A stretch of DNA of 64,000 bases from a candidate division FCPU426 bacterium (GCA_963719085.1 CAVRAL010000005.1:96001-160000); one strand, 5' to 3'. Positions 1 through 64,000 are shown, counted from the first letter of the stretch. A program made the numbers and translations. Notes: generated from the sequence alone by a model not told the origin.

Positions 1-250
1 ACTCGCACTTGAGCAAAACCGGATTCATGTCCACGTGCGGTTCAATGCCGCAGGCTTCGGCTTGGGCGGCTTGGGCCCGGCCAATCTCAAACCCCTCAGC
101 GGTCACGAAAGAATTCAAGGCCATATTCTGCGCCTTGAAAGGCGCGACCTTGACCCCCTGCCGGTAAAAGTAGCGGCACAAGGCCGCCGTCACCAGGCTT
201 TTACCGACCGAAGAGGCCGTCCCTTGAATCATCAGGGTGCGGGCCAGCAT
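1..250 (-). CDS. cobQ: Cobyric acid synthase, N-terminal part (runs off window edge)
   Basis: Not in the ORF track. Manual translation from ATG at 250 gives [26 protein letters not shown]...[13 protein letters not shown]...EIGRAQ, the CobQ/CbiP N-terminus. Start overlaps the cobO stop (TAATG). Confidence 0.93.
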
Positions 251-837
251 TAAAAATCGACTCCCGGTTTGGCGGGCCAGCCTTCATCAAATGGATGTTT
301 TACTTTTTTCATTTCAGTCACAAGATCGGCCATTGCCAAAAGTTCGGGCGGGGCGTTGCGCCCCGTCAAAACCACGGTTAAATTTTTCGGGCGGTCCCGC
401 AGGGCTTCTAAAACCTCGGACAGGGGTAAAAAACCATGCTGAAAGGTGTAGGTCATCTCATCCAAAACCAAAAGAAAGTATTCTCCCGAAGTCATCAAGC
501 CCTTCGCCTTTTCCCAAGCCGCCCGGGCCGCCGCCTTGTCGATGTTTAAATCCTGGCTTTCCCAAGTAAACCCTTCCCCCATCGTGGAAAAGTCAAGTTC
601 GGCAAGCCCCGGGGTTGAGCTCAAGACCCCGGCAAAATCCCTTTCCCCGGTCTTCCATTTGCCTTTAATGAATTGAACCACGGCTACTTTTTCACGGCGG
701 CCCAGCGCCCGAAAAACCATGCCTAAAGCCGCGGTCGTCTTACCCTTGCCTTCGCCGGTATAAACCACCAGCAGGCCTTTTTCGATGATGTCTTTGGCGG
801 TTTTCCGGGTCTCACTCACGATAGTTTCTTTCCCCAA
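250..837 (-). CDS. cobO: Cob(I)alamin adenosyltransferase (CobO/BtuR)
   Basis: [27 protein letters not shown] and C-terminal KHPFDEG..AKPGVDF motifs. True start may be a few codons downstream. Confidence 0.95.
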
Positions 838-1478
838 CGGTCATAAAAAACCAGGTCCGACTTGGGGATTTCGGGAAGCCATTTGGCGGTTTTAAGCTCC
901 GGCTCGGGCGCGAAAACATCGGTATACCCCACGCAAAGATAAGCCACCGGCACCACACCCTCCGGTAATTCCAGGATGGCGGAAAGTTCTTCCGGTTTGA
1001 TGATGCTGACCCAGCCCACCCCCACCCCCTCGCAACGGGCGGCTAGCCAAAGATTTTGGACGGCACAAACCGCGCTATAAAGATCCATTTCAGGCTGGCA
1101 GGTGCGGCCCAACACCACCGGGCCAAAGCGGTTACGGTCGCAGGTCACGCAGATATTAAGGGCCGAATCCAAAATGCCCTCAAGTTTGAGCGTGGAATAT
1201 TTTTCGGCCCGTTCGTCTTGGAATAATTTTTGGGCTTCGGCGTTCGCGCGGCTGAAAGCTTCTTTGACTTGGGTCCGGATGGCGGAATCAGAAATAAGGA
1301 TGAGGTTCCAAGGTTGGCTGTAGCCTACCGAAGGGGCTTGGAGGGCGGCCTGAACTAATCGGGCCAAGACTTCCGGTGGAATCGGGTCTTTTTTAAACCG
1401 GCGCACGTCCCGCCGTTCCCGGATGACCCGGTAAACCGCGTCCCGCTCTTCGGGACTATAAGAGGCCTGAGGTTCCAT
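816..1478 (-). CDS. bluB: 5,6-dimethylbenzimidazole synthase
   Basis: Nitroreductase fold with RRDVR, APSVGYSQPW, LKLEGI, CAVQNLWLAAR and GVGWVS; cob context. ATG 1478 has a GGGGAAGG SD. Confidence 0.93.
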   Translation of the reverse strand: MEPQASYSPEERDAVYRVIRERRDVRRFKKDPIPPEVLARLVQAALQAPSVGYSQPWNLILISDSAIRTQVKEAFSRANAEAQKLFQDERAEKYSTLKLEGILDSALNICVTCDRNRFGPVVLGRTCQPEMDLYSAVCAVQNLWLAARCEGVGVGWVSIIKPEELSAILELPEGVVPVAYLCVGYTDVFAPEPELKTAKWLPEIPKSDLVFYDRWGKKLS

Positions 1479-1484
1479 ATTCAT

Positions 1485-1519
1485 CCTTCCCCTGGGGGTC
1501 AGGCTTTTTCAGGGGAAGG
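1485..1519 (-). promoter_or_regulatory. SD-sequestering hairpin of bluB (probable riboswitch expression platform)
   Basis: CCTTCCCCTG pairs perfectly (10 bp) with CAGGGGAAGG, which contains the bluB Shine-Dalgarno. Confidence 0.7.
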
Positions 1520-1584
1520 GGTGGTGAGCTTTTATAAAAAAGGCTCTCCGCCGCTTCTTACACCCGAAGAAGCCGACAATAAAG

Positions 1585-1830
1585 CTCAAGGCCGGTCTCC
1601 TGGCTTGAAAGCTTGCCCTCCGCCTTCCCAGGCTTTTGCCCAGTGGCCGCCTCTTTAAAAAAGAGGCCCGGACGACAATTAGCTTTCTCACAGTGGCGGG
1701 TCCGCGTATCGCCTTCTTTTCAGTTACTTCCTGAAGACGATATGTTCCGTCCCCGGACTTTAAATCCAGGGACTTCACAACCGGAATTTCACCGGCTTCC
1801 CAAACACCTTGAACGATGGTGCCTTGATAC
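1585..1830 (-). promoter_or_regulatory. Cobalamin riboswitch
   Basis: Minus strand reads GGGAAGCCGGTGAAATTCCGG ... GCGGACCCGCCACTGTGA ... GCCACTGGG...CTGGGAAGG ... AAGCCAGGAGACCGGCC (B12 box), directly upstream of bluB. Confidence 0.92.
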
Positions 1831-1848
1831 TCCGGTTTTAAGGGGAAG

Positions 1849-2862
1849 TCAATTAAGAAGGTAGGTGCGCTTGCGAAAGAGCAGAAATAACAATACCGGA
1901 ACGCCCAGGATGGCGGTCAGCACACCCACCGGAATTTCCGTGGGGCCAAAACAAGACCTTGCCGCGGTGTCGCATAGCATGAGAAAGGCCGCTCCCCCTA
2001 AGGCGCTGCAGATTAAAAGGAACCGGTGATCGTTGCCGACCCAAATGCGGAAAATATGGGGCACGATGAGCCCGACAAAAGCGATCGGCCCCGTCACCGC
2101 CACGACCGAACTGGTCAAGAGCGAGGCCGCCAACACGCTGAGCACAATGGTTCGAAAAGCCGGCACGCCCTTGACCTGGGCCATCTCCTCGCCCGCGGCT
2201 AAAAGGTTCAAATCCCGGCCGAGGGCGAAAAGAAATAAAAGAATCACGGCTTCCAGCACGGCCAGCCTCACCACCGAACTCCACTCCACCACATCCAAAC
2301 TTCCCATGAGCCAATGCATCATGGCGTAACTTTGGGTGAAATCGGCGAGGAAATAAAAGAGCAGCACGAGGGCGTTGAAAAAATAGTTGATCCCCACCCC
2401 GGCCAAAAGCAGGGTGATGGCCGAATAAGACCGGATCACCGCGGCCAATAGGTAAACCAAGGCCACCGAAAGCAGCGCGCCCGCGAAGGCGAATAGGGTC
2501 ACCCAGGAAAATCCAAACCAATCCGCCGTCAACCCCAACGCCAGGGCCGCGACCGCGCCGAAAGAGCTTCCCCCCGCCACGCCCAAGGTAAAGGGGCAAG
2601 CCAAAGGATTTCGCAGCACCGCCTGGAAAACCACCCCCGCCGACGCCATGGCCGCCCCCGTGAGCCCGGCTAAAAAAACCCGGGGCAGGCGGACCGCGAA
2701 AAATATTTGCGCGTCCTGGTTATAAGGGTCCGGCGGCCAGCTTTGAAAAACAGAATGGAATGAAAGTTTCGCGGAACCCAAGAGCGGGCATACCAAAAGA
2801 GCGGCCAAAAAAAATAGCGCGGTCAAAAACAGCACGCCGCCCTTAAGGGCCCCGGTTTTCAC
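1849..2862 (-). CDS. FecCD/BtuC-family ABC permease (probably cobalamin uptake)
   Basis: VRLPRV, FQAVLRNPLA, GPIAFVGLIVPH and EIPVGVLTAILG motifs; lies next to cob genes. Confidence 0.92.
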   Translation of the reverse strand: MKTGALKGGVLFLTALFFLAALLVCPLLGSAKLSFHSVFQSWPPDPYNQDAQIFFAVRLPRVFLAGLTGAAMASAGVVFQAVLRNPLACPFTLGVAGGSSFGAVAALALGLTADWFGFSWVTLFAFAGALLSVALVYLLAAVIRSYSAITLLLAGVGINYFFNALVLLFYFLADFTQSYAMMHWLMGSLDVVEWSSVVRLAVLEAVILLFLFALGRDLNLLAAGEEMAQVKGVPAFRTIVLSVLAASLLTSSVVAVTGPIAFVGLIVPHIFRIWVGNDHRFLLICSALGGAAFLMLCDTAARSCFGPTEIPVGVLTAILGVPVLLFLLFRKRTYLLN

Positions 2863-3657
2863 GCGAGTTCCGCTTGGTTCGGTTTAGGCACGAAGTAAGG
2901 CGCCCCGCCCTGCCGCCGGACCTTCTCAACTTCCACGCCGTGAACCGCCTTGATCCGGCCGGGGGTCAAGACCTGTCCGGGGGACCCTTCGGCCACCACC
3001 TTGCCCCGGCGCATCAAAACCAGCCGCCTCAAATATTGTCCGGCCAAATTCATCTCATGGGTGGCCACCACCACGCTCACGCCTTCTTCCCGATGAAGCT
3101 TTTGGATGATCTCAAATAAAAGAATTTGGTGGGCCAAATCCAGCGACAAGGTGGGCTCATCCAGCAGCAAAACCTCCGGCGTTTGGGCCAAAGCCGAAGC
3201 CAGCAAAACCCTTTGCCGCTCCCCGCCGGATAGTTGCTCGTAAGATCTTTCGCGAAATTCCCAGGCGTCGCAAAGTTTTAGCGCCCTTTCGCAAATGGAT
3301 CGGTCTTTGGAGCCCAATGGCTCAAATCGCCCCAAATAGGGATGCCTTCCCATTTCGACGATTTCCTTGACCGAAAGCGGAAATTGGAAATGAACCGATT
3401 GGGGCACGAAAGCGATTTTCCGGGCCCTTTCCCGGACCGAAAGATCGGTCAAGGATTCACCCTCGAATAAAACCTTTCCCGCGCCGGGCCTCAAGAGCCC
3501 CGCCAATAGGCGCAAAAGGGTCGACTTCCCGGCGCCATTCGGGCCCAAGAGCCCGAGCAAAGCGCCCTTGTCCATCGAAAGGTTAATCGCGCTGAGTCTC
3601 AAATTGGGTGTGGTCGGGATATCGGAATGAAAGCTTTTGAATTTGAAAAAGGGGCAA
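2859..3657 (-). CDS. BtuD/FecE-family ABC ATPase (apparent frameshift near 3600)
   Basis: GPNGAGKST, LSGGERQR, LLLDEPT. The N-terminal strand (MPLFQIQKLSFRYP, TTG 3657) is in a different frame from the ORF that starts at 3602. Confidence 0.88.
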
Positions 3658-3791
3658 GGGTTCCCGCTTCAAAAATGGTTTGTTGAGGTGGGTTAGTTTA
3701 GAAAGCTTTTAAAAACGCGTCAACTTATAGCTGGAACCCCAAATTCCGCTTAAAATACCCGCAAGCTATTAAGAGCCTCTAACAAAAACCA

Positions 3792-3889
3792 ATTTAACAA
3801 TGATAAACGCTGATGAACGCGGGAATGAAATATCTTAAATCCTATGATTTTCCCAAATCTGCGTTCATCAGCGTTCATCATTGTTAAAT
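3792..3889. repeat. Intergenic inverted repeat (29-bp arms, 1 mismatch)
   Basis: ATTTAACAATGATAAACGCTGATGAACGC (3792-3820) versus GCGTTCATCAGCGTTCATCATTGTTAAAT (3861-3889). Confidence 0.9.
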
Positions 3890-3928
3890 GCCTTTGAGTT
3901 TTTTGGGGGGATTCTAAGAAAGGCCTAC

Positions 3929-4396
3929 ATGAAATTCCGAATCAGCGGTTTGATCCTTTTACTCACGCTCGTTGGCTGCTCCCCGAAACCCATGACGAAC
4001 GGCAGTCTTTACAACAAGGCCCAAGGACCGGCGGGCGGCACCCTGCTCTTAGGGACCTTTCAGGGCACCCTTCCTTGCGCCGATTGTCCCGGCATCCTGA
4101 CCGAACTATCCCTTTACCATCCTAACCTCTATACGGACGAGGGAACCTATGTTTTAAAGCTGACCACTCTTGACCGTGATGTGAAGCCCCTCGTGGCCCA
4201 GGGCGAATGGACGATTTTGCGCGGCGACGCCGCCGATGAAAACGCCTCGGTTTACCAGCTGGAGCCCGACCACCCGGAAAAATCGACTTATTACCTGCGG
4301 GTTAACTCGAACGAACTACGGCAATTGGATAAGGACGAAAAAGAGATGACCTCGAAGCTTAACTTCACCTTGAAAAGGGTGCCGTCCGGACTATAA
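3929..4396 (+). CDS. NlpE/CutF N-terminal-domain lipoprotein
   Basis: Lipobox LVGC and GTLPCADCPGI motif. Confidence 0.88.
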   Translation: MKFRISGLILLLTLVGCSPKPMTNGSLYNKAQGPAGGTLLLGTFQGTLPCADCPGILTELSLYHPNLYTDEGTYVLKLTTLDRDVKPLVAQGEWTILRGDAADENASVYQLEPDHPEKSTYYLRVNSNELRQLDKDEKEMTSKLNFTLKRVPSGL

Positions 4397-4439
4397 TTTC
4401 AACCATCGCCGACTTCCATTTTATTTAAAAGGGGCTTTT

Positions 4440-5498
4440 ATGAAAAAGTGGCTATTTCTACTCGCGGTTATCACTTCTATTCCAGCGGCTGTCCTCGCTT
4501 CGGACGCCGGTGATTATTACACCGCCGGATTGCATTACTACCAACAGGGCCAAAACGACCAGGCCATTCAATATTGCCAAAACGCTATTCAGGCCGATCC
4601 TAACTTTTGGCAGGCCTACCAAGTGCTCGGCTATTGTTATTACGCCGAGAAGAACAACGCCCAAGCCATTCTGGCCTTGGACAAAAGCCTCGAGATAAAT
4701 CCCAACAATCCCCAGTTACAGCAATTCGACAATCAACTTCATGCCGCTAATCCGGCCCCGGCCGCGGTCGCGCCCTCCGCCTCACCGCAAACCACCGCGT
4801 CTGATGCTCCGATGCCGCCCGCCTCCCTCAGCACGTCATCCTTTACCAACACGCCTTCCCGCAACCGCAATCTGCCGAAAGCCGGGAGCTTTAATCTCGA
4901 GGGAACCGTGGCCTATGTTTATCCCGGCTACCAGGATTTGACCGACTTTTATGGCAACGCTTATTTCACCGGCATCGAGGAAGCCGTTGAGTTGAACTTA
5001 GGCGGCGCCTACTCCCTCTCGCCCAACCTCCAGTTGGACGCGCTCTTTGAATTCGGCGGCAAAATCCCGGTCGACGTGGCGGATTATGGTACGGGAGACA
5101 ACGAGGAATGGGACGAGTACTATATCGGCGGAGCCGCGGGCCTCAATATTCTCCTACCCATTTCCGATGGCACGAATTTCGTCTTGCACGGCGAGGGCGG
5201 CTATTACGCCCTGGTCGGAAGCAGCATCACCTACAGTGGATTTGACGATGGCACCGTCAACTTAGACGGCTCGGGCCCAGGTTTCGCGGTCGCGGCGGGT
5301 TTGGAATTTTTAATGAACCGGCAAAAAAACTGGGCCATCGACATCGAGCTGGGTTACCGCTACTTGAAGTTTTCTCCAGTTACCGGAAACGGGGAGATTA
5401 ATGGAAATCCAGTTTCAGGCACCCTCACCAACGCCGACAACACCGACGCCTCGATCGATTTCTCGGGCCCCCGTTTGAGCGCGGGAGTCAGGCTCTAA
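4440..5498 (+). CDS. Secreted TPR protein with C-terminal outer-membrane beta-barrel
   Basis: Signal peptide, TPR helices (AYQVLGYCYY..ALDKSLEINPNN), Pro/Ala linker, then alternating strands ending SAGVRL. Confidence 0.75.
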   Translation: MKKWLFLLAVITSIPAAVLASDAGDYYTAGLHYYQQGQNDQAIQYCQNAIQADPNFWQAYQVLGYCYYAEKNNAQAILALDKSLEINPNNPQLQQFDNQLHAANPAPAAVAPSASPQTTASDAPMPPASLSTSSFTNTPSRNRNLPKAGSFNLEGTVAYVYPGYQDLTDFYGNAYFTGIEEAVELNLGGAYSLSPNLQLDALFEFGGKIPVDVADYGTGDNEEWDEYYIGGAAGLNILLPISDGTNFVLHGEGGYYALVGSSITYSGFDDGTVNLDGSGPGFAVAAGLEFLMNRQKNWAIDIELGYRYLKFSPVTGNGEINGNPVSGTLTNADNTDASIDFSGPRLSAGVRL

Positions 5499-5536
5499 GT
5501 TCAGCGGCAAAGTTTCTTTTCGATCCATTCACATTC

Positions 5537-5565
5537 AAGGCGCGGCCCCAGCCGCGCCTTTTTTA
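5537..5565 (+). terminator. Intrinsic terminator
   Basis: AAGGCGCGGC-CCCA-GCCGCGCCTT followed by a T run. Confidence 0.8.
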
Positions 5566-5593
5566 TTGGCCACGCTTTGAAAAAATCAGGAAG

Positions 5594-6466
5594 TTATGCT
5601 TCTTTCACGACCCGGGTGGAACAAATCCGGTTTTGCAGGGTGAAGAGCGATAAAAATTCCACCGCGCAGCGGGCCAGCGCCATTTCATAGGAAACCGCGG
5701 AACCGTCCTGATTCACCACCTTCAAATGAAAGGCCAATTTCCCCGCAGTAGCGCCATAGCGTCCGGTAAAAAAAACGCTGTAAAACAAGGTCAAGCCAAT
5801 GCCCCAAAGCAGATTCGGACCCAAGGGATCCAATAGGCCTCCTGTCCCCGTCGGTTTTCCTCCATTAAACAAGAGTCCGATGACCGGCACTTGGACCATC
5901 AGAAAAAAAAGAATCAGCAAGATCAAGTCCATCATTTTGGCCGCCGCCCTTGAACCCCAACCCGCTTTCGCCAGTCCCGAATCGGCCATAATTTCCTCGC
6001 GGAGCTTTTGAAAAAAAGCGGGCTTACAACCTTCGCAAACCCAAACCTCCTCGTAAGTAATCATCTCTTCTTCGGGAAAAATTTTTCCGCATTGGTCACA
6101 AGCGTGTCGAATAATCTCTTGTTCCACAACGGCCGGCGTCAAAGGTTTATCAGCGGGGCCGTCCAGAGCCTGGATTTTCGGGGGGGCGTTGTCCGGTTTT
6201 TCTTCTGGTTGGGATGCCGCCGCCTTCACTTTGGCCAGGGCCAGTTCCAAATCCGAGGTGTCAAAATTAATGGCTTTCCCCGGGGAAGCAGTCTCCACTT
6301 CGGTTATAAAGTCCGCGTCGACTTCCCCATAATCTTTCCAATCCCCCATCCCTTCCTTCCAAACGGAAGTTTGAGGGGTAATCTCGCCTTCCGCCACCAG
6401 GGCCTTGAATTTGGCCTCCGGTATCGGCCCCAGAGATTGACCGTCTTTTGAATAATAAAAGTCCAT
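5594..6466 (-). CDS. GYF_2 (DUF4339) / zinc-ribbon / RDD membrane protein
   Basis: N-terminal GQSLGP...VWKEGMGDW, CDQC...CEGC, and RDD-type RAAAKMMD...GATAGK motifs. Confidence 0.8.
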   Translation of the reverse strand: MDFYYSKDGQSLGPIPEAKFKALVAEGEITPQTSVWKEGMGDWKDYGEVDADFITEVETASPGKAINFDTSDLELALAKVKAAASQPEEKPDNAPPKIQALDGPADKPLTPAVVEQEIIRHACDQCGKIFPEEEMITYEEVWVCEGCKPAFFQKLREEIMADSGLAKAGWGSRAAAKMMDLILLILFFLMVQVPVIGLLFNGGKPTGTGGLLDPLGPNLLWGIGLTLFYSVFFTGRYGATAGKLAFHLKVVNQDGSAVSYEMALARCAVEFLSLFTLQNRICSTRVVKEA

Positions 6467-6632
6467 GCCGAAACCTTTTCGCCCAAAATGGAGTCAAAAC
6501 GATAGGTATTATATCAACTTGATCTTCGGGACTCCCGAAATTCATCGCCTGCGGGATTTTTTGATACGCCGGTCTTTTGTTTTTAAAATGAAATGCCTTA
6601 TTCTTTAATAAGCCTTTATCCGGAAGGAACCT

Positions 6633-7580
6633 ATGAAAACCCAAGCCATCGCTTCAGGCCTATTGGCAGCGGCTTTTATGCTGATCATCGCCGGCTGTAC
6701 TACCAACGACAGCCCCACCGTCACCGGCGGGCTTAACATCAGCGGCTCCAACCCTCCGGGCGGCCCCCTGACCCTCAGCGCCTTCGCCACCATTGGCAGC
6801 ACCGCCACCTTCCAGGATCCGGACGGCATTCAATATACCAACGGCAATTTATGGATAGCCGATGGAGTCAAGAACAACCTTCAAGAATGGACCACCAGCG
6901 GCGCCGGCCCCGTCACCACCCTGTCCAGTTACGCCGCGGGCGTGTCCACCTTTTTCTCCCCGGAAGAGGTCAGCCGTGATCCCGCCAGCGGAAACATTTA
7001 TCTGGCGGACCCCGGCAACAGCCAAATCGAGGTTTTTAATTCCACCGGGGGGTATCTCGCCTCGCTTTCCAGCGGATTGTCGGGCGCCCTGCCCACGGGG
7101 GTCGCCGTCAATTCGGCGGGCACCACGGTTTATGTGGCCGGAAATTTCTCCGATACGGTTTACGTCTACTCCATTTCCGCGGGCCCTTCCTTTTTACCTG
7201 TGACAACCTTCGGTGCCAGCGGAACCACGGGAACCACCTTGAGTAATCCCCAAAATATCCATTTGGACTCCAGCGGAAATGTCTGGGTCGCGGATTTGGG
7301 CAATCAGCGCCTGGCCGAGTTTAGCGCCGCCGGAACCTTTACAAAATCCATCACCGGTACCAGCGGATTCTCGCCCGCGGATTTCGCTTTCGACTCGAGC
7401 GGCAATCTTTACGCCACCGACACCAACACCAGCACGATTATTGAGTTTAATAAAGCGGGCACACAGATCAGCCAGGCGGGCGCCGGAATCCTGAGTAATC
7501 CCCAAGCGATTACAGGCGACGGGAGCGGGACCTTTTACGTGGCCGACACCAATAACAGCCGGATCATCGCGTTTCATTAA
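6633..7580 (+). CDS. NHL-repeat beta-propeller lipoprotein
   Basis: Lipobox IAGC; repeated P.gia.D.sGn.yVAD.gN.RI units. Confidence 0.88.
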   Translation: MKTQAIASGLLAAAFMLIIAGCTTNDSPTVTGGLNISGSNPPGGPLTLSAFATIGSTATFQDPDGIQYTNGNLWIADGVKNNLQEWTTSGAGPVTTLSSYAAGVSTFFSPEEVSRDPASGNIYLADPGNSQIEVFNSTGGYLASLSSGLSGALPTGVAVNSAGTTVYVAGNFSDTVYVYSISAGPSFLPVTTFGASGTTGTTLSNPQNIHLDSSGNVWVADLGNQRLAEFSAAGTFTKSITGTSGFSPADFAFDSSGNLYATDTNTSTIIEFNKAGTQISQAGAGILSNPQAITGDGSGTFYVADTNNSRIIAFH

Positions 7581-7590
7581 GCCGGCCGCG

Positions 7591-7626
7591 AAAAAGCCCC
7601 GCCTTTCCCAAGGCCGGGGGCTTTTT
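7591..7626. terminator. Bidirectional terminator
   Basis: AAAAAGCCCC...GGGGCTTTTT between convergent genes. Confidence 0.7.
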
Positions 7627-7630
7627 GATT

Positions 7631-8971
7631 TCAGACGATGACTTGAGAGCTTTTCGCGGCCTCGGCGTAGAAAAAACCTGAATCCTTCACCGTCCGCTTT
7701 TGTGTCTTGAAATCAACATGCGTGATCCCGAATTGCGGTCCGTAGCCGTAAGCCCACTCAAAATTGTCCATGAAAGTCCAAACGAAATAACCCCGAAGAT
7801 CCACTCCCTTTTCCAGCGCTTCCCCCGCCGCCGCCAAGTAACGTTTTAAATAATCAACCCGGGCCCCGTCATGGAGCTTTCCGTCGTCCCCCGGTTTTTC
7901 ATTGAAGTAAGCCGCGCCGTTTTCCGAAATATAATAGGGCCTTTTCCCATAGCGCTTATCCAGCTCCAAAAGAACATCCCGAAGTCCCTCGGGATGGACC
8001 GGCCAGTCGAGCCCCGTTTTTTCCCGGAGATTCCGGTTTTTGGTCTCATTCCCATTCCCGTCATGGCCCCAAACCGTTGAAAAATAGTGGTTTACCGCCA
8101 GAAAATCGACAGGCTGCCGGATCAATTGAAAGTCTTCCGGAGAAACCCGCGGCGTGATTTTCTTTTGTTCCCAATCCGCCCAAAGCGAGGCCGGATACCG
8201 CCCCCAAAAGCAAGGCTCCAAATGCCAACCATTGGATTCCGTCCAGGCCCACTCGGCCCGCGCCTCATCCTTGGGTGTTTTAGTTTCGGCGTATTCCATG
8301 GAGACACTGGGCGCCAAGCCCAATTTGATTTTGGGATTCACGGCCCGTAAGGCTTGGACGGCCTTTCCATGGGCGGTTAAAAGATTATGTAAAACTTGAA
8401 GCGAGGTGGCTTTGTCCTTCACCCCCGGCGCGTGGACGCCGGATTCAAAACCGCAAATGGCCACGATATTCGGCTCGTTCAAAGTCATGAGGGCCGGCAC
8501 CCGGTCGCCCAAGGTCTTGGCCACGAGGGCCGCGTACTCCGCGAACCAGTCGCCGGTACGGCGGTTCAACCAACCGCCCGCGTCCTGAAGCGCCTGGGGC
8601 AGGTCCCAATGGTAAAGCGTGGCCGCCGGACTGATGCCCCGCGCTAAAAGCCCATCCACCAACCGGGAATAAAAATCCAAACCCTTTTGATTGATCGATC
8701 CCCGCCCTTGAGGGTAAATCCGGGGCCAGGCGATGGAAAAACGATAGGCGTTCAAATTCAACGACTTCATTAAATCCAGGTCCGATTCCCACCGGTGATA
8801 ATGATCGCAGGCCACGTCACCCGTGTGGCCGTCGCGCACCCGGCCTGGCGTGTGGGCGAAACGGTCCCAGATGGACTCGCCCCGGCCGTCCTCGTTCCAG
8901 GCTCCCTCAATTTGATAGGAAGCGGTGGCGGTTCCCCAAAGAAATCCCTTTGGAAATTTTCGTGTGGTCAT
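7631..8971 (-). CDS. GH1 beta-glucosidase
   Basis: FLWGTATASYQIEG, TLNEP (acid/base), ISENG (nucleophile), DNFEWAYG. Confidence 0.95.
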   Translation of the reverse strand: MTTRKFPKGFLWGTATASYQIEGAWNEDGRGESIWDRFAHTPGRVRDGHTGDVACDHYHRWESDLDLMKSLNLNAYRFSIAWPRIYPQGRGSINQKGLDFYSRLVDGLLARGISPAATLYHWDLPQALQDAGGWLNRRTGDWFAEYAALVAKTLGDRVPALMTLNEPNIVAICGFESGVHAPGVKDKATSLQVLHNLLTAHGKAVQALRAVNPKIKLGLAPSVSMEYAETKTPKDEARAEWAWTESNGWHLEPCFWGRYPASLWADWEQKKITPRVSPEDFQLIRQPVDFLAVNHYFSTVWGHDGNGNETKNRNLREKTGLDWPVHPEGLRDVLLELDKRYGKRPYYISENGAAYFNEKPGDDGKLHDGARVDYLKRYLAAAGEALEKGVDLRGYFVWTFMDNFEWAYGYGPQFGITHVDFKTQKRTVKDSGFFYAEAAKSSQVIV

Positions 8972-9007
8972 GGATTTTTCCTGAATCGGTTAAATGAGCG
9001 GATACAG

Positions 9008-9034
9008 AAAAGCCCTTCTCGAAGAAGGGCTTTT
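9008..9034 (-). terminator. Terminator-like hairpin between the SDR gene and the GH1 gene
   Basis: AAAAGCCCTTC-TCGAA-GAAGGGCTTTT. Confidence 0.7.
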
Positions 9035-9047
9035 GGAAAGACAGCCT

Positions 9048-9076
9048 ACGATAGTAGAGGAATTTAAACCCGTCAA
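9048..9076 (-). promoter_or_regulatory. Putative sigma70 promoter upstream of the GH1 gene
   Basis: TTGACG-17 bp-TATCGT on the minus strand. Confidence 0.5.
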
Positions 9077-9094
9077 GGTCGGCGCGTTGAGCGC

Positions 9095-9850
9095 CTAACC
9101 CTTTGAAGGATTCAAGATTCCAAAGGCGAAACTGGGTGATAGGCGGCTCATCAGCTTGAGCATTTTGGATTGGCCGATCGGCAGCTCGGTTTTCCCCGAT
9201 TCCAACGCCTTTAAGGTTTGGTCGATAAAAACATCCAATTTCATCTTGGGATATTCAAAGGACGAGGGCCCTTCGGCCTTACCCAGGTCGGATTCCACGG
9301 CCGGGGGGGCCAGCTCAATCACCCGGACCGAACTATGGCGCAATTGGTGCCGCAGGCTCATCGTAAAGGAATGCACGGCGGCTTTAGTGGCGCAATAGAT
9401 TGGGCTCATGGAAAGCGGCATGTAGGCAAGACCCGAGCTCACATTGATCAAAGTCGCCTCCGGCTGGCTGGATAATAAGGGCAAAAAAGCCGCCGTCATC
9501 CGGATCAGGCCCTTCACGTTGATTTCAATCTCATCAAAAAGACGCCCATCCAGGGTTTCGGGTTTGGTGAAGTCGGGCCATTGCATGATGCCGGCGTTGT
9601 TCACCAATAGATCCAGCTGGGGGTGATTTTGGGAAATCCATCCGGCCAGTTGTTGAACATCCGCCTCTTTGGCCACATCCATCGTGTAGGTCAGCATTCC
9701 GGGGTATTTTGCCGCGAAACTTTTAAGCACCTCTTCCCGCCGTCCCGTAATGATAACCTGGTTGCCTTTGGCGTGCAGCGCCGCCGCCAAACCGCTTCCC
9801 AAGCCCGTACCTGCGCCCGTGATTAAAGCCGTGTGTCCCGTGAGTTTCAT
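9095..9850 (-). CDS. Short-chain dehydrogenase/reductase (DltE-like)
   Basis: TGAGTGLG, NNAG, YCATK; AGGAGG SD before ATG 9850. Confidence 0.92.
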   Translation of the reverse strand: MKLTGHTALITGAGTGLGSGLAAALHAKGNQVIITGRREEVLKSFAAKYPGMLTYTMDVAKEADVQQLAGWISQNHPQLDLLVNNAGIMQWPDFTKPETLDGRLFDEIEINVKGLIRMTAAFLPLLSSQPEATLINVSSGLAYMPLSMSPIYCATKAAVHSFTMSLRHQLRHSSVRVIELAPPAVESDLGKAEGPSSFEYPKMKLDVFIDQTLKALESGKTELPIGQSKMLKLMSRLSPSFAFGILNPSKG

Positions 9851-10211
9851 GTAGCCTCCTGGATGAACCGAATGCCTGATTATCAAAAGCCCTCCCGATC
9901 GAAAGCAAGGCCCGGGCGGGCTTTATTAAAGGAAAGCGGTCCGCGCCGACCCGTTAAAGCTTTAACAGTCCCCCGTCTTACCGGGACATCTTCAAAAACG
10001 GCTCGTTTTTTAAACGAATTAATTTTTCAAAAAATAAACACCAAAGAAACACTCCGGCGTCTAAAAGAAGTGGGATAATTGATAGGAAGTTGTTTCTCTT
10101 TTTTAAAAGAACCAGCCCGCCCCCCTGCCCCTCAAGCCGGACGGACCTTTTCACCTTTTCCGTTCCAAGCCCCTCTCGGACTTCTGGAACCTCTTTTTTC
10201 GGAGGTGACTC

Positions 10212-10400
10212 ATGGACGACAAAAAAAACCTAATTGACGCTTATTTCACCCGCCATAAAAACCAGTGGAAGACCAAGATCCATCAAGAACTAAAAGCGGT
10301 GGTTTCCATCCATAAGTTTTTTAAGCCTTCCGCGGTCTATAAGCTGGATCGGCTGGATGACACGCCCACCGACGAAAAAAGACCTCGGAAACCTTCTTAA
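10212..10400 (+). CDS. Small hypothetical protein (62 aa)
   Basis: Strong GGAGGTG SD before the ATG; fills an intergenic gap. Confidence 0.55.
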   Translation: MDDKKNLIDAYFTRHKNQWKTKIHQELKAVVSIHKFFKPSAVYKLDRLDDTPTDEKRPRKPS

Positions 10401-10483
10401 ACCCAATCCGCTAAAAGCCGTTTAAACAGCCGGGGAATTGATTTTTCATTAAAACAAAAGTTGTCTTTTTAAAGGCTTCCGCC

Positions 10484-10512
10484 TTGAGTCCCCTGGGCCC
10501 CTCCACTATGAT
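10484..10512 (+). promoter_or_regulatory. Putative sigma70 promoter of the VIT1 gene
   Basis: TTGAGT-17 bp-TATGAT, 36 bp upstream of the ATG. Confidence 0.6.
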
Positions 10513-10548
10513 CGTCCCAAGTTTCGAGCCTAATTCCCGGGAGACACC

Positions 10549-11271
10549 ATGCCCCCCCATCACGCGCACCCCCATCATCACACCCATCACCACGAAAAGC
10601 ATAGCGGCAACACCATCGCCTTGCGGGACATTGTGGTCGGCTTTTCCGACGGCCTCACGGTCCCCTTCGCCTTGGCCGCGGGCCTCAGCGGCGCGGTTCA
10701 CAGCAACGCCATCATCATCACCGCCGGCATGGCGGAAATCGTGGCCGGCACCATTTCCATGGGGCTGGGCGGTTTTTTGGCCGGACAAACCGAGGTGGAA
10801 TATTACGCCGGCGAAAAGAAACGGGAAGAAAAAGAAGTAAAGGAAATACCCCAGGAAGAAGAAAAGGAAGTGAAGGAAATCCTCTCGGCTTACGGCATCT
10901 CGCCCAAGCTTCAAGACGAGGTGGCCTCCGAGCTCTCCAAAGACCATTCCAAATGGGTGGACTTCATGATGCGCTTTGAGCTGGGATTGGAAAAACCCGA
11001 TCCCCGTCAGGGTTTTTTCAGCGCCCTTCGGATCGGATTTTCCTATATGGCGGGGGGGTTGGTCCCCCTGTCGGCTTATTTTTTTTCCGCCGATCCCCTC
11101 CAGGGCCTCAAGGTTTCCGCCGCCATGACCATCGCGTCGCTGCTTTTATTCGGTTACTGGAAGGCCCAATTGAGCGGCCAGGATCGTCTAAAAAGCACCT
11201 TCACCGTGGCCTTCACGGGAATCGCCGCCGCGGGCGCGGCCTATTGGATCGCCCGCCTGATCAATCGTTGA
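10549..11271 (+). CDS. VIT1/CCC1-family Fe/Mn transporter with His-rich N-terminus
   Basis: RDIVVGFSDGLTVPFALAAGLSG, ISMGLGG, FMMRFELGLE. Confidence 0.93.
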   Translation: MPPHHAHPHHHTHHHEKHSGNTIALRDIVVGFSDGLTVPFALAAGLSGAVHSNAIIITAGMAEIVAGTISMGLGGFLAGQTEVEYYAGEKKREEKEVKEIPQEEEKEVKEILSAYGISPKLQDEVASELSKDHSKWVDFMMRFELGLEKPDPRQGFFSALRIGFSYMAGGLVPLSAYFFSADPLQGLKVSAAMTIASLLLFGYWKAQLSGQDRLKSTFTVAFTGIAAAGAAYWIARLINR

Positions 11272-11310
11272 TCCGCGATTTTCCCATCCTCGTTCATAAA
11301 GGACAAATTC

Positions 11311-11883
11311 ATGCCGACAAAATCAAATTTCTCCAGCGATCGGCCGACCCGTATTTTTCAAGTTCTTCAGTTGACCGCCAATATTTTCACCGTGGTCGGG
11401 GTCTTTATCGCGATTTCCCAAACCAGCGGGACCAATAACATCGTCAACGCCATTTACCAATCCCAGGAAAAGATCGCCTCCTACCGGCTGCTGGCGGTCA
11501 AAACCGAGATCGAGTCGAATTTAAAGATCATCGATCTCGGGCTCCAAGGAAAAAATCAGTACGAGTCCGGTTATAAAATCCCCGAATTACCGCTCTCCAC
11601 CACCGCTTATTTCGCCAGCCCCACGATTTTCAAACTGGACCATCTCAATGAGGCCGAAAACCAAAAAATAAACCTTGAGATCGCCCAAATTTACCCGCTT
11701 TGGCAAATGGCGAACTCCTTGATTCAAACCAATATGCAAATTTTATTATCGAGCAACAATCTGGATCCCGGCTTGAAACAGCGTTATCTAGTCGCGAACA
11801 ATGACAACATCCTCAAAATTTTCGAGAAGACCCGGGACATGGCCGCCGATATTGATCAAAAGATCGGCGGCGAAGCGATTTGA
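11311..11883 (+). CDS. Hypothetical protein, single N-terminal TM
   Basis: 190-aa ORF with AAGGA SD; its stop overlaps the next gene's TTG start. Confidence 0.65.
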   Translation: MPTKSNFSSDRPTRIFQVLQLTANIFTVVGVFIAISQTSGTNNIVNAIYQSQEKIASYRLLAVKTEIESNLKIIDLGLQGKNQYESGYKIPELPLSTTAYFASPTIFKLDHLNEAENQKINLEIAQIYPLWQMANSLIQTNMQILLSSNNLDPGLKQRYLVANNDNILKIFEKTRDMAADIDQKIGGEAI

Positions 11884-12704
11884 GCTCCATCCCCGGCCGG
11901 CCGGCCAGCCCTTTCGCCATTCAAACCCGGGATTTGACCCGGGCCTTCGGCGCCATGACCGCCTTGGACCACCTCAACTTAACCGTCGACCAGGGAAAAA
12001 TTTTCGGGCTGCTCGGTCCCAACGGCGCCGGCAAGAGCACCACCATCAAGATGCTCACCACGCTCCTGGAACCCACCTCCGGAACCGCGACGGTCGCCGG
12101 TTTTGACATTGTGGGTGATCCCGCGCGGGTGCGCCGAAGCATCGGCTATGTCCCCCAAGCGCTGTCCGCCGATGGAGCCTTGACGGGTTTTGAGAATCTG
12201 CGGCTTTCCGCCAGGCTTTACGGGATTCCGGGTCCTGAACGGCTGTCACGGATCGAGGAATCCCTCGCCTTCATGAGCTTGGAGGATTCCCGAAACAAAC
12301 TCGTCAAACAATACTCCGGCGGCATGATCCGGCGCCTGGAACTGGCGCAGGCCATGCTCCATCGCCCTTCGATTCTTTTTTTGGATGAGCCCACCATCGG
12401 ACTGGATCCGGTGGCCCGCCAGAGCGTCTGGGACAGGCTCCATGACCTGAATCAAACCTACCGGATGACCATCCTCATTACCACCCATGACATGGTTGAG
12501 GCCGATAACTTGTGCGATGAATTGGCCCTGCTCCACCAGGGAACGGTGGCGGTGACGGGGAAACCCGCCGAGCTTAAAAAAAACCTGGGCCCGGACGCCG
12601 ATCTTAACGATGTTTTCGCCCATTACGCCGGCAGCACCATTCAGGAAGGAGGCAATTACCGTGACGCCCAACAATCCCGCCGCGCCGCCAGCCGGCATAG
12701 CTGA
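11880..12704 (+). CDS. DrrA-family ABC exporter ATPase
   Basis: GPNGAGKST, YSGGMIRRLE, LFLDEPTIGLDP. Confidence 0.92.
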   Translation: MSSIPGRPASPFAIQTRDLTRAFGAMTALDHLNLTVDQGKIFGLLGPNGAGKSTTIKMLTTLLEPTSGTATVAGFDIVGDPARVRRSIGYVPQALSADGALTGFENLRLSARLYGIPGPERLSRIEESLAFMSLEDSRNKLVKQYSGGMIRRLELAQAMLHRPSILFLDEPTIGLDPVARQSVWDRLHDLNQTYRMTILITTHDMVEADNLCDELALLHQGTVAVTGKPAELKKNLGPDADLNDVFAHYAGSTIQEGGNYRDAQQSRRAASRHS

Positions 12705-13491
12705 ACCGGGTTCGGATCTTAAGCCCCGCTACCTGGACCAGGTCTTGGCCATCGCGGATACCGAAATCCTTAAAATCCGCCGGGACCCGGTTGAGCTTCT
12801 TACCCGGGCCGCCCAACCCATCCTCTGGCTTCTGGTCTTCGGCCAGGTCCTGGGCCGGGTGAAAGGAATCTCAACCGGCACCGAAAACTACCTGGCCTTT
12901 TTCGCCCCCGGCGTCCTGGCCCAAAGCGTTCTTTTCAGCGCCATCTTTTACGGCATCGCCGTCATTTGGGAAAGGGATTTGGGGATCATCCACAAATTAT
13001 TGGTCAGCCCCGCGCCCCGCAGTACCTTGGTTTTGGGCAAAGCCATCGCCTCCGGCCTCCGGGGTTTGGTCCAAGCCGTGATTATTTATCTCGTGGTATT
13101 GCTGGCCGGGATTCCGGTCAGTTTGAATCCCCTGGATGTGGCGGGCGTATTCGCGGCGGTCCTATTGGGATCGGCGATTTTCTCGACTTTTTCCCTGATC
13201 GTCGCCTGCTGGGTCAAGACCCGTGAAAAGTTCATGGGCATCGGCCAGCTTTTGACCATGCCGCTTTTTTTCGCCAGCAACGCCATTTACCCCCTCACGC
13301 TCATGCCGGGTTGGCTGCAAACCATCGCCCGTTTGAATCCCCTGACCTACCTGGTGGACGCCTGCCGGAGTTTGATGATCCCCGGAACGATCGGCATGAC
13401 AAGCCTGCCGGTGGATTTTGCCGTGATGGCGCTCGTATTGGCCGTCATGGTGGTCATCGCCACTAAAATCTATCCCAACCTGATCCGGTAA
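12661..13491 (+). CDS. ABC-2 (DrrB-like) permease
   Basis: QPILWLLVFG, PLFFASNAIYP, NPLTYLVD; GTG start at 12661 inferred. Confidence 0.9.
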   Translation: MTPNNPAAPPAGIAEPGSDLKPRYLDQVLAIADTEILKIRRDPVELLTRAAQPILWLLVFGQVLGRVKGISTGTENYLAFFAPGVLAQSVLFSAIFYGIAVIWERDLGIIHKLLVSPAPRSTLVLGKAIASGLRGLVQAVIIYLVVLLAGIPVSLNPLDVAGVFAAVLLGSAIFSTFSLIVACWVKTREKFMGIGQLLTMPLFFASNAIYPLTLMPGWLQTIARLNPLTYLVDACRSLMIPGTIGMTSLPVDFAVMALVLAVMVVIATKIYPNLIR

Positions 13492-13493
13492 TA

Positions 13494-13536
13494 AAAAAAG
13501 CCCCGTCATTTGGTTCATCCCAAATGACGGGGCTTT
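13494..13536. terminator. Bidirectional terminator
   Basis: AAAGCCCCGTCATTTG...CAAATGACGGGGCTTT between convergent genes. Confidence 0.8.
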
Positions 13537-13587
13537 AATCACGCTTTTAAAATTCAAGCCTTTCTCGGCCCAAACGGATTTTACTGA

Positions 13588-14895
13588 TTATTGGCTTTGA
13601 GTAGACCCATCCGGCGGAGCCGGAGGCGCGGCCACCCCATTGTCCTGCGCGTCTTGGTCGGCGTCATAACTACCGGGATTGTAGGTGTTGCCTTCCGCGT
13701 CAAACATGTCGAAAGTGCCGTCCCCCAAGGACAGGACGATTTCCAAAGGCCTTCCCGGGTTGCTGGAAAACTGCACATTGGAAACTTTCGAGGCCAGGTA
13801 GATCGGCGCGAAGGAGGGCGTCGCGGCCGTGTCGTACAGGAAGGCGTCCTGCGAATCACCCATCACCTTGACCTGCCGGGTTCCGTCCGGGCTGGTGTAA
13901 ACCACCCCGTTGCCGGATGGATTATTGACGGTTACGACAATCTGGTCCTCCGCCGAGTTGCAAGGAACATAGGCGTCGTCGTTATAACAGTAGAGATCGC
14001 CGACATGGGCCGGATCCTGCCACCACCAGAAGCCCGCGTTCCAGAAGCACCAACGGTTGTAATCCGTGTCATACCACCACCAGCGGTTCGCGTAATTGCG
14101 GGTCCAGAAACATTGGGATCCCACGTACCAGCCATACCAGTGGTAGCCCCAATCATCCACATAGTGGCAGTAATTAAACCCATTGTCCGTATGCCAATAG
14201 TAATGATCGCGTTGAATTTCAATCTGGTTGTATTGGATCACCCTTTGGCGCATGGAACTCTGGAAGACAATCTTCATCTGGTTACGAACCACCGGGTCAT
14301 TGTAATGCCGGGACGAAATGGCGACCGCGCTCAGGCGTCCGCCTTGGGGACCGGTTTGGGGAAAACGAATCGTGGAATGAGCCCGGTCCGTATCGATAAT
14401 CTCCTGCCGGTCGGTGATGTAGCCGGGCTCTTTCGTCACGCCGATCTTTTGAAGCCTCTGGCGCACATAGCCGGCCGTATAGGGATGATGATGGACCGCC
14501 GCCGCGGCCTGGGTGCCCGCCGGCGCGTAAGAACGGATGTTTTGCTGCTGCTGCTGGTAATTATGGGTTTGGACGCCATAGGTACCGTTGGACGACGGGG
14601 CCTTCGAGCCATTCCAATGGACTTGGCCGTAGGTCGGCGCCTGGTTGGCCGCCGGTTTGGGAGCCTGATTGAAATTACGGTTATTCGTCCCGCTGCCCGA
14701 ATGGGAGAGGTCGATATGGACCGGGTGAAAGTTTTTCGCGGGGGCCGAATGAGCCGGGCGGACCGCCGGCGCGGAATGATTGCCCCCACCCCTAGAAACG
14801 GGGTTCGAATGGTTGCCGCCTCCCGCGCGATTATCAGCCCAGGCGGGGAAACTGACCGCCAAAAGCGCCAGTAAAAAAGCCAAATTTCGTTTCAT
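13588..14895 (-). CDS. Secreted hypothetical protein with Trp/Tyr-rich core
   Basis: Signal peptide MKRNLAFLLALLAVSFPAWA; low-complexity N-terminal half; aromatic-rich centre. Confidence 0.8.
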   Translation of the reverse strand: MKRNLAFLLALLAVSFPAWADNRAGGGNHSNPVSRGGGNHSAPAVRPAHSAPAKNFHPVHIDLSHSGSGTNNRNFNQAPKPAANQAPTYGQVHWNGSKAPSSNGTYGVQTHNYQQQQQNIRSYAPAGTQAAAAVHHHPYTAGYVRQRLQKIGVTKEPGYITDRQEIIDTDRAHSTIRFPQTGPQGGRLSAVAISSRHYNDPVVRNQMKIVFQSSMRQRVIQYNQIEIQRDHYYWHTDNGFNYCHYVDDWGYHWYGWYVGSQCFWTRNYANRWWWYDTDYNRWCFWNAGFWWWQDPAHVGDLYCYNDDAYVPCNSAEDQIVVTVNNPSGNGVVYTSPDGTRQVKVMGDSQDAFLYDTAATPSFAPIYLASKVSNVQFSSNPGRPLEIVLSLGDGTFDMFDAEGNTYNPGSYDADQDAQDNGVAAPPAPPDGSTQSQ

Positions 14896-15105
14896 CGCTT
14901 CCTCTTTCTTGCGACTCAAAAATGCTGTAATAAATGCCTTCGATAGGTTAGACGAACCAAGGTTCCAAAAAGAAGCAGAATTTTCGGTGGATTATTTTTT
15001 TCGGCCATTTTAAAGAGATTTAAAAAAGATACCCCGGCTAGTGGCTTCCCGAAAATATGAATTCGGAACTATGCCTTTGACAAAGCAGGCAAGGCCCGTC
15101 TTTTG

Positions 15106-15181
15106 AAACAATGATAAATGCGGATGAAGACTGATGTTTGAAACACAAAAATCGGGCTTTATCAGCCTTCATCAATGTTTT
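15106..15181. repeat. Degenerate copy of the 3792 inverted-repeat element
   Basis: AACAATGATAAATGCGGATGAAGACTGAT ... ATCAGCCTTCATCAATGTT resembles the arms at 3792-3889. Confidence 0.6.
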
Positions 15182-15221
15182 AACAGCTCTTGCTTTGCGA
15201 AGTGAATGATTCCGTATGAAT

Positions 15222-16172
15222 TTAATCACCGATATAACCCTTGGCGTTTTCCTGGAACTTAAACCGCGCGGCGCCTTCATCCAGTGAAGGATCTTCCGGA
15301 AAGCGGTGTCCCGTAATCCAAATTAAATTATCTTTATCCAGTCGATAAAGATCGGTCCAGGTGATTCCCCGCCCGGTCTGGGTAATCGCTAAGTAACTTT
15401 TTCCCGCCCATTGAAAAGCTTGGTCGATTTGGTTGTGGGGCAATCGGTTCCAAACCCGCAATTGGTCCCCCACCCGGCAAAGCACGGTCTGGTTGGTTTG
15501 TTTGGTGGGGTACTTATATTTCAGCTCAAGCCATTCGATGCCGGACGCCTTATCGCAAAAAGATTGGCCGTAATTCGACTCGGTCATCCAGCGTTTGATT
15601 TGCCAATCCGGCGGCGGATTTTTCAAGCCCGCCAGCATTTGGGTGAATATCTGCTGGGATGAATATTCGGGAAGGAGAATGGGGCCAAAGTCCGTGGCGC
15701 GGTCCGAAGCGACCGTTCGCGGCGAGGAAGAAGCGTCCTCCAAATAAACCGCCCGTTCGGTCCAACGGCTGGTGCCGTCAAGGGTGGCGGGCAAAGAGGC
15801 GGCCTCAAAATGAAACCAAGCGCAAACCGGGATTTTACCGATTATTTTTTGCGCTTTGAACCCGCCGACCTCGACGCTTCCCCGGCAAACCGAGTCATAA
15901 AAGACCCAAAGCTTTTCATTTTTCAGGGGTGACAGCGAAAGCGAGGGCGCCAAGTCATGGGGAAATGCCCCCATGGTCTTTTTCATCCGTTGGAGCAGGG
16001 CCGCTTCCCGGCGTTCTTCGCGCGCCGTGTCGCCCTCCCGGGGAGCGCACCCCTGGACTTCCACAAGACGGTCCAGGAAAAACCGGGGCGCCGGCTGGGC
16101 GAAGGCCGCATCGCCGACGAACCAGGCGAGAATCAACGCCCCTGCCGCGAAGCCGATTTCTTTTCGAAACAT
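15222..16172 (-). CDS. Secreted hypothetical protein
   Basis: Long ORF with signal peptide directly downstream of the GH94 gene; no family recognised. Confidence 0.7.
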   Translation of the reverse strand: MFRKEIGFAAGALILAWFVGDAAFAQPAPRFFLDRLVEVQGCAPREGDTAREERREAALLQRMKKTMGAFPHDLAPSLSLSPLKNEKLWVFYDSVCRGSVEVGGFKAQKIIGKIPVCAWFHFEAASLPATLDGTSRWTERAVYLEDASSSPRTVASDRATDFGPILLPEYSSQQIFTQMLAGLKNPPPDWQIKRWMTESNYGQSFCDKASGIEWLELKYKYPTKQTNQTVLCRVGDQLRVWNRLPHNQIDQAFQWAGKSYLAITQTGRGITWTDLYRLDKDNLIWITGHRFPEDPSLDEGAARFKFQENAKGYIGD

Positions 16173-16198
16173 CCTGAACCCCAAATCTTTTTAACGGC

Positions 16199-18643
16199 TT
16201 ATTGGCCCAAAACCACTTCGACCTGGACGCTTTTCTTATTCTTGGCCGGCGGAATGATGTCGCCTTGAACGGTTTGTCCGTCCACCTTGATCGACTTCAC
16301 CCCCCGGGACAAACCCTTTGGGTTTGAGACCGTGATTTTATATTCCACACCCCGGTATTCCCGCGTGACCTTAAATTCTTTCCAACCCTTCGGGACGCAA
16401 GGATCAATCCTCAGGCCGACAAAATCCGGCTTCACCCCGAGCAAACCTTGGGACACCGTCAAGAAGGTCCAGGCCGCGGTTCCGGTCAACCAGGAATTTT
16501 TCGCCTCGCCCGGCGTGGCCGCGTCCCGGCCCGCGATCATCTGGGCGTAGACATAAGGCTCGCTTCGGTAGGTCTCAATCTGTTCCTCTTTGGCCGAGGG
16601 GCAAATCGAAAGATAATATTCCAAGGCCCGGTCCCCTTCGCCGAGCAAACACCAACCCAGATTGATCCAGGTATTGTTATGGCAGAAAATGCCGGCGTTT
16701 TCTTTATAGCCCGGCGGATAGCTGGTCACTTCACCCAATTCCAAGTGATAGGTGCTGTAGGCCGGCTGTTGGAGAATGACGCCGTTGGACGTGTAGAGAA
16801 GCTTGTGGACGCTTTCCAGGGCCTGCTGGGCCCGTCCATTATTCATCCCCGCCCCGCCCAACACGCACCAGCCCTGGCTTTCGATGAAAATTTTGCCTTC
16901 CTCGCAAACTTTGGAACCTACCGGGTTCCCCTTGGCGTCAAAAGCGCGGGTATACCATTCACCATCCCAAGCCTGCTCCTCCACCACTTTCAACATGTCG
17001 TCATAGGCCTTTTGAAGGCGGCTTTGGTCTTGGGCCTTCCCCATATACTTATAGAGCGAAACCATTTCCCGCGACGCGTAAAGGAAAAGCCCGGCGATCA
17101 TGACGGATTCCGCCTTGGACCCCTTCACGTCGCCCGCGGTCTGGAAGGACTCGTTTGGCTCGGTGGAAAAGCAATTTAGGTTCAAGCAATCGTTCCAATC
17201 AGCGTGCCCGATCAAGGGTAGACCATGATCCCCCCGGTTTTTCAAGGTGTAAGCGATGCTGGTTTCCAAATGATGAAGCAGGTTTTCTTTGCTTCCCGGC
17301 TTATCGGCGTAACCCACCGGCTCTTCCAAAATCGAAAGGTCGCCCGTTTCTTTTATATAGGCGCAAGTGGACAGGATCAGCCAAAGATGGTCGTCATAAA
17401 AGTCGCCGCCCACCTCAGCGTTCCCCTTTTTGGTGAGAGGTTGGTATTGGTGGTAGCAGGTTCCATCGGACAATTGGGTGCCCGCGATATCTAAAATCCG
17501 CTGGCGGGCCCGGCCCGGAATCAGGTGTACGAAGCCGAGCAAATCCTGGTTGCTGTCACGAAAACCCATGCCCCGGCCGATGCCCGTCTCATAAAGGCTC
17601 GCCGAACGGGACAAATTGAATGTGGCCATACATTGATACTGGTTCCAAGTGTTGAGCATCCGCTGGGCGTGCGGGTCGGGGCAATCCACCTGGAACTTGG
17701 ACAAAAGCCCCTGCCACATACCTTGGATGGACTTCAAAGCCTCATCCACCGCGCCGGCCTTTTGATACTTGGCCAAAAGCGCTTGGCCCTTCGATTTGTT
17801 CATCACAAAAGGCTTGTCGAATTTCGGAAGCTCACCTTGATCCACGTAAGCCAAAAGGAACGAAAAGCTTTCCGAAGCGCCGGGCGCCAGCTTTAAATGA
17901 ATCTCGTGGGAGCCGATCGGGTTCCACCCATGGGCCACGCTTTTCGCCGACTTTCCGGCGAAAGGAACGGCGGCTTCATGCAAGCCGTTATGAACGCCCA
18001 CGAAAGCGTCCCGGGAGGTGTCAAAGCCGGCGACTTCCTTCGTACAGGCGAAAAGCGCGTAGTGGTTGCGGCGTTCGCGGTATTCGGTTTTGTGATAAAT
18101 GGCCGAGCCCTCCACTTCCACCTCGCCGATGGAATAGGTCCGCTGATAGTTCGTCATGTCGTTCAAAGCCTCGAACAGGCAGAACTCCACATAAGAATAA
18201 AGCTTGAGGTCTTTCACCGTCTTGCCCGTGTTCGTGACGGTCGTTTTCCAAATTTCAACGTTTTCGCCCGGAGGCACAAAGAACAACATCTCGACTTCCA
18301 CGCCGCCCTTGGCGCCCAAAATTTTGGTGTAGCCCAGCCCATGGCGGCATTCGTATTTGTCCAGCTTGGCCTTTACCGGTTTCCAACCCGGATTCCAGAC
18401 CGAACCACCGTCATTGACGTAAAGGTAGCGCCCGCCCAAGTCCATCGGCACATTGTTGTAGCGGTAGCGGGTCAATCGGCGAAGCTTGGCGTCCTTCCAA
18501 AAGGTGTAGCCGCCGGCGGTATTGGTGCAAAGCCCGAAAAACTCGTCCTGGCCCAAGTAGTTGAGCCAAGGCAGGGGCGTATCGGGCCGGGTAATCACAT
18601 ATTCCCGGTTGGAATCGTCGAAATGGCCATAGGGGTTTTTCAC
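16199..18643 (-). CDS. GH94 glycoside phosphorylase, most likely cellobiose phosphorylase
   Basis: EYVITRPDTP, GRGMGFRDSNQDLLG, ADWNDCLNL, KENAGIFCH, SWLTGTAAW. Confidence 0.92.
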   Translation of the reverse strand: MKNPYGHFDDSNREYVITRPDTPLPWLNYLGQDEFFGLCTNTAGGYTFWKDAKLRRLTRYRYNNVPMDLGGRYLYVNDGGSVWNPGWKPVKAKLDKYECRHGLGYTKILGAKGGVEVEMLFFVPPGENVEIWKTTVTNTGKTVKDLKLYSYVEFCLFEALNDMTNYQRTYSIGEVEVEGSAIYHKTEYRERRNHYALFACTKEVAGFDTSRDAFVGVHNGLHEAAVPFAGKSAKSVAHGWNPIGSHEIHLKLAPGASESFSFLLAYVDQGELPKFDKPFVMNKSKGQALLAKYQKAGAVDEALKSIQGMWQGLLSKFQVDCPDPHAQRMLNTWNQYQCMATFNLSRSASLYETGIGRGMGFRDSNQDLLGFVHLIPGRARQRILDIAGTQLSDGTCYHQYQPLTKKGNAEVGGDFYDDHLWLILSTCAYIKETGDLSILEEPVGYADKPGSKENLLHHLETSIAYTLKNRGDHGLPLIGHADWNDCLNLNCFSTEPNESFQTAGDVKGSKAESVMIAGLFLYASREMVSLYKYMGKAQDQSRLQKAYDDMLKVVEEQAWDGEWYTRAFDAKGNPVGSKVCEEGKIFIESQGWCVLGGAGMNNGRAQQALESVHKLLYTSNGVILQQPAYSTYHLELGEVTSYPPGYKENAGIFCHNNTWINLGWCLLGEGDRALEYYLSICPSAKEEQIETYRSEPYVYAQMIAGRDAATPGEAKNSWLTGTAAWTFLTVSQGLLGVKPDFVGLRIDPCVPKGWKEFKVTREYRGVEYKITVSNPKGLSRGVKSIKVDGQTVQGDIIPPAKNKKSVQVEVVLGQ

Positions 18644-18727
18644 GCGAGCTCCTTGAGGATAAAGGGTTGGTGGACAAGGGATTTTACAGGGAGGGCCGGG
18701 TGGAGACCAGCCGATTTTTTAGCCGCA

Positions 18728-18756
18728 TTGACTTCCCCCTTTATTCCTGCTTCAAT
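18728..18756 (+). promoter_or_regulatory. Putative sigma70 promoter of the ilvA leader
   Basis: TTGACT-17 bp-TTCAAT; predicted +1 falls on the leader ATG at 18763. Confidence 0.5.
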
Positions 18757-18762
18757 CAACCC

Positions 18763-18837
18763 ATGAGCCGCCCAAACCCTATCCTCATTCGAATTACCAA
18801 AGCCTCCTTCGGGCGCCGGGATGGTTTCCGCTTTTAG
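18763..18837 (+). CDS. ilvA attenuator leader peptide (24 aa)
   Basis: MSRPNPILIRITKASFGRRDGFRF*, with an Ile/Leu/Thr cluster, followed by a terminator. Confidence 0.7.
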   Translation: MSRPNPILIRITKASFGRRDGFRF

Positions 18838-18857
18838 TGTGACCTTTACTCACCTTC

Positions 18858-18897
18858 AAGCCCATCCCCGGACTCCCGGGGGTGGGCTTTTTCGTTT
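18858..18897 (+). terminator. Attenuator terminator upstream of ilvA
   Basis: AAGCCCATCCCCGG-ACTC-CCGGGGGTGGGCTT followed by TTTCGTTT. Confidence 0.82.
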
Positions 18898-19019
18898 GCG
18901 GACAAAAAAAGCCTGGATTTTTAAAAACCCTAATTCATCGGACAATATTGAAACCGAATATAAAAAATGAGCGGGAGCACAAGCCGGCGGTGTAATTTTT
19001 AATTCGTCAGGAGCTTTTC

Positions 19020-20564
19020 ATGAAAAAAAACAATGACTTCGCCAAATCCAAGCGGGGCCGCGATTACCTGAAGCGGATCCTGAACACCCGGGTTTACGAC
19101 GTGGCCATCCAATCCCCCTTGGAAAAGGCCCCGGCGCTTTCCCGGCGGCTCCACAATACCGTTCTTTTAAAACGGGAAGATCTCCAGCCTGTTTTTTCCT
19201 TCAAGTTGCGGGGAGCCTACAACAAAATGTCGGGCCTTTCGCGCCAAAGCCTGAAAGCGGGTGTCGTGGCGGCCTCCGCGGGCAATCACGCCCAGGGGGT
19301 CGCCTTGGCCGCGCAAAAACTCAAGTGCCGGGCTCTGATCGTCATGCCCGTTACCACGCCGGACATCAAGATCAAGGCGGTCGTGAACCGGGGCGCCCAG
19401 GTCATCCTCAAAGGCGACTCGTATGACGACGCCTACCAGTTCGCCCTGACACTGGCGCGCAAAAGAAAATTAACTTTCATCCACCCTTACGATGACCCGG
19501 CGGTCATCGCGGGCCAAGGTACGGTGGGGCTTGAGCTGTTGAGCCAGCATCCCGAGCCGATTCAGGCTCTGTTCGTCGCCATCGGCGGAGGCGGACTTAT
19601 TTCCGGCATCGCCGCTTACGTCAAACAACTGCGGCCCGAGATCAAAATCATCGGCGTGGAACCCGTGGATTCCGACGCCATGCGCCGCTCCCTTTTGGCC
19701 GGCCGCCGGGTGCGCTTGCCCCATGTGGGTCTTTTCGCCGACGGCGTGGCGGTCAAAAAAGTCGGGAAAGAAACCTTTGAACTATGCCGGGAATTGGTGG
19801 ATGAAATTTTGTTGGTCGACACGGACGACATTTGCGCCGCCATCAAGGACGTTTTCGAGGATACCCGCTCCATCTTGGAACCCGCCGGGGCCCTGGCGGT
19901 GGCCGGGCTCAAGCAGTATGTGGAAAAGCGCGGCATCAAAAACCAAACCTTGGCGGCGGTGGCTTGCGGAGCCAATATGAACTTTGACCGCTTGCGCTTC
20001 GTGGCCGAACGCGCCGAATTGGGCGAGCGCCGGGAATCGCTTTGGGCCGTCACCATTCCGGAAAAACCCGGTAGTTTTAAAGCCTTCTGCCGGCTCTTAG
20101 GGAACCGCAATGTGACCGAGTTTAATTACCGCTACGCCGACCCGGCTCAAGCCCGTGTTTTCGTCGGACTCCAAGTGAAAAACAGATCCGAAACCAAAAC
20201 CTTAAACGCCAAACTTAAAAAAGCGGGGCTTCCCGCCGTCGACCTGAGCCTGAATGAAATGGCCAAGCTCCATATCCGCCACTTGGTGGGCGGCCGCGCG
20301 CCAGGCCTGAAAGACGAGCGCTTGTTCCGTTTTGAGTTCCCGGAAAAACCGGGCGCTTTGATGACCTTCCTGACCCGCATGGGGAAAAACTGGAACATCA
20401 GCCTGTTCCATTACCGAAACCACGGCGCGGACTATGGGCGGGTCCTGGCGGGTATCCAGGTACCGCCAAAAGAGAACCATGCGTTTGGGTTTTTTTTGAA
20501 AAAACTGGGGTATGAGTTCACCGAAGAAACCAACAATCCGGCCTATCGGTTATTTTTGGAATAA
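19020..20564 (+). CDS. ilvA: Biosynthetic threonine ammonia-lyase
   Basis: KREDLQPVFSFKLRGAYN, SAGNHAQG, two C-terminal ACT-like domains (ISLFHYRNHGADYG). Confidence 0.97.
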   Translation: MKKNNDFAKSKRGRDYLKRILNTRVYDVAIQSPLEKAPALSRRLHNTVLLKREDLQPVFSFKLRGAYNKMSGLSRQSLKAGVVAASAGNHAQGVALAAQKLKCRALIVMPVTTPDIKIKAVVNRGAQVILKGDSYDDAYQFALTLARKRKLTFIHPYDDPAVIAGQGTVGLELLSQHPEPIQALFVAIGGGGLISGIAAYVKQLRPEIKIIGVEPVDSDAMRRSLLAGRRVRLPHVGLFADGVAVKKVGKETFELCRELVDEILLVDTDDICAAIKDVFEDTRSILEPAGALAVAGLKQYVEKRGIKNQTLAAVACGANMNFDRLRFVAERAELGERRESLWAVTIPEKPGSFKAFCRLLGNRNVTEFNYRYADPAQARVFVGLQVKNRSETKTLNAKLKKAGLPAVDLSLNEMAKLHIRHLVGGRAPGLKDERLFRFEFPEKPGALMTFLTRMGKNWNISLFHYRNHGADYGRVLAGIQVPPKENHAFGFFLKKLGYEFTEETNNPAYRLFLE

Positions 20565-20575
20565 AAGAAAAACCT

Positions 20576-20694
20576 CATTTACCGCAAAGACGCAAAGTCC
20601 CCAAGTGAGACAAGAATTTTTTTGGTTCTTGCACAAGACCATTACTTGAAGTCTAAATGATGGCCTTGGCGACTTTGCGTCTTTGCGGTAAATG
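20576..20694. repeat. Intergenic inverted repeat (30-bp arms, 1 mismatch)
   Basis: CATTTACCGCAAAGACGCAAAGTCCCCAAG versus CTTGGCGACTTTGCGTCTTTGCGGTAAATG. Confidence 0.9.
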
Positions 20695-20706
20695 GGTTCC
20701 CAAAAT

Positions 20707-20742
20707 AAAAAAGGGGAAGGGCTTTCGCCCTTCCCCTTCTCT
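20707..20742. terminator. Terminator of amtB-glnK (possibly bidirectional)
   Basis: AAAAAAGGGGAAGGGC-TTTC-GCCCTTCCCCTT. Confidence 0.8.
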
Positions 20743-20761
20743 CTCTCGAACAAAAACCCGA

Positions 20762-21100
20762 TTAGCTGAGGGCTTTGTTTCCTTTTTCACCAGTCCGGAT
20801 ACGGAAGGCGTTGGCGATATCCGAAACGAATATCTTTCCGTCGCCGATCTCACCGGTCTTGGCCGCTTTGCTGATGGTTTCGACCACTTCTTCCACTTGG
20901 CCGTCCTCAACCACCGCGACCAACAGCAGCTTGGGCAAGAGCCCTTCCACGGTCTGTCCGCGGTAGGATTCGGTAATGCCCTTTTGCTTCCCGTGCCCCT
21001 GCACCGGGATCACCGTCAAACCGGGGTATCCAACCTTGTTCAATCCATCCAGCACAGACTTCAACGCGCTGGGACGGACAATCGCTTCAATCTTTTTCAT
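20762..21100 (-). CDS. glnK: P-II nitrogen regulatory protein
   Basis: MKKIEAIVRP, TGEIGDGKIF, RIRTGE; adjacent to amtB. Confidence 0.93.
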   Translation of the reverse strand: MKKIEAIVRPSALKSVLDGLNKVGYPGLTVIPVQGHGKQKGITESYRGQTVEGLLPKLLLVAVVEDGQVEEVVETISKAAKTGEIGDGKIFVSDIANAFRIRTGEKGNKALS

Positions 21101-21136
21101 TTCGTTCCCTCCATCATGGGTAAATGACCAACGCTG

Positions 21137-22519
21137 TTAAAGAATGTATCCTTCTTCTCCGTGCTGAGACAAGTCCAATCCCAATTCCTCTTCCTTCGGG
21201 GTGGCCTTAAGACCAATGGTCTTTTCCACCAAGAAGTAGAGGATCGTGGTAGCGACCAGCGAAAACACCGCCACAAATCCAATGGTTTTGAATTGGATAA
21301 TCATTTGAGGGAAGTTACCGTGCACCCAACCGTTCGCCCCGGCGCTATTCACAGCCGTGGTCGCGAAAATACCGGTCGAGATGGCTCCCCAGGTTCCGCC
21401 GATGCCGTGAACCCCGAAGGTATCCAACGAATCGTCATAACCCAATTTGATCTTCACTTGGATGGCCAGGTAGCAGACAATCGAAACAACGCCGCCGACC
21501 CATAACGAGCCAAACAAGTCAACGAAACCGCAAGCCGGGGTGATCGCCACGAGCCCAGCGACGGCTCCCGAAGCGGCGCCCAAGGAAGTAGCTTTACCCT
21601 TGTGAAGCAACTCGATCAAGTTCCACATCAAAGCGCCCATCGCGGTCGCCGTGTTCGTGGTCACGAAAGCGTTGCTAGCCAAGTAATCATGCGATTCGAC
21701 CGCGGAGCCGGCGTTAAAGCCGAACCAGCCGAACCAGAGGAGCGAAGCTCCCAAAAGAACCAAGGTCAGATTGTGGGGAACCATGGCTTCCTTGCCATAA
21801 CCTTTGCGGGTTCCTAAGAGCAGGGCCAAAGCCAAGGCGGAGTAACCGGAAGACATATGAACGACGGTTCCACCGGCAAAGTCCAAAGCTCCCAAGGAAG
21901 CAAAGTAACCGCCGCCCCACACCATGTGGGCGATCGGGTCATAAACGAACGTGGCCCACAAGAGTGAGAACACGGCGAAACCGATGAACTTCACCCGTTC
22001 CGCGTAACCACCCGTGATCAAAGCCGGGGTGATGACCGCGAACATGGCTTGGAAGATCATGTAAGCGTAATGCGGAATCGTCGGAGCCAAGGGGCTAACG
22101 AGGGGCATATTGTTCAGCATGACCCAGCTCAATCCCCCGAACCAGGGATTACCGGGGCCGAAGGCGATCGAGTAACCGAAGATCACCCATTGAACGCTGA
22201 CCAAGCAGAGAATAAAGAAGCTCTGCATGATGGTCGCCATCACGTTCTTCTTGCGAACCATACCGCCGTAGAAAAAAGCCAATCCGGGGGTCATCAACAT
22301 GACCAAGGCGGCCGAAGCCAAAACCCAAGCCGTGTCACCGGAATCAATTTTCGGGGGAGCCGGAGCCGCCGTCGTCGCCGGAGCAGCGGCAGCCGTCGCC
22401 GGAGCAGCGGCCGTCGTCGCCGGAGCGGACTGAGCTCCAACCGAACTGGCAATGAAGAAAGAGAAGGCCAAGACAAAAAGCGCCATGGCTCCCTTTTTCA
22501 TGAAACTAAGATCTTTCAT
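21137..22519 (-). CDS. amtB: Ammonium transporter
   Basis: LMTPGLAFFYGG, DFAGGTVVH, WFGWFGFNAGS, VHGIGG; GGAGG SD before ATG 22519. Confidence 0.97.
   Translation of the reverse strand: MKDLSFMKKGAMALFVLAFSFFIASSVGAQSAPATTAAAPATAAAAPATTAAPAPPKIDSGDTAWVLASAALVMLMTPGLAFFYGGMVRKKNVMATIMQSFFILCLVSVQWVIFGYSIAFGPGNPWFGGLSWVMLNNMPLVSPLAPTIPHYAYMIFQAMFAVITPALITGGYAERVKFIGFAVFSLLWATFVYDPIAHMVWGGGYFASLGALDFAGGTVVHMSSGYSALALALLLGTRKGYGKEAMVPHNLTLVLLGASLLWFGWFGFNAGSAVESHDYLASNAFVTTNTATAMGALMWNLIELLHKGKATSLGAASGAVAGLVAITPACGFVDLFGSLWVGGVVSIVCYLAIQVKIKLGYDDSLDTFGVHGIGGTWGAISTGIFATTAVNSAGANGWVHGNFPQMIIQFKTIGFVAVFSLVATTILYFLVEKTIGLKATPKEEELGLDLSQHGEEGYIL
22361..22426 (-). repeat. About 3 copies of a 21-bp coding repeat (APATT/AAA) in the amtB N-terminus
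   Basis: Protein reads APATTAA-APATAAA-APATTAA. Confidence 0.75.
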
Positions 22520-22822
22520 AATCATCCTCCTTCGTTGATGGTGCGACAAAACCGCAACAACATGGGGCGGAGTATACTTTGCTTTTGCGGACCGCCAAGT
22601 CTCAAAAGGCCTTCCCGTTAAATCTTAACGCCCTCTTTACGCTCGGTTTTGTCAATTAATTCAATTTTGAGTCTATTTCTACATTAATGTCGTTGTTTCG
22701 TTTTTTTGCCTTAAAGCCGTCCAGTGCCGTTTTATAAAAAAAGATGTCCCTGGACCGTGAACTTAAAGGGTCCCAGAGTAAAATGCGGAGGTCGCTAAAG
22801 TCGCACAAACGGAAAACATATT

Positions 22823-25489
22823 ATGAAGATTCAATCCACCAACCCGGACTTTTCCAATCCATATGACCCGAAACGGGGCAAATTAAGGGTTTTTTTCAGC
22901 TATTCCAGCCAGGCCGGCAAAACCACCGCCATGCTTCAAGCCGCCCGGGACCGGGACGCCCAGGGCGTGGATGTTTGTATCGGGCTCGTGGAAGCGCGGC
23001 CTTGGGAGCCGGTTCAAGTTCTATTGCGCGGCTTGCCCAGTATTCCTCTAAAGGAGTTTATAAGAGGAGACGAAGTGCTGCGGGAATTTGACCTACTGGG
23101 CGCCCTGGAACGCCGGCCCCGGCTTTTGGTCCTCGACGACCTGGCCCACACCAATGTTCCCGGCGCCCGAAATCCCAAACGGTGGCAGGACGTCGACGAG
23201 CTTTTGGAAAAAGGCATCGATATCTACTGCACCTTGAACCTCCAGAATCTCGAGAGCCTCAACGGCATCATGTCCCAAATCACCGGAACCCCGATCGCCG
23301 AAACGGTCCCGGACAGTTTCATTGAACAAGCCGAGGAAGTGACCTTCGTGGATGTTTCGCCCGAAGACCTCGTGCGCCGGTTGGAGCGCCAGGGAAAATC
23401 CGACGCCGGCATGCCCAAGCGCTCCCTCCGGAATTTTTTCAAGGACCGTAATCTGGCGCTCTTGCGGGAGATGGCTTTGCGCTTCGTGGTGGACCGCGCC
23501 GAAAACGTCGGCGAACGGCAATCCCGAGATTCCAAAACCTCCGTCATCCAGACCCCCGCCGACCGCCTGATGGTTTGCGTCACCTCCAGCCCCACTTCCT
23601 CCAAACTGGTCCGAACGGCCCACCGGCTGGCTCGCGCCCTGCGCATCGAATGGATGGCAGTCTATGTCGAGACGCTTTCCCACATGCACGCCCCCGAAAA
23701 AGAAAGGGATGTGGCCTTGAGGCATTTGGCCTTGGCCGAAAAACTCGGCGCCGAAACCACCATGCTCAGCGGATTGGACCTAGCCACCGAGGTTCTCCAT
23801 TTTGCCCGGGCCCGTTCGGTGAACAAAATCATGGTGGAAAAGCCGTCCCCCGTTCGGCATTTCATGGGACGCTTTTTCGGCTCCCCCCTGGAAGACCTAA
23901 TTCAAAAAAGCGGCGAGATTGACATCTATGTCATCAAGGAAACCCAGGATGAGCAGCCGCCCCCGAAGATGCCTGTCAGTTATCGCCCCCCGGCTTGGAG
24001 ACATTACCTTTTCGCCGTGATCAGCATGGGCTTTTGCAACGCCATCGCTTGGCTTTTTTTCAGGAGTTTTGATCCCACCAATATCCTGATGATCTATATT
24101 TTAGGGATTTTGGTCGTGGCGTCCAAAACCAGCAAGGGCCCCTCGGTCTTGGCCACCGCCTTGGGGGTTTTTAGTTTTGATTTTTTCATGGTCACTCCCC
24201 GCGTCAGCCTATCCCTAAATGATTTTCAATATCTGATCACTTTCGTGGTGGTCTTGATGATCGCCCTGGCGATCAGCGAGCTGCTCAGCCGCACCCGCTA
24301 CCAAGCCGAAACCGCCCGCCTGCGCGAGCGGCGGGACGCCTCCCTCTATGGCTTAAGCCGGGACTTGGCCTCCCACCGGGGCGCGGATGTATTGGTTTCC
24401 ATCGCGGCGCGGCATATCGCGGATCTATTTGATTGCCGCACGGTCGCCCTGCTTCCCGACGCCGGGGGTAAACTGGAAGTGCGGGCCGGCCAATGGGAAG
24501 AATTCGGCCGAAAAATCCAGGAGCAAAGGGTCGCCCAATGGGTCTATGACTTGGGCCATTCGGCGGGCCGGGGCATGGATACCCTGCCGGAAGCCGAGGC
24601 CCTTTACGTGCCGTTGCTGGCCTCCGGAGGCCCGGTGGGAGTTTTAGGCGTGCGGCTTTATGATCAAAGGCCCTTGTCGGCGGAGCAATTACGCCTCTTG
24701 GAGGCCTTCGCCAACCAAACCGGGGCCTCGGTTGAAAACGAGCGTCTGGGTGAAGAAAGCGAAAAAGCCCGGCTTCAAGCCGAGACCGAGCGCCTGAGAA
24801 GCTCGCTTTTAAGCTCGGTTTCCCATGATCTTCGAACTCCCCTGGCCGTCATTACGGGATCGGCCAGCGTGCTGTTGGATTCCAAGAAACCTTTGAATGA
24901 CCAAACCCAAAAACTGTTGATCCAGGATATTTACGATGAGGCCGACCGCCTCAACCGCCTTCTGAGCAATCTTTTGGACATGACCAAACTCAGTTCCGGC
25001 GGACTCACCTTGAAAAAAGAAACCCAGCCCTTGGAAGAAGTGGTCGGCTCCGCCTTGGCCCGCATGCAAAAAAAACTGGGTGACCATCCGGTGAAGGCCC
25101 GCCTGCCGGAGGATCTGCCGATGCTTCCCCTGGACAGCTTATTAATGGAGCAGGTTTTCATCAATCTATTGGACAACGCGGCCAAGTACACGCCCAAGGG
25201 CTCCGCCATTGAGATCGTGGCCAAAATCCAAAATGACTTTTTGCGGGTCGAGGTGGCCGACCGGGGGCCGGGCCTGGCCAAGGGCGACGAGGATAAGATC
25301 TTCGAGAAGTTTTACCGGGGTTCGCAAATCGGGAAACAAAGCGGCGCCGGCCTGGGACTCGCCATCTGCCGGGGCGCGGTGGAGGCCCATGGCGGCGAGA
25401 TTTGGGCCGAGAACCGGGCGAACGGCGGCACGCGTTTTTGTTTCACCCTGCCCCTGGATTTAGAAATCGCCGCCGCGGAGACACCTTAG
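22823..25489 (+). CDS. kdpD: KdpD-family sensor histidine kinase
   Basis: LAHTNVPGARNPKRWQDV, Usp domain, 4 TM, GAF, SVSHDLRTPL, GLGLAIC. Confidence 0.93.
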   Translation: MKIQSTNPDFSNPYDPKRGKLRVFFSYSSQAGKTTAMLQAARDRDAQGVDVCIGLVEARPWEPVQVLLRGLPSIPLKEFIRGDEVLREFDLLGALERRPRLLVLDDLAHTNVPGARNPKRWQDVDELLEKGIDIYCTLNLQNLESLNGIMSQITGTPIAETVPDSFIEQAEEVTFVDVSPEDLVRRLERQGKSDAGMPKRSLRNFFKDRNLALLREMALRFVVDRAENVGERQSRDSKTSVIQTPADRLMVCVTSSPTSSKLVRTAHRLARALRIEWMAVYVETLSHMHAPEKERDVALRHLALAEKLGAETTMLSGLDLATEVLHFARARSVNKIMVEKPSPVRHFMGRFFGSPLEDLIQKSGEIDIYVIKETQDEQPPPKMPVSYRPPAWRHYLFAVISMGFCNAIAWLFFRSFDPTNILMIYILGILVVASKTSKGPSVLATALGVFSFDFFMVTPRVSLSLNDFQYLITFVVVLMIALAISELLSRTRYQAETARLRERRDASLYGLSRDLASHRGADVLVSIAARHIADLFDCRTVALLPDAGGKLEVRAGQWEEFGRKIQEQRVAQWVYDLGHSAGRGMDTLPEAEALYVPLLASGGPVGVLGVRLYDQRPLSAEQLRLLEAFANQTGASVENERLGEESEKARLQAETERLRSSLLSSVSHDLRTPLAVITGSASVLLDSKKPLNDQTQKLLIQDIYDEADRLNRLLSNLLDMTKLSSGGLTLKKETQPLEEVVGSALARMQKKLGDHPVKARLPEDLPMLPLDSLLMEQVFINLLDNAAKYTPKGSAIEIVAKIQNDFLRVEVADRGPGLAKGDEDKIFEKFYRGSQIGKQSGAGLGLAICRGAVEAHGGEIWAENRANGGTRFCFTLPLDLEIAAAETP

Positions 25490-25500
25490 TCGGGCAATTA

Positions 25501-25771
25501 ACCACCAAGGCGCCAAGACACCAAGTTCACCAATCTAAGAAATTCAATTTTTTAAACGGAGCTGCGCGCTTAGCAAAAATCGTCTTTTAAATTCCCCTCT
25601 CCCCTTGAGGGAGAGGGTCAGGGTGAGGGGTAAAAGTTAATTAGATCACCCTCATCCCGTCCTTCTCCCCTCGAGGGAGAAGGAGAAAACCAAGATTCTT
25701 GGCTGATTTTCCAAATGCGTGGTTCCTTTTTTGAATGATTATCTTCCTTGGAGTCTTGGTGCCTTGGTGGT
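25501..25771. repeat. Inverted repeat (25-bp arms) enclosing a second palindromic pair at 25594-25684
   Basis: ACCACCAAGGCGCCAAGACACCAAG / CTTGGAGTCTTGGTGCCTTGGTGGT; inside, CCCTCTCCCCTTGAGGGAGAGGG and CCTTCTCCCCTCGAGGGAGAAGG. Confidence 0.88.
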
Positions 25772-25805
25772 GAAATAGGTTTAATTATAAGATTGGAGTC
25801 ATTCA

Positions 25806-26503
25806 TGGCGGAAGCCAATCCAACTGTCTTGGTCATTGAGGACGAACCGCCCATCCGGCGTTTTTTACGGGTGTCGCTGGAAAACCGTAATTTAAAAACC
25901 TTGGAAGCCGCCACCGGCGAGGAAGGGCTGGCCCTGGCCGCGTCCCATAACCCCGATATCATCCTGTTGGACTTAGGATTGCCGGACATTGACGGCCTGG
26001 TCGTGATTGAGCGCCTGCGTCAATGGGCGGTCACGCCCATCATCATCCTTTCGGCCCGGGGCAAGGAAGAAGACAAGGTCAAGGCGTTGGAATCAGGAGC
26101 GGATGATTACCTGACCAAACCCATTGGGGTTGAGGAACTCAACGCCCGCATTAAGGTGGCGCTTCGCCACGCGAACCGCGTCGCCGGCGGGCCCGTGGAG
26201 CCGGTTTTAAGATCCGGGTCGTTAAAGGTCGACCTGGAAAAACGCCAGGTTTTCGTGGGCAAAAAGGAAATCCACCTCACGCCCATCCAATACAAGCTTC
26301 TCAGTATCTTGGCGCGCCACGCGGGAAAATTGGTGACCCAGGCGGAATTGCTCCGGGAAATCTGGGGGCCGGTGGGCGGAGCTTCGAGCCATTACCTTCG
26401 CATTTACATTCATCAGTTAAGGCATAAGCTCGAGGAGAACCCGGCCAATCCTCAGTTTCTCATCACGGAAACGGGCATTGGCTACCGGTTAAAGGTGGAT
26501 TAA
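25806..26503 (+). CDS. kdpE: KdpE-family response regulator
   Basis: LLDLGLPDIDG, GADDYLTKP, HYLRIYIHQLRHKLE, TETGIGYR; GGAG SD before ATG 25806. Confidence 0.93.
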
Positions 26504-26518
26504 GTTTCTAAAATTAAT

Positions 26519-27334
26519 TCACGGGGTAGACGGCGGAGCCTGGATTTGCGTCGCGAAGTTTCCCACGAAGCTCATGGGCCCCACGTGGGTGAGTTGGCTT
26601 TTCAGGTCCATCCAAATTTCCCCGCCCATGTCAGTCCAGCGGCGGCAAAAGCTGTAGTCCTCGCTTAAATAAACCCCGGTCTCGGGCTCGATAAAACAAT
26701 TGAACAAGGCGTAGCGGAATTCGCTTCCCTTGAAGGGGTCCTGGGCCAAATGCTGGCCGCTATATTTTAATTCGGGGTATTTCGCGATCATTTTCAACAG
26801 CGTTTCCCGGGTGATCATTAAAAAACCGGTCCCGGCGTATTTCACCTTGCCGAAACCATTTTTCATCTCAATTTTTTTCGGATCGGTGAATTCCACCACA
26901 TAAGAAAGGGCCGAGGATTTTAGGTCTTTGACGCCGGACTGGGAAAGCACCCGGGCCTTATCCCAATCCACTTTTTTAGTGGGATAGGCGGCCGCCGACA
27001 TCTCGGCGTTGAAATCCAAAAGACGGAAAAACTGGTCGGGCTCAAATACGATGTCGGCGTCGATGAATAAAAGATGGGTCGCGGTCGCGTCATCCAGGAA
27101 CTGGGTGACGATATTCTGCCGGGCCCGGGTAATGAGGGCGTCGCCCCACATCATATTGACGCTTAAATCCACTCCGCCCCTTTTGGCGCAGGCGGCTTGA
27201 AGTTTGAGGAGCGAATTGGCGAAATTACTGTAAACCTGTCCCCCATAGCAGGGGGTGCCGATCACGACATGGGGACGCGGGGCCAAGGATTCCTCCGGTG
27301 CAGCGGAAATGGACTGGGGCCAGTTTAAACCCAA
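26519..27334 (-). CDS. GT-A-like putative glycosyltransferase
   Basis: IGTPCYGG, LITRAR, LLFIDADI (DxD), GTGFLMI, YLSEDYSFCRRW. Confidence 0.7.
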   Translation of the reverse strand: MGLNWPQSISAAPEESLAPRPHVVIGTPCYGGQVYSNFANSLLKLQAACAKRGGVDLSVNMMWGDALITRARQNIVTQFLDDATATHLLFIDADIVFEPDQFFRLLDFNAEMSAAAYPTKKVDWDKARVLSQSGVKDLKSSALSYVVEFTDPKKIEMKNGFGKVKYAGTGFLMITRETLLKMIAKYPELKYSGQHLAQDPFKGSEFRYALFNCFIEPETGVYLSEDYSFCRRWTDMGGEIWMDLKSQLTHVGPMSFVGNFATQIQAPPSTP

Positions 27335-27367
27335 GTCCCTTCACGGACAACGCCTCAGTTCCCGCCC

Positions 27368-28585
27368 TTAAGGGAAGGTTTCCCAAATAATCGTGGAGGG
27401 CGCCGGGGTCGTGTAGGTAGGCGCGTCTAAGCCATAGACCAAATTTCCACCCTTTGAAAAACGAGTCCTCTCAAGTTCGTAAATGTTATAGGGCACGCCG
27501 CCGCTTCCCGCCGAAGCCCCCGTCCAAGTGGTCTTGCTGGCCGCGTGGGTGGAAACACCGAAGACCTGAAGATCGGCGCCGTTGGTCGTGGTGATATTGT
27601 TTGAATCGGGCGAAAAGCCGGCTGAGATGGGATAGGGGCCCGTATTAAAGGAGCCGTAAGAATTATTGATGTCGGATGAAAAAAGATCATAAATCGTATA
27701 GCCGCTTCCGTTGCCGCCTCCATTGACCCAAACCACATGATTTTGATCCGGTGAAAGGGTCATTTCTTCCCCATTGGACGTGAATGTTCCGGTGATCGAG
27801 TACTGCTGAGTTAAGGCGTAAGTACTCGTGTTGAACGCGTATTGATAGACCGTGCATCCCGAACAACCGCCCGCGCCGACATAAAGCGTCGTCCCCGCCG
27901 AATTACAGGCCAGGTACGCGTCCGAATTGAAGGAGGCGATGGAAACAGTCCCCAGAACGCTTCCCGAGGTGGCGTTGATATAACTGATTTGCTCGTTCGG
28001 CCACATATAACTGGAATCCATGGAAACAAACAGATAGCCGTTACTGGCCGCGGCCAAATGAACCCCTTGAGCCGGCAAGGGGATGTTCGTGACCGTCCCA
28101 TTGTTCAAATTGATCTTGGCGACGAAAGAGGCGCTGGTCAAAATCGCGTACAAGAAGCCCGTGGAAGGATCGTAGGCCAAATCCCCCGGGGTGGCGCTCA
28201 GCTGATAGCTATTTCCGACGACCCCATAAACAGCGTTCACCGCCTGGATCTTGTTATTGGTCAAATCACCATAGAGAACCCAGCCGTCGCACAAGGGAAC
28301 GATGGAGGTGGCGTAATCAATCCCATATTTCCCGGTCGAAGCCGCGGGCGAAATGCTGTCGGCGGAACAGTTAATGTTCATCGCGGGAGCGCTGCCGTTT
28401 GGCGTGCTCGTCACAATCGGCGTACTGGTCGGGATCACGGTGGAGCTGGGGGTGGCGGCAACAGTGGGGGTGTTGGGGGCCGACGGGCTTATGGGACCGA
28501 GCGAATAGGGCTTCACACAGCTCAAGAAGGCCGCGCCAAACAAGGTAAAAACCGAAAATAAGATGACGACCCGGAAATAACTCAC
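27368..28585 (-). CDS. Beta-propeller (YncE-like) lipoprotein
   Basis: Lipobox FLSC, Pro/Thr linker, repeated la.spdg..ly blades. Confidence 0.75.
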   Translation of the reverse strand: MSYFRVVILFSVFTLFGAAFLSCVKPYSLGPISPSAPNTPTVAATPSSTVIPTSTPIVTSTPNGSAPAMNINCSADSISPAASTGKYGIDYATSIVPLCDGWVLYGDLTNNKIQAVNAVYGVVGNSYQLSATPGDLAYDPSTGFLYAILTSASFVAKINLNNGTVTNIPLPAQGVHLAAASNGYLFVSMDSSYMWPNEQISYINATSGSVLGTVSIASFNSDAYLACNSAGTTLYVGAGGCSGCTVYQYAFNTSTYALTQQYSITGTFTSNGEEMTLSPDQNHVVWVNGGGNGSGYTIYDLFSSDINNSYGSFNTGPYPISAGFSPDSNNITTTNGADLQVFGVSTHAASKTTWTGASAGSGGVPYNIYELERTRFSKGGNLVYGLDAPTYTTPAPSTIIWETFP

Positions 28586-28945
28586 AATCGTTCCATATGG
28601 ATGAGAATAAAAAAAAACGGCGTTTAATAAATAGGTGGCCCATTATAACCGTAGCGCCACCTAAGTAAACTTCTTTACGGACAATCCCGATTGTTGAATT
28701 TAAATAAAAGATTATGGAATCGATACGGCCATCCGCTTTCTATCCCTTAACGCCCCCAAGATGGCGAAGACGCCAAATGGCCGCAATGGCCTTGGGGTGG
28801 CGAGGAAAATCTATTGCGCCTTTGTTCCACGCGTTTTTTTTGGAGGATGGATCAAAATTCCTGCGCAAAACCGAAAACAAATTCAGGAACAGTTAAGGCG
28901 CGAGCCTCCCTCCGGACGGCCGCCGGTTTGCCGGCGCCCTCACCC

Positions 28946-31849
28946 TTAATGGTGAGGCGTTGGAGTAGGAAGCGGGATGCTCCCGGCGCATAACGGCGAA
29001 TTGATGGAGGCGCTGACCGTGTGGCCGTCCAGGGTCCACGAAACCGTCACGTTATAGGGGAACGTAATCCGGAACGCGTCTCCATCACGGCCGGGAACGA
29101 ACTCCGTGGGTTGTTGCCCGTTTCCATAACTCAACGCGTTATCAGCCCCAACCGGAATGGTGACCGCCGTCGGATTGTAGCAATCCTTCATACTGTTGTT
29201 CTGGTAGCCAAAATGGGCGATTACTTGGCTGCCCTGGTCTTCCACGCAATTCAAGAAGGGTTCCACATCGACCCTTGCGCAGCCATTGGCCGTAGGCGTC
29301 GCCGTGGGAGGGACCGGCACCGGGGTGTCGGTATTGGTGGCCGGCACAGGAGTATAGGTGTTCGTCGGCGCGGGCACCGTATTGGTGAAAGTGGGCAAGG
29401 CCATGGTAGGCGTGTTGGTCGGAAGCGGCGCGACCAGGGTAAAGGTCGGCGTGGCGGAAGGCGGTACCGCCGTGGGCGTCAAGGACGGAGTCACAGCCGT
29501 ATTCGTGGCTGTCGCCGGCGGCACCGTGGCCGTATCCGTTGGCGCGAACATCACTGGCGTTTGGGTAATCGTGTCGTCCGGGGTATCCGTGGCGGTTGGA
29601 GGCACCACCGTGTCCGTATCCGTCGGCACCGCGATGACCGGCGTTTGTGTGGCCGTGTCAGCCGGAGTATTCGTATCCGTCGGGGAAACCACTGTGGCTG
29701 TTTCGGTCACGACCGGCGTAGCCGTCCAAGTGGCTCCGGGTTCAGGCGTATCCGTGGGTGTTTCAAACGGGGTCACCCCGGCCGTGGGCGTACCGGTGGC
29801 GGCCGGCGTTGGAGTTTGCGGTGTAGCCGCCCCGGTGGACGACAAGACCAACAACAATTGGGCCTGGACCTGCTGACCCTGGGCTTGCGCCGTCAAGGTG
29901 GCTTGATAGGTTCCGTCCGGCAAAGCCGTCCCCTGGCTCAAAGCGTCCCAACCCAATTGATTGCGGCCGGACTGGCCGCCAAAGTTCCCCGCGGGGTAAT
30001 CCTGCTGGTAGACCACTTGGCCCGAAGGCGATTGAATGGCCAGGTGCACGGAGGCGGCTTCCGACAATTGATAGCTGATATCGGTGGATGAAAATTCCGG
30101 ATCAAAGGGATTTGGATCGGCCGTGAACCCCGAAAGGGCCAATACGATAGGCGTCGGTGTCGTTGGGATGGCTCCGGCGGACAAGGCGAACTTTTCGACC
30201 CGGGCGTTTCCGGTATCCGAAACGAAAAGATTTCCTTGTCCGTCGGGAATGGCGCAGTAAGGCTGGTCGAATTGGGCGCCGCCCGATCCGTAACCCCCGA
30301 AAACCGCCAAGGGATTTCCGTCCAGCCCGAGTTTAATCACCAAATCATGGACACTGTCCGTTATCCAAAGCCGTCCTTGGGCGTAAACCAGTGAGGTCGG
30401 GGTCCAGTCTTGGGAAAGCCCGGTCCAAGTGGTGACCGGATCAAACCCCGGGTCATAAACCTCCACCACGTGGGTCAATCCGTTGAGGGCGTAAACCAAG
30501 CCCGCGTCATCCACGGCCATGCCCGCGTAAGAGGTGCCGCCTTGCAATCGGCCGGAATAAAGGTATTGGCCGTTGAAACCGAAACGATGGAGGGTCCCGC
30601 CATCCAACGCGTAGATCCCGGAAGCGGCTGTCTTGACGTCCGTAGGCGCCAACAATATCTGGTTTCCGAGCACCGAATCGCCGTCGGGATCAAGGCTTTC
30701 GACACGGTTGTTTCCGTCATCCGCGACATAAATCACGCCCGCGGGATCCACCGCTAAATTAACCGCTTGGTCCATTTCGCCCAGCCGATTTCCATATTGG
30801 CCCTCATTGCCCTGCCAACCTTCCACCGGTCCCCATTCCTGCACGGTTTGGTTCTTCTGGTCCAAAACAAAAAGATTATTTTGGGATATCGCCAATCCAG
30901 CCGGAATACCCCCGTTCGGGAGGATGAGCGATTGGCTGAAAGCTGGCGTGCCGACCTGCACCGAAATTTTTTCAACCGCCGCCTGTTTTTGTGAATCCAA
31001 AAATTGCAAATCATAGGCCCCCGCCGGCAAGGCGCGGGTATCCCAATCGGTGGACCAGAAAGCGCCCTGGTTTTGGGACGACAAGTCGTTCCATTGGTCC
31101 TTCCCCGACACGGACCACTGTATTTTCCATTGGGGCACGGAAGGCCGGACGGCAATCTGGACCAAACCGCAAACCTGCTCCCCATTCCAGGGTGATGAGA
31201 TGGGACTTGTTTCGGACTCCACCCCGGTGACATCCAGGGGCGGCCGGGGATCCTTCCCGCTTTGGGGATCGATGTCCTGCCCGTCGATCCATTCGGCGAC
31301 CAAGTTACCCCGGTAATAAAGGCCCACAGTAGGATTCTCGAAATAAACCGTTCCATCCCCGCACTCGGGAGCCTTGCTGTAATCCATCTCCGGTTCCATG
31401 TTGTCCCAGCCCGAATAATGGTAGGAGAAATAACTGTCTTGCCAGACGCCCCCGGGCGGAAGCGCGGACGCGTCGGTATTTTTCACCGCCACTTCCCAAT
31501 CCGCTAATTGGTCCAAGGGGTAAGCCATAAACCGGTTCATAGGCGAGGTGACGACCGTGACACCCTGCACCGACCAAACCCCCTGCGGGGTGGTCAAAGA
31601 TCCCGCGGTCCAAGACTGGGACTGGATGGGTTCGGCCCCATGGACCCAAAGATGGACTTCCAAATCCGACAAAACTATTGGCTGGGTCCCCAGATTCTTG
31701 ACGAGGAACCTCCAACCGGAAAAATCCGTGGCGCATTCCACCCGGCGCATCTCCAAGTCCAAAACAGGGGCGGTGGAAGTTTGAGCCCCTCCCCGGCCAA
31801 CCAGGGCCATGAAGAGGGCTAGGCCCAGGAGCATGTTTGTCTTTTTCAT
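28946..31849 (-). CDS. Secreted multidomain protein: CBM3-like, Ig, NHL propeller, FlgD-Ig, Pro/Thr stalk, Cys-containing C-terminal domain
   Basis: Signal peptide; [14 protein letters not shown]...DYS...LYYRG; NHL repeats; ADPNPFDP...WDA...LPDGTY; GAGG SD before ATG 31849. Confidence 0.85.
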
Positions 31850-31860
31850 GGTTTTATTCC

Positions 31861-34800
31861 TCATGGGGTCGCCGTAGGCGTAAAGGTTTTGGTAAAGGAT
31901 GGGTTCACCGTCGGCGTCTTGGTAGGCGTCCGCGTCACGGTAGGCGTGAAAGTCTTGGTAAAGGACGGGTTGACCGTCGGAGTCTTAGTAGGCGTCTGCG
32001 TCACGGTAGGCGTAGGCGGAACCGGTGTATTCGTGATGGTCTTCGTCGCCGTCGGGGTCAGCGTGATCGTCGGCGTCTTAGTGAAGGTCGCGGTCGGTCC
32101 CGGCGTGTTGGTCTTGGTCGGCGAAAGCGTAATTGTCGGCGTCTTGGTGAAGGTCGCGGTCGGTCCCGGCGTGTTGGTCTTGGTCGGCGAAAGCGTGATT
32201 GTCGGCGTCTTGGTAAAGGTCGCGGTCGGCCCCGGCGTGTTGGTCTTGGTGAAGGTCGGCGAGATCGTCAACGTAAAGGTGGGTGTCACGGTACTGGTCG
32301 GGGTAAAGGTGAAAGTTCCGGTCTGAGTGGGGGTCTTGGTCGGGGTGGACGTAAAAGTCAAGGTCTGCGTAGGAGACCAAGTAAAGGTGGGCGAAACGGT
32401 GGCTGTCCAAGTCGACGTGAAGGTCCAGGTCGACGAAGGGGTCCAAGTGGGCGTCGACGTAGGCGTAAAGGTTCCTGTGAGGGTGGGGGTAAAGGTCGAA
32501 GAGATCGTGGCCGTCCAGGTCGGCGTGGCTGTCCAAGTGGGGGTGAAAGTCCACGTAGACGACGGGGTCCAGGTATTGGTAACAGTGGGAGTGGGCGTGA
32601 TCGAAGGCGTCCAAGTGAATGTCGGTGTAACCGTAAAGGTCGGTGTATTCACGATGGGGATGGTGGGCGTAACCGTCGGACGCGAACAGGAAGTGAAGCA
32701 AAGCGGTTCCAAGCCCGTATTGGGATCAGCTTGGGTCGAGTTGATCCATTCGCTGGCCAGCACGCCCTTGTAATAAAGAGCGAAATGGTTGTCCGAAATG
32801 TATCCCAGATCGGGCCAAACGGCGTCCGCGCAGCCGCCGGTTTGGTTATCCGGCATACGGCTGTAATCCTGGGAATCGTTTCGATTGGCGTTGTCCGCCC
32901 GCATGAAGCCGATAAGCGCGTCCACCCAACCGCCGCCCGGTTGGATCACCGTGCTGTCGGTGTTGGAAACCGTGAACTGCCAATTGGCCACGCGGCCAGG
33001 CGAGTCAAAACATAGGGAAACCGGCTGGGCCAAGATGGCCACGTTCTGGACGTCGGAGGCGTTCACATCCATACCGCCGGCCTCATGCTGGCCGCCATAC
33101 CAAATATTGGTGGACCAAGCCTGGGTGGAATCATCCACCCACATCACGATCGAAAGGTCGGACAGGGTCACCGGTTGGGAATCCTGGTTTAGAACCTGGA
33201 AGCGGTATTTGGACTCGTTCGGCGCGCACTCGACCTTGCGCACCCGCAGGTCGAGTTTCGGGTTCGCGCCGCAGGCTATCCGGGTGGCCGTGGGCGTGGC
33301 CGTCACCGTGGAGCTAGGCGTCGGGGTCGGCGTCCAAGTAAAGGTTCCCGTCGGGGTGCTGGTCGGCGTAAAGCTCGGTGTATTCGTGGGCGTCCAAGTG
33401 AAGGTCGACGTGGCTGTGGCCGTCGGGGTCCAGGTTTTCGTAAACGTCGCCGTGATCGTGGGCGTCCAGCTCGGGGTCGGAGTCTTGGTCCAAGTGGGCG
33501 TCAGGGGCGGCGTCAGGGTACCCGTCGGCGTCTTCGTGGGCGAAAGCGTGTTGGTCACCGTCGGCGTCTTCGTGGGCGTGAACGTATTGGTGATGGTCGG
33601 TGTCATGGTGATGGTTTTGGTCCAAGTGGGCGTGAATGAGGGGGTGGGAGTCTTGGTTGGAGAAGGCGAATTCGTGATGGTCGGTGTGTTGGTGATCGTC
33701 GGCGTGTTGGTCGGTGTCTTGGTCATCGTAACCGTAAAGGTATTGGTGATCGTAAACGTGTTGGTCACGGTAGGGACCACGGTCAAGAGGGTCGAGACGC
33801 AGGTGGGCGCCGCGGAACCGCAGGGCGCGATGCGCACGATTTTGCTTTGGGGAGCCACCGGGGCGAAGAAAAGACCGGGCAACTGGGCGCACCAATTGCC
33901 GAAGATCGAAGTTCCCGAGGAGCTGGCTTGGTATAGCGACTGGTAGTTTAGGTTGTTGTCGAAGAAGTACACCCGGTTTGAACGGGTCGTGCTGGCTCCG
34001 CCATTGTCCACCACGTACACGTTGCCAGAAGGATCCACCCCAATGGCGGCCACTTCGTTGATGATTCCAACCGGCGCCCCTTGAATGGGGAACCCATCGG
34101 TGGCCTTGGCCGTAATCTTGCCCGAAACCAGGTCAATCCGGTTCACCACGTCCCCGTCGCCCACAAACAAGTGGCCCGACCGGTCCAGCGCAACCGAGGT
34201 AATCGTTCCCGCGTAGGAATTGGTCGTGTCGGGTCCATAAATTTCCTGGATAGGCGAGCCGCCCCAAGGCGCGTACTCGTTCACCTGGCCGGCGTAGGAG
34301 ACATAAAAATTACCGCCGCTGTCCACCGCGAAGCCCCCGGCGTCCGCCGTCACGGCGGCCGTGGCGATATAAGCGCCGGTGGTGGAATTGAATTGATCGA
34401 TTCCTGTCCCCGAGGAGTGCGTATCGGCCACATAAAGTATGCTTCCATCCGGGCTCAGAGAAAGCGCCGTCACACTGCTGATGCCGCTCCCTCCCCCGGT
34501 GGTAGGCAGGACGAAGGAAGAAATCACGTTACCGCAGGCGTTATAGGCTTTAAGGCTATTGGTGCCGAACTGGACATACATATTGCCCGAGGGCGCCTGG
34601 ACCATCTGAACCGTTCCCACCACACTGCGCGCCGGAATCACCTGGCTCCATTGCCCGTTGATTTGTAAGCAAACCGGGTTGAAAGTCGGCGTAATCGTGG
34701 GCGTGAAGGTAGGCGTCGCCGTGGGCGTGCGAGTGAACGTAGGAGTCCATGTATTGGTGATGGTCCAAGTCAGAGTCACGGTTTTCGTCGGTGTCGGGGT

Positions 34801-37800
34801 TTTCGTCGGTGTCGCAGTCCAGGTCGGCGTGGAAGTAATTGTGTTTTGTGGGGTTATCGTTGGTGAAGGGCTCCCGCAAACAGGAACCGTCACGTTGCAA
34901 GGAGCGATCTTGACTATACGGTTGTTCCCGCTATCCGTGGCGTAAATGATTCCCTGTCCATCGACACCCAAAGAACCGAGTTCCACATTGGCCATATCGT
35001 TCACTGTGAAAGTTGCCACTTGGGTTCCCGTGGCCGTGAACTTATCGATCACGTTCGGGGCGCTAACGGCATAGAGAAAATCATTGGAATCCGCGGCAAC
35101 ACTGACCCAGTTCTTATTGGTCGTCCCAAAAGTTGCCTCTGGAGCGCCCAAGGGCGTGAAGGAAATAATGCTCATGCCCACACTATAGCTTCCGCCCATA
35201 ACGTAAAGCGTTCCAGCAGGGCTGACCGCAACATCTCTTACAAACGGAAGCGAGTGAAAGGTCCCGGTCGTACCCGGTATAAATCCGGTCGTCCCATATT
35301 CGCCGAGTACGTTTAACGAAGAATCTGTTTTCCAAACAACTGCAGCAGCAGGTATGTTTTCGGCGGCATACAGATTACCTTGACCGTCCACTCCAATCTG
35401 TTGATAAGGCGTATAACTACTGTTGGACGTATCTAAATATGGACTGATCGTCGCTGGCAAGTTGTTTACAAAGTAACCATTGGAATCCAATTGATTCACT
35501 ACCCCTAATGGGGGATTTGGTTGCGGTGAAAAAACGTTGTAAAGAATTGATCCATCCCAGCTAATCCCAGCCAGTTGGGAAACGGTAACTGGCGCAAATG
35601 GCACATTTAATCCCGTAAAGCTCCCCTCAATGTTTCCACAGCTATCAAATTTTTCCACAACAATGCTAGTTCCTTGCGTAACGTTTAAGAAAACATCCCC
35701 GGCAGGATCAACCTTCATATCGGGGATATCGGTGATCCCACCCAGAGTATAAGCCTGCATATTAGTTACCGGCCACGATCCGGCAAATTGGTAACAAACA
35801 TTCGGCGTGGCTGTGATTGTCGGAGTCCCAGTGTTGGTCGGTGTTCCGGTAAATGTCGGCGTGGCCGTGTAATTATCATAAGTTTGGGCGACGCCGTTGC
35901 CTTCGTACCAATCACCCACGTTCCCCGCGGCGTCAATCGCCCGGGCGCGGAAATAATAGGTCACGCCGGAAGTCCCGGTGAAAACCGTTTGGCTGACGCC
36001 CGCGCCTGGAATTTCAGTCCAAGCGCCGTTGGAACCGGCCCGGTCTTGAAGGTCATAAGAGGCCACACCCGAATCCAAAAGGCCGCCCTGAGGGACCGGA
36101 TCCAAGAGCTGGTAGGTCACGGTAATGGCTGAGGCCAAAACCGTGCCTGGGCTGGAAAACAGGTTCTCCACTAAAGGCGCGGTGCGGTCGGCCAAGGTGG
36201 TGGTGACATTGGAGTATTCGCTTTCCACCAGGCCCGTGACGGGAACGGTGTAATGGACTAAGAGACGCACCTGGTAATTAACGCCGTCCTGCGGCGCGGG
36301 GATAACCGTGCTTCCCGAGTTGAAGGCCACATGGGTGGCTATGGTTGAATAGGCCCCTCCATTTTGGGAAACTTGCACGTCCGCAAAGAGGTTCACGCTG
36401 TCAAACCCGTCTTGGGAAGGATCGCCGGTGATGGATTGGCCGTTCAGGGTCCAGGAAACCGTGAAGCCTGCCTGGTTGGAATTGACCGGGGCCGAAAGGA
36501 TTACGGGGAATTGGATGGGATCCTTGTCGACCACGACCGTCACGGGAAGTCCGTTGTCCGGAAGGCGGTTGGCCAGGGTGCCCGGGTAGCCAGTGCCGTT
36601 GAGGGCGGTGTTGCCCAAAGCGTCGGAGGATTGGAAGCTAAGCACCACAGTCCCGGAGTTATCCTCCACGTCAAAGGGACCCGAGTAGCCGTAGGAGCGT
36701 TGGATTCCGGTCGTGAGGTCGTTCAAGGTATAGAACAAGCCCTTCAAGCCTACCGCGGCGTCACCCGAAACGGCCGGCACATCAGTGACGGCCAGGCTTG
36801 CCACCGCCCCCGGATTCACGTGATAGGCGCCCGCGTCGTCCTGATACAGCACGGGCGAGAGGGACACGGACTGGCGGGGGGCTTGGTTGTCGACCGAGAA
36901 GACCACACTATTCGGGTTCTCATAGAGGGTGGCCGGGGCCGAGGACGGCACCGGATTGGTATAGGTTGAGGAATAGGTCAGGGTATAGGTTCCCTCGCCC
37001 AAAGACGAAAGATTAAAGGAGCCTCCATACACCGTGGACGGCACCACGACCGCCGATGTAGCGGTGTTGATGATTGAATAGGTGGTCTGGTTAAAGCTAT
37101 AGACCGTGACGCCGAAAGAAGCTGTGGGCGGAGCCTGGAACTGAATAGGCGTCGAGCCCGTGACGAAAAACCCGGTCGTACCGCCCACCTGGGGCTGGCC
37201 GACTAAAAGCTGGGTCAAGCCCGCCAGCGTAGGCGGCTGGCCGGCCGTGGAAAGGGTCAGGGCCAAAGTTTTGACCGGTTCGGCGTTGCCCAAATTATCC
37301 ACCGCGAAGTACTGCACGGTATTGGAGCCGATTTGACCGCCCGTCAAAGCGCCCGCCGTCACTTGAGTGCCCAGGAAGGTCTGGGGCGCGCCGCCATCCA
37401 CCGTGACCACGATGAAGGAAACTCCGCTGCCCGAATCCTGCGAGACGAAGGAAAGCTGGGCCAGCGTATTGACCGAGGCCTGGGTGGGGCTGGTGGCAGG
37501 CGGCGTGTCATCGATCACGATGGGACAAGACTTAATGGTTTCCACGTTCCCGGTAACGTCGGTGGCCCCAAAGTAAATGGTATGGGGGCCATCGGAAAGG
37601 CCCGCCAGGATAAGCGGCATGGAATAGGTTCCAGGCGCGGTCAAGGATCCAAGTCCCGTAGTCAGGGTGCTGGGGTCATAAGAATATTGTTGGATCGACA
37701 CCGGCACAGCGGCGGTCGAAACAAGCGTCACCGGCGTGGAGTGCAGGTTGTTGGCTCCTGCCACATACGTGACTCCCCCACCTATATAGAGGGGAGTTCC

Positions 37801-40800
37801 CCAAACTAGGCTGGAAACCGGCGGATTGGCCTCAAATTGAGCCGGCAGGGATAATCCGCTCTCATTACCAGCTTGGTCGACGGCCGAAACCTGGTAGGTG
37901 ACCCCCGCCGATCCCGACGGCACCGGGACGGAAAGGCTGTTGCCGGAAACCATACCATCGAAGAAGGCCAACCCTTGGGTAGTGGCGGCCACAATGCGGT
38001 GCAGTTCCGTGCCCAAAGCTGTTCCCAAACCCGACAGGATTGAATTCGAGCCGAAGAACTGGGACAAGTCGTTGTCGTTTAAGGCCGTGTAATTAAAGTT
38101 TGAATCATAGCCATATTGGTTCACCACATTGCCCTGGGCGGTTTGCAGGTAAACCAGAAGCCGGTCGCCGGCCCAAGCGGTTCCCAATACCGGCGCGGGC
38201 TGGCTGAAATCGGTCACGTTTTGCAGGATGCCCGATCCCACCCGCAGAACTTGGAGACCTTGGAGGCTGGAGAGATAAAGCAGGTTGCCTTCGGTGGAAT
38301 CCGGCACATCCAAGAGCCCGGTGATTTCCTCAACCGCCAGATTCGGCGTCCCTAGTTCATAACCGTCGGAGCGGTAAAGGCGAGCCTGGACCCATTGGTC
38401 CTGAGCTTGGAACTGGGCCATGCCCAGGAAGCCTTGGGTTCCGCCCGCGTTTTGGAAAGCGGCAAAGAGCATGTGGTTCGTGCCGAAGGCCACCGCGGTG
38501 GCGACATTGGCGCCCGGATTACCGGAAGCTCCAAAATTCCAGGCTACGGTCGAAACCACCGGCGCGGGAATCTGGGTGAAGTCCAGCAGGTAAAGACCGG
38601 ACGAAGTTCCTACGGCCGCGACCACGCGTCCGTCTTTTTCATCAACATCAAGCGCCGTCACTCCGCCTGGGACGGCGGGATTCGTGGAGGCGTTGAAGCC
38701 GGCGATCGGCTGATAAGAAGTGGTATCAATGATGGACACCCCGCCGTTGGTGAGACCCGCGACGGCCCAGCGGCGATGGACGCGGATTTTGGCCACATCC
38801 AGACCCGGCAGGATCGACTGTTGGTTCATCACGATACCTGTTACCGGATTAAGCACCACGAGGCCGTTGGTGGTCGCCACCCAGGCCAGGCCGCCGTTCA
38901 TGGCCACGTCCCTCACCTGGGCGCCGGGCAGTAAGGAGGTTAAGAGGCCGGGCACAAAATGGGCCACGCCGTTTTCATAGAGACGGTAACCGGCCAAGGA
39001 AGCGTCGCTGACCGCGTTCCAACTCAGGTTTTCAAGGCCGCCCGCAGGAGGCACCGAGGTTAGGTTAGCCGGAACCGCCGGGGCTGTGCGGTCATCGGTT
39101 ACCTGAATCGCCTCAAACCCGCCGCCGTTGGAAACGCCCTCGCTCATGGAACCGCCTTCCACCAAACCATTGGAAGATAAGGCTGTCAGAACATATTGGT
39201 CGCCCGCGTTGACCGCCACTGAGCCGTCTTGCGCCCCCGAAAGGAGGGTGACCGGGGTCAGGGTGGAACCGGACAGTTGGCCGACGGACAAAAGCGAGTT
39301 TCCGTAGGCGCCGTAGTTGGCCGTTCCAGCCGCCGGGGCGGTAAAGGTAACGGACTTGGCCAAAGGATAAGCCAAAGTCACGCCCTGGATGTTCGGCGAG
39401 ATAAAGGGATCATAGGATCCGCCGGAAGGCGAATTCGTCATTGTCACCGCCACGTCATAGCTGGCCGCGGGGCCCGAGCCCGCGTTGATGGTCATGGGCG
39501 AGGACCCTGGAACGACCGGCAGGAAGCTTCCCGAACCCGAGGGAGCCCGGGTGCCCGGCGCCAGGAAGGTCGTCCCCGCCGGGAAATTGCCATAGAGATT
39601 CAATACTCCCGCCAGTCCGGCGGACGGCACGGACGGAAGGGTCACATTGGTAAAGGTGACCGCGCCTTGCGGCAAATAAGCTTGCGCATATTGGTTATTG
39701 TCGGCTTCCACCGAAGTCGGGGCCGAGTTGCCGGCCGCGTCAATCCAACTAAATTCGGCCACGGCGAAATCACGGGGGGTGTAATTGTAAGTCTGCCCCA
39801 CGCCCGCGGTGTGATTGACCGAGGGACCCACGCTTAAATTACTGGTGTTTTGGGTCAGATAAGCCGTGACCCTCACCATGGCCGGGGCCGAACCCGAGGA
39901 CAGCTGCAAAGACGATAAGGGAACGATGATTTCCCCTTGCGGGACCGTCGAATCGATGTCCTGCTGGGCAAAGAGGGTCACGGGCGTCTGGCTGTTATCG
40001 CCCGCGTTAGCCATGGGTTGACCGACCACCGAGTAGGTGAACACGGCGCTGGGACCATAAAAATAAGTGGTGACCGGTTGCCCCCCGAACTCCATCTCAT
40101 CCTGCGGATTGGTGTCGATGACTTGGCTGACCGATCCGGACGGCGGCGTGGTATTGCCGGTCGATTCGACATAATAATCATCATAAGGAACCGCGAGACC
40201 GGCGACGTTAAAGCTCAAAGAAGCCGCTCCCGAAGAAGGCAGGTTCAGCACCTGGCTGGCCGCCACAAACTCACCCGGGCTGTTGGGTTCGGAGACCGCT
40301 CGCGGGGCCCACCCCAAATGCAGGGCGGTATTCGGCACGGCGCCTTGCACCGAGCTGGCGATAAAGCCCGGCGGAACGTGGGCGCTGGTGGACAGGGTCC
40401 AACCCGGCACCGGATTAGAGGCCAAGTGGGGCGTACCGTCCGTGTCAATCGCGCTGAAGATCGACAGCGGCAAGCTCGCGGTGGAAGTCGAGCTGATAAA
40501 GTTAGGATTCTCAAACAAATTGGTGGCCGGCAAGGACGCCGGGGTGCCGAGGACCGCCCCGTTCTGAAGTCCGCCGGGGATATTGTTGACCACGGACACC
40601 GCGTAGGTTTCCGCCGTCAGGTCCACCCGCACCGGCGAGGCCCCTTCCGGATCCAGCCGGGTGTCCCACAAGTACTGGTCACTGCCCGAGCGGGCGGTAT
40701 TGTCCACCGACAATTGATAAACCGGATTGCTGTTGGTGGCCGCGGGGTTCACCGTCAGCGTCGCCGAAGACGCGCTGACCTGGCCAAACTGGTCTACCGC

Positions 40801-43800
40801 CTCCACCCAGTAATGATGGGCGACGCCGTTGGTGATATTGGAATCCACGTAGACATTGGCCGCCAAGGGCGTGGAGGTTAGTTGGGTCCCATCCCGGAAC
40901 AACAGGTAACCCTGGATATCGCTTTCGGGGTTGTTCGCCCAAGTCAAACGCACCAAGCTGCGGTCCAGGTCGAGCGACGCGAGCACCCGTTGAACCCCGT
41001 TCAAGAAACTTCCATCCGTGGGTTGCGTCACAATGGGCTGGGAATCCGTGGACGTTACGGACAAGCCTTGCGGCTGGGCCGGGCCCGCCTCGGTGACTTG
41101 GAAAACAGTCTGGGCCTGGTTGAACCCGTCGCCCGCCGCGTCCTGGGCTTCCATCCGGAAAATATAGTTCCCCGCGGGCAAGAGCGCGCCCGTCGAGTCG
41201 CGCCCATTCCACGGGAAGGTATAGTTTCCCGCTTGGAAGAAGGGCGAGCTGGAATTCGTCCCCAAGATATCCGAGAAGTTGCGCACCAGGGTTTGCCCAC
41301 CCGAGGCCGCGGCCAAAACCTCGCCCCGCAGGGCGTTGGCGTTTTTATAAAGGGTATAGCCCAAGGTGACGCCTTGGAAAGAAGTCAGGTGCTCGTCAAA
41401 ATTCGACGGCGTCACCGACAGGCCGCTGAGGTTCGGCGCGGTGTAGTCCAGCGTCAGCACGACCTGGGCCGGGGGGGCCGCGTTTTGCTGCGGGGTCAGG
41501 TCGGTGCCGCTCACCACCAGGGTGTAGTTCCCCGCCGGCAAAACCGATCCGTCACCCGCCCGCCCGTTCCACACAAAACTTTCCAAGCCGGATGATTGAA
41601 CCGCGCCCGCCATGGGCTCGGCCACCGAAACTCCCGCCGAATTGTAAACCGTCATGGACACCGTCATGGACACGCTCAGGTTATAAGTAATGGTCGTCGC
41701 GTCGTCATAGCCGCCGTTATTCGGGCTAAAGGGATTAGGCGAAGCGCTCACGTTTTGGATGGCCAAGGGCAGGCTTGTGTCGACGGCCAAATTGCCGTAT
41801 TGGGACGGGCTGACATTACCCGCCTGGTCGAGGGCTTCCACCTGCACGGCATAGAGCCCGGCGGGCACGGGGAAATTGTTTGAATCGATGGCCGCCCAGT
41901 TGAACGAAATCGGCGTGCCCGCGGCATCCGGAAGCACCTGATAAGACACCTGGCTGCCCGAAGTATTCAAAAGATGCAGGCGGATGAACCCGGTTTCCGA
42001 GGAGCTAGCCGTGATGGTCGCGGCGGCTCCCAGGGTGGTGCGCATCAAGGGATTGGGCGCGATAGTATCCAGGGTGACCACCGGGGGCTGGGTATCCCGG
42101 GTCACTTGGGCCGTCGCCACATGCTTATTGATATAAGGAAGAGCGTAGGTCGCGAACACGGTATAAAGGCCGTCCGCCGGAAGCGTGACCTGGAAAGTAT
42201 AAACACCCGAGCCATTCGCCGTGACCGTCGGGTAGGCCCCTTCCACGAAAGACGGATTGGTGGAGACGTAATACTCGATGGACGCGCCCGGATCGGACGT
42301 TCCCGTCAGCGTGATGGTCGTCAATTGGGTCGGCGTCACGGGCGGATTCAGGGTGATGGGATCCGTAATAGTTTTGGTCGTGTCCAAAAGCCCGAAACTG
42401 GAGAAGCTGGTCGTGGGGGCCGAGAAGCTCCAACCCACCGCCGTGGGCGTGCCGCCGCCGGCCGGGGTCACGTTCACGACCGTATGGGTGGTCAAAAGCG
42501 GCTGCATCAATCCGTTCTCAAAAACATGGATCTGGAGATTGCTGAGCGAGTCTGTCGTTGGAGGGGTCGATGCCCATGCTTTGCAATTCCTCGTTGCGCA
42601 CAAAATAATTGATGACCGGATCATTAGCCGAATTCGACGGATCAAAGGTCATGTGGGGCTCCACCTGCAAGACCGGCAGGATGGGATTGACCGCGGGCGG
42701 TTGGCTGAGCGGCAACAGCGAAGCCGGCATGGCGTCGACCGCCATTACGATGCCGTTGGCGCCGAAGGTCGCCGCGATTGAGGCCGGGAAAGTCACCGTC
42801 ATCCGGTGGTAAGGATCCTGCAACAGGTAAGGCGCGCCGCCCACGAAACTGCTTTGCTTCACCAACTGCCCCACCTCAATGGTTTGGAAAGCGTAACGGG
42901 ACTGGTTCTGTTGGTCCACGACCTGGAGCGTGATGGAAAAGACGCCCTGAAGCCCGGCCACGTTCCACCAAGCCAACACGCCTCCGAGTGAAACCGGCTT
43001 GAAGGCCTTATAGGCCCAATCCGGATCGGAAACGGAAGCTCCCGCCGCCGGATTCCGGTCGCTTTCAGGGACGGGGATCGGCAGGTTTAGACTGCCGTTG
43101 TAATAATAGAGGCGATAGTATTGGAAGCTTCCCGCGGTCGCGTCATCGGCCTCACCGGTGATGGAAACCATCTGGTTGGCCACGCTGTTGGACCCGATCC
43201 GCAGGTTGAACTGGTCGGCCTGGTAATTTTGATTGCCGCTGGCCGGAATGACGGCCGGTTGGCTGGGGAAAGGCGTTGCCGTGGGCGAGGCAATGGGCAC
43301 CACTTGCACGGCGTTGTTTAAACTTCCGTCCGTGTATTTAAGGGTGATCTGATAATTTTGAATGCGGATGTTGGGGTTGGGTTGGGGCACCCCCGAAGTC
43401 GTCAACAAGGTCACGCCGTTGTCATCCAGCGGCGTTTCCCAGAAGGTGTAATTATCGGCGGCCGAAGTACTGCTGACCGCCGCCTGCCGGGAACCCGGGT
43501 AGGTGAAATTGGCGTTCCCCGGTTCGTCGAGCTCGAGCACCGGATTGTTGATCTTCACGCCGGGTTCCACGCCGCCTTCATGATCGTCAAAGGTGATGTT
43601 CATCGGCGGGTTGAGCCGCAACATGCCGGTCACGGGGTCGGTGAGGATCGTGTCTTGCGCGCTGGTCCAGGTTGTGCCCGCGCTGGAAAGCGGCAGAGTC
43701 AACTGGACTTGACCGTTGGCGTTCGTGACGGGCTGGGCCCCGGCCAGCCGCGGGTCATTCCCCAACACTTTCAGGCTGTAATGGACCGACGCCAGATTCT

Positions 43801-46800
43801 CAGTGTCCAACAGGTCACCCACAGTCTTTTCGGTGGAGAAGCTGTATTGGGTTCCGTCATAGCGCAGTTCCCCGACCAGGGTGACCGCCCCGGTTCCTGT
43901 CTGATAATTGGCCGCCGTACCGTTGATCCCATAATAGGAACCGTCGGATTTAGTGATGCTGGTCGGCACCGAGTCCGGAACATAAATGGGCGGGTTATTC
44001 GGGTCGAACACCAGCGCGGGATTGGAACTGGACAGCGTGTTGACCGAGTTGTCCTGGGTGACGAAAGTCGTGTAGGCGGTTTGACCCGCTACCTGGGTGA
44101 AGACCTGAGTGTCAGAGGTGGGAAGGCCTGTCCCGGCCAACATGGCGTTTTGATTGGCCTGCATATTGGCCAAATCGCTGGTGGCGGTGGTGGCCTGGGC
44201 CGCGTTGAACTCCGAAACGGCCGCCGGCGAGGTCGGGTAATCCAAAACCGCCGGGTATTGGAGATTCAATCCGGCGGGCACCTGTAGTTGAGGCGCCAAA
44301 CTATCCCTTCGGGCCGTCGCCACGGTCAGCTTCATGCCGGTCTTATCCGCCGAATTGCTGATATCCAAGGCACCGGCCGCGGTTCCGTCCGTACCTAGGT
44401 TCACCGCCTCATTACCCGAAGCCGCGTTCTGGGTGACCGCGATGGCGAATTGGGAATCCAAATTCGGGATAAAGTTTTCGAGGGTACGAATTTCGGAGGA
44501 ATTGGAAAGATAAGGCTGAGCCTGTCCAGGGACGCCGTTAATAGCCCGGTCCGGGAAGCTCAAAACCGACTTATTCGCCAAATCACCCGTGAAATCTTTT
44601 TGGAGGTTGTTAAAGGACGGAAGCCCCGCGTTCAAGAGCCCCAACCAGGGTCCATAGCGGTTCACAAGCAGACTGTAATTCCAATCATCAAAAGAGAAGG
44701 CGTCCACAGCCGATACATTGACGTCAGTTATTATTTTTCCCGAATTTCCATTCCAAGTCTCGGCATTGAAATGACCATACCCTCCGGCATTCGGGGTACT
44801 ATCCAAAGGACTAGTGGAAGCATAGGAAGAGTTATTTAACCGCCCGGTCACGAAACTCGAATCCGGATGTCCCCAACCTGTCTTCCCCTGATAATAACCG
44901 GTATCGACATTGTCCCACGCGGTAGCCGAAGATTCTCCGTTCGCCAGGGGCGGTTCCAAACCTATTTTGTGATGGACATAAAAGAAAAAGGTATTGGAGC
45001 CGATGCAGGCATTGGTTCCATGATGGCTCAAGTTGCCGCTTCCCGTATTGATATCATCGACTTCCAAGCCTCCGCTATAACTAGGAGAGCTCCCCGTCGG
45101 TTCTGGGATGGTTACGAGGTTGCCATTACTGAGGGTGCCGTTACTTTGATTGTTGTACGTAAAAGAATCAGTGGAAGTCGTGTCATTGTCGCAGAACCCT
45201 AAAGTCGAATGACTGGACCAACCATACTCGATACTGTCTTTAACAACCGGTTGAACTTCAATGCCGCTGAAATGGCGCCGGACGTAGAACGAGTAAGGCA
45301 CGAAAGGATATTCCACCACGGGCAATTGTTTGCCCGTGGCCGACAGCACGATGGTGACCGGAACCGGATCAAAACGCTGACCCTGGGCCTGGATTTCGTA
45401 ATAGAAGCGCGCGTCACCACTGGCCACCGGCAGGCCGTTGGAGGCGTCGATCGCATTGCCGGTGACATCTAAATTGGCGTTCACCAAGCCCGAAGACTGC
45501 GTGACGGCCGCCGTAATAGGTACTTGTTCCACGTCCGGCACAGCCGTGACACCTTGGTCGGGGTCGGTGGCCACCACGGTGAAGGTCAAAGGCGCGGAGG
45601 TGGCGGGCGTGATGTCGATTTTCCCCGCCGAATTGGCCAGCGGATAATTACCGGACCAGGGATAGGAATGAATATTACCCGGGCCCGCAGGCAAGAGTTG
45701 ATTGCTCAAAAGCGTCACGGGATTAGGCATGACATCCGCCGAGCCGGTGACGAATACGCTGACCGTCGCGGGTTTGCCCAAAGTGAAGCTGACCGTGCTG
45801 TGGTTCAAGGCCGGATCCGGCACGTTGAGGAAGAAAGTTGAATTGTCCACAGACGCCTCGGTGGCGGCGCCCAAGTAATCAAAATTATTCGCCGGAACCG
45901 ACGAGGCCGTCAGCACCGCCATCGTGGTCGTAACTGGATAGTTGAAGGAAGATTGGGTCACACCTTGGCCGCTGGTGGCTTCGGCGGTCAGGCGGACCGT
46001 GTAGTTTTGAGTCGGCACGAAGGCGCCCGTGGAATCATCCAGCCCGTTCCAAATAAAGGCTTGTGGCGGCGTGCCGCCGGCCCCCAACACAATGGGACTT
46101 CCCGAGGGATTAGACGCGTTGTTCCCCAAGAAGATATTGGGGTTTTGAATCGCGCCGTTATATTCCAAATCAAAAACAGAAGGGTCGGAAATCGAGGAAA
46201 ACACAATCACCGCGGATTGGCCGGCGGGAATGATGGTGCTTCCGTTCCAAGCCAAAGTCATGATATGCGTCGTGCTGTTGGTGGTCAGGGAATAATCGGC
46301 CGAAGCCAGGGTCGTGTAAACCAAGGCCAAGCTGTTGGGAACCACCGTTCCACCGGTATTCGCTCCGCCGGTCACGCTGCCCGTGAAGGTAGCCGGCGCC
46401 ACACCGCCGCTATTATCAAATCGAAGGTTCCAATTGGTGCCGTCAAACCAAAGATAACTCCCCGGGACGCTGATGTTCAAAGGTTCACCTTGGACCCCTG
46501 TGTCGGTCGTGTTGAGCGACAAAACTTGCCCCGTCGCGATTCCCGGCAGCGCCGAAGGATGCGCGCTGTTGCTCCCGATATTCACCAACGAGTCCTGCTG
46601 GACGCCATCGATGCTCAGGGTCAGGGTGGAACTGGTCGCCGCCATTTGCCAATCAAAACCTGAGAGCGTGGTGTCCCCCGCGGGGCGGGTGGCGGACAGG
46701 CTCACGAAAGGCGAGGATTGGTTCGCCGCGGGGAAAAGTTGGTCCACATTGGCGGCAGAACTGGGGTCTTGATTGACATTTTCTAAATTCACGGGCGTCA

Positions 46801-49800
46801 CATTCAAAACATCGCCGCCAGTGGCCGCGATGCTGGCGCCAAACAAATGCTGCTGACCGTCGCTTTGGAACCGAATATGCCAGCCCGCCGCGTCATACCA
46901 AAGGTAATAACCCAAGGTCGGGCTCGTCGGGATCGCCGGCTGGCCGAAGAAATTGATCGCCGTGGCGGTCACGTTGTTCTGGGTCCGGGTAAATACGCTC
47001 CGGCCCGTGGGATCCAAAACCTCAAACCGGGTGTTGGCGTTTTGGCCTATCAATCCATAGTTGAAGGTCACGGCGTTATTCGGATCGTGGGGATCCGGCG
47101 AGAAGCTCACCGAAGCGGAATTGGGCGCCGCCGGCGGATTTAAGATGACGCTGATGGGCTGGGCCGCCGTGCCGGCGACTTTGGGTTCCACCTCAGTGTA
47201 CATGGTATCCACATGGGTAACGCCTGCGGCGTCCACGTATTGGTCCTCAGCCACCAACAGGATCCACAGTGAGTTTGTGGACATCCCAGCCGTGTTCAAA
47301 TAAGCCAATGTTCCGCCCACCACCGGCTGAACGGACTCATAAGAAACCGGCGCGCTGTGATTCAGGAAGGCCGTCGGCACCTTCATTTGAGCGGTCTGCC
47401 ATCCCGCGCTTGTCAACGCGGAATCCGTCAACGACGAAAGCGAAGGTTGGTTCAATGAAGTGTAGTAATAGAGCCGGTAATCCTTGAAGGAGGTCGGCAA
47501 ATTCCAATTGGGCGCCGTAGCCGTTCCCTGGATCACGATGGTCGCTTGCGGCAGCACCTGGTTGGTGATCGGCGAGGTGATGGCCGGCGGAATCGATTGG
47601 TAGACGAAAGAAGCGACGTAGGAAGTCTGGTTGTTGGCCCAATCGGTGGCGGTAATGGAAACCGAATACTGACCCGACGGGGACCCGTTCGGCAGCGCGA
47701 TGTTGAATTGATTGGTCTGGGAAAAACTATTGGGCAGCGCCGACAGCGTGGTGACGGATCCACCGACGCTGTTGATCACGACCGCGCTAACCGTGGGCGC
47801 CGGGATTTGGGAATTGGAATTGCCCGAGTTCAACTCAGGCGCGTCGGCGTTTTCGTTTAGGTTATAAAAGACCGAAACGTTGGGACTGGCCGCCGGCACC
47901 TCGAAGGGAAGGCATTCCACCGCCGTCAAAATAGGCGGCGTGCGGTCCACCGTGAGTTGAAGTGTTGATTGTCCGGTGGCGCTGTTCCCCGCCGGGTCCA
48001 CCGCCGTCAAAGAAACGTTATAGATTCCGTCAGGAAGCGCCGAAGGCGAACCCAAGGTATATTCCAAATCGAATTGATTTCCACTCTGAACCGTCTCTTG
48101 TGGGAAGTCGAAATTGGTTCCTTGGATCGGGTCCGTGAAATGGAAGATGGCCGTGCCCCCGCTTTGCTCAATGCCGGTCGGGCCGACCGAATAGGGGTAG
48201 TTTTCAGCCAGCGTCGCCGAATTGACCACACTGGCCGAGGGCGACAGGTTTGTCGAACCCGCCAAGTGGGTCTGGGTCGGAGTGGAGATGGCCGGAACGG
48301 GCGTGAGACGGTCCAGGTAAAGGGTCATGGCCGCGCTGGCCGTATTGCCCGCCGAATCCGCGCCCGCGAGGGTGACCGCCATTTCCACCACGCTACCCGC
48401 CGGAAGATTTTGAATGACGAGGGGCGCCGTATAAGAACCCTGGCTTTCGAACGGAAGCGCCGGCGGCGTGCTGACCGAGAACCCGGCGGGCGGGGAAAAG
48501 TTAAAAGTCCCGGCGGCAAAAGAGATGGCCTTCACCAAGGGGCTGAGGTTATCGGTAACGCTGTAAATCGCGTCCAAAGTCACTGGGCCCGAATAGGTCG
48601 CGGGCATTCCGGAATAGGGGTTCACGTAGCCCGGTAAGACTTCTGAAACGCCGTTGGTGAAAGTCCCGTTGGACGAATAGCTTCCTGGCGCCTGGATCGT
48701 AATGGGCGAAGCAGGGCTTAACCATTGCAAGGTAGGCGGCGTATTGTCGACCATGAAGGAGTACTGAGATTGGGTGATGTTATTAATACCGGTGAAAGGC
48801 GAATAGGCCGCCACTTGGACGTCGTACATTCCCTCCGGAATCGAGGCCGTCGGGCTCAAAGTATTTCCATTGGCGTCGGTTAAAAGTTGTCGCGGATCCA
48901 CGACCAAAGATGTATCGGTTCGAAAAGCTGGTGAACCATAGGTCACTGCCAATTGGTGGAAGGCTTGAGGAGCCGAGACAATGAAATTTTGGCTGGGCGG
49001 TTGGCCATCCGGGAAAATCTTGAAACTGCTGTAAACCACAGCAACAGTATTACCAGTAGGTTCGGTTATGACCGGTATTGAAGCAACATCAATTAAATTA
49101 GAAAAACGAGACGGCGACCCATTGACAACCTCGTTGTTACTAGGGCTATTTGCCACAATATAGAAAGGCAGTGTCGACACCACGAACCGAATTCGTTGGA
49201 ATGATTCCTTCCCTGCCCAGTCGATGGTATGGAAGACAATCTCGTTTTGACCTTCGAGGAAGTTAAAGTCATTAACAAAGAAAGGTGAATTAGGATCGGC
49301 GCTGATCACGAAATAGCCAGAACTAGGATCAATCAAAACCGGCGAAAGTCCGCCCGAGGCTGTTGAAATGCTATTGGGATCCCGACCTTGGTCGCTATTC
49401 CCGGCCGTACTGGTATGGGCCGCCGGATTAGTCGAAAGCAAGTCGGTATAGGGGAAAGAATAGTTCATCGACATCTCAAAGACCTTCATTTGACCCGGGC
49501 TGTAATCGCGCAGAATTCCCCGTATTTCAACGGGCTTGCGGTTGTAAAAGACAGTATCGGGATAAAGAATCACACCCTTAGGATCCATGATCGGAACAGC
49601 GGTCGTGGCATTACCCTGGGACAAGTCAAAAGCGCTAGTCGATTGGACCGGCAAAAAAGCAGGATCGGAAGTCGCCGAGGCCGGGTCCATCAAGTAGGAA
49701 ACCGGCGCGGTATAGCTGACCGCGTAATTCGGATCATTCATCCCAAGTGAAACGGGAATCGACAAGGTTGGCGAGCTGGAAGCGCGGACCCGCAGAATCT

Positions 49801-51760
49801 CGATTTGCGGATTGTCAAACAGTTCCTTGGTGGGTTCATCCGGATTGGCGCCATTAGGATTCTGGAAAGCTTGGAGCTTCAGCAGATTTTTCAAATATCC
49901 CTCCGCCGTTTCGGCGAAGTTCAAGGCGGACGAAATGGGCGTGAAAATCGGAGCATAGGCTTGCCCGATGCCAGGAATATAAAGTGGCAGGGACAGGGCC
50001 TGAAGGGCCTGCGATAATTCATCCCCATTTCCCAACATAAGATTAGTCACGGCCCGGGCTGCGGCCGTCGCTTGGCGAAAGGCATCCGGGTCATTGGGAT
50101 CCTTATAAACCTGCTGGTCATTAAACATATTGACCGGTTGACGCATGGCCCCGGGCTGGGGACCGTTCAAACCGGCCAACGCGCTGAACTCGCCCACCAC
50201 CCCACTGCCGCCACTGGTTACTGGGTTCTTGGCCAAAACACCCTCAACGATATGAAGCATCTTTTCAGGATCGTTAATAGCGTCGACGGCCGAGAGAATG
50301 GAACCCAGGTTTCCGCTCTGGGCCAAACTGCCATAGGCGGATAAAAGAGTGGCGTCCACGTTCGGAAGCTCGGTTGGAATTCCGATGTTGCTCAACAAAT
50401 GATAATCAATCGCCTTGGCACCGCTTTGGAGCGCCGCTCCCGGAACCGTCTGCGCGATGCCATTGAGGAGCTCAGGCTGACTCTCGGCGAATTGGCTCCA
50501 TTGGCCGGCCAAGTTGTTGATGTCACAACGCAAATCGGCCAATTGCTTGACGAACTTCACGATCTCACCCAAGCTCATGCCCGAGCCCATGGCTCCTGTC
50601 TGGGTGGTTTGAGGGGTGGGGGCCAAAATAGCGAGGGCGGCGGACGCGACAGACTGCCCCGACGCTAAAAGCTTTTTGATTTCGTTCAACTCTTGTTCCA
50701 CCTTGGGATTCTCGCCCAAGAACGGAGCGTCCACCGACACGAAGCGGTCCACACTGGCCATCACGGTATTCAGGTCAGCGTCTACCCCGGCCAGTTGGTT
50801 ATTACGTCCCTGCGCCAAGTAGTCCTTGGCCATGACAGCGCCCGCACCACTGGAAATCATCTGAACATGCACCGCTTGTTGAACTTGCGGTGGCAAGCTG
50901 GCGATCGCATTGTTCAGCGGACCCATTTGTGTATGAATAAAACTGGATATTTGACTCAAAGGCCCTGCCAGTCCTGGAACCAAATTCGTCAAACCACCGC
51001 CGCAAGTAAAAGACCCGATCAGGCTATTAATGTCGCCCCCTCCCGGTAAAGCCGCAATCGCCTTGCTAGCCAAGTTGTTGGGGCTGATATTGCCAATACT
51101 GTTCAAGGAAGAAAGGGCGTCAACAGGATCAAAAGGAAGATCCGGTACGGTGAGGCTGAAGGAAGGCACCGAAATAGTAGCGCCGAATAAATTAATCTGG
51201 GGGAAAGAAATAGTAATGACCGCCGAAGTGGAAGAGGGTTCGTTCAGGTGCTCGACATCATCCGTTTCGATTTGGCTTACGCCTTCGGCAGTCGTGGTAT
51301 CCGGCATATCTTCAGGTTCAGTCTCATCTGAATCGGGCGTCGGCGTCGGTGCATTAATCGAAACTGAAAATGACGCCGCCAATTGATCGACTGGCGGATC
51401 CACCAAAACACTATTAGACTTTACATATACTTGAACGGTATATGTGCCGCCTGGTGCATCGTCATCGATTTCATAGTTGATATTAAATGTATTCGAATCA
51501 CCGGGAGCTATATTGACCGGGGACAGATCCGAAGTAACCGAATCAACCACAAACTCATCTTGTAGCTCATCAGGAACAGTTATATATATCGAAGTGTCGT
51601 CTAAGTCAGCTGTACTATCGGAACTATTATTAATCGTGAACTGAACCGAACCTGTGTCCCCGGGATTAGCCGAAATATCAGCCGCAAAACCACGGAAAGT
51701 CGCAAAAAGCGACTGAACAGCCAGAAATAAATAAAAATAAAAAAATAATCTTTTTCTCAA
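31861..51760 (-). CDS. Giant surface/secreted protein of about 6,630 aa, split into ORFs 42518-51760 and 31861-42645 by one frameshift
   Basis: Only the upstream ORF has a signal peptide. The ORFs overlap by 128 bp, and natural-looking sequence switches frame at about 42,560. Contains Ig/Big, Fn3, FlgD-Ig, propellers, a CBM3-like module and xT repeats. Confidence 0.8.
32062..32260 (-). repeat. Three 66-bp coding tandem repeats ([22 protein letters not shown])
   Basis: Directly visible in DNA and protein; a second 66-bp duplication ([19 protein letters not shown]) lies at about 31876-31996. Confidence 0.88.
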
Positions 51761-51825
51761 AATTGATCCCGATTAAATAAATTAACACTTATTCAATACA
51801 CTAGAATTTTCAATCTATTTATATT

Positions 51826-52644
51826 TCAGACTCCCAACAAGGCTTTCCTTCGTTGAGCTATAGTCATTTTCATCAATGACTGGTATTCATTTTTGTCTTT
51901 AAAAAATCTTTCAGCTTCTTTCCAGGCCGCGTCTTCGCTAAACGTCAAAAGAAAAGCAGCCGATACCGCCGCCTCAGACGCGGGTTCTGCTTCACAAACT
52001 TTGACAATTGGCTCAATGGCACTGGCATCATCCAATCTAGCCAACGAACAAATCGAAGCAAAAACAACACCATCATTCTTAGAATTCAACCCCTTTAAAA
52101 AAATAGTCAAATTATCCGGATCGTCCGTCATTCCCAAGGCAATTACATCCGCGGGATCTTCATAGTAAACTTTTCTCGCTGTAGACTTGGGCTCCAGTCC
52201 GTTTTGTTTACACCAATTCAAAAAATCTTTTGAAAACTTCCCACGCACTACCTTCACATTTGAATCGCGATCAATCAAGTTCGGGGAATCTCTATCAATC
52301 GCCTCCTCAGCAAATCCCCTCAAATAACTTTTAAAGGTTTGATCTTCATCTCCAATTTTCACAATGGCAATGGCGACCCTTTGTTTGTTCGACTTTATTG
52401 AGTTTTTATCAAAGGCGATCTTCAATTCCGGCAGGGCACTTTTGTCCTTCAACGTTTTCATTCGATCTACAATAAAAAGATCGTCGGGCCTCGAATGCAG
52501 CCCATCTATCAATTCAGGCATACTCTTTTTGCTTACCGCCTCAGCGCTTTCCTGTTCAGGACCATTCGAAGCTCCCAAACCAGCTTTTACAGCTATTATA
52601 AAAAACAAAAAACTAAAAATGGCGGCAAGTTTTTTTCCACTCAT
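51826..52644 (-). CDS. Secreted HEAT-repeat-like helical protein (AT-rich)
   Basis: AGGAG SD, signal peptide, ALPELK.../SLARLDDASAIEPIV HEAT-like units. Confidence 0.7.
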   Translation of the reverse strand: MSGKKLAAIFSFLFFIIAVKAGLGASNGPEQESAEAVSKKSMPELIDGLHSRPDDLFIVDRMKTLKDKSALPELKIAFDKNSIKSNKQRVAIAIVKIGDEDQTFKSYLRGFAEEAIDRDSPNLIDRDSNVKVVRGKFSKDFLNWCKQNGLEPKSTARKVYYEDPADVIALGMTDDPDNLTIFLKGLNSKNDGVVFASICSLARLDDASAIEPIVKVCEAEPASEAAVSAAFLLTFSEDAAWKEAERFFKDKNEYQSLMKMTIAQRRKALLGV

Positions 52645-52654
52645 AATTTCACTC

Positions 52655-53545
52655 CTAAGGTATTGGCAACCCCAGCTGGGACGAACTCGACAATGCAATA
52701 AACGAGTCCGGGGGAGACTGAGGAATTTCTTTAATCAGAGAATTATTCACATAAATATAATAAGTCGGAAAAATTTGCGTGTTTGAATAAGAACCACTGT
52801 CATTGTTTATAAAAAAATTAGGCACAAATGTTCCATCGGCATTAAACTTCAAAACCGACCAAATCCAAGGAGTTGACATCTGATTAACCGTTTGATTAAT
52901 GTCTTGTCCTAAAGCGTCTATTTGCCCTTCGCAAATTTGAAAAAAACCACTTTGAGAATAAGTAAGTCCGTTTTTTCCGTTGTTCTCGCTTACATCGGGC
53001 GGAGCAGGATCAAGAATTCCGCATGGATCTGGAGTACTGCCAACCGAAACAAACGAATTCAAAATATTATCGCTATCCGGAACTATTGTTTTTCCGTCCG
53101 TCGAATCAAATTCAACTTTTAATTCATTGTAAAGTCTAAAGTCTCCATTAGCTAAAATTTCGGCAGGATTAATAAAATTTCCCGGAATTTGATTGCTAGA
53201 GTTTTTCAATAAAAAAGCGTTCGCATATTCTCGATTAGCTTCAGCCAAAGAAGTACCTTGATCTAATAATTCAGGCGTGCCGAGAATCCACGCGCTAAGC
53301 AAAGGTCCACAAGACACCTTTAGATTTAAAGCATTAACCAAAGCAGAATCGGCTCCCGACGGATATGAAATATCATCGCCATTTACAAATGCCAAGATAA
53401 TCACATCGTCAGTTGGATTAACCGTAACTGTTTGGGCAGGAATCGAAAATACTGGCAACTGATCCGCAGCCAATTCTTTGAAATCAAAAATCATCAAAGA
53501 AAAAATGATTAATGAAAATTTAATTCCCCAAAGTGAAAATTTCAT
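52655..53545 (-). CDS. Secreted hypothetical protein (AT-rich)
   Basis: 296-aa ORF with hydrophobic N-terminus; no family recognised. Confidence 0.7.
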   Translation of the reverse strand: MKFSLWGIKFSLIIFSLMIFDFKELAADQLPVFSIPAQTVTVNPTDDVIILAFVNGDDISYPSGADSALVNALNLKVSCGPLLSAWILGTPELLDQGTSLAEANREYANAFLLKNSSNQIPGNFINPAEILANGDFRLYNELKVEFDSTDGKTIVPDSDNILNSFVSVGSTPDPCGILDPAPPDVSENNGKNGLTYSQSGFFQICEGQIDALGQDINQTVNQMSTPWIWSVLKFNADGTFVPNFFINNDSGSYSNTQIFPTYYIYVNNSLIKEIPQSPPDSFIALSSSSQLGLPIP

Positions 53546-53572
53546 AAAAAAATCCCCATAAACCGAATAGTT

Positions 53573-54307
53573 TTATTTAACCGAAAAAACCGAAACCGGA
53601 ATAGTTTGATCCACTTCATTCGTCGTCACATCCATGTCCGAGATGACATCAAAGTTAGTAGTGTGAGATTCCGTATGCACATGCTGAGGGTGATAAGTGT
53701 TACCGATCTTCGTATAGGTGGCATCCATGGTTAACACCTTCTTCCCCGTAGGATCCAAGCCTTCCATGTGAGTAATGGTGCTACCCGTAGGATCGATCTT
53801 GAGAGTGGCGTGATCCATGCTCTTGGGCATCTGGCCGCCGCTGAGGGTAACTTCGTAATGACCGCCCGGGGGATCCCCCGCGTCTGTTACGGCTTGGGTA
53901 CTGGAAGTGGCGAAATTGGTCACGCTATTGGACAGTACTTGGAAGGGATCAATCGGAAAGGGGGACTTGACCGGCGAATACTTCCCCGTAGTGGGATCCT
54001 GCACATAGAGATATCCATCGCCAACGGAAATCATCGCGCTTTTTTGGACGCTGTTGTCGATGATGACCTTTAAATAGCTGGGCTTCTCTTTGAACATCTC
54101 GGTAGTTTGAACAATGGTCGTAGGTCCCTCGCCGGGCTTTTGGATGATCGTGGAGCTTTTATAAATGATGTGCTGGCTGTTATTGGTGACATGGGTTCTG
54201 TTTTGAACGTTCTGGAGCAGGTCGTGGGCGCTGGGCAAGGCCCAAGCAGGCGAGGAACAGCTAACAATTAAAAAGAATAGGTTGAAGGCTTTTCGAAACT
54301 GGGCCAT
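53573..54307 (-). CDS. Secreted LolA-like fold / lipoprotein-sorting-like protein
   Basis: Signal peptide; EKPSYLKV, ISVGDG.LY and C-terminal IPVSVF pattern typical of LolA-like folds. Confidence 0.6.
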   Translation of the reverse strand: MAQFRKAFNLFFLIVSCSSPAWALPSAHDLLQNVQNRTHVTNNSQHIIYKSSTIIQKPGEGPTTIVQTTEMFKEKPSYLKVIIDNSVQKSAMISVGDGYLYVQDPTTGKYSPVKSPFPIDPFQVLSNSVTNFATSSTQAVTDAGDPPGGHYEVTLSGGQMPKSMDHATLKIDPTGSTITHMEGLDPTGKKVLTMDATYTKIGNTYHPQHVHTESHTTNFDVISDMDVTTNEVDQTIPVSVFSVK

Positions 54308-54387
54308 TGGGCTTTCCAAATAAGTGACTTAAAAATAATGCTTAATTTTTAATAAAAATTAAAACTGACCAATAAAATAACCAGCAA

Positions 54388-54416
54388 ACGATATAGCGAT
54401 TGGCAAAACCCGTCAA
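54388..54416 (-). promoter_or_regulatory. Putative sigma70 promoter for the LolA-like to giant-gene block
   Basis: TTGACG-17 bp-TATCGT; a second AAACTTGACGG copy at 54442-54452. Confidence 0.55.
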
Positions 54417-54502
54417 GTTTTAAAAGTGTTAATAATTTAAACCGTCAAGTTTCCCGTTTCACAGCCTTCAAGATAATTCCTAACAAAACCAATCCCAAAA
54501 AC

Positions 54503-55609
54503 TTAAGACTTCCGGTTTAAAACCGGCGTCGGCGAAGGCGTCGGTGTAATAACCGGTTTGGGCCCCAAAGTAGCGGTCGCAGTCGGAATCGCGGGCCAAA
54601 TGGCTTTGAGCGGCAAGATAATCGTTCCCTCCTCTTTCGAGTCCGTCACAATTTTCAATTGACCTTCCAAACCCTTGTCGGTCGACTGTTTTAAAGCGCC
54701 GGCATCCACCCGCCATTGGATGATGAAATTGCCGACCGAATCCTTACCGAAATCATAGCGAAGCCAAGAAGGCAACCCGTCGATGCGCGCGATTTTAAAA
54801 GGATGTCCGTATATCTGGCGGATCTGGGTATTGTCCCGCCAGTCCTTCAATCGAGAGGGATCCAAAACACCTAAGTCCAAGAAAGCCGGCATGACAGTCC
54901 AAACACTTCCCACTGAAGCCATGAAGGGATAATCAAACGCGGCGCTTTTCGACTCCGTCCCAGCGATGTGGATTGTGCCGTTGTAAGAACCCGGAGCCGC
55001 GTTTTCTGGAATCGTCAATTGCACGTCATAAAGACCGGGGGTCGCCAAAGCCGTCACGGCCGCCTGGAAAGGCCCCGGCGTCACCTCGGGCGTTCCCGGT
55101 TTCCAACGAGGATATTCTTTTTGGACCAGTTTTAAGGTTCCATGTCCTTGGTGGGAATGTCCCGAAAGAACGTAACCACCTTCCAAAACGGGCGGCTGAA
55201 ACGTGTAAGGCGATTCAAGCTCGGCCGTAAACAAAAACTGTTCGGTATTGCGGCTGATACCGTGGATCTTGTCTTGGGAATAAACTTGAAACTTCACCAC
55301 AAAGTTTTTCAATCCATTCAACCCCGCGGGCGGATGATAATCGATCACCAACCAAGTGGAGGTTTTGGGCTTCAAGACCGCCTTGACGATATGCGCCGTG
55401 GTGCAGGAACAGTCAGCCTGCAGGTTCCACATGGAGAGCGTCTGGTTAGTGGGGTTGGTGAGCTTGGCTTTGATTTGGTAGGACTTACCGGACGCCACTT
55501 TACCGAATTGGTGGTACTTCGGAACCATCACGATTTGGGCTTGCGCGGTTTGCGACAATAAAAAGGCGGCGAGGAAAAACAGAGGTAGAAGTGAATTCAT
55601 TTTCCGCAT
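54503..55609 (-). CDS. DUF1573 Ig-domain secreted protein
   Basis: HQFGKV...LTNPTNQTL...ADCSCTT...LKP motif; signal peptide. Confidence 0.8.
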   Translation of the reverse strand: MRKMNSLLPLFFLAAFLLSQTAQAQIVMVPKYHQFGKVASGKSYQIKAKLTNPTNQTLSMWNLQADCSCTTAHIVKAVLKPKTSTWLVIDYHPPAGLNGLKNFVVKFQVYSQDKIHGISRNTEQFLFTAELESPYTFQPPVLEGGYVLSGHSHQGHGTLKLVQKEYPRWKPGTPEVTPGPFQAAVTALATPGLYDVQLTIPENAAPGSYNGTIHIAGTESKSAAFDYPFMASVGSVWTVMPAFLDLGVLDPSRLKDWRDNTQIRQIYGHPFKIARIDGLPSWLRYDFGKDSVGNFIIQWRVDAGALKQSTDKGLEGQLKIVTDSKEEGTIILPLKAIWPAIPTATATLGPKPVITPTPSPTPVLNRKS

Positions 55610-55861
55610 AGATATAACTCCACCATAATAAAAATTCAAAAAACAGAATGAAAAACCTTTTAAATATCGAACATCTATACCAAGAGTTCCTTATTTTACG
55701 GACCCTGCGAAAGATAACAACTAAAAAAGATTCCCAACCAAGACGGGAATTTTTACTCCCCCATTAAATTTTTAAGCTTCCTCTGGACATGGGCCATAAC
55801 ATTTTGGAAAATGCGCCTGTATCGACGGATTGGGTTTTCTATATATAAGCGGAGGACAATC

Positions 55862-56278
55862 ATGAAGCCTTTTTTTGCGTTTGTATTATCCGGTGCTTTT
55901 GCCCTGGTTTTTATTCCCGCCTGGTCTCAAACAGTTTCCCCAACGCCTTCACCTACCACCCATCACCATACTGCCCCGCCCTGGCCCGACAAGCGCCCCC
56001 GTATCCGCGAGGTCAAGAAAAGGATCGGTGTGGAATATACCCGCATTTCCCAGGCGCTAAAAAAGGGAAAAATCACCAAGGCTCAGACTTTTCCACTTAA
56101 AAAGAATGTCCTCGCCGTTCATGAGAAAATGCTGGATTTTATCAGGCAAAACAAGGTCTATGGCTTGAATGCCGACCAGGAAAATCAATTGATGACAATG
56201 CTGGACCAGGCTGAGACAACCACCAATTCCACCGTGAACACGCCAGCCGCCACGCCTGGCCTCACACCCCAAAAATAA
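55862..56278 (+). CDS. Small secreted helical hypothetical protein
   Basis: GGAGGA SD, signal peptide, Pro/Thr ends. Confidence 0.7.
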   Translation: MKPFFAFVLSGAFALVFIPAWSQTVSPTPSPTTHHHTAPPWPDKRPRIREVKKRIGVEYTRISQALKKGKITKAQTFPLKKNVLAVHEKMLDFIRQNKVYGLNADQENQLMTMLDQAETTTNSTVNTPAATPGLTPQK

Positions 56279-56280
56279 CC

Positions 56281-59200
56281 CTAAAAATTCATCGTATAGC
56301 TGGCGTTGCCCTGTTGGCTCAAAACAAACGGATTATCGGCCCTGGAATAGCTCCAATTCACGGCCAAGGTGGTGTTTGAATTCAGGTTCGCCGATAAAGT
56401 CGTCTGAGCGGTCTGGATAGTGGTATCCACTTCCCCACTCGATCCGTTGTATTGGTAGCTGGCGGTCCAACTCAAAAAGTTCCCAGGCCTCCAGGTAAAG
56501 CCCGCCGCCGGGCTATAGGTAAAAACCGTTCCGCCTTCCAAATGATCCACCGTCTCCGTAAAGCCGCCCTGTTCATAAATCGACAATTCTTTCGAAAGTT
56601 GTTCGTTGACCTTCAGGCTGAAGGTATGGGCCGTGGTGAAAGCGTTCAAACTGTTGGTCGAGAATGTCGTGTTAAAGGTATCGGGACCGTAGGGCAAAAG
56701 CGGATTGGCGATATTGCCCTGGCCCGGCGAGACTTGGTTGAGTTGGTTATAGGTGTGGCTAAGGGTGAAGGTGAAAATCGGCCCCGCAGTCCAAGCCACG
56801 GCGTCGTTTTCCGTTTGGGTCAGGGTTTGGGTCGCGATGGTCGCCCCGCCGGACAGGTTTTGTTGTTCCTCGTTCACCCTTTTGTAACTGACCTGCGCGT
56901 TCACCTGTCCCAGTGGTTTTTGTCCGGTCAGGTTGGTGGTTTCGGTTTGCTGGTAAAAATTCAGCGGAAACCCGGCGGTGGAGCTGTCCCAGGTCCAATA
57001 TTGATCCAAGGTATAGTCGGCGGAAAAGGTTCCAAAGCCGGGGGTCAAAGCGGCTTTGTAGTATTGATGCAAGTTTTCAGAAACGGTCACACCATCCGGC
57101 ACCAGGATATCCAGTTGAAAGGAAGGCTGGGTGGTCAGCTTCAGCCAAGTCAGCGGCGTCATTTCCAAGGAACCCGATCCGGTATGCAAGTCTTCCGGAA
57201 CCGTGGCGCCCAAAGCCTGGGTTTGCTGGAATTGCAGGCTGTAACTGCCGTTGGAATTCAGCCACTTCAGGGGATCGGTTTGGTAAGTGGCCGAAACCTG
57301 GGCTTGGGGCGGCCCCGGCGGCGCGTTGGAATAGGATCCTTTCCCGGTCAAGGTCAGGTGGTCAAGGGGCTTCCCTTCCATCGTAAAGTTATAAGTTTGG
57401 GACGGGATATTGTTGCCCGGCGCGGTTTGGGGAACCGAGGTGTTGGTTCCCGCTTCCACGATGTCGGTAAGTTTCCACTCCCCCGAAAGGTCGAAATTAA
57501 AATTTTTCCATTTCACGCTGGAAACTTCCGCGCTCCCGCCATAGGAATTATTCTCGCCCAGGTTGGTGCCCGTCTGGCTTTCCTGCAAGGCGCTGGTCTT
57601 TAAGGACAGGCTGGCCGGCAGGGTCCAAATCAAACTGGCCGTGTTGCGCAGGTCGCCCTGGGTCATGGGGCTTAGGGGATTGGCCTGGGTTTCCTGGCTG
57701 TTGTAATAAACATAATCAAACTCGGGCCAGCCGCCGGGCTTGTCCCTGGCTTCACCATGATCCGTGGTGGTTTCGTCCTCGTATCCCAAACTGGAATTCC
57801 GTTGGTAGGTCCGGTCCACCTGCGCGTAAAAATTCGCGCCCGCCTTATAGTCGGCCTGGGCCATCCAATTTAAAGTATCCCCGCTGGTCAAAAGATTGCC
57901 GATGCTGGTGAAGTTAGGGCTGGTGCCTGAAATTTTTCCCACGAGATGAAAGGGACCCTGAAAAGTCTCGCCGTCCAAATAATAAGCCGCCCCTTCCAGG
58001 GACGGCGCTAAAGCCGGGTCCAGGCTTTCTTGGATTGAGCCGTCAATTTCCCCGCTCAACTTCAAGCGCGGCCCCAAGTTTAAAGTACTGTCCAATTCCA
58101 AGATGTGGGTATCAGCCGCCACCTGTCCTGTCGCCGTGGTCACATTGGCGTCAGGCTGTTCGATCTGGCCCAAGTAACCCTGGCCGATCACCCATTGGAC
58201 CTCCGAGGGGGATACCGTCGCCCCCTGCGGGGGCAATGCCTGCGTCGACAGACCTCCGCCTACCGGAGCCGCCGTGAGCGATGTGGACGCCATCGCCGAA
58301 ACCGGCTGTCCCGGAACAGTTAACGGGACTCCCGCGAAATTACGGTTGACCAGGGACGGCGGAGACGCGGAGCTACTCGAGGGCAGGCTGTCCACCTTCC
58401 CGATCAAGGCCACGTCCGCGTGGTACCCAAAAATTTGGGTGTTGAAAACCGAACTACTGCTTTCGGCCGTCACTTCCACCACGTCCGTCAACTGAATGAC
58501 CCGGCTGATGAAGGTCAATTGGCCCAGGGTATAGTCCAGGCTGTAGTCCGTGCCTCGGGCGAGCTTTTGCCCGTTCAGGGTCACCACTTCGCTTCCCGGC
58601 ACCAGCGGCACCGTGGGGATCAGATAGGGGCCCTGGGTGTTGTTCCCGAAAAACTTGTCGTAAACGGGCCTGCCTTGGGGCGTGGCGTAAAGGGCCGTCA
58701 CATCCCAATTGTCATAATGGCCGGTCAACTTAAGCCCCGTCGTGGAAAGTCCGCTGGAAAGAAATTGGCTTCCCGGAAGGGAGGCCGAAAAATCCCCGAA
58801 ATAAAGATCCCAGTGCTTGGTCGAAAGGGTCAGGTCATACTCGTCCTGTAAGGCCAGGTCCGACTGGGCGAAATTGCCCGAAATTTTCACCTCGTCATTC
58901 AACTGCCCTTCCATGTGAAGCGTCAGGGTCTCGTTCCGGTTATAGCCCGTGTTGGTGATGCCCGTCGTGGTATTCCCCTGGGCCTCGGAATAAGAGAGAT
59001 TGATGGTCTTGGACCCGGTTACCTTAAAGGTCGGCGTCTTTATAACCGTCGGGGACGGCGAGGGAGTGGTCTTGACCGTGGGAACCGGCGTCGCCGCCGT
59101 GACCGGCGAAGACGGCGGGGCCTGGGGTGTCGGGGGGCTGGTCACGACGACAGGGGTGGTTTGGCTTTGAAGGGTTTCCCTTTCTTGCGTGACCTGTTGC

Positions 59201-59571
59201 GGCGATTTATCGGCGATGCCCACCAAAACTTCCTCGCTGGGAAACAAAATCGTTTGACCCGGATGGATCAAATCGGGGTTCGGAATGGAGTTGAATTTTA
59301 AAAATAAAGGCCACAACCAGGGCTTTCCGTAAAAGGAATCCGCCAAATCCCAAAGGGTGTCGTCTTGTTCGATGGTGTATTGTTTTAACACCGGCACCGC
59401 CGGAACCGGGGTGGACAAAACCAGCGCTGTTGGAACCGGACTCACCGCGGCAGGAACCGATGCCAAAGGGACTATCGCCGTCGGCGCGGGGGTTTGACCC
59501 CAGGCTTTTAAACCCGGCAAAGCCAGCCCCGTGATGATTCCGTAAAGTGAAAGGTAAAAAAAACGTTTCAT
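56281..59571 (-). CDS. LysM-domain, SprA-like large outer-membrane beta-barrel protein
   Basis: LysM YTIEQDDTLWDLA...NPDLIHPGQ; SprA-like PGSEVVTLNGQKLARGTDYSLDYTLGQLTF; long amphipathic strand region ending YTMNF. Confidence 0.72.
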   Translation of the reverse strand: MKRFFYLSLYGIITGLALPGLKAWGQTPAPTAIVPLASVPAAVSPVPTALVLSTPVPAVPVLKQYTIEQDDTLWDLADSFYGKPWLWPLFLKFNSIPNPDLIHPGQTILFPSEEVLVGIADKSPQQVTQERETLQSQTTPVVVTSPPTPQAPPSSPVTAATPVPTVKTTPSPSPTVIKTPTFKVTGSKTINLSYSEAQGNTTTGITNTGYNRNETLTLHMEGQLNDEVKISGNFAQSDLALQDEYDLTLSTKHWDLYFGDFSASLPGSQFLSSGLSTTGLKLTGHYDNWDVTALYATPQGRPVYDKFFGNNTQGPYLIPTVPLVPGSEVVTLNGQKLARGTDYSLDYTLGQLTFISRVIQLTDVVEVTAESSSSVFNTQIFGYHADVALIGKVDSLPSSSSASPPSLVNRNFAGVPLTVPGQPVSAMASTSLTAAPVGGGLSTQALPPQGATVSPSEVQWVIGQGYLGQIEQPDANVTTATGQVAADTHILELDSTLNLGPRLKLSGEIDGSIQESLDPALAPSLEGAAYYLDGETFQGPFHLVGKISGTSPNFTSIGNLLTSGDTLNWMAQADYKAGANFYAQVDRTYQRNSSLGYEDETTTDHGEARDKPGGWPEFDYVYYNSQETQANPLSPMTQGDLRNTASLIWTLPASLSLKTSALQESQTGTNLGENNSYGGSAEVSSVKWKNFNFDLSGEWKLTDIVEAGTNTSVPQTAPGNNIPSQTYNFTMEGKPLDHLTLTGKGSYSNAPPGPPQAQVSATYQTDPLKWLNSNGSYSLQFQQTQALGATVPEDLHTGSGSLEMTPLTWLKLTTQPSFQLDILVPDGVTVSENLHQYYKAALTPGFGTFSADYTLDQYWTWDSSTAGFPLNFYQQTETTNLTGQKPLGQVNAQVSYKRVNEEQQNLSGGATIATQTLTQTENDAVAWTAGPIFTFTLSHTYNQLNQVSPGQGNIANPLLPYGPDTFNTTFSTNSLNAFTTAHTFSLKVNEQLSKELSIYEQGGFTETVDHLEGGTVFTYSPAAGFTWRPGNFLSWTASYQYNGSSGEVDTTIQTAQTTLSANLNSNTTLAVNWSYSRADNPFVLSQQGNASYTMNF

Positions 59572-60746
59572 GAGCCCGGTAAAGCTCCCCACCCGCCCAC
59601 GGTGATCTTGAAGCGGCTTTCCACGGGCGCTTCAGCGTTTAGTTGGTAATGAACCACCTGATTCTGTTCGGCGTCGATGAGGAAAAGCTGATCGTTCCAA
59701 AGGCTTAAGGCCGTGGGTTTGACGGCGCCATCCGTGGCCAGGGTTTGAAAAACCCCGCCGTTCCCGTCCAAAAGATAAATCAGCGCCTGGGACGAGTCGC
59801 TGACGAGGGCGAAATCCTGCGGGCTCACCGCCATGCCCGCCACCGCTCCAAAGGCCGGGACCGGCTTCAAGGAACCGGTCACGCCGCCCGTTGAATTTAA
59901 AATCTGGACCTGGGTCTTATTGGTCCTGATCCAATAGTTCCCGTTGATTTGAAGAAAAGGGCCGTCGTTGCCCAGCGAAAAGGGAGAGCCCAGTTCATCC
60001 AATACGCCGCCCGTACTGGTGATGTGAAAAAGAATTCCTTGGCCCGAATCCGAAACCCAAAAATCGGCGGCTCCGCCTTTTTGGATGAAAACCGGGCTCT
60101 GAAATCCCAAAGCCAGCTGGTTGGAAGGGGTCACCTGGACGCCGGTTAACTGCCGCACCTCCCCCAGGTAAATTCCCCGGCTGTCAAAACGGGCCAACCG
60201 TTGGTTTTGGGAATCGCAAACGGTCAATAGGAGCCCGTCCCAATCCACATCCGTGGGCTGGCTCAGCCCGGAGCTTCCCCCGCCAAACTGGCCGACTGAC
60301 TGTAGAAACGCGCCTGTATCGGTCAAAAGCTGAACCCGCTGGTTGCCCGTATCCGCGACCGCCACCGTCAAACGGGCCCCCTGGGGGTAAGCGCAAAGAC
60401 CCTCAGGATTTAAAAAGCGGCCGGGCCCCGCGCCCAAACCGCCGAAGGCGCCCATCCATTTCAAGTCCCAACGCGCCAATGTCAAAACCGCCGTGTAATC
60501 CCCCGCCGGCAAGGTCTCGCCCTTGTCATCCCGGCCGTCCCATTGGGTCTTCAAGGATCCCACGGGAAAAGCTTTATCCTTTTCCAAGACCCGGACCGTT
60601 TGCCCCGCCGCGTCCATGATCCGGATCGTTCCCAATCCGCTTTGATCGACCTCAAACTGCGCCGGATACAGCCGTACGGGTATGCTTTTCATTTCCACGC
60701 AACCCGGCAGGAACGCCAAGGCCAAAATCCAAACCCATTTTTTCAT
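59568..60746 (-). CDS. Lipoprotein with FlgD-Ig domain and NHL propeller
   Basis: Lipobox LPGC; WDGRDDKGETLPAGDY; VADTGNQRVQ repeats; ATGA overlap with the next gene. Confidence 0.85.
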   Translation of the reverse strand: MKKWVWILALAFLPGCVEMKSIPVRLYPAQFEVDQSGLGTIRIMDAAGQTVRVLEKDKAFPVGSLKTQWDGRDDKGETLPAGDYTAVLTLARWDLKWMGAFGGLGAGPGRFLNPEGLCAYPQGARLTVAVADTGNQRVQLLTDTGAFLQSVGQFGGGSSGLSQPTDVDWDGLLLTVCDSQNQRLARFDSRGIYLGEVRQLTGVQVTPSNQLALGFQSPVFIQKGGAADFWVSDSGQGILFHITSTGGVLDELGSPFSLGNDGPFLQINGNYWIRTNKTQVQILNSTGGVTGSLKPVPAFGAVAGMAVSPQDFALVSDSSQALIYLLDGNGGVFQTLATDGAVKPTALSLWNDQLFLIDAEQNQVVHYQLNAEAPVESRFKITVGGWGALPGS

Positions 60747-60798
60747 TCGCACGCGCCTTCTCCTCTCATCCATTCAAGCTGTCGCCCCGTCAAGCCCG

Positions 60799-61743
60799 TC
60801 ACCACTTCACGCTTAAGGTCAAACGCGAAGGATATCCATCGGCCGCCTGGGCGAGGTAGGTGTAATCCACCCTCACTTCCTTGAAAACTTTTTCCGGGTG
60901 CGCGACCAGCCCGACCCCCAAACTGGCGGTCTGGTTGTTCGCCCCTAGCCTTAGGAAAACATTGTCGAGCCAGGACGCTTCTAACCCGCCGCCCCATCGG
61001 GTCGCGGCGTCGTCCCAAAGGTCTTTTTGAATTCCGGGCTCGAGAGTGAAGGAGACGGGGCCCACACGGGCCCATTTCCAAGCGCAAGCCGCGGCCCATT
61101 GGCCCAGAATCATTTCGGGAGGACTGCCGTCATTAAAGCGGATGACACGGTTGCCCGGGTCGCTCAAGACGAATCCCAACCGGGCGTTCTTCCCCAACGC
61201 CAAGTCCGCGGCCAAGTCCAACCCCCAGCCCGAACCTTCCGTGCTCGCGAAATCCACTAGGTCGTATTTGAGGCTGGCGCCCAGGGATAGAAAGCCGAAT
61301 TGGGCCGCCGCGGAGGCGTAGAAACGGTTGTCGCTTTGGGTAAAAAAACCGAGGACTTGGGTGAGCGGCTGGCCCGTGGAAGGATCCACTTCGACCTGTC
61401 CGTTGGAATCGCGCACAATGCCGTATTCCACTTGGTTCTGGACCGCCAGGGCATCCCATCCGAATCCCAGCGCGATCCCCGGCAAGAGGGGAAAACCCCC
61501 GCTGACCTGAAAGTCAAACTGGTCCACGGCAAAGCGGTTTTGGGTGTACGCGGTTTCGAGGGAGTCGGCGAGGGTCAGCAAAGCGGGATTGACGAAAACA
61601 GAAGTGGCCACCGGGCTGTCGGCGATCGCCAAACCACCCAAAGCCAAGTCGCGGGCATCCGTCACGGTCTGAGCCGCTCCCGAACCTACCGATAAAAGGC
61701 CGCCATATATGGAAAGGATAATTAAACCAAAAAGCTTATTCAT
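60799..61743 (-). CDS. PorV/PorQ-like (FadL-fold) outer-membrane barrel
   Basis: DARDLALGG...SVFVNPALL N-terminal motif; GASLKY, GLDLA, FLRLG, RVDYTY; C-terminal LSVKW. Confidence 0.75.
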   Translation of the reverse strand: MNKLFGLIILSIYGGLLSVGSGAAQTVTDARDLALGGLAIADSPVATSVFVNPALLTLADSLETAYTQNRFAVDQFDFQVSGGFPLLPGIALGFGWDALAVQNQVEYGIVRDSNGQVEVDPSTGQPLTQVLGFFTQSDNRFYASAAAQFGFLSLGASLKYDLVDFASTEGSGWGLDLAADLALGKNARLGFVLSDPGNRVIRFNDGSPPEMILGQWAAACAWKWARVGPVSFTLEPGIQKDLWDDAATRWGGGLEASWLDNVFLRLGANNQTASLGVGLVAHPEKVFKEVRVDYTYLAQAADGYPSRLTLSVKW

Positions 61744-61910
61744 ACGCGGGCATTCTAAAACACAAAAAACAAAATCGCTCTATTTTTTGTGCTTTGAAAT
61801 GCCGCGGGCCTTTTGGCTTTCAAGGTTGAAAAACGGGACTACCGGAAACCGGAGGATCAACCTGTCTTTTTAAGGGGCGCAGCCTTCATGGCATCCCCGC
61901 CCCTTGCTTT

Positions 61911-62030
61911 TTATTTCGAGGGAATTTCAGCGGCGGCCGCGACAGGCTTCAAATGCCGGGTCTTTTTGCGCTCAATGCGCTTCACCATAAATTCGGTCTT
62001 TGGTTTTTTGGGCCCTTTTTTCTTGGTCAT
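61911..62030 (-). CDS. Small basic protein (39 aa), below the ORF-track cut-off
   Basis: AGGAGG SD, then MTKKKGPKKPKTEFMVKRIERKKTRHLKPVAAAAEIPSK*. Confidence 0.55.
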   Translation of the reverse strand: MTKKKGPKKPKTEFMVKRIERKKTRHLKPVAAAAEIPSK

Positions 62031-62184
62031 TCGCGTCCTCCTGGAATTGGGTTGTGGAAAGCGAATGCCAATCGATCAGGAAAGAAAAAATCCCAAAGAC
62101 CCGCCCATTCGATGATCACGGGATCATCCTAGGGGGCTGGAGCTCGAATAGATACCTCTTATCCGTCTTTTGTCCCCCAAGACC

Positions 62185-63039
62185 TCAAGGCGGAGAAGGC
62201 ACCGAGTCGTCGTAATGACCGGGAGTGGGCGTAGGCGGGAAAGTCGTGTCCACATAAGTCGTCTTCGCGCCGCAAGCCTTATTGACCGAAACCGAGAAAT
62301 GGTTGCTGGTAAAGGGCACGCCCGGGGCGCGCATCTCATTACCCGCCTCGACCGCGTACAGGTACCAATCCGGTTTAAGGTAGCCGCGGGAAATCGAATC
62401 GTTCAAGAAATCCCCGATCGCCAGGTTCTTCACCGAGGTGGCGGGCGTCTTGGCCAAATAAGCGATGTATTTCCACTTGTTATTCCCCGAGCCCGCGTCC
62501 ATCCACCAAAGTTCCCAGGTTTTTCCGCTGATCGTCACCGGACCCGCGTCGTATTGCCAGCCGTTGGTATCGCGGTAGTCCATCCAAATCATGAGCTCGG
62601 CCCCGCCGTTGAACCCCGAAGCGGACCCGCATTGGTTGTCGGGACAAACCCAAATATCATAAGCCGTATCCCAGCTCCCGGTATTGGGAGGGGTGAAGTC
62701 CCAATCACTGGTGACGCACTGAAGCGAGCGCAAAGGAGCCGGCAGATCGGTTTGGGCCGTGGTCACACCCCAGGCCCTTCCATAAACGATGGAAGGATAA
62801 CTGGAAACGCTGGGACAGGTGGAGGTGGATTCGGTCACGCTGAAAGATCCCGTCTGGTCGTCGATATTCACGCATTGGACGCCGGGACAAAGGCTATTGT
62901 TCCAGTAATCCGTTTGAACCACATAGGGCCCCACGGCCACATTTTTAAAGGGCTCGCAGGTGCTGATCACTTTGGCGCCGGAAATCATCGGCGTCAAAAG
63001 ACAGGCGAGGGCAAAGAAGGCTTTGTTTATGTTTTTCAC
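62185..63039 (-). CDS. GH12 endoglucanase
   Basis: Signal peptide; SYPSI, AYDIW, ELMIW, VEAGNE motifs. Confidence 0.88.
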   Translation of the reverse strand: MKNINKAFFALACLLTPMISGAKVISTCEPFKNVAVGPYVVQTDYWNNSLCPGVQCVNIDDQTGSFSVTESTSTCPSVSSYPSIVYGRAWGVTTAQTDLPAPLRSLQCVTSDWDFTPPNTGSWDTAYDIWVCPDNQCGSASGFNGGAELMIWMDYRDTNGWQYDAGPVTISGKTWELWWMDAGSGNNKWKYIAYLAKTPATSVKNLAIGDFLNDSISRGYLKPDWYLYAVEAGNEMRAPGVPFTSNHFSVSVNKACGAKTTYVDTTFPPTPTPGHYDDSVPSPP

Positions 63040-63082
63040 CCAGGGATTTTATCATCCGGCAGGTTTAAAAGGGCATCGATTT

Positions 63083-64000
63083 CTAGCGGAAACCGCCCAG
63101 CCCGGCCGCCAATCCATCCACCGTCCATTGGGTGTGGAGGCAATTCAAAATCTTCCAGGCGTCCTCCGGGATGAGCTTTCCCTTTTCGGCGATTGGAGCC
63201 GAACCCAAGTAATAAAGCGAGAATTTTCGGCGGATCGACTCGTCGGTTTGAATTTGACCCGTCAAAGCTAAAAGCGAGGCGCCGTCATAGCCCCTCAGCC
63301 CATAAGCCTTGTCAAAATCATATTCCAGTTCCCACTGGGCGCCGGCCGCGGACTTCGCCTCGTTTAGATTCACCAAATCATAGGTCGCCATATCTTGGAT
63401 GGCCCCGGTCCCCCGGTCATAAAGAGCGACTTGAAACCCCGGCCGGTTCCCGCGGATCGGGCTCACCGCGGGACAGATATGGATAAAGAAAGCCGGCGCG
63501 CCTTGGCCTTCGCCCAAAACCCTAAAATCATCCATGTGGGTATGGCCCGCGAATCCCGAAACCAAAATTCCAGGATAGGCCTTCACCAAGTCCAGGAACC
63601 GCTTCTCGTAATCCGGTGTCCAAAAAAGCTGGGCCGCGCCGGCGGAAGGCCCTCCGGAGCTGAGCTTCATGTAAGTGCCGAAAACATCCGCCGCCGGGGG
63701 GATATGCATCACCAGTTGAACCTTCCGGTTATCGGCTCGGGCCTTTTTCAATTGGCTCTCCAGCCAATCCATGCCGGCCTTTCCCGGGTCGCCGTTTTCC
63801 GGATGACAGGAATCCGGCGAGAAACGGCTGGACCAATAGACATCATTTAAAATGATCAGTTCCATTCCCGGCACGATGGGATGCGGCACCGTGTAATTCC
63901 CGGTTTCAGAAAAACTTTCAGCCGCGTCCGGATGGCCCGCCAGCAGGCCCCATTCTTGGGACAGCCGGGTTAAAAAATCACTGTGGGTGGCAATCATATA
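63083..64000 (-). CDS. Calcineurin-like metallophosphoesterase (acid-sphingomyelinase-like), 5' end outside window
   Basis: MHIPP, FAGHTHMDDFR, PAVSP...NRPGF, WELEYDF..AYG motifs. Confidence 0.82.
   Translation of the reverse strand, partial: YMIATHSDFLTRLSQEWGLLAGHPDAAESFSETGNYTVPHPIVPGMELIILNDVYWSSRFSPDSCHPENGDPGKAGMDWLESQLKKARADNRKVQLVMHIPPAADVFGTYMKLSSGGPSAGAAQLFWTPDYEKRFLDLVKAYPGILVSGFAGHTHMDDFRVLGEGQGAPAFFIHICPAVSPIRGNRPGFQVALYDRGTGAIQDMATYDLVNLNEAKSAAGAQWELEYDFDKAYGLRGYDGASLLALTGQIQTDESIRRKFSLYYLGSAPIAEKGKLIPEDAWKILNCLHTQWTVDGLAAGLGGFR

Follow-up and report, generated by a model that had tools for sequence, protein, structure and literature searches.

A partial sequence relative of SprA with a LysM domain, encoded beside a PorV-like barrel and giant surface-protein genes in an uncultured soil bacterium

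Known type 9 systems and the locus

Some type 9 cargo is held on the cell surface by dedicated barrels, SprB by SprF, PorZ by PorQ and PorU by PorV; unlike the module analysed here, those systems are not known to include either a LysM tether or a further barrel related to SprA. Type 9 secretion has been described as a Bacteroidota system in which a capped SprA pore works together with PorV carriers and a GldKLMN motor driven by protons (PMC10994853). As the same paper describes it, the SprA barrel has 36 strands, is capped and opens laterally; PorV docks to it, and no energy is required for cargo loading. Another pairing of barrel and surface protein is BamG-BamH of the Bacteroidota BAM, where a surface lipoprotein is held at its N-terminal part by a 14-strand barrel of the FadL family (PMC12611786).

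Here, we analysed a window of 64,000 nucleotides from an uncultured soil bacterium in which a three-gene outer-membrane module lies beside giant surface-protein genes. An earlier note, made from the sequence of this window, had read the region as a self-contained type 9-like export locus with giant, CBM3-bearing cargo. The gene set that it listed is real and consists of nine co-oriented genes, all on the minus strand:

60799..61743, minus strand: PorV/PorQ-family barrel as judged from sequence and model, 314 aa, 14-strand-type, with a signal peptide and the C-terminus ...SVKW
59568..60773, minus strand: NHL lipoprotein, 401 aa, with lipobox LPGC, a FlgD_ig domain at the N-terminus and an NHL beta-propeller
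56281..59592, minus strand: LysM domain plus giant predicted barrel, 1103 aa, ending ...YTMNF
54503..55639, minus strand: DUF1573 / Ig-like secreted protein (Pfam)
53573..54319, minus strand: secreted 248-aa protein, possibly LolA-like (TP_0789-like)
52655..53545, minus strand: secreted 296-aa protein, family not recognised, 37.7% GC
51826..52698, minus strand: secreted HEAT-repeat-like protein, 42% GC
31861..51760, minus strand: giant surface-protein gene, 6632 aa without the extra base at 42551
28946..31864, minus strand: 972-aa secreted protein

The lipoprotein and large-barrel genes overlap by 25 nt. The nine-gene run is not one tight operon. Gaps of 641 nt and 183 nt follow the large-barrel gene and the DUF1573 gene, respectively, and GC content shifts to 38-42% in two small genes from 56-59% in their neighbours. 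A promoter and terminator scan gave counts not above shuffled controls (8 vs 8.4 expected; 20 vs 18.1). Directly upstream of the cassette in the window lies a GH12 gene, and no lost sorting domain was visible behind it in any frame of 61700-62260.

Compared with the SprA/Sov-PorV translocon of F. johnsoniae (PDB 6h3i, 6h3j, 8gl6, 8gl8), the large barrel shares the N-terminal strands and first small insert of the barrel, and its neighbours likewise include a PorV-type barrel and large secreted proteins bearing Ig-like domains of CTD type. At 1103 vs 2403 aa, however, it is half as long, has no cap and carries an added N-terminal LysM domain. The window module also differs in its obligatory NHL-propeller lipoprotein partner, in its coexistence with a full-size SprA, in the lack of a GldKLMN match in the genome and in cargo without a C-terminal sorting domain. 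As in SprB-SprF, PorQ-PorZ and PorV-PorU, a large surface protein (here a giant of 6632 aa) is paired with a private small barrel. A full-text literature search, with subscription journals outside its coverage, returned no paper describing this cassette or an SprA relative that is half-size or bears a LysM domain; on type 9 secretion in these phyla, PMC7031533 contains a reference and nothing more.

The two barrels and the propeller lipoprotein

Judged by sequence and predicted fold, the small barrel is a member of the PorV/PorQ family, and the earlier reading of it as PorV-like was borne out on both counts. The window protein matched the NCBIfam model PorV_fam (NF033709) at E 1.7e-8 and 34.4 bits, below the curated cut-off of 90 bits, and all eight of eight cassette orthologs matched the same model, the best at 1.2e-30. 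The best PDB match of a family profile was PorV 6h3i_F (E 1.2e-8). With the AF2 model (pLDDT 81, pTM 0.76), Foldseek placed PorV structures first (8gl6_F, E 1.1e-11, TM 0.72) and second (6h3i_F, TM 0.70), so that this structural check, which had been proposed with the original reading, ranked PorV above FadL folds (TM 0.53-0.58). BamG (9hiv_F) matched the fold at TM 0.49 vs 0.72 for PorV; BamG-BamH is nonetheless a possible model for the pairing of the PorV-like barrel with the NHL lipoprotein, and no BamA-type gene was found in the window. When the PorV-like barrel (alignment A2) was co-folded with the tandem FlgD_ig region of the giant, the score was 0.00, which speaks neither for nor against binding.

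The 1103-aa protein is built, in order, of a LysM domain (Pfam E 6.9e-7), helices, a disordered Pro/Thr linker and a predicted giant barrel of ~41 strands. The best PDB matches of the LysM domain were TsaP-type LysM proteins of pilus secretins (6ve2_O, E 8.5e-13). At the sequence level, the barrel is a true but partial relative of SprA, with detectable common ancestry. The SprA profile TIGR04189 matched it at E 9.2e-9, aligning residues 317-386 (70 residues) to model positions 591-660, at 33 bits against a curated cut-off of 200 bits; 11 of 13 members of the large-barrel family matched this profile, the best at 2.5e-13. Using hhalign, we aligned the family to nine full-size SprA proteins at 99.1% (E 4e-19, 195 columns; large-barrel residues 185-380 to SprA 229-480) and to the genome's own SprA at 98%. 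The nine-member SprA alignment itself matched F. johnsoniae SprA (E 1.7e-39). Homology is demonstrable for only ~195 of ~920 barrel residues, the N-terminal fifth, and a PDB sequence-profile search with the large-barrel family found LysM proteins only, with no SprA at E up to 1.

The AF2 model of this protein (pLDDT 73.5, pTM 0.47) contains ~41 long strands. After residue 188, nearly all of it is predicted as barrel-type strands with short turns, the inserts being confined to 316-382 and a disordered stretch at 404-463, and no SprA-type extracellular cap or lateral gate was recognisable in the model. The longest structural alignment found by VIA was to SprA (8gl6_A; Z 14.4, rmsd 8.6, 609 residues over 184-1103, 13% identity) and spanned both proteins end to end. 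The smaller, generic barrels FimD and OprD reached Z 18 on parts of the model, vs 14.4 for SprA, and Foldseek returned generic giant barrels (TM <=0.31), with LptD and SlpA at E ~2e-7. The proposed LysM-SprA-like barrel therefore stands as to its LysM domain and partial SprA homology and falls short in having no cap and scoring far below the TIGR04189 cut-off. Whether other families fit the barrels better than SprA and PorV had been raised at the outset; for one of the two they do as well or better in fold comparison, the large barrel ranking with LptD, SlpA, FimD and OprD at or above SprA. We also considered a TonB-dependent receptor or Omp85 protein and rejected both, as there was no family match and the sequence homology is to SprA. 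Both barrels end in outer-membrane-type C-termini.

The lipoprotein between them has the lipobox, FlgD_ig domain (Pfam E 2.9e-9) and NHL repeats (Pfam E 8.5e-7) that had been assigned to it, and NHL propellers in the PDB matched it down to E 1.8e-24. A relationship to Plug was considered and set aside, as no such PDB sequence match was obtained.

Candidate cargo, conservation and the rest of the genome

As given, the giant gene is split into two ORFs of 3080 and 3594 aa in different frames, and the single protein of ~6,630 aa that had been described appears only when one base is dropped. The base at 42551 is missing from contigs of two public runs (X1 and X2, from one study), and its removal yields a single ORF of 6632 aa. 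The giant has a signal peptide, Ig-like domains, an OmpL47-type domain, a CBM3-like stretch, a long Pro/Thr tail and, near the middle, three internal FlgD_ig-like stretches. The 972-aa protein combines a CBM3-like stretch, an NHL propeller (Pfam E 6.6e-11), an internal FlgD_ig domain (Pfam E 2.6e-7, residues 594-661), a Pro/Thr linker and a Cys-containing end domain. FlgD-Ig domains were thus found in both proteins at internal positions, as the earlier note had described. No C-terminal sorting domain was found in either, and the internal FlgD_ig domains had no TIGR04183 match. For the terms "CBM3-bearing" and "polysaccharide-binding" there is no more than a sub-threshold hint: scores for CBM_3 (PF00942) were 18.3 bits (E 0.003) for the giant and 12.4 bits (E 0.23) for the 972-aa protein, both under the gathering score of 22.4 bits, and the two stretches, 32% identical to each other, had no match to the PDB by sequence.

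To assess conservation, we compared the locus with related genomes. Of the phylum's 99 genomes, 10 carry the large barrel, which is also present in records of Saganbacteria and Margulisbacteria. The module occurred in one of the 30 other genomes of its own family. An NHL-type gene lay directly upstream of the large barrel at 13 of the 15 loci having upstream sequence, and a PorV-like gene adjoined upstream at 10 of 14. Six loci of the phylum were informative: at four (L036, L041, L065 and L038) the gene directly upstream is a giant one with NHL/FlgD_ig or a CTD tail, and the other two had an unrelated upstream gene (secretin or Tgt). Giant FlgD_ig/NHL proteins beside the trio, an element of the original reading, recur in several relatives. 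Both the window's giant and its 972-aa protein are homologous to cargo-like genes beside the cassette in relatives: in tblastn, the 972-aa protein matched the giants that lie upstream in L041 (E 8.6e-34) and in L036 (E 1e-19), and a relative of the window's giant adjoins the cassette in genome G071. Some relatives' cargo has a C-terminal FlgD_ig/CTD, at 2001-2051 of 2056 in L041 and in the tail of L038 (E 5e-4). Another relative of the giant, in genome G007, is 36% identical over 2511 aa, and the block of giant genes there has a TPR protein upstream instead of the cassette.

Conservation of the neighbourhood extends across genomes and phyla for the trio of PorV-like, NHL and barrel genes and does not include the DUF1573, LolA-like and two secreted-protein genes, which had been counted as members of the unit. 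These four had no matches in other cassette loci; in G007, homologs of the DUF1573, LolA-like and secreted-protein genes adjoin the giant-gene block, away from the cassette. DUF1573 itself was confirmed at 54503-55639 (Pfam E 4e-8). For the 248-aa product of 53573-54319, the LolA-like label is weak: it had no Pfam or PDB sequence match, hmmscan, run to E 5, did not match it to PF17131, and the label follows a language-model lead, an ESM Atlas feature search that returned PF17131 clusters at a score of 0.96 without an alignment. Homologs of this protein occurred in two of 40 other relatives (G007 and G021). The 296-aa protein has a signal-peptide-like N-terminus and no Pfam family match, and HEAT_2 in the product of 51826..52698 (E 1.3e-5) was below cut-off.

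Elsewhere in the same genome is a full-size SprA of 1948 aa, together with, genome-wide, 22 PorV_fam matches and 18 type-A CTD (TIGR04183) matches, none of the 18 falling in the window's genes. The claim of a self-contained locus fails because of this full-size SprA system, to which the module is an add-on rather than a self-contained machine. At five places in the genome a PorV paralog has a CTD gene immediately upstream, and four PorV paralogs are fused to FlgD_ig; therefore, private PorV-cargo pairing is the rule in this genome. The weakest of those 22 matches is the window's PorV-like protein, and among the PorV_fam neighbourhoods examined in the genome only that of the window also has a large barrel. 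The window has no PorKLMN/GldKLMN, as had been observed, and searches of the 99%-complete genome for GldK, GldL, GldM (two models) and GldN likewise gave no match, although the positive control responded in none of these searches. A search for the PorU sortase returned CTD-like tails only, with no sortase body.

Possible roles of the module

We tentatively propose, at somewhat less than even confidence, that the PorV-like barrel, the NHL lipoprotein and the cap-less, LysM-tethered SprA relative make up an accessory, type-9-like station that exports or anchors the giants encoded nearby, and in which the large barrel may serve as a translocon. Cargo would cross the inner membrane via Sec, for which signal peptides are visible; the private PorV-like barrel would catch it by its FlgD_ig (CTD-like) domain; and it would then pass through, or dock on, the SprA-derived barrel. 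The propeller lipoprotein may close or cap the otherwise open barrel, and the LysM domain, in the periplasm, would fasten the assembly to peptidoglycan, enabling it to bear the load of a multi-thousand-residue adhesin. In favour of this reading are the families of the three proteins, their conserved gene order, the giant Ig/NHL proteins with CTD-like domains that often adjoin them and the private PorV-cargo pairing seen across the genome. Several observations count against an accessory station: the full-size SprA could export all cargo; the barrel has no cap, the part that defines SprA's gated lateral exit, and its homology is partial and its fold ranks generic; the module is patchy, its cargo has no C-terminal sorting domain, the giant-gene block of G007 is apart from the cassette, two of the six informative loci have an unrelated upstream gene, and no motor or other energy source was found.

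It is also conceivable, though we think it fairly unlikely, that the module serves as an anchor only. The full-size SprA would then export the cargo, and the private PorV-like barrel would bring it to the LysM-tethered barrel and propeller, which would act as a fixed, wall-bound docking platform rather than as a pore and might be compared to PorQ-PorZ, PorV-PorU or SprF holding SprB. The genome's full-size SprA and many PorV-cargo pairs favour such an anchor, as do the TsaP-type matches of a LysM domain that fits a load-bearing tether, the barrel's lack of a cap or recognisable lateral gate, and a patchy distribution that suits an accessory role. However, a ~41-strand barrel far exceeds an anchor's needs, what it has in common with SprA is barrel wall rather than a docking domain, and PorQ and PorP/SprF, which are known anchor partners, are barrels of small size.

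An uptake machine, in which the large barrel, the FadL/PorV-type barrel and the propeller lipoprotein would import a polymer fragment captured by GH12 and the CBM3-like giants, appears improbable. PorV_fam proteins do occur outside type 9 secretion, as our PorV_fam control search matched Bacteroides thetaiotaomicron, which is not known to have a type 9 secretion system, and the GH12 gene directly upstream would fit. The idea is modelled on a proposal for TonB-receptor loci of the ddbABCDEF kind; as described in PMC12478041, the ddb locus pairs an outer-membrane transporter with lipoproteins lacking assigned function. Yet it is SprA, rather than TonB-dependent receptors, to which the large barrel is related, neither a plug nor a TonB-box domain was seen in it (Pfam, AF2 model), the conserved neighbours in relatives are giant CTD-type proteins rather than enzymes, and GH12 was not found next to the cassette in other loci. 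There is similarly little chance that the protein is an envelope tether or giant porin stapling the outer membrane to the wall, with its neighbours incidental, as in SlpA (Deinococcus) and OmpM (Negativicutes), which share its order of wall-binding domain, linker and very large barrel and match its fold (SlpA giving the lowest-rmsd long VIA alignments, 7zgx_A at Z 15.7 and rmsd 5.5 over 461 residues and 8ae1_A at rmsd 5.0 over 399, and ranking second by Foldseek, with OmpM1 also matched), since it has LysM instead of SLH, a housekeeping tether would be expected to be universal rather than patchy, and a tether leaves unexplained both the SprA homology and the conserved coupling to PorV-like and NHL genes.

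Whatever its role, the locus departs from the type 9 picture in that a much smaller, uncapped SprA relative, as judged from sequence, comes hard-wired with its own PorV-type barrel and with a propeller lipoprotein, with giant surface-protein neighbours, no motor gene matched and recurrence of the module in distant candidate phyla. If the accessory station does transport or anchor giants, it would reveal which portions of SprA are enough for function and would bear on export running without the known motor. With its three genes, the module is a compact target for expression and cryo-EM. A more far-reaching version, which we regard as doubtful, is that the cap-less, wall-tethered, half-size SprA, its own PorV carrier and a propeller lipoprotein plug constitute an autonomous, motor-independent mini type 9 system dedicated to giant adhesins and common to this soil phylum, Saganbacteria and Margulisbacteria, a simpler and possibly ancestral form. 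Were that true, a machine thought to depend on GldKLMN and to be confined to Bacteroidota and allies would have a simpler form.

Gene layout and putative cargo of the locus

Nine co-oriented minus-strand genes occupy 28946-61743 of the window (C5:96001-160000 of a 3.04 Mb genome in 5 contigs, 99% complete), and they are not one tight unit. The cassette consists of three core genes, encoding a PorV-like protein (314 aa, 60799..61743), an NHL lipoprotein (401 aa, 59568..60773) and a large barrel (1103 aa, 56281..59592); a 25-nt gap separates the first two, and the NHL and large-barrel genes overlap by 25 nt. Behind the large-barrel gene there is a gap of 641 nt, and behind the DUF1573 gene (54503..55639) one of 183 nt, followed by a tight run of genes for a possibly LolA-like protein (248 aa, 53573..54319), a 296-aa protein (52655..53545), a HEAT-like protein (51826..52698), a giant protein (31861..51760) and a 972-aa protein (28946..31864), the last overlapping the giant gene by 4 nt. 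The 296-aa and HEAT-like genes (51826-53545), both encoding small secreted proteins, have a GC content of 38% and 42%, respectively, against 56-59% in their neighbours, which suggests that they were inserted there recently, ahead of the giant gene. Upstream of the cassette, the window contains:

62185-63039, minus strand: gene of the GH12 endoglucanase type (Pfam E 7e-23); its product has a signal peptide and ends in a short Pro/Thr tail
63083-63997, minus strand: metallophosphoesterase-like gene (Pfam ASMase_C E 4e-7), running past the window end

A 441-nt stretch separates the GH12 gene from the PorV-like gene immediately downstream, and no sorting domain was found behind the GH12 gene in any frame. 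The gene at 63083-63997 encodes an acid-sphingomyelinase-type C-terminal region.

In the window, the giant gene is split into two ORFs. We searched public sequencing runs with 41800-43300 and found this stretch in two soil-metagenome runs. In runs X1 and X2, from one study and possibly from the source sample, the contigs are both one base shorter at 42551, and removing that base leaves the giant frame open through 6632 codons; the extra base may be an assembly error of the 5-contig genome or a strain variant. The giant protein has a signal peptide, a few Ig-type Pfam matches, three FlgD_ig-like stretches in its central part (CHU_C and the PorU tail match one of them as well), an OmpL47-type domain and a Pro/Thr tail of 270 residues, and we found no C-terminal sorting domain in it. 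The 972-aa protein likewise has a signal peptide, and it carries an NHL propeller; behind its FlgD_ig domain at 594-661 come a Pro/Thr linker and an end domain that contains Cys. The earlier note had described the cargo as CBM3-bearing; a CBM3-like stretch is present in both proteins, in the giant near residues 3125-3310 of the second ORF, and the two stretches share 32% identity, but the Pfam scores are sub-threshold.

The two barrels and the lipoprotein between them

Alone, the 314-aa protein matched the NCBIfam family PorV_fam weakly (E 1.7e-8, 34 bits, where the cut-off is 90 bits). We aligned it with seven orthologs taken from other cassettes, and all eight sequences matched PorV_fam (best E 1.2e-30). 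A PDB search with the profile of this alignment ranked PorV first (6h3i_F, E 1.2e-8), with the FadL-type channels CymD, TbuX and TodX next. In Foldseek, the AF2 model of the protein (pLDDT 81, pTM 0.76) had PorV in the top two places (8gl6_F, E 1.1e-11, TM 0.72; 6h3i_F, TM 0.70) and FadL (TM 0.53-0.58) and BamG (0.49) below, so the proposed PorV-like barrel is upheld by both routes. The 401-aa protein carries a lipobox (...FLPGC), a FlgD_ig domain at residues 48-98 and NHL repeats, and matched NHL propellers in the PDB with E values down to 1.8e-24.

The 1103-aa protein begins with a LysM domain (E 6.9e-7); the nearest solved LysM relatives of the large-barrel family profile are TsaP-type proteins (6ve2_O). 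In its AF2 model (pLDDT 73.5, pTM 0.47), LysM and helices extend to residue 144, a disordered Pro/Thr linker spans 152-184, and about 41 long strands joined by short turns are predicted from residue 188, interrupted by a small insert (316-382) and a disordered loop (404-463). The last residue of both barrels is aromatic (...YTMNF in the 1103-aa protein, ...SVKW in the 314-aa protein), as is usual for outer-membrane barrels. TIGR04189 (SprA) was the top family in 11 of the 13 members of the large-barrel family, and its match in the 1103-aa protein is limited to residues 317-386. Using hhalign, we compared this family with the genome's own 1948-aa SprA (98%) and with nine aligned full-size SprA proteins from the same phylum, whose alignment itself matches Flavobacterium johnsoniae SprA (E 1.7e-39); the latter comparison gave 99.1% and E 4e-19, aligning barrel residues 185-380 with SprA 229-480, and hhalign reported no SprA homology outside those 195 columns.

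Structural searches were less specific. Foldseek with the 1103-aa model returned LptD, SlpA, MtrB, SprA and FimD, every TM being at most 0.31, with SprA at rank 7 (E 3e-6). In VIA comparisons, the top Z scores (about 18) came from partial overlays on 18- to 24-strand barrels with an rmsd of 7-12, and the longest alignment was to SprA 8gl6_A (Z 14.4, 609 residues, 13% identity, model 184-1103 against chain 132-2399); among long alignments, the lowest rmsd was to SlpA (5.0-5.5 over 399-461 residues). The description of this protein as a SprA-like barrel holds for residues 185-380; in structure searches other large barrels rank at least as high as SprA. Taking sequence and structural evidence together, we regard the 1103-aa protein as a SprA relative in its predicted N-terminal barrel wall. 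The modelled fold is consistent with a SprA-sized barrel stripped of its cap. The cap and lateral opening of SprA are described as central to its mechanism (PMC10994853), whereas the large barrel here has neither.

Conservation of the cassette

We queried the genomes of the phylum with the barrel part alone and found the large barrel in 10 of 99, the window's own counted: in 1 of 30 other members of the window's family, and in 6/11, 1/5 and 1/2 genomes of families f10, f5 and f9. A pattern scan of GTDB representatives yielded 11 loci, including Saganbacteria, Marinamargulisbacteria, Margulisiibacteriota and Termititenax records. In total, 17 loci were read for cassette composition. Synteny in relatives extends to the cassette: of the 15 loci with upstream sequence, 13 have an NHL-type gene immediately before the barrel gene, and a PorV-like gene is present on that side in 10 of 14. 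Six phylum loci have 1 kb or more of sequence beyond the cassette on the upstream side. In four of them the next gene was cargo-like, encoding giants of >2000 to >4400 aa with NHL and with FlgD_ig at or near the C-terminus (L036, L041, L065) or a Pro/Thr/Trp-linker protein with a CTD-like domain at its end (L038); in the remaining two it was a secretin-like gene (L040) and a Tgt-like gene (L037). Judged by eye, L040 2-1159 encodes a secretin-like protein of which the C-terminal part is present. Homology links the window's 972-aa protein to cargos beside the cassette in relatives, and the window's giant shares a FlgD_ig-rich region with the giant of another relative (G071).

Synteny fails for the DUF1573, 248-aa, 296-aa and HEAT-like genes, which had no match in the other cassette loci. 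In one relative (G007), DUF1573 and 248-aa genes precede a giant homolog, with a TPR protein gene next upstream, and the cassette is on a different contig from this block. Since the small genes are not conserved with the cassette and the two parts are on separate contigs in G007, the window combines two modules. In G007 (L064 7719-10325), the place that the 296-aa and HEAT-like genes occupy in the window, after the possibly LolA-like gene and ahead of the giant, is taken by genes for secreted proteins of 868 aa and 278 aa.

Type 9 parts elsewhere and the proposed role of the cassette

The locus had been proposed to be self-contained, which the rest of the genome contradicts: it encodes the 1948-aa SprA, 22 PorV_fam matches (12 loci above the cut-off, the window's being the weakest) and 18 type-A CTD matches (14 above the cut-off), together with 45 FlgD_ig matches. 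At 5 places a PorV paralog has a CTD gene immediately upstream. Four PorV paralogs appear to be fusions, in which one ORF encodes a PorV-family barrel with a C-terminal FlgD_ig:

C1:750759-751907
C4:42846-43991
C1:779863-780816
C1:530373-531713

These four ORFs would combine a carrier and a CTD-like domain in one protein. At the SprA locus (C1:939018-949364, L050), a gene for a 1499-aa secreted protein follows directly on the same strand with no intergenic gap. A PorU search matched CTD-like tails in the genome and nothing else. The genome-wide search for PorKLMN/GldKLMN, with models for GldK, GldL, GldM and GldN, gave no match, but no positive control matched either.

Most cassette-carrying genomes (10 tested, possibly incomplete) have a larger SprA-like gene as well; the exceptions are G044, where a 901-aa cassette barrel is the sole match, and G050, with no match. 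An anchor-only platform, supplied by the main SprA, is an unlikely but serious alternative. We consider it improbable that the large barrel is a wall tether or giant porin, SlpA- or OmpM-like, as the LysM domain and SlpA overlay might suggest, set against its SprA homology; equally doubtful is a ddb-like uptake machine (PMC12478041). Our tentative preference is that the cassette is an accessory station for type-9-like export and anchoring. From the overlap of their genes, their conserved pairing and the missing cap, we infer that the propeller lipoprotein may plug or cap the uncapped large barrel.
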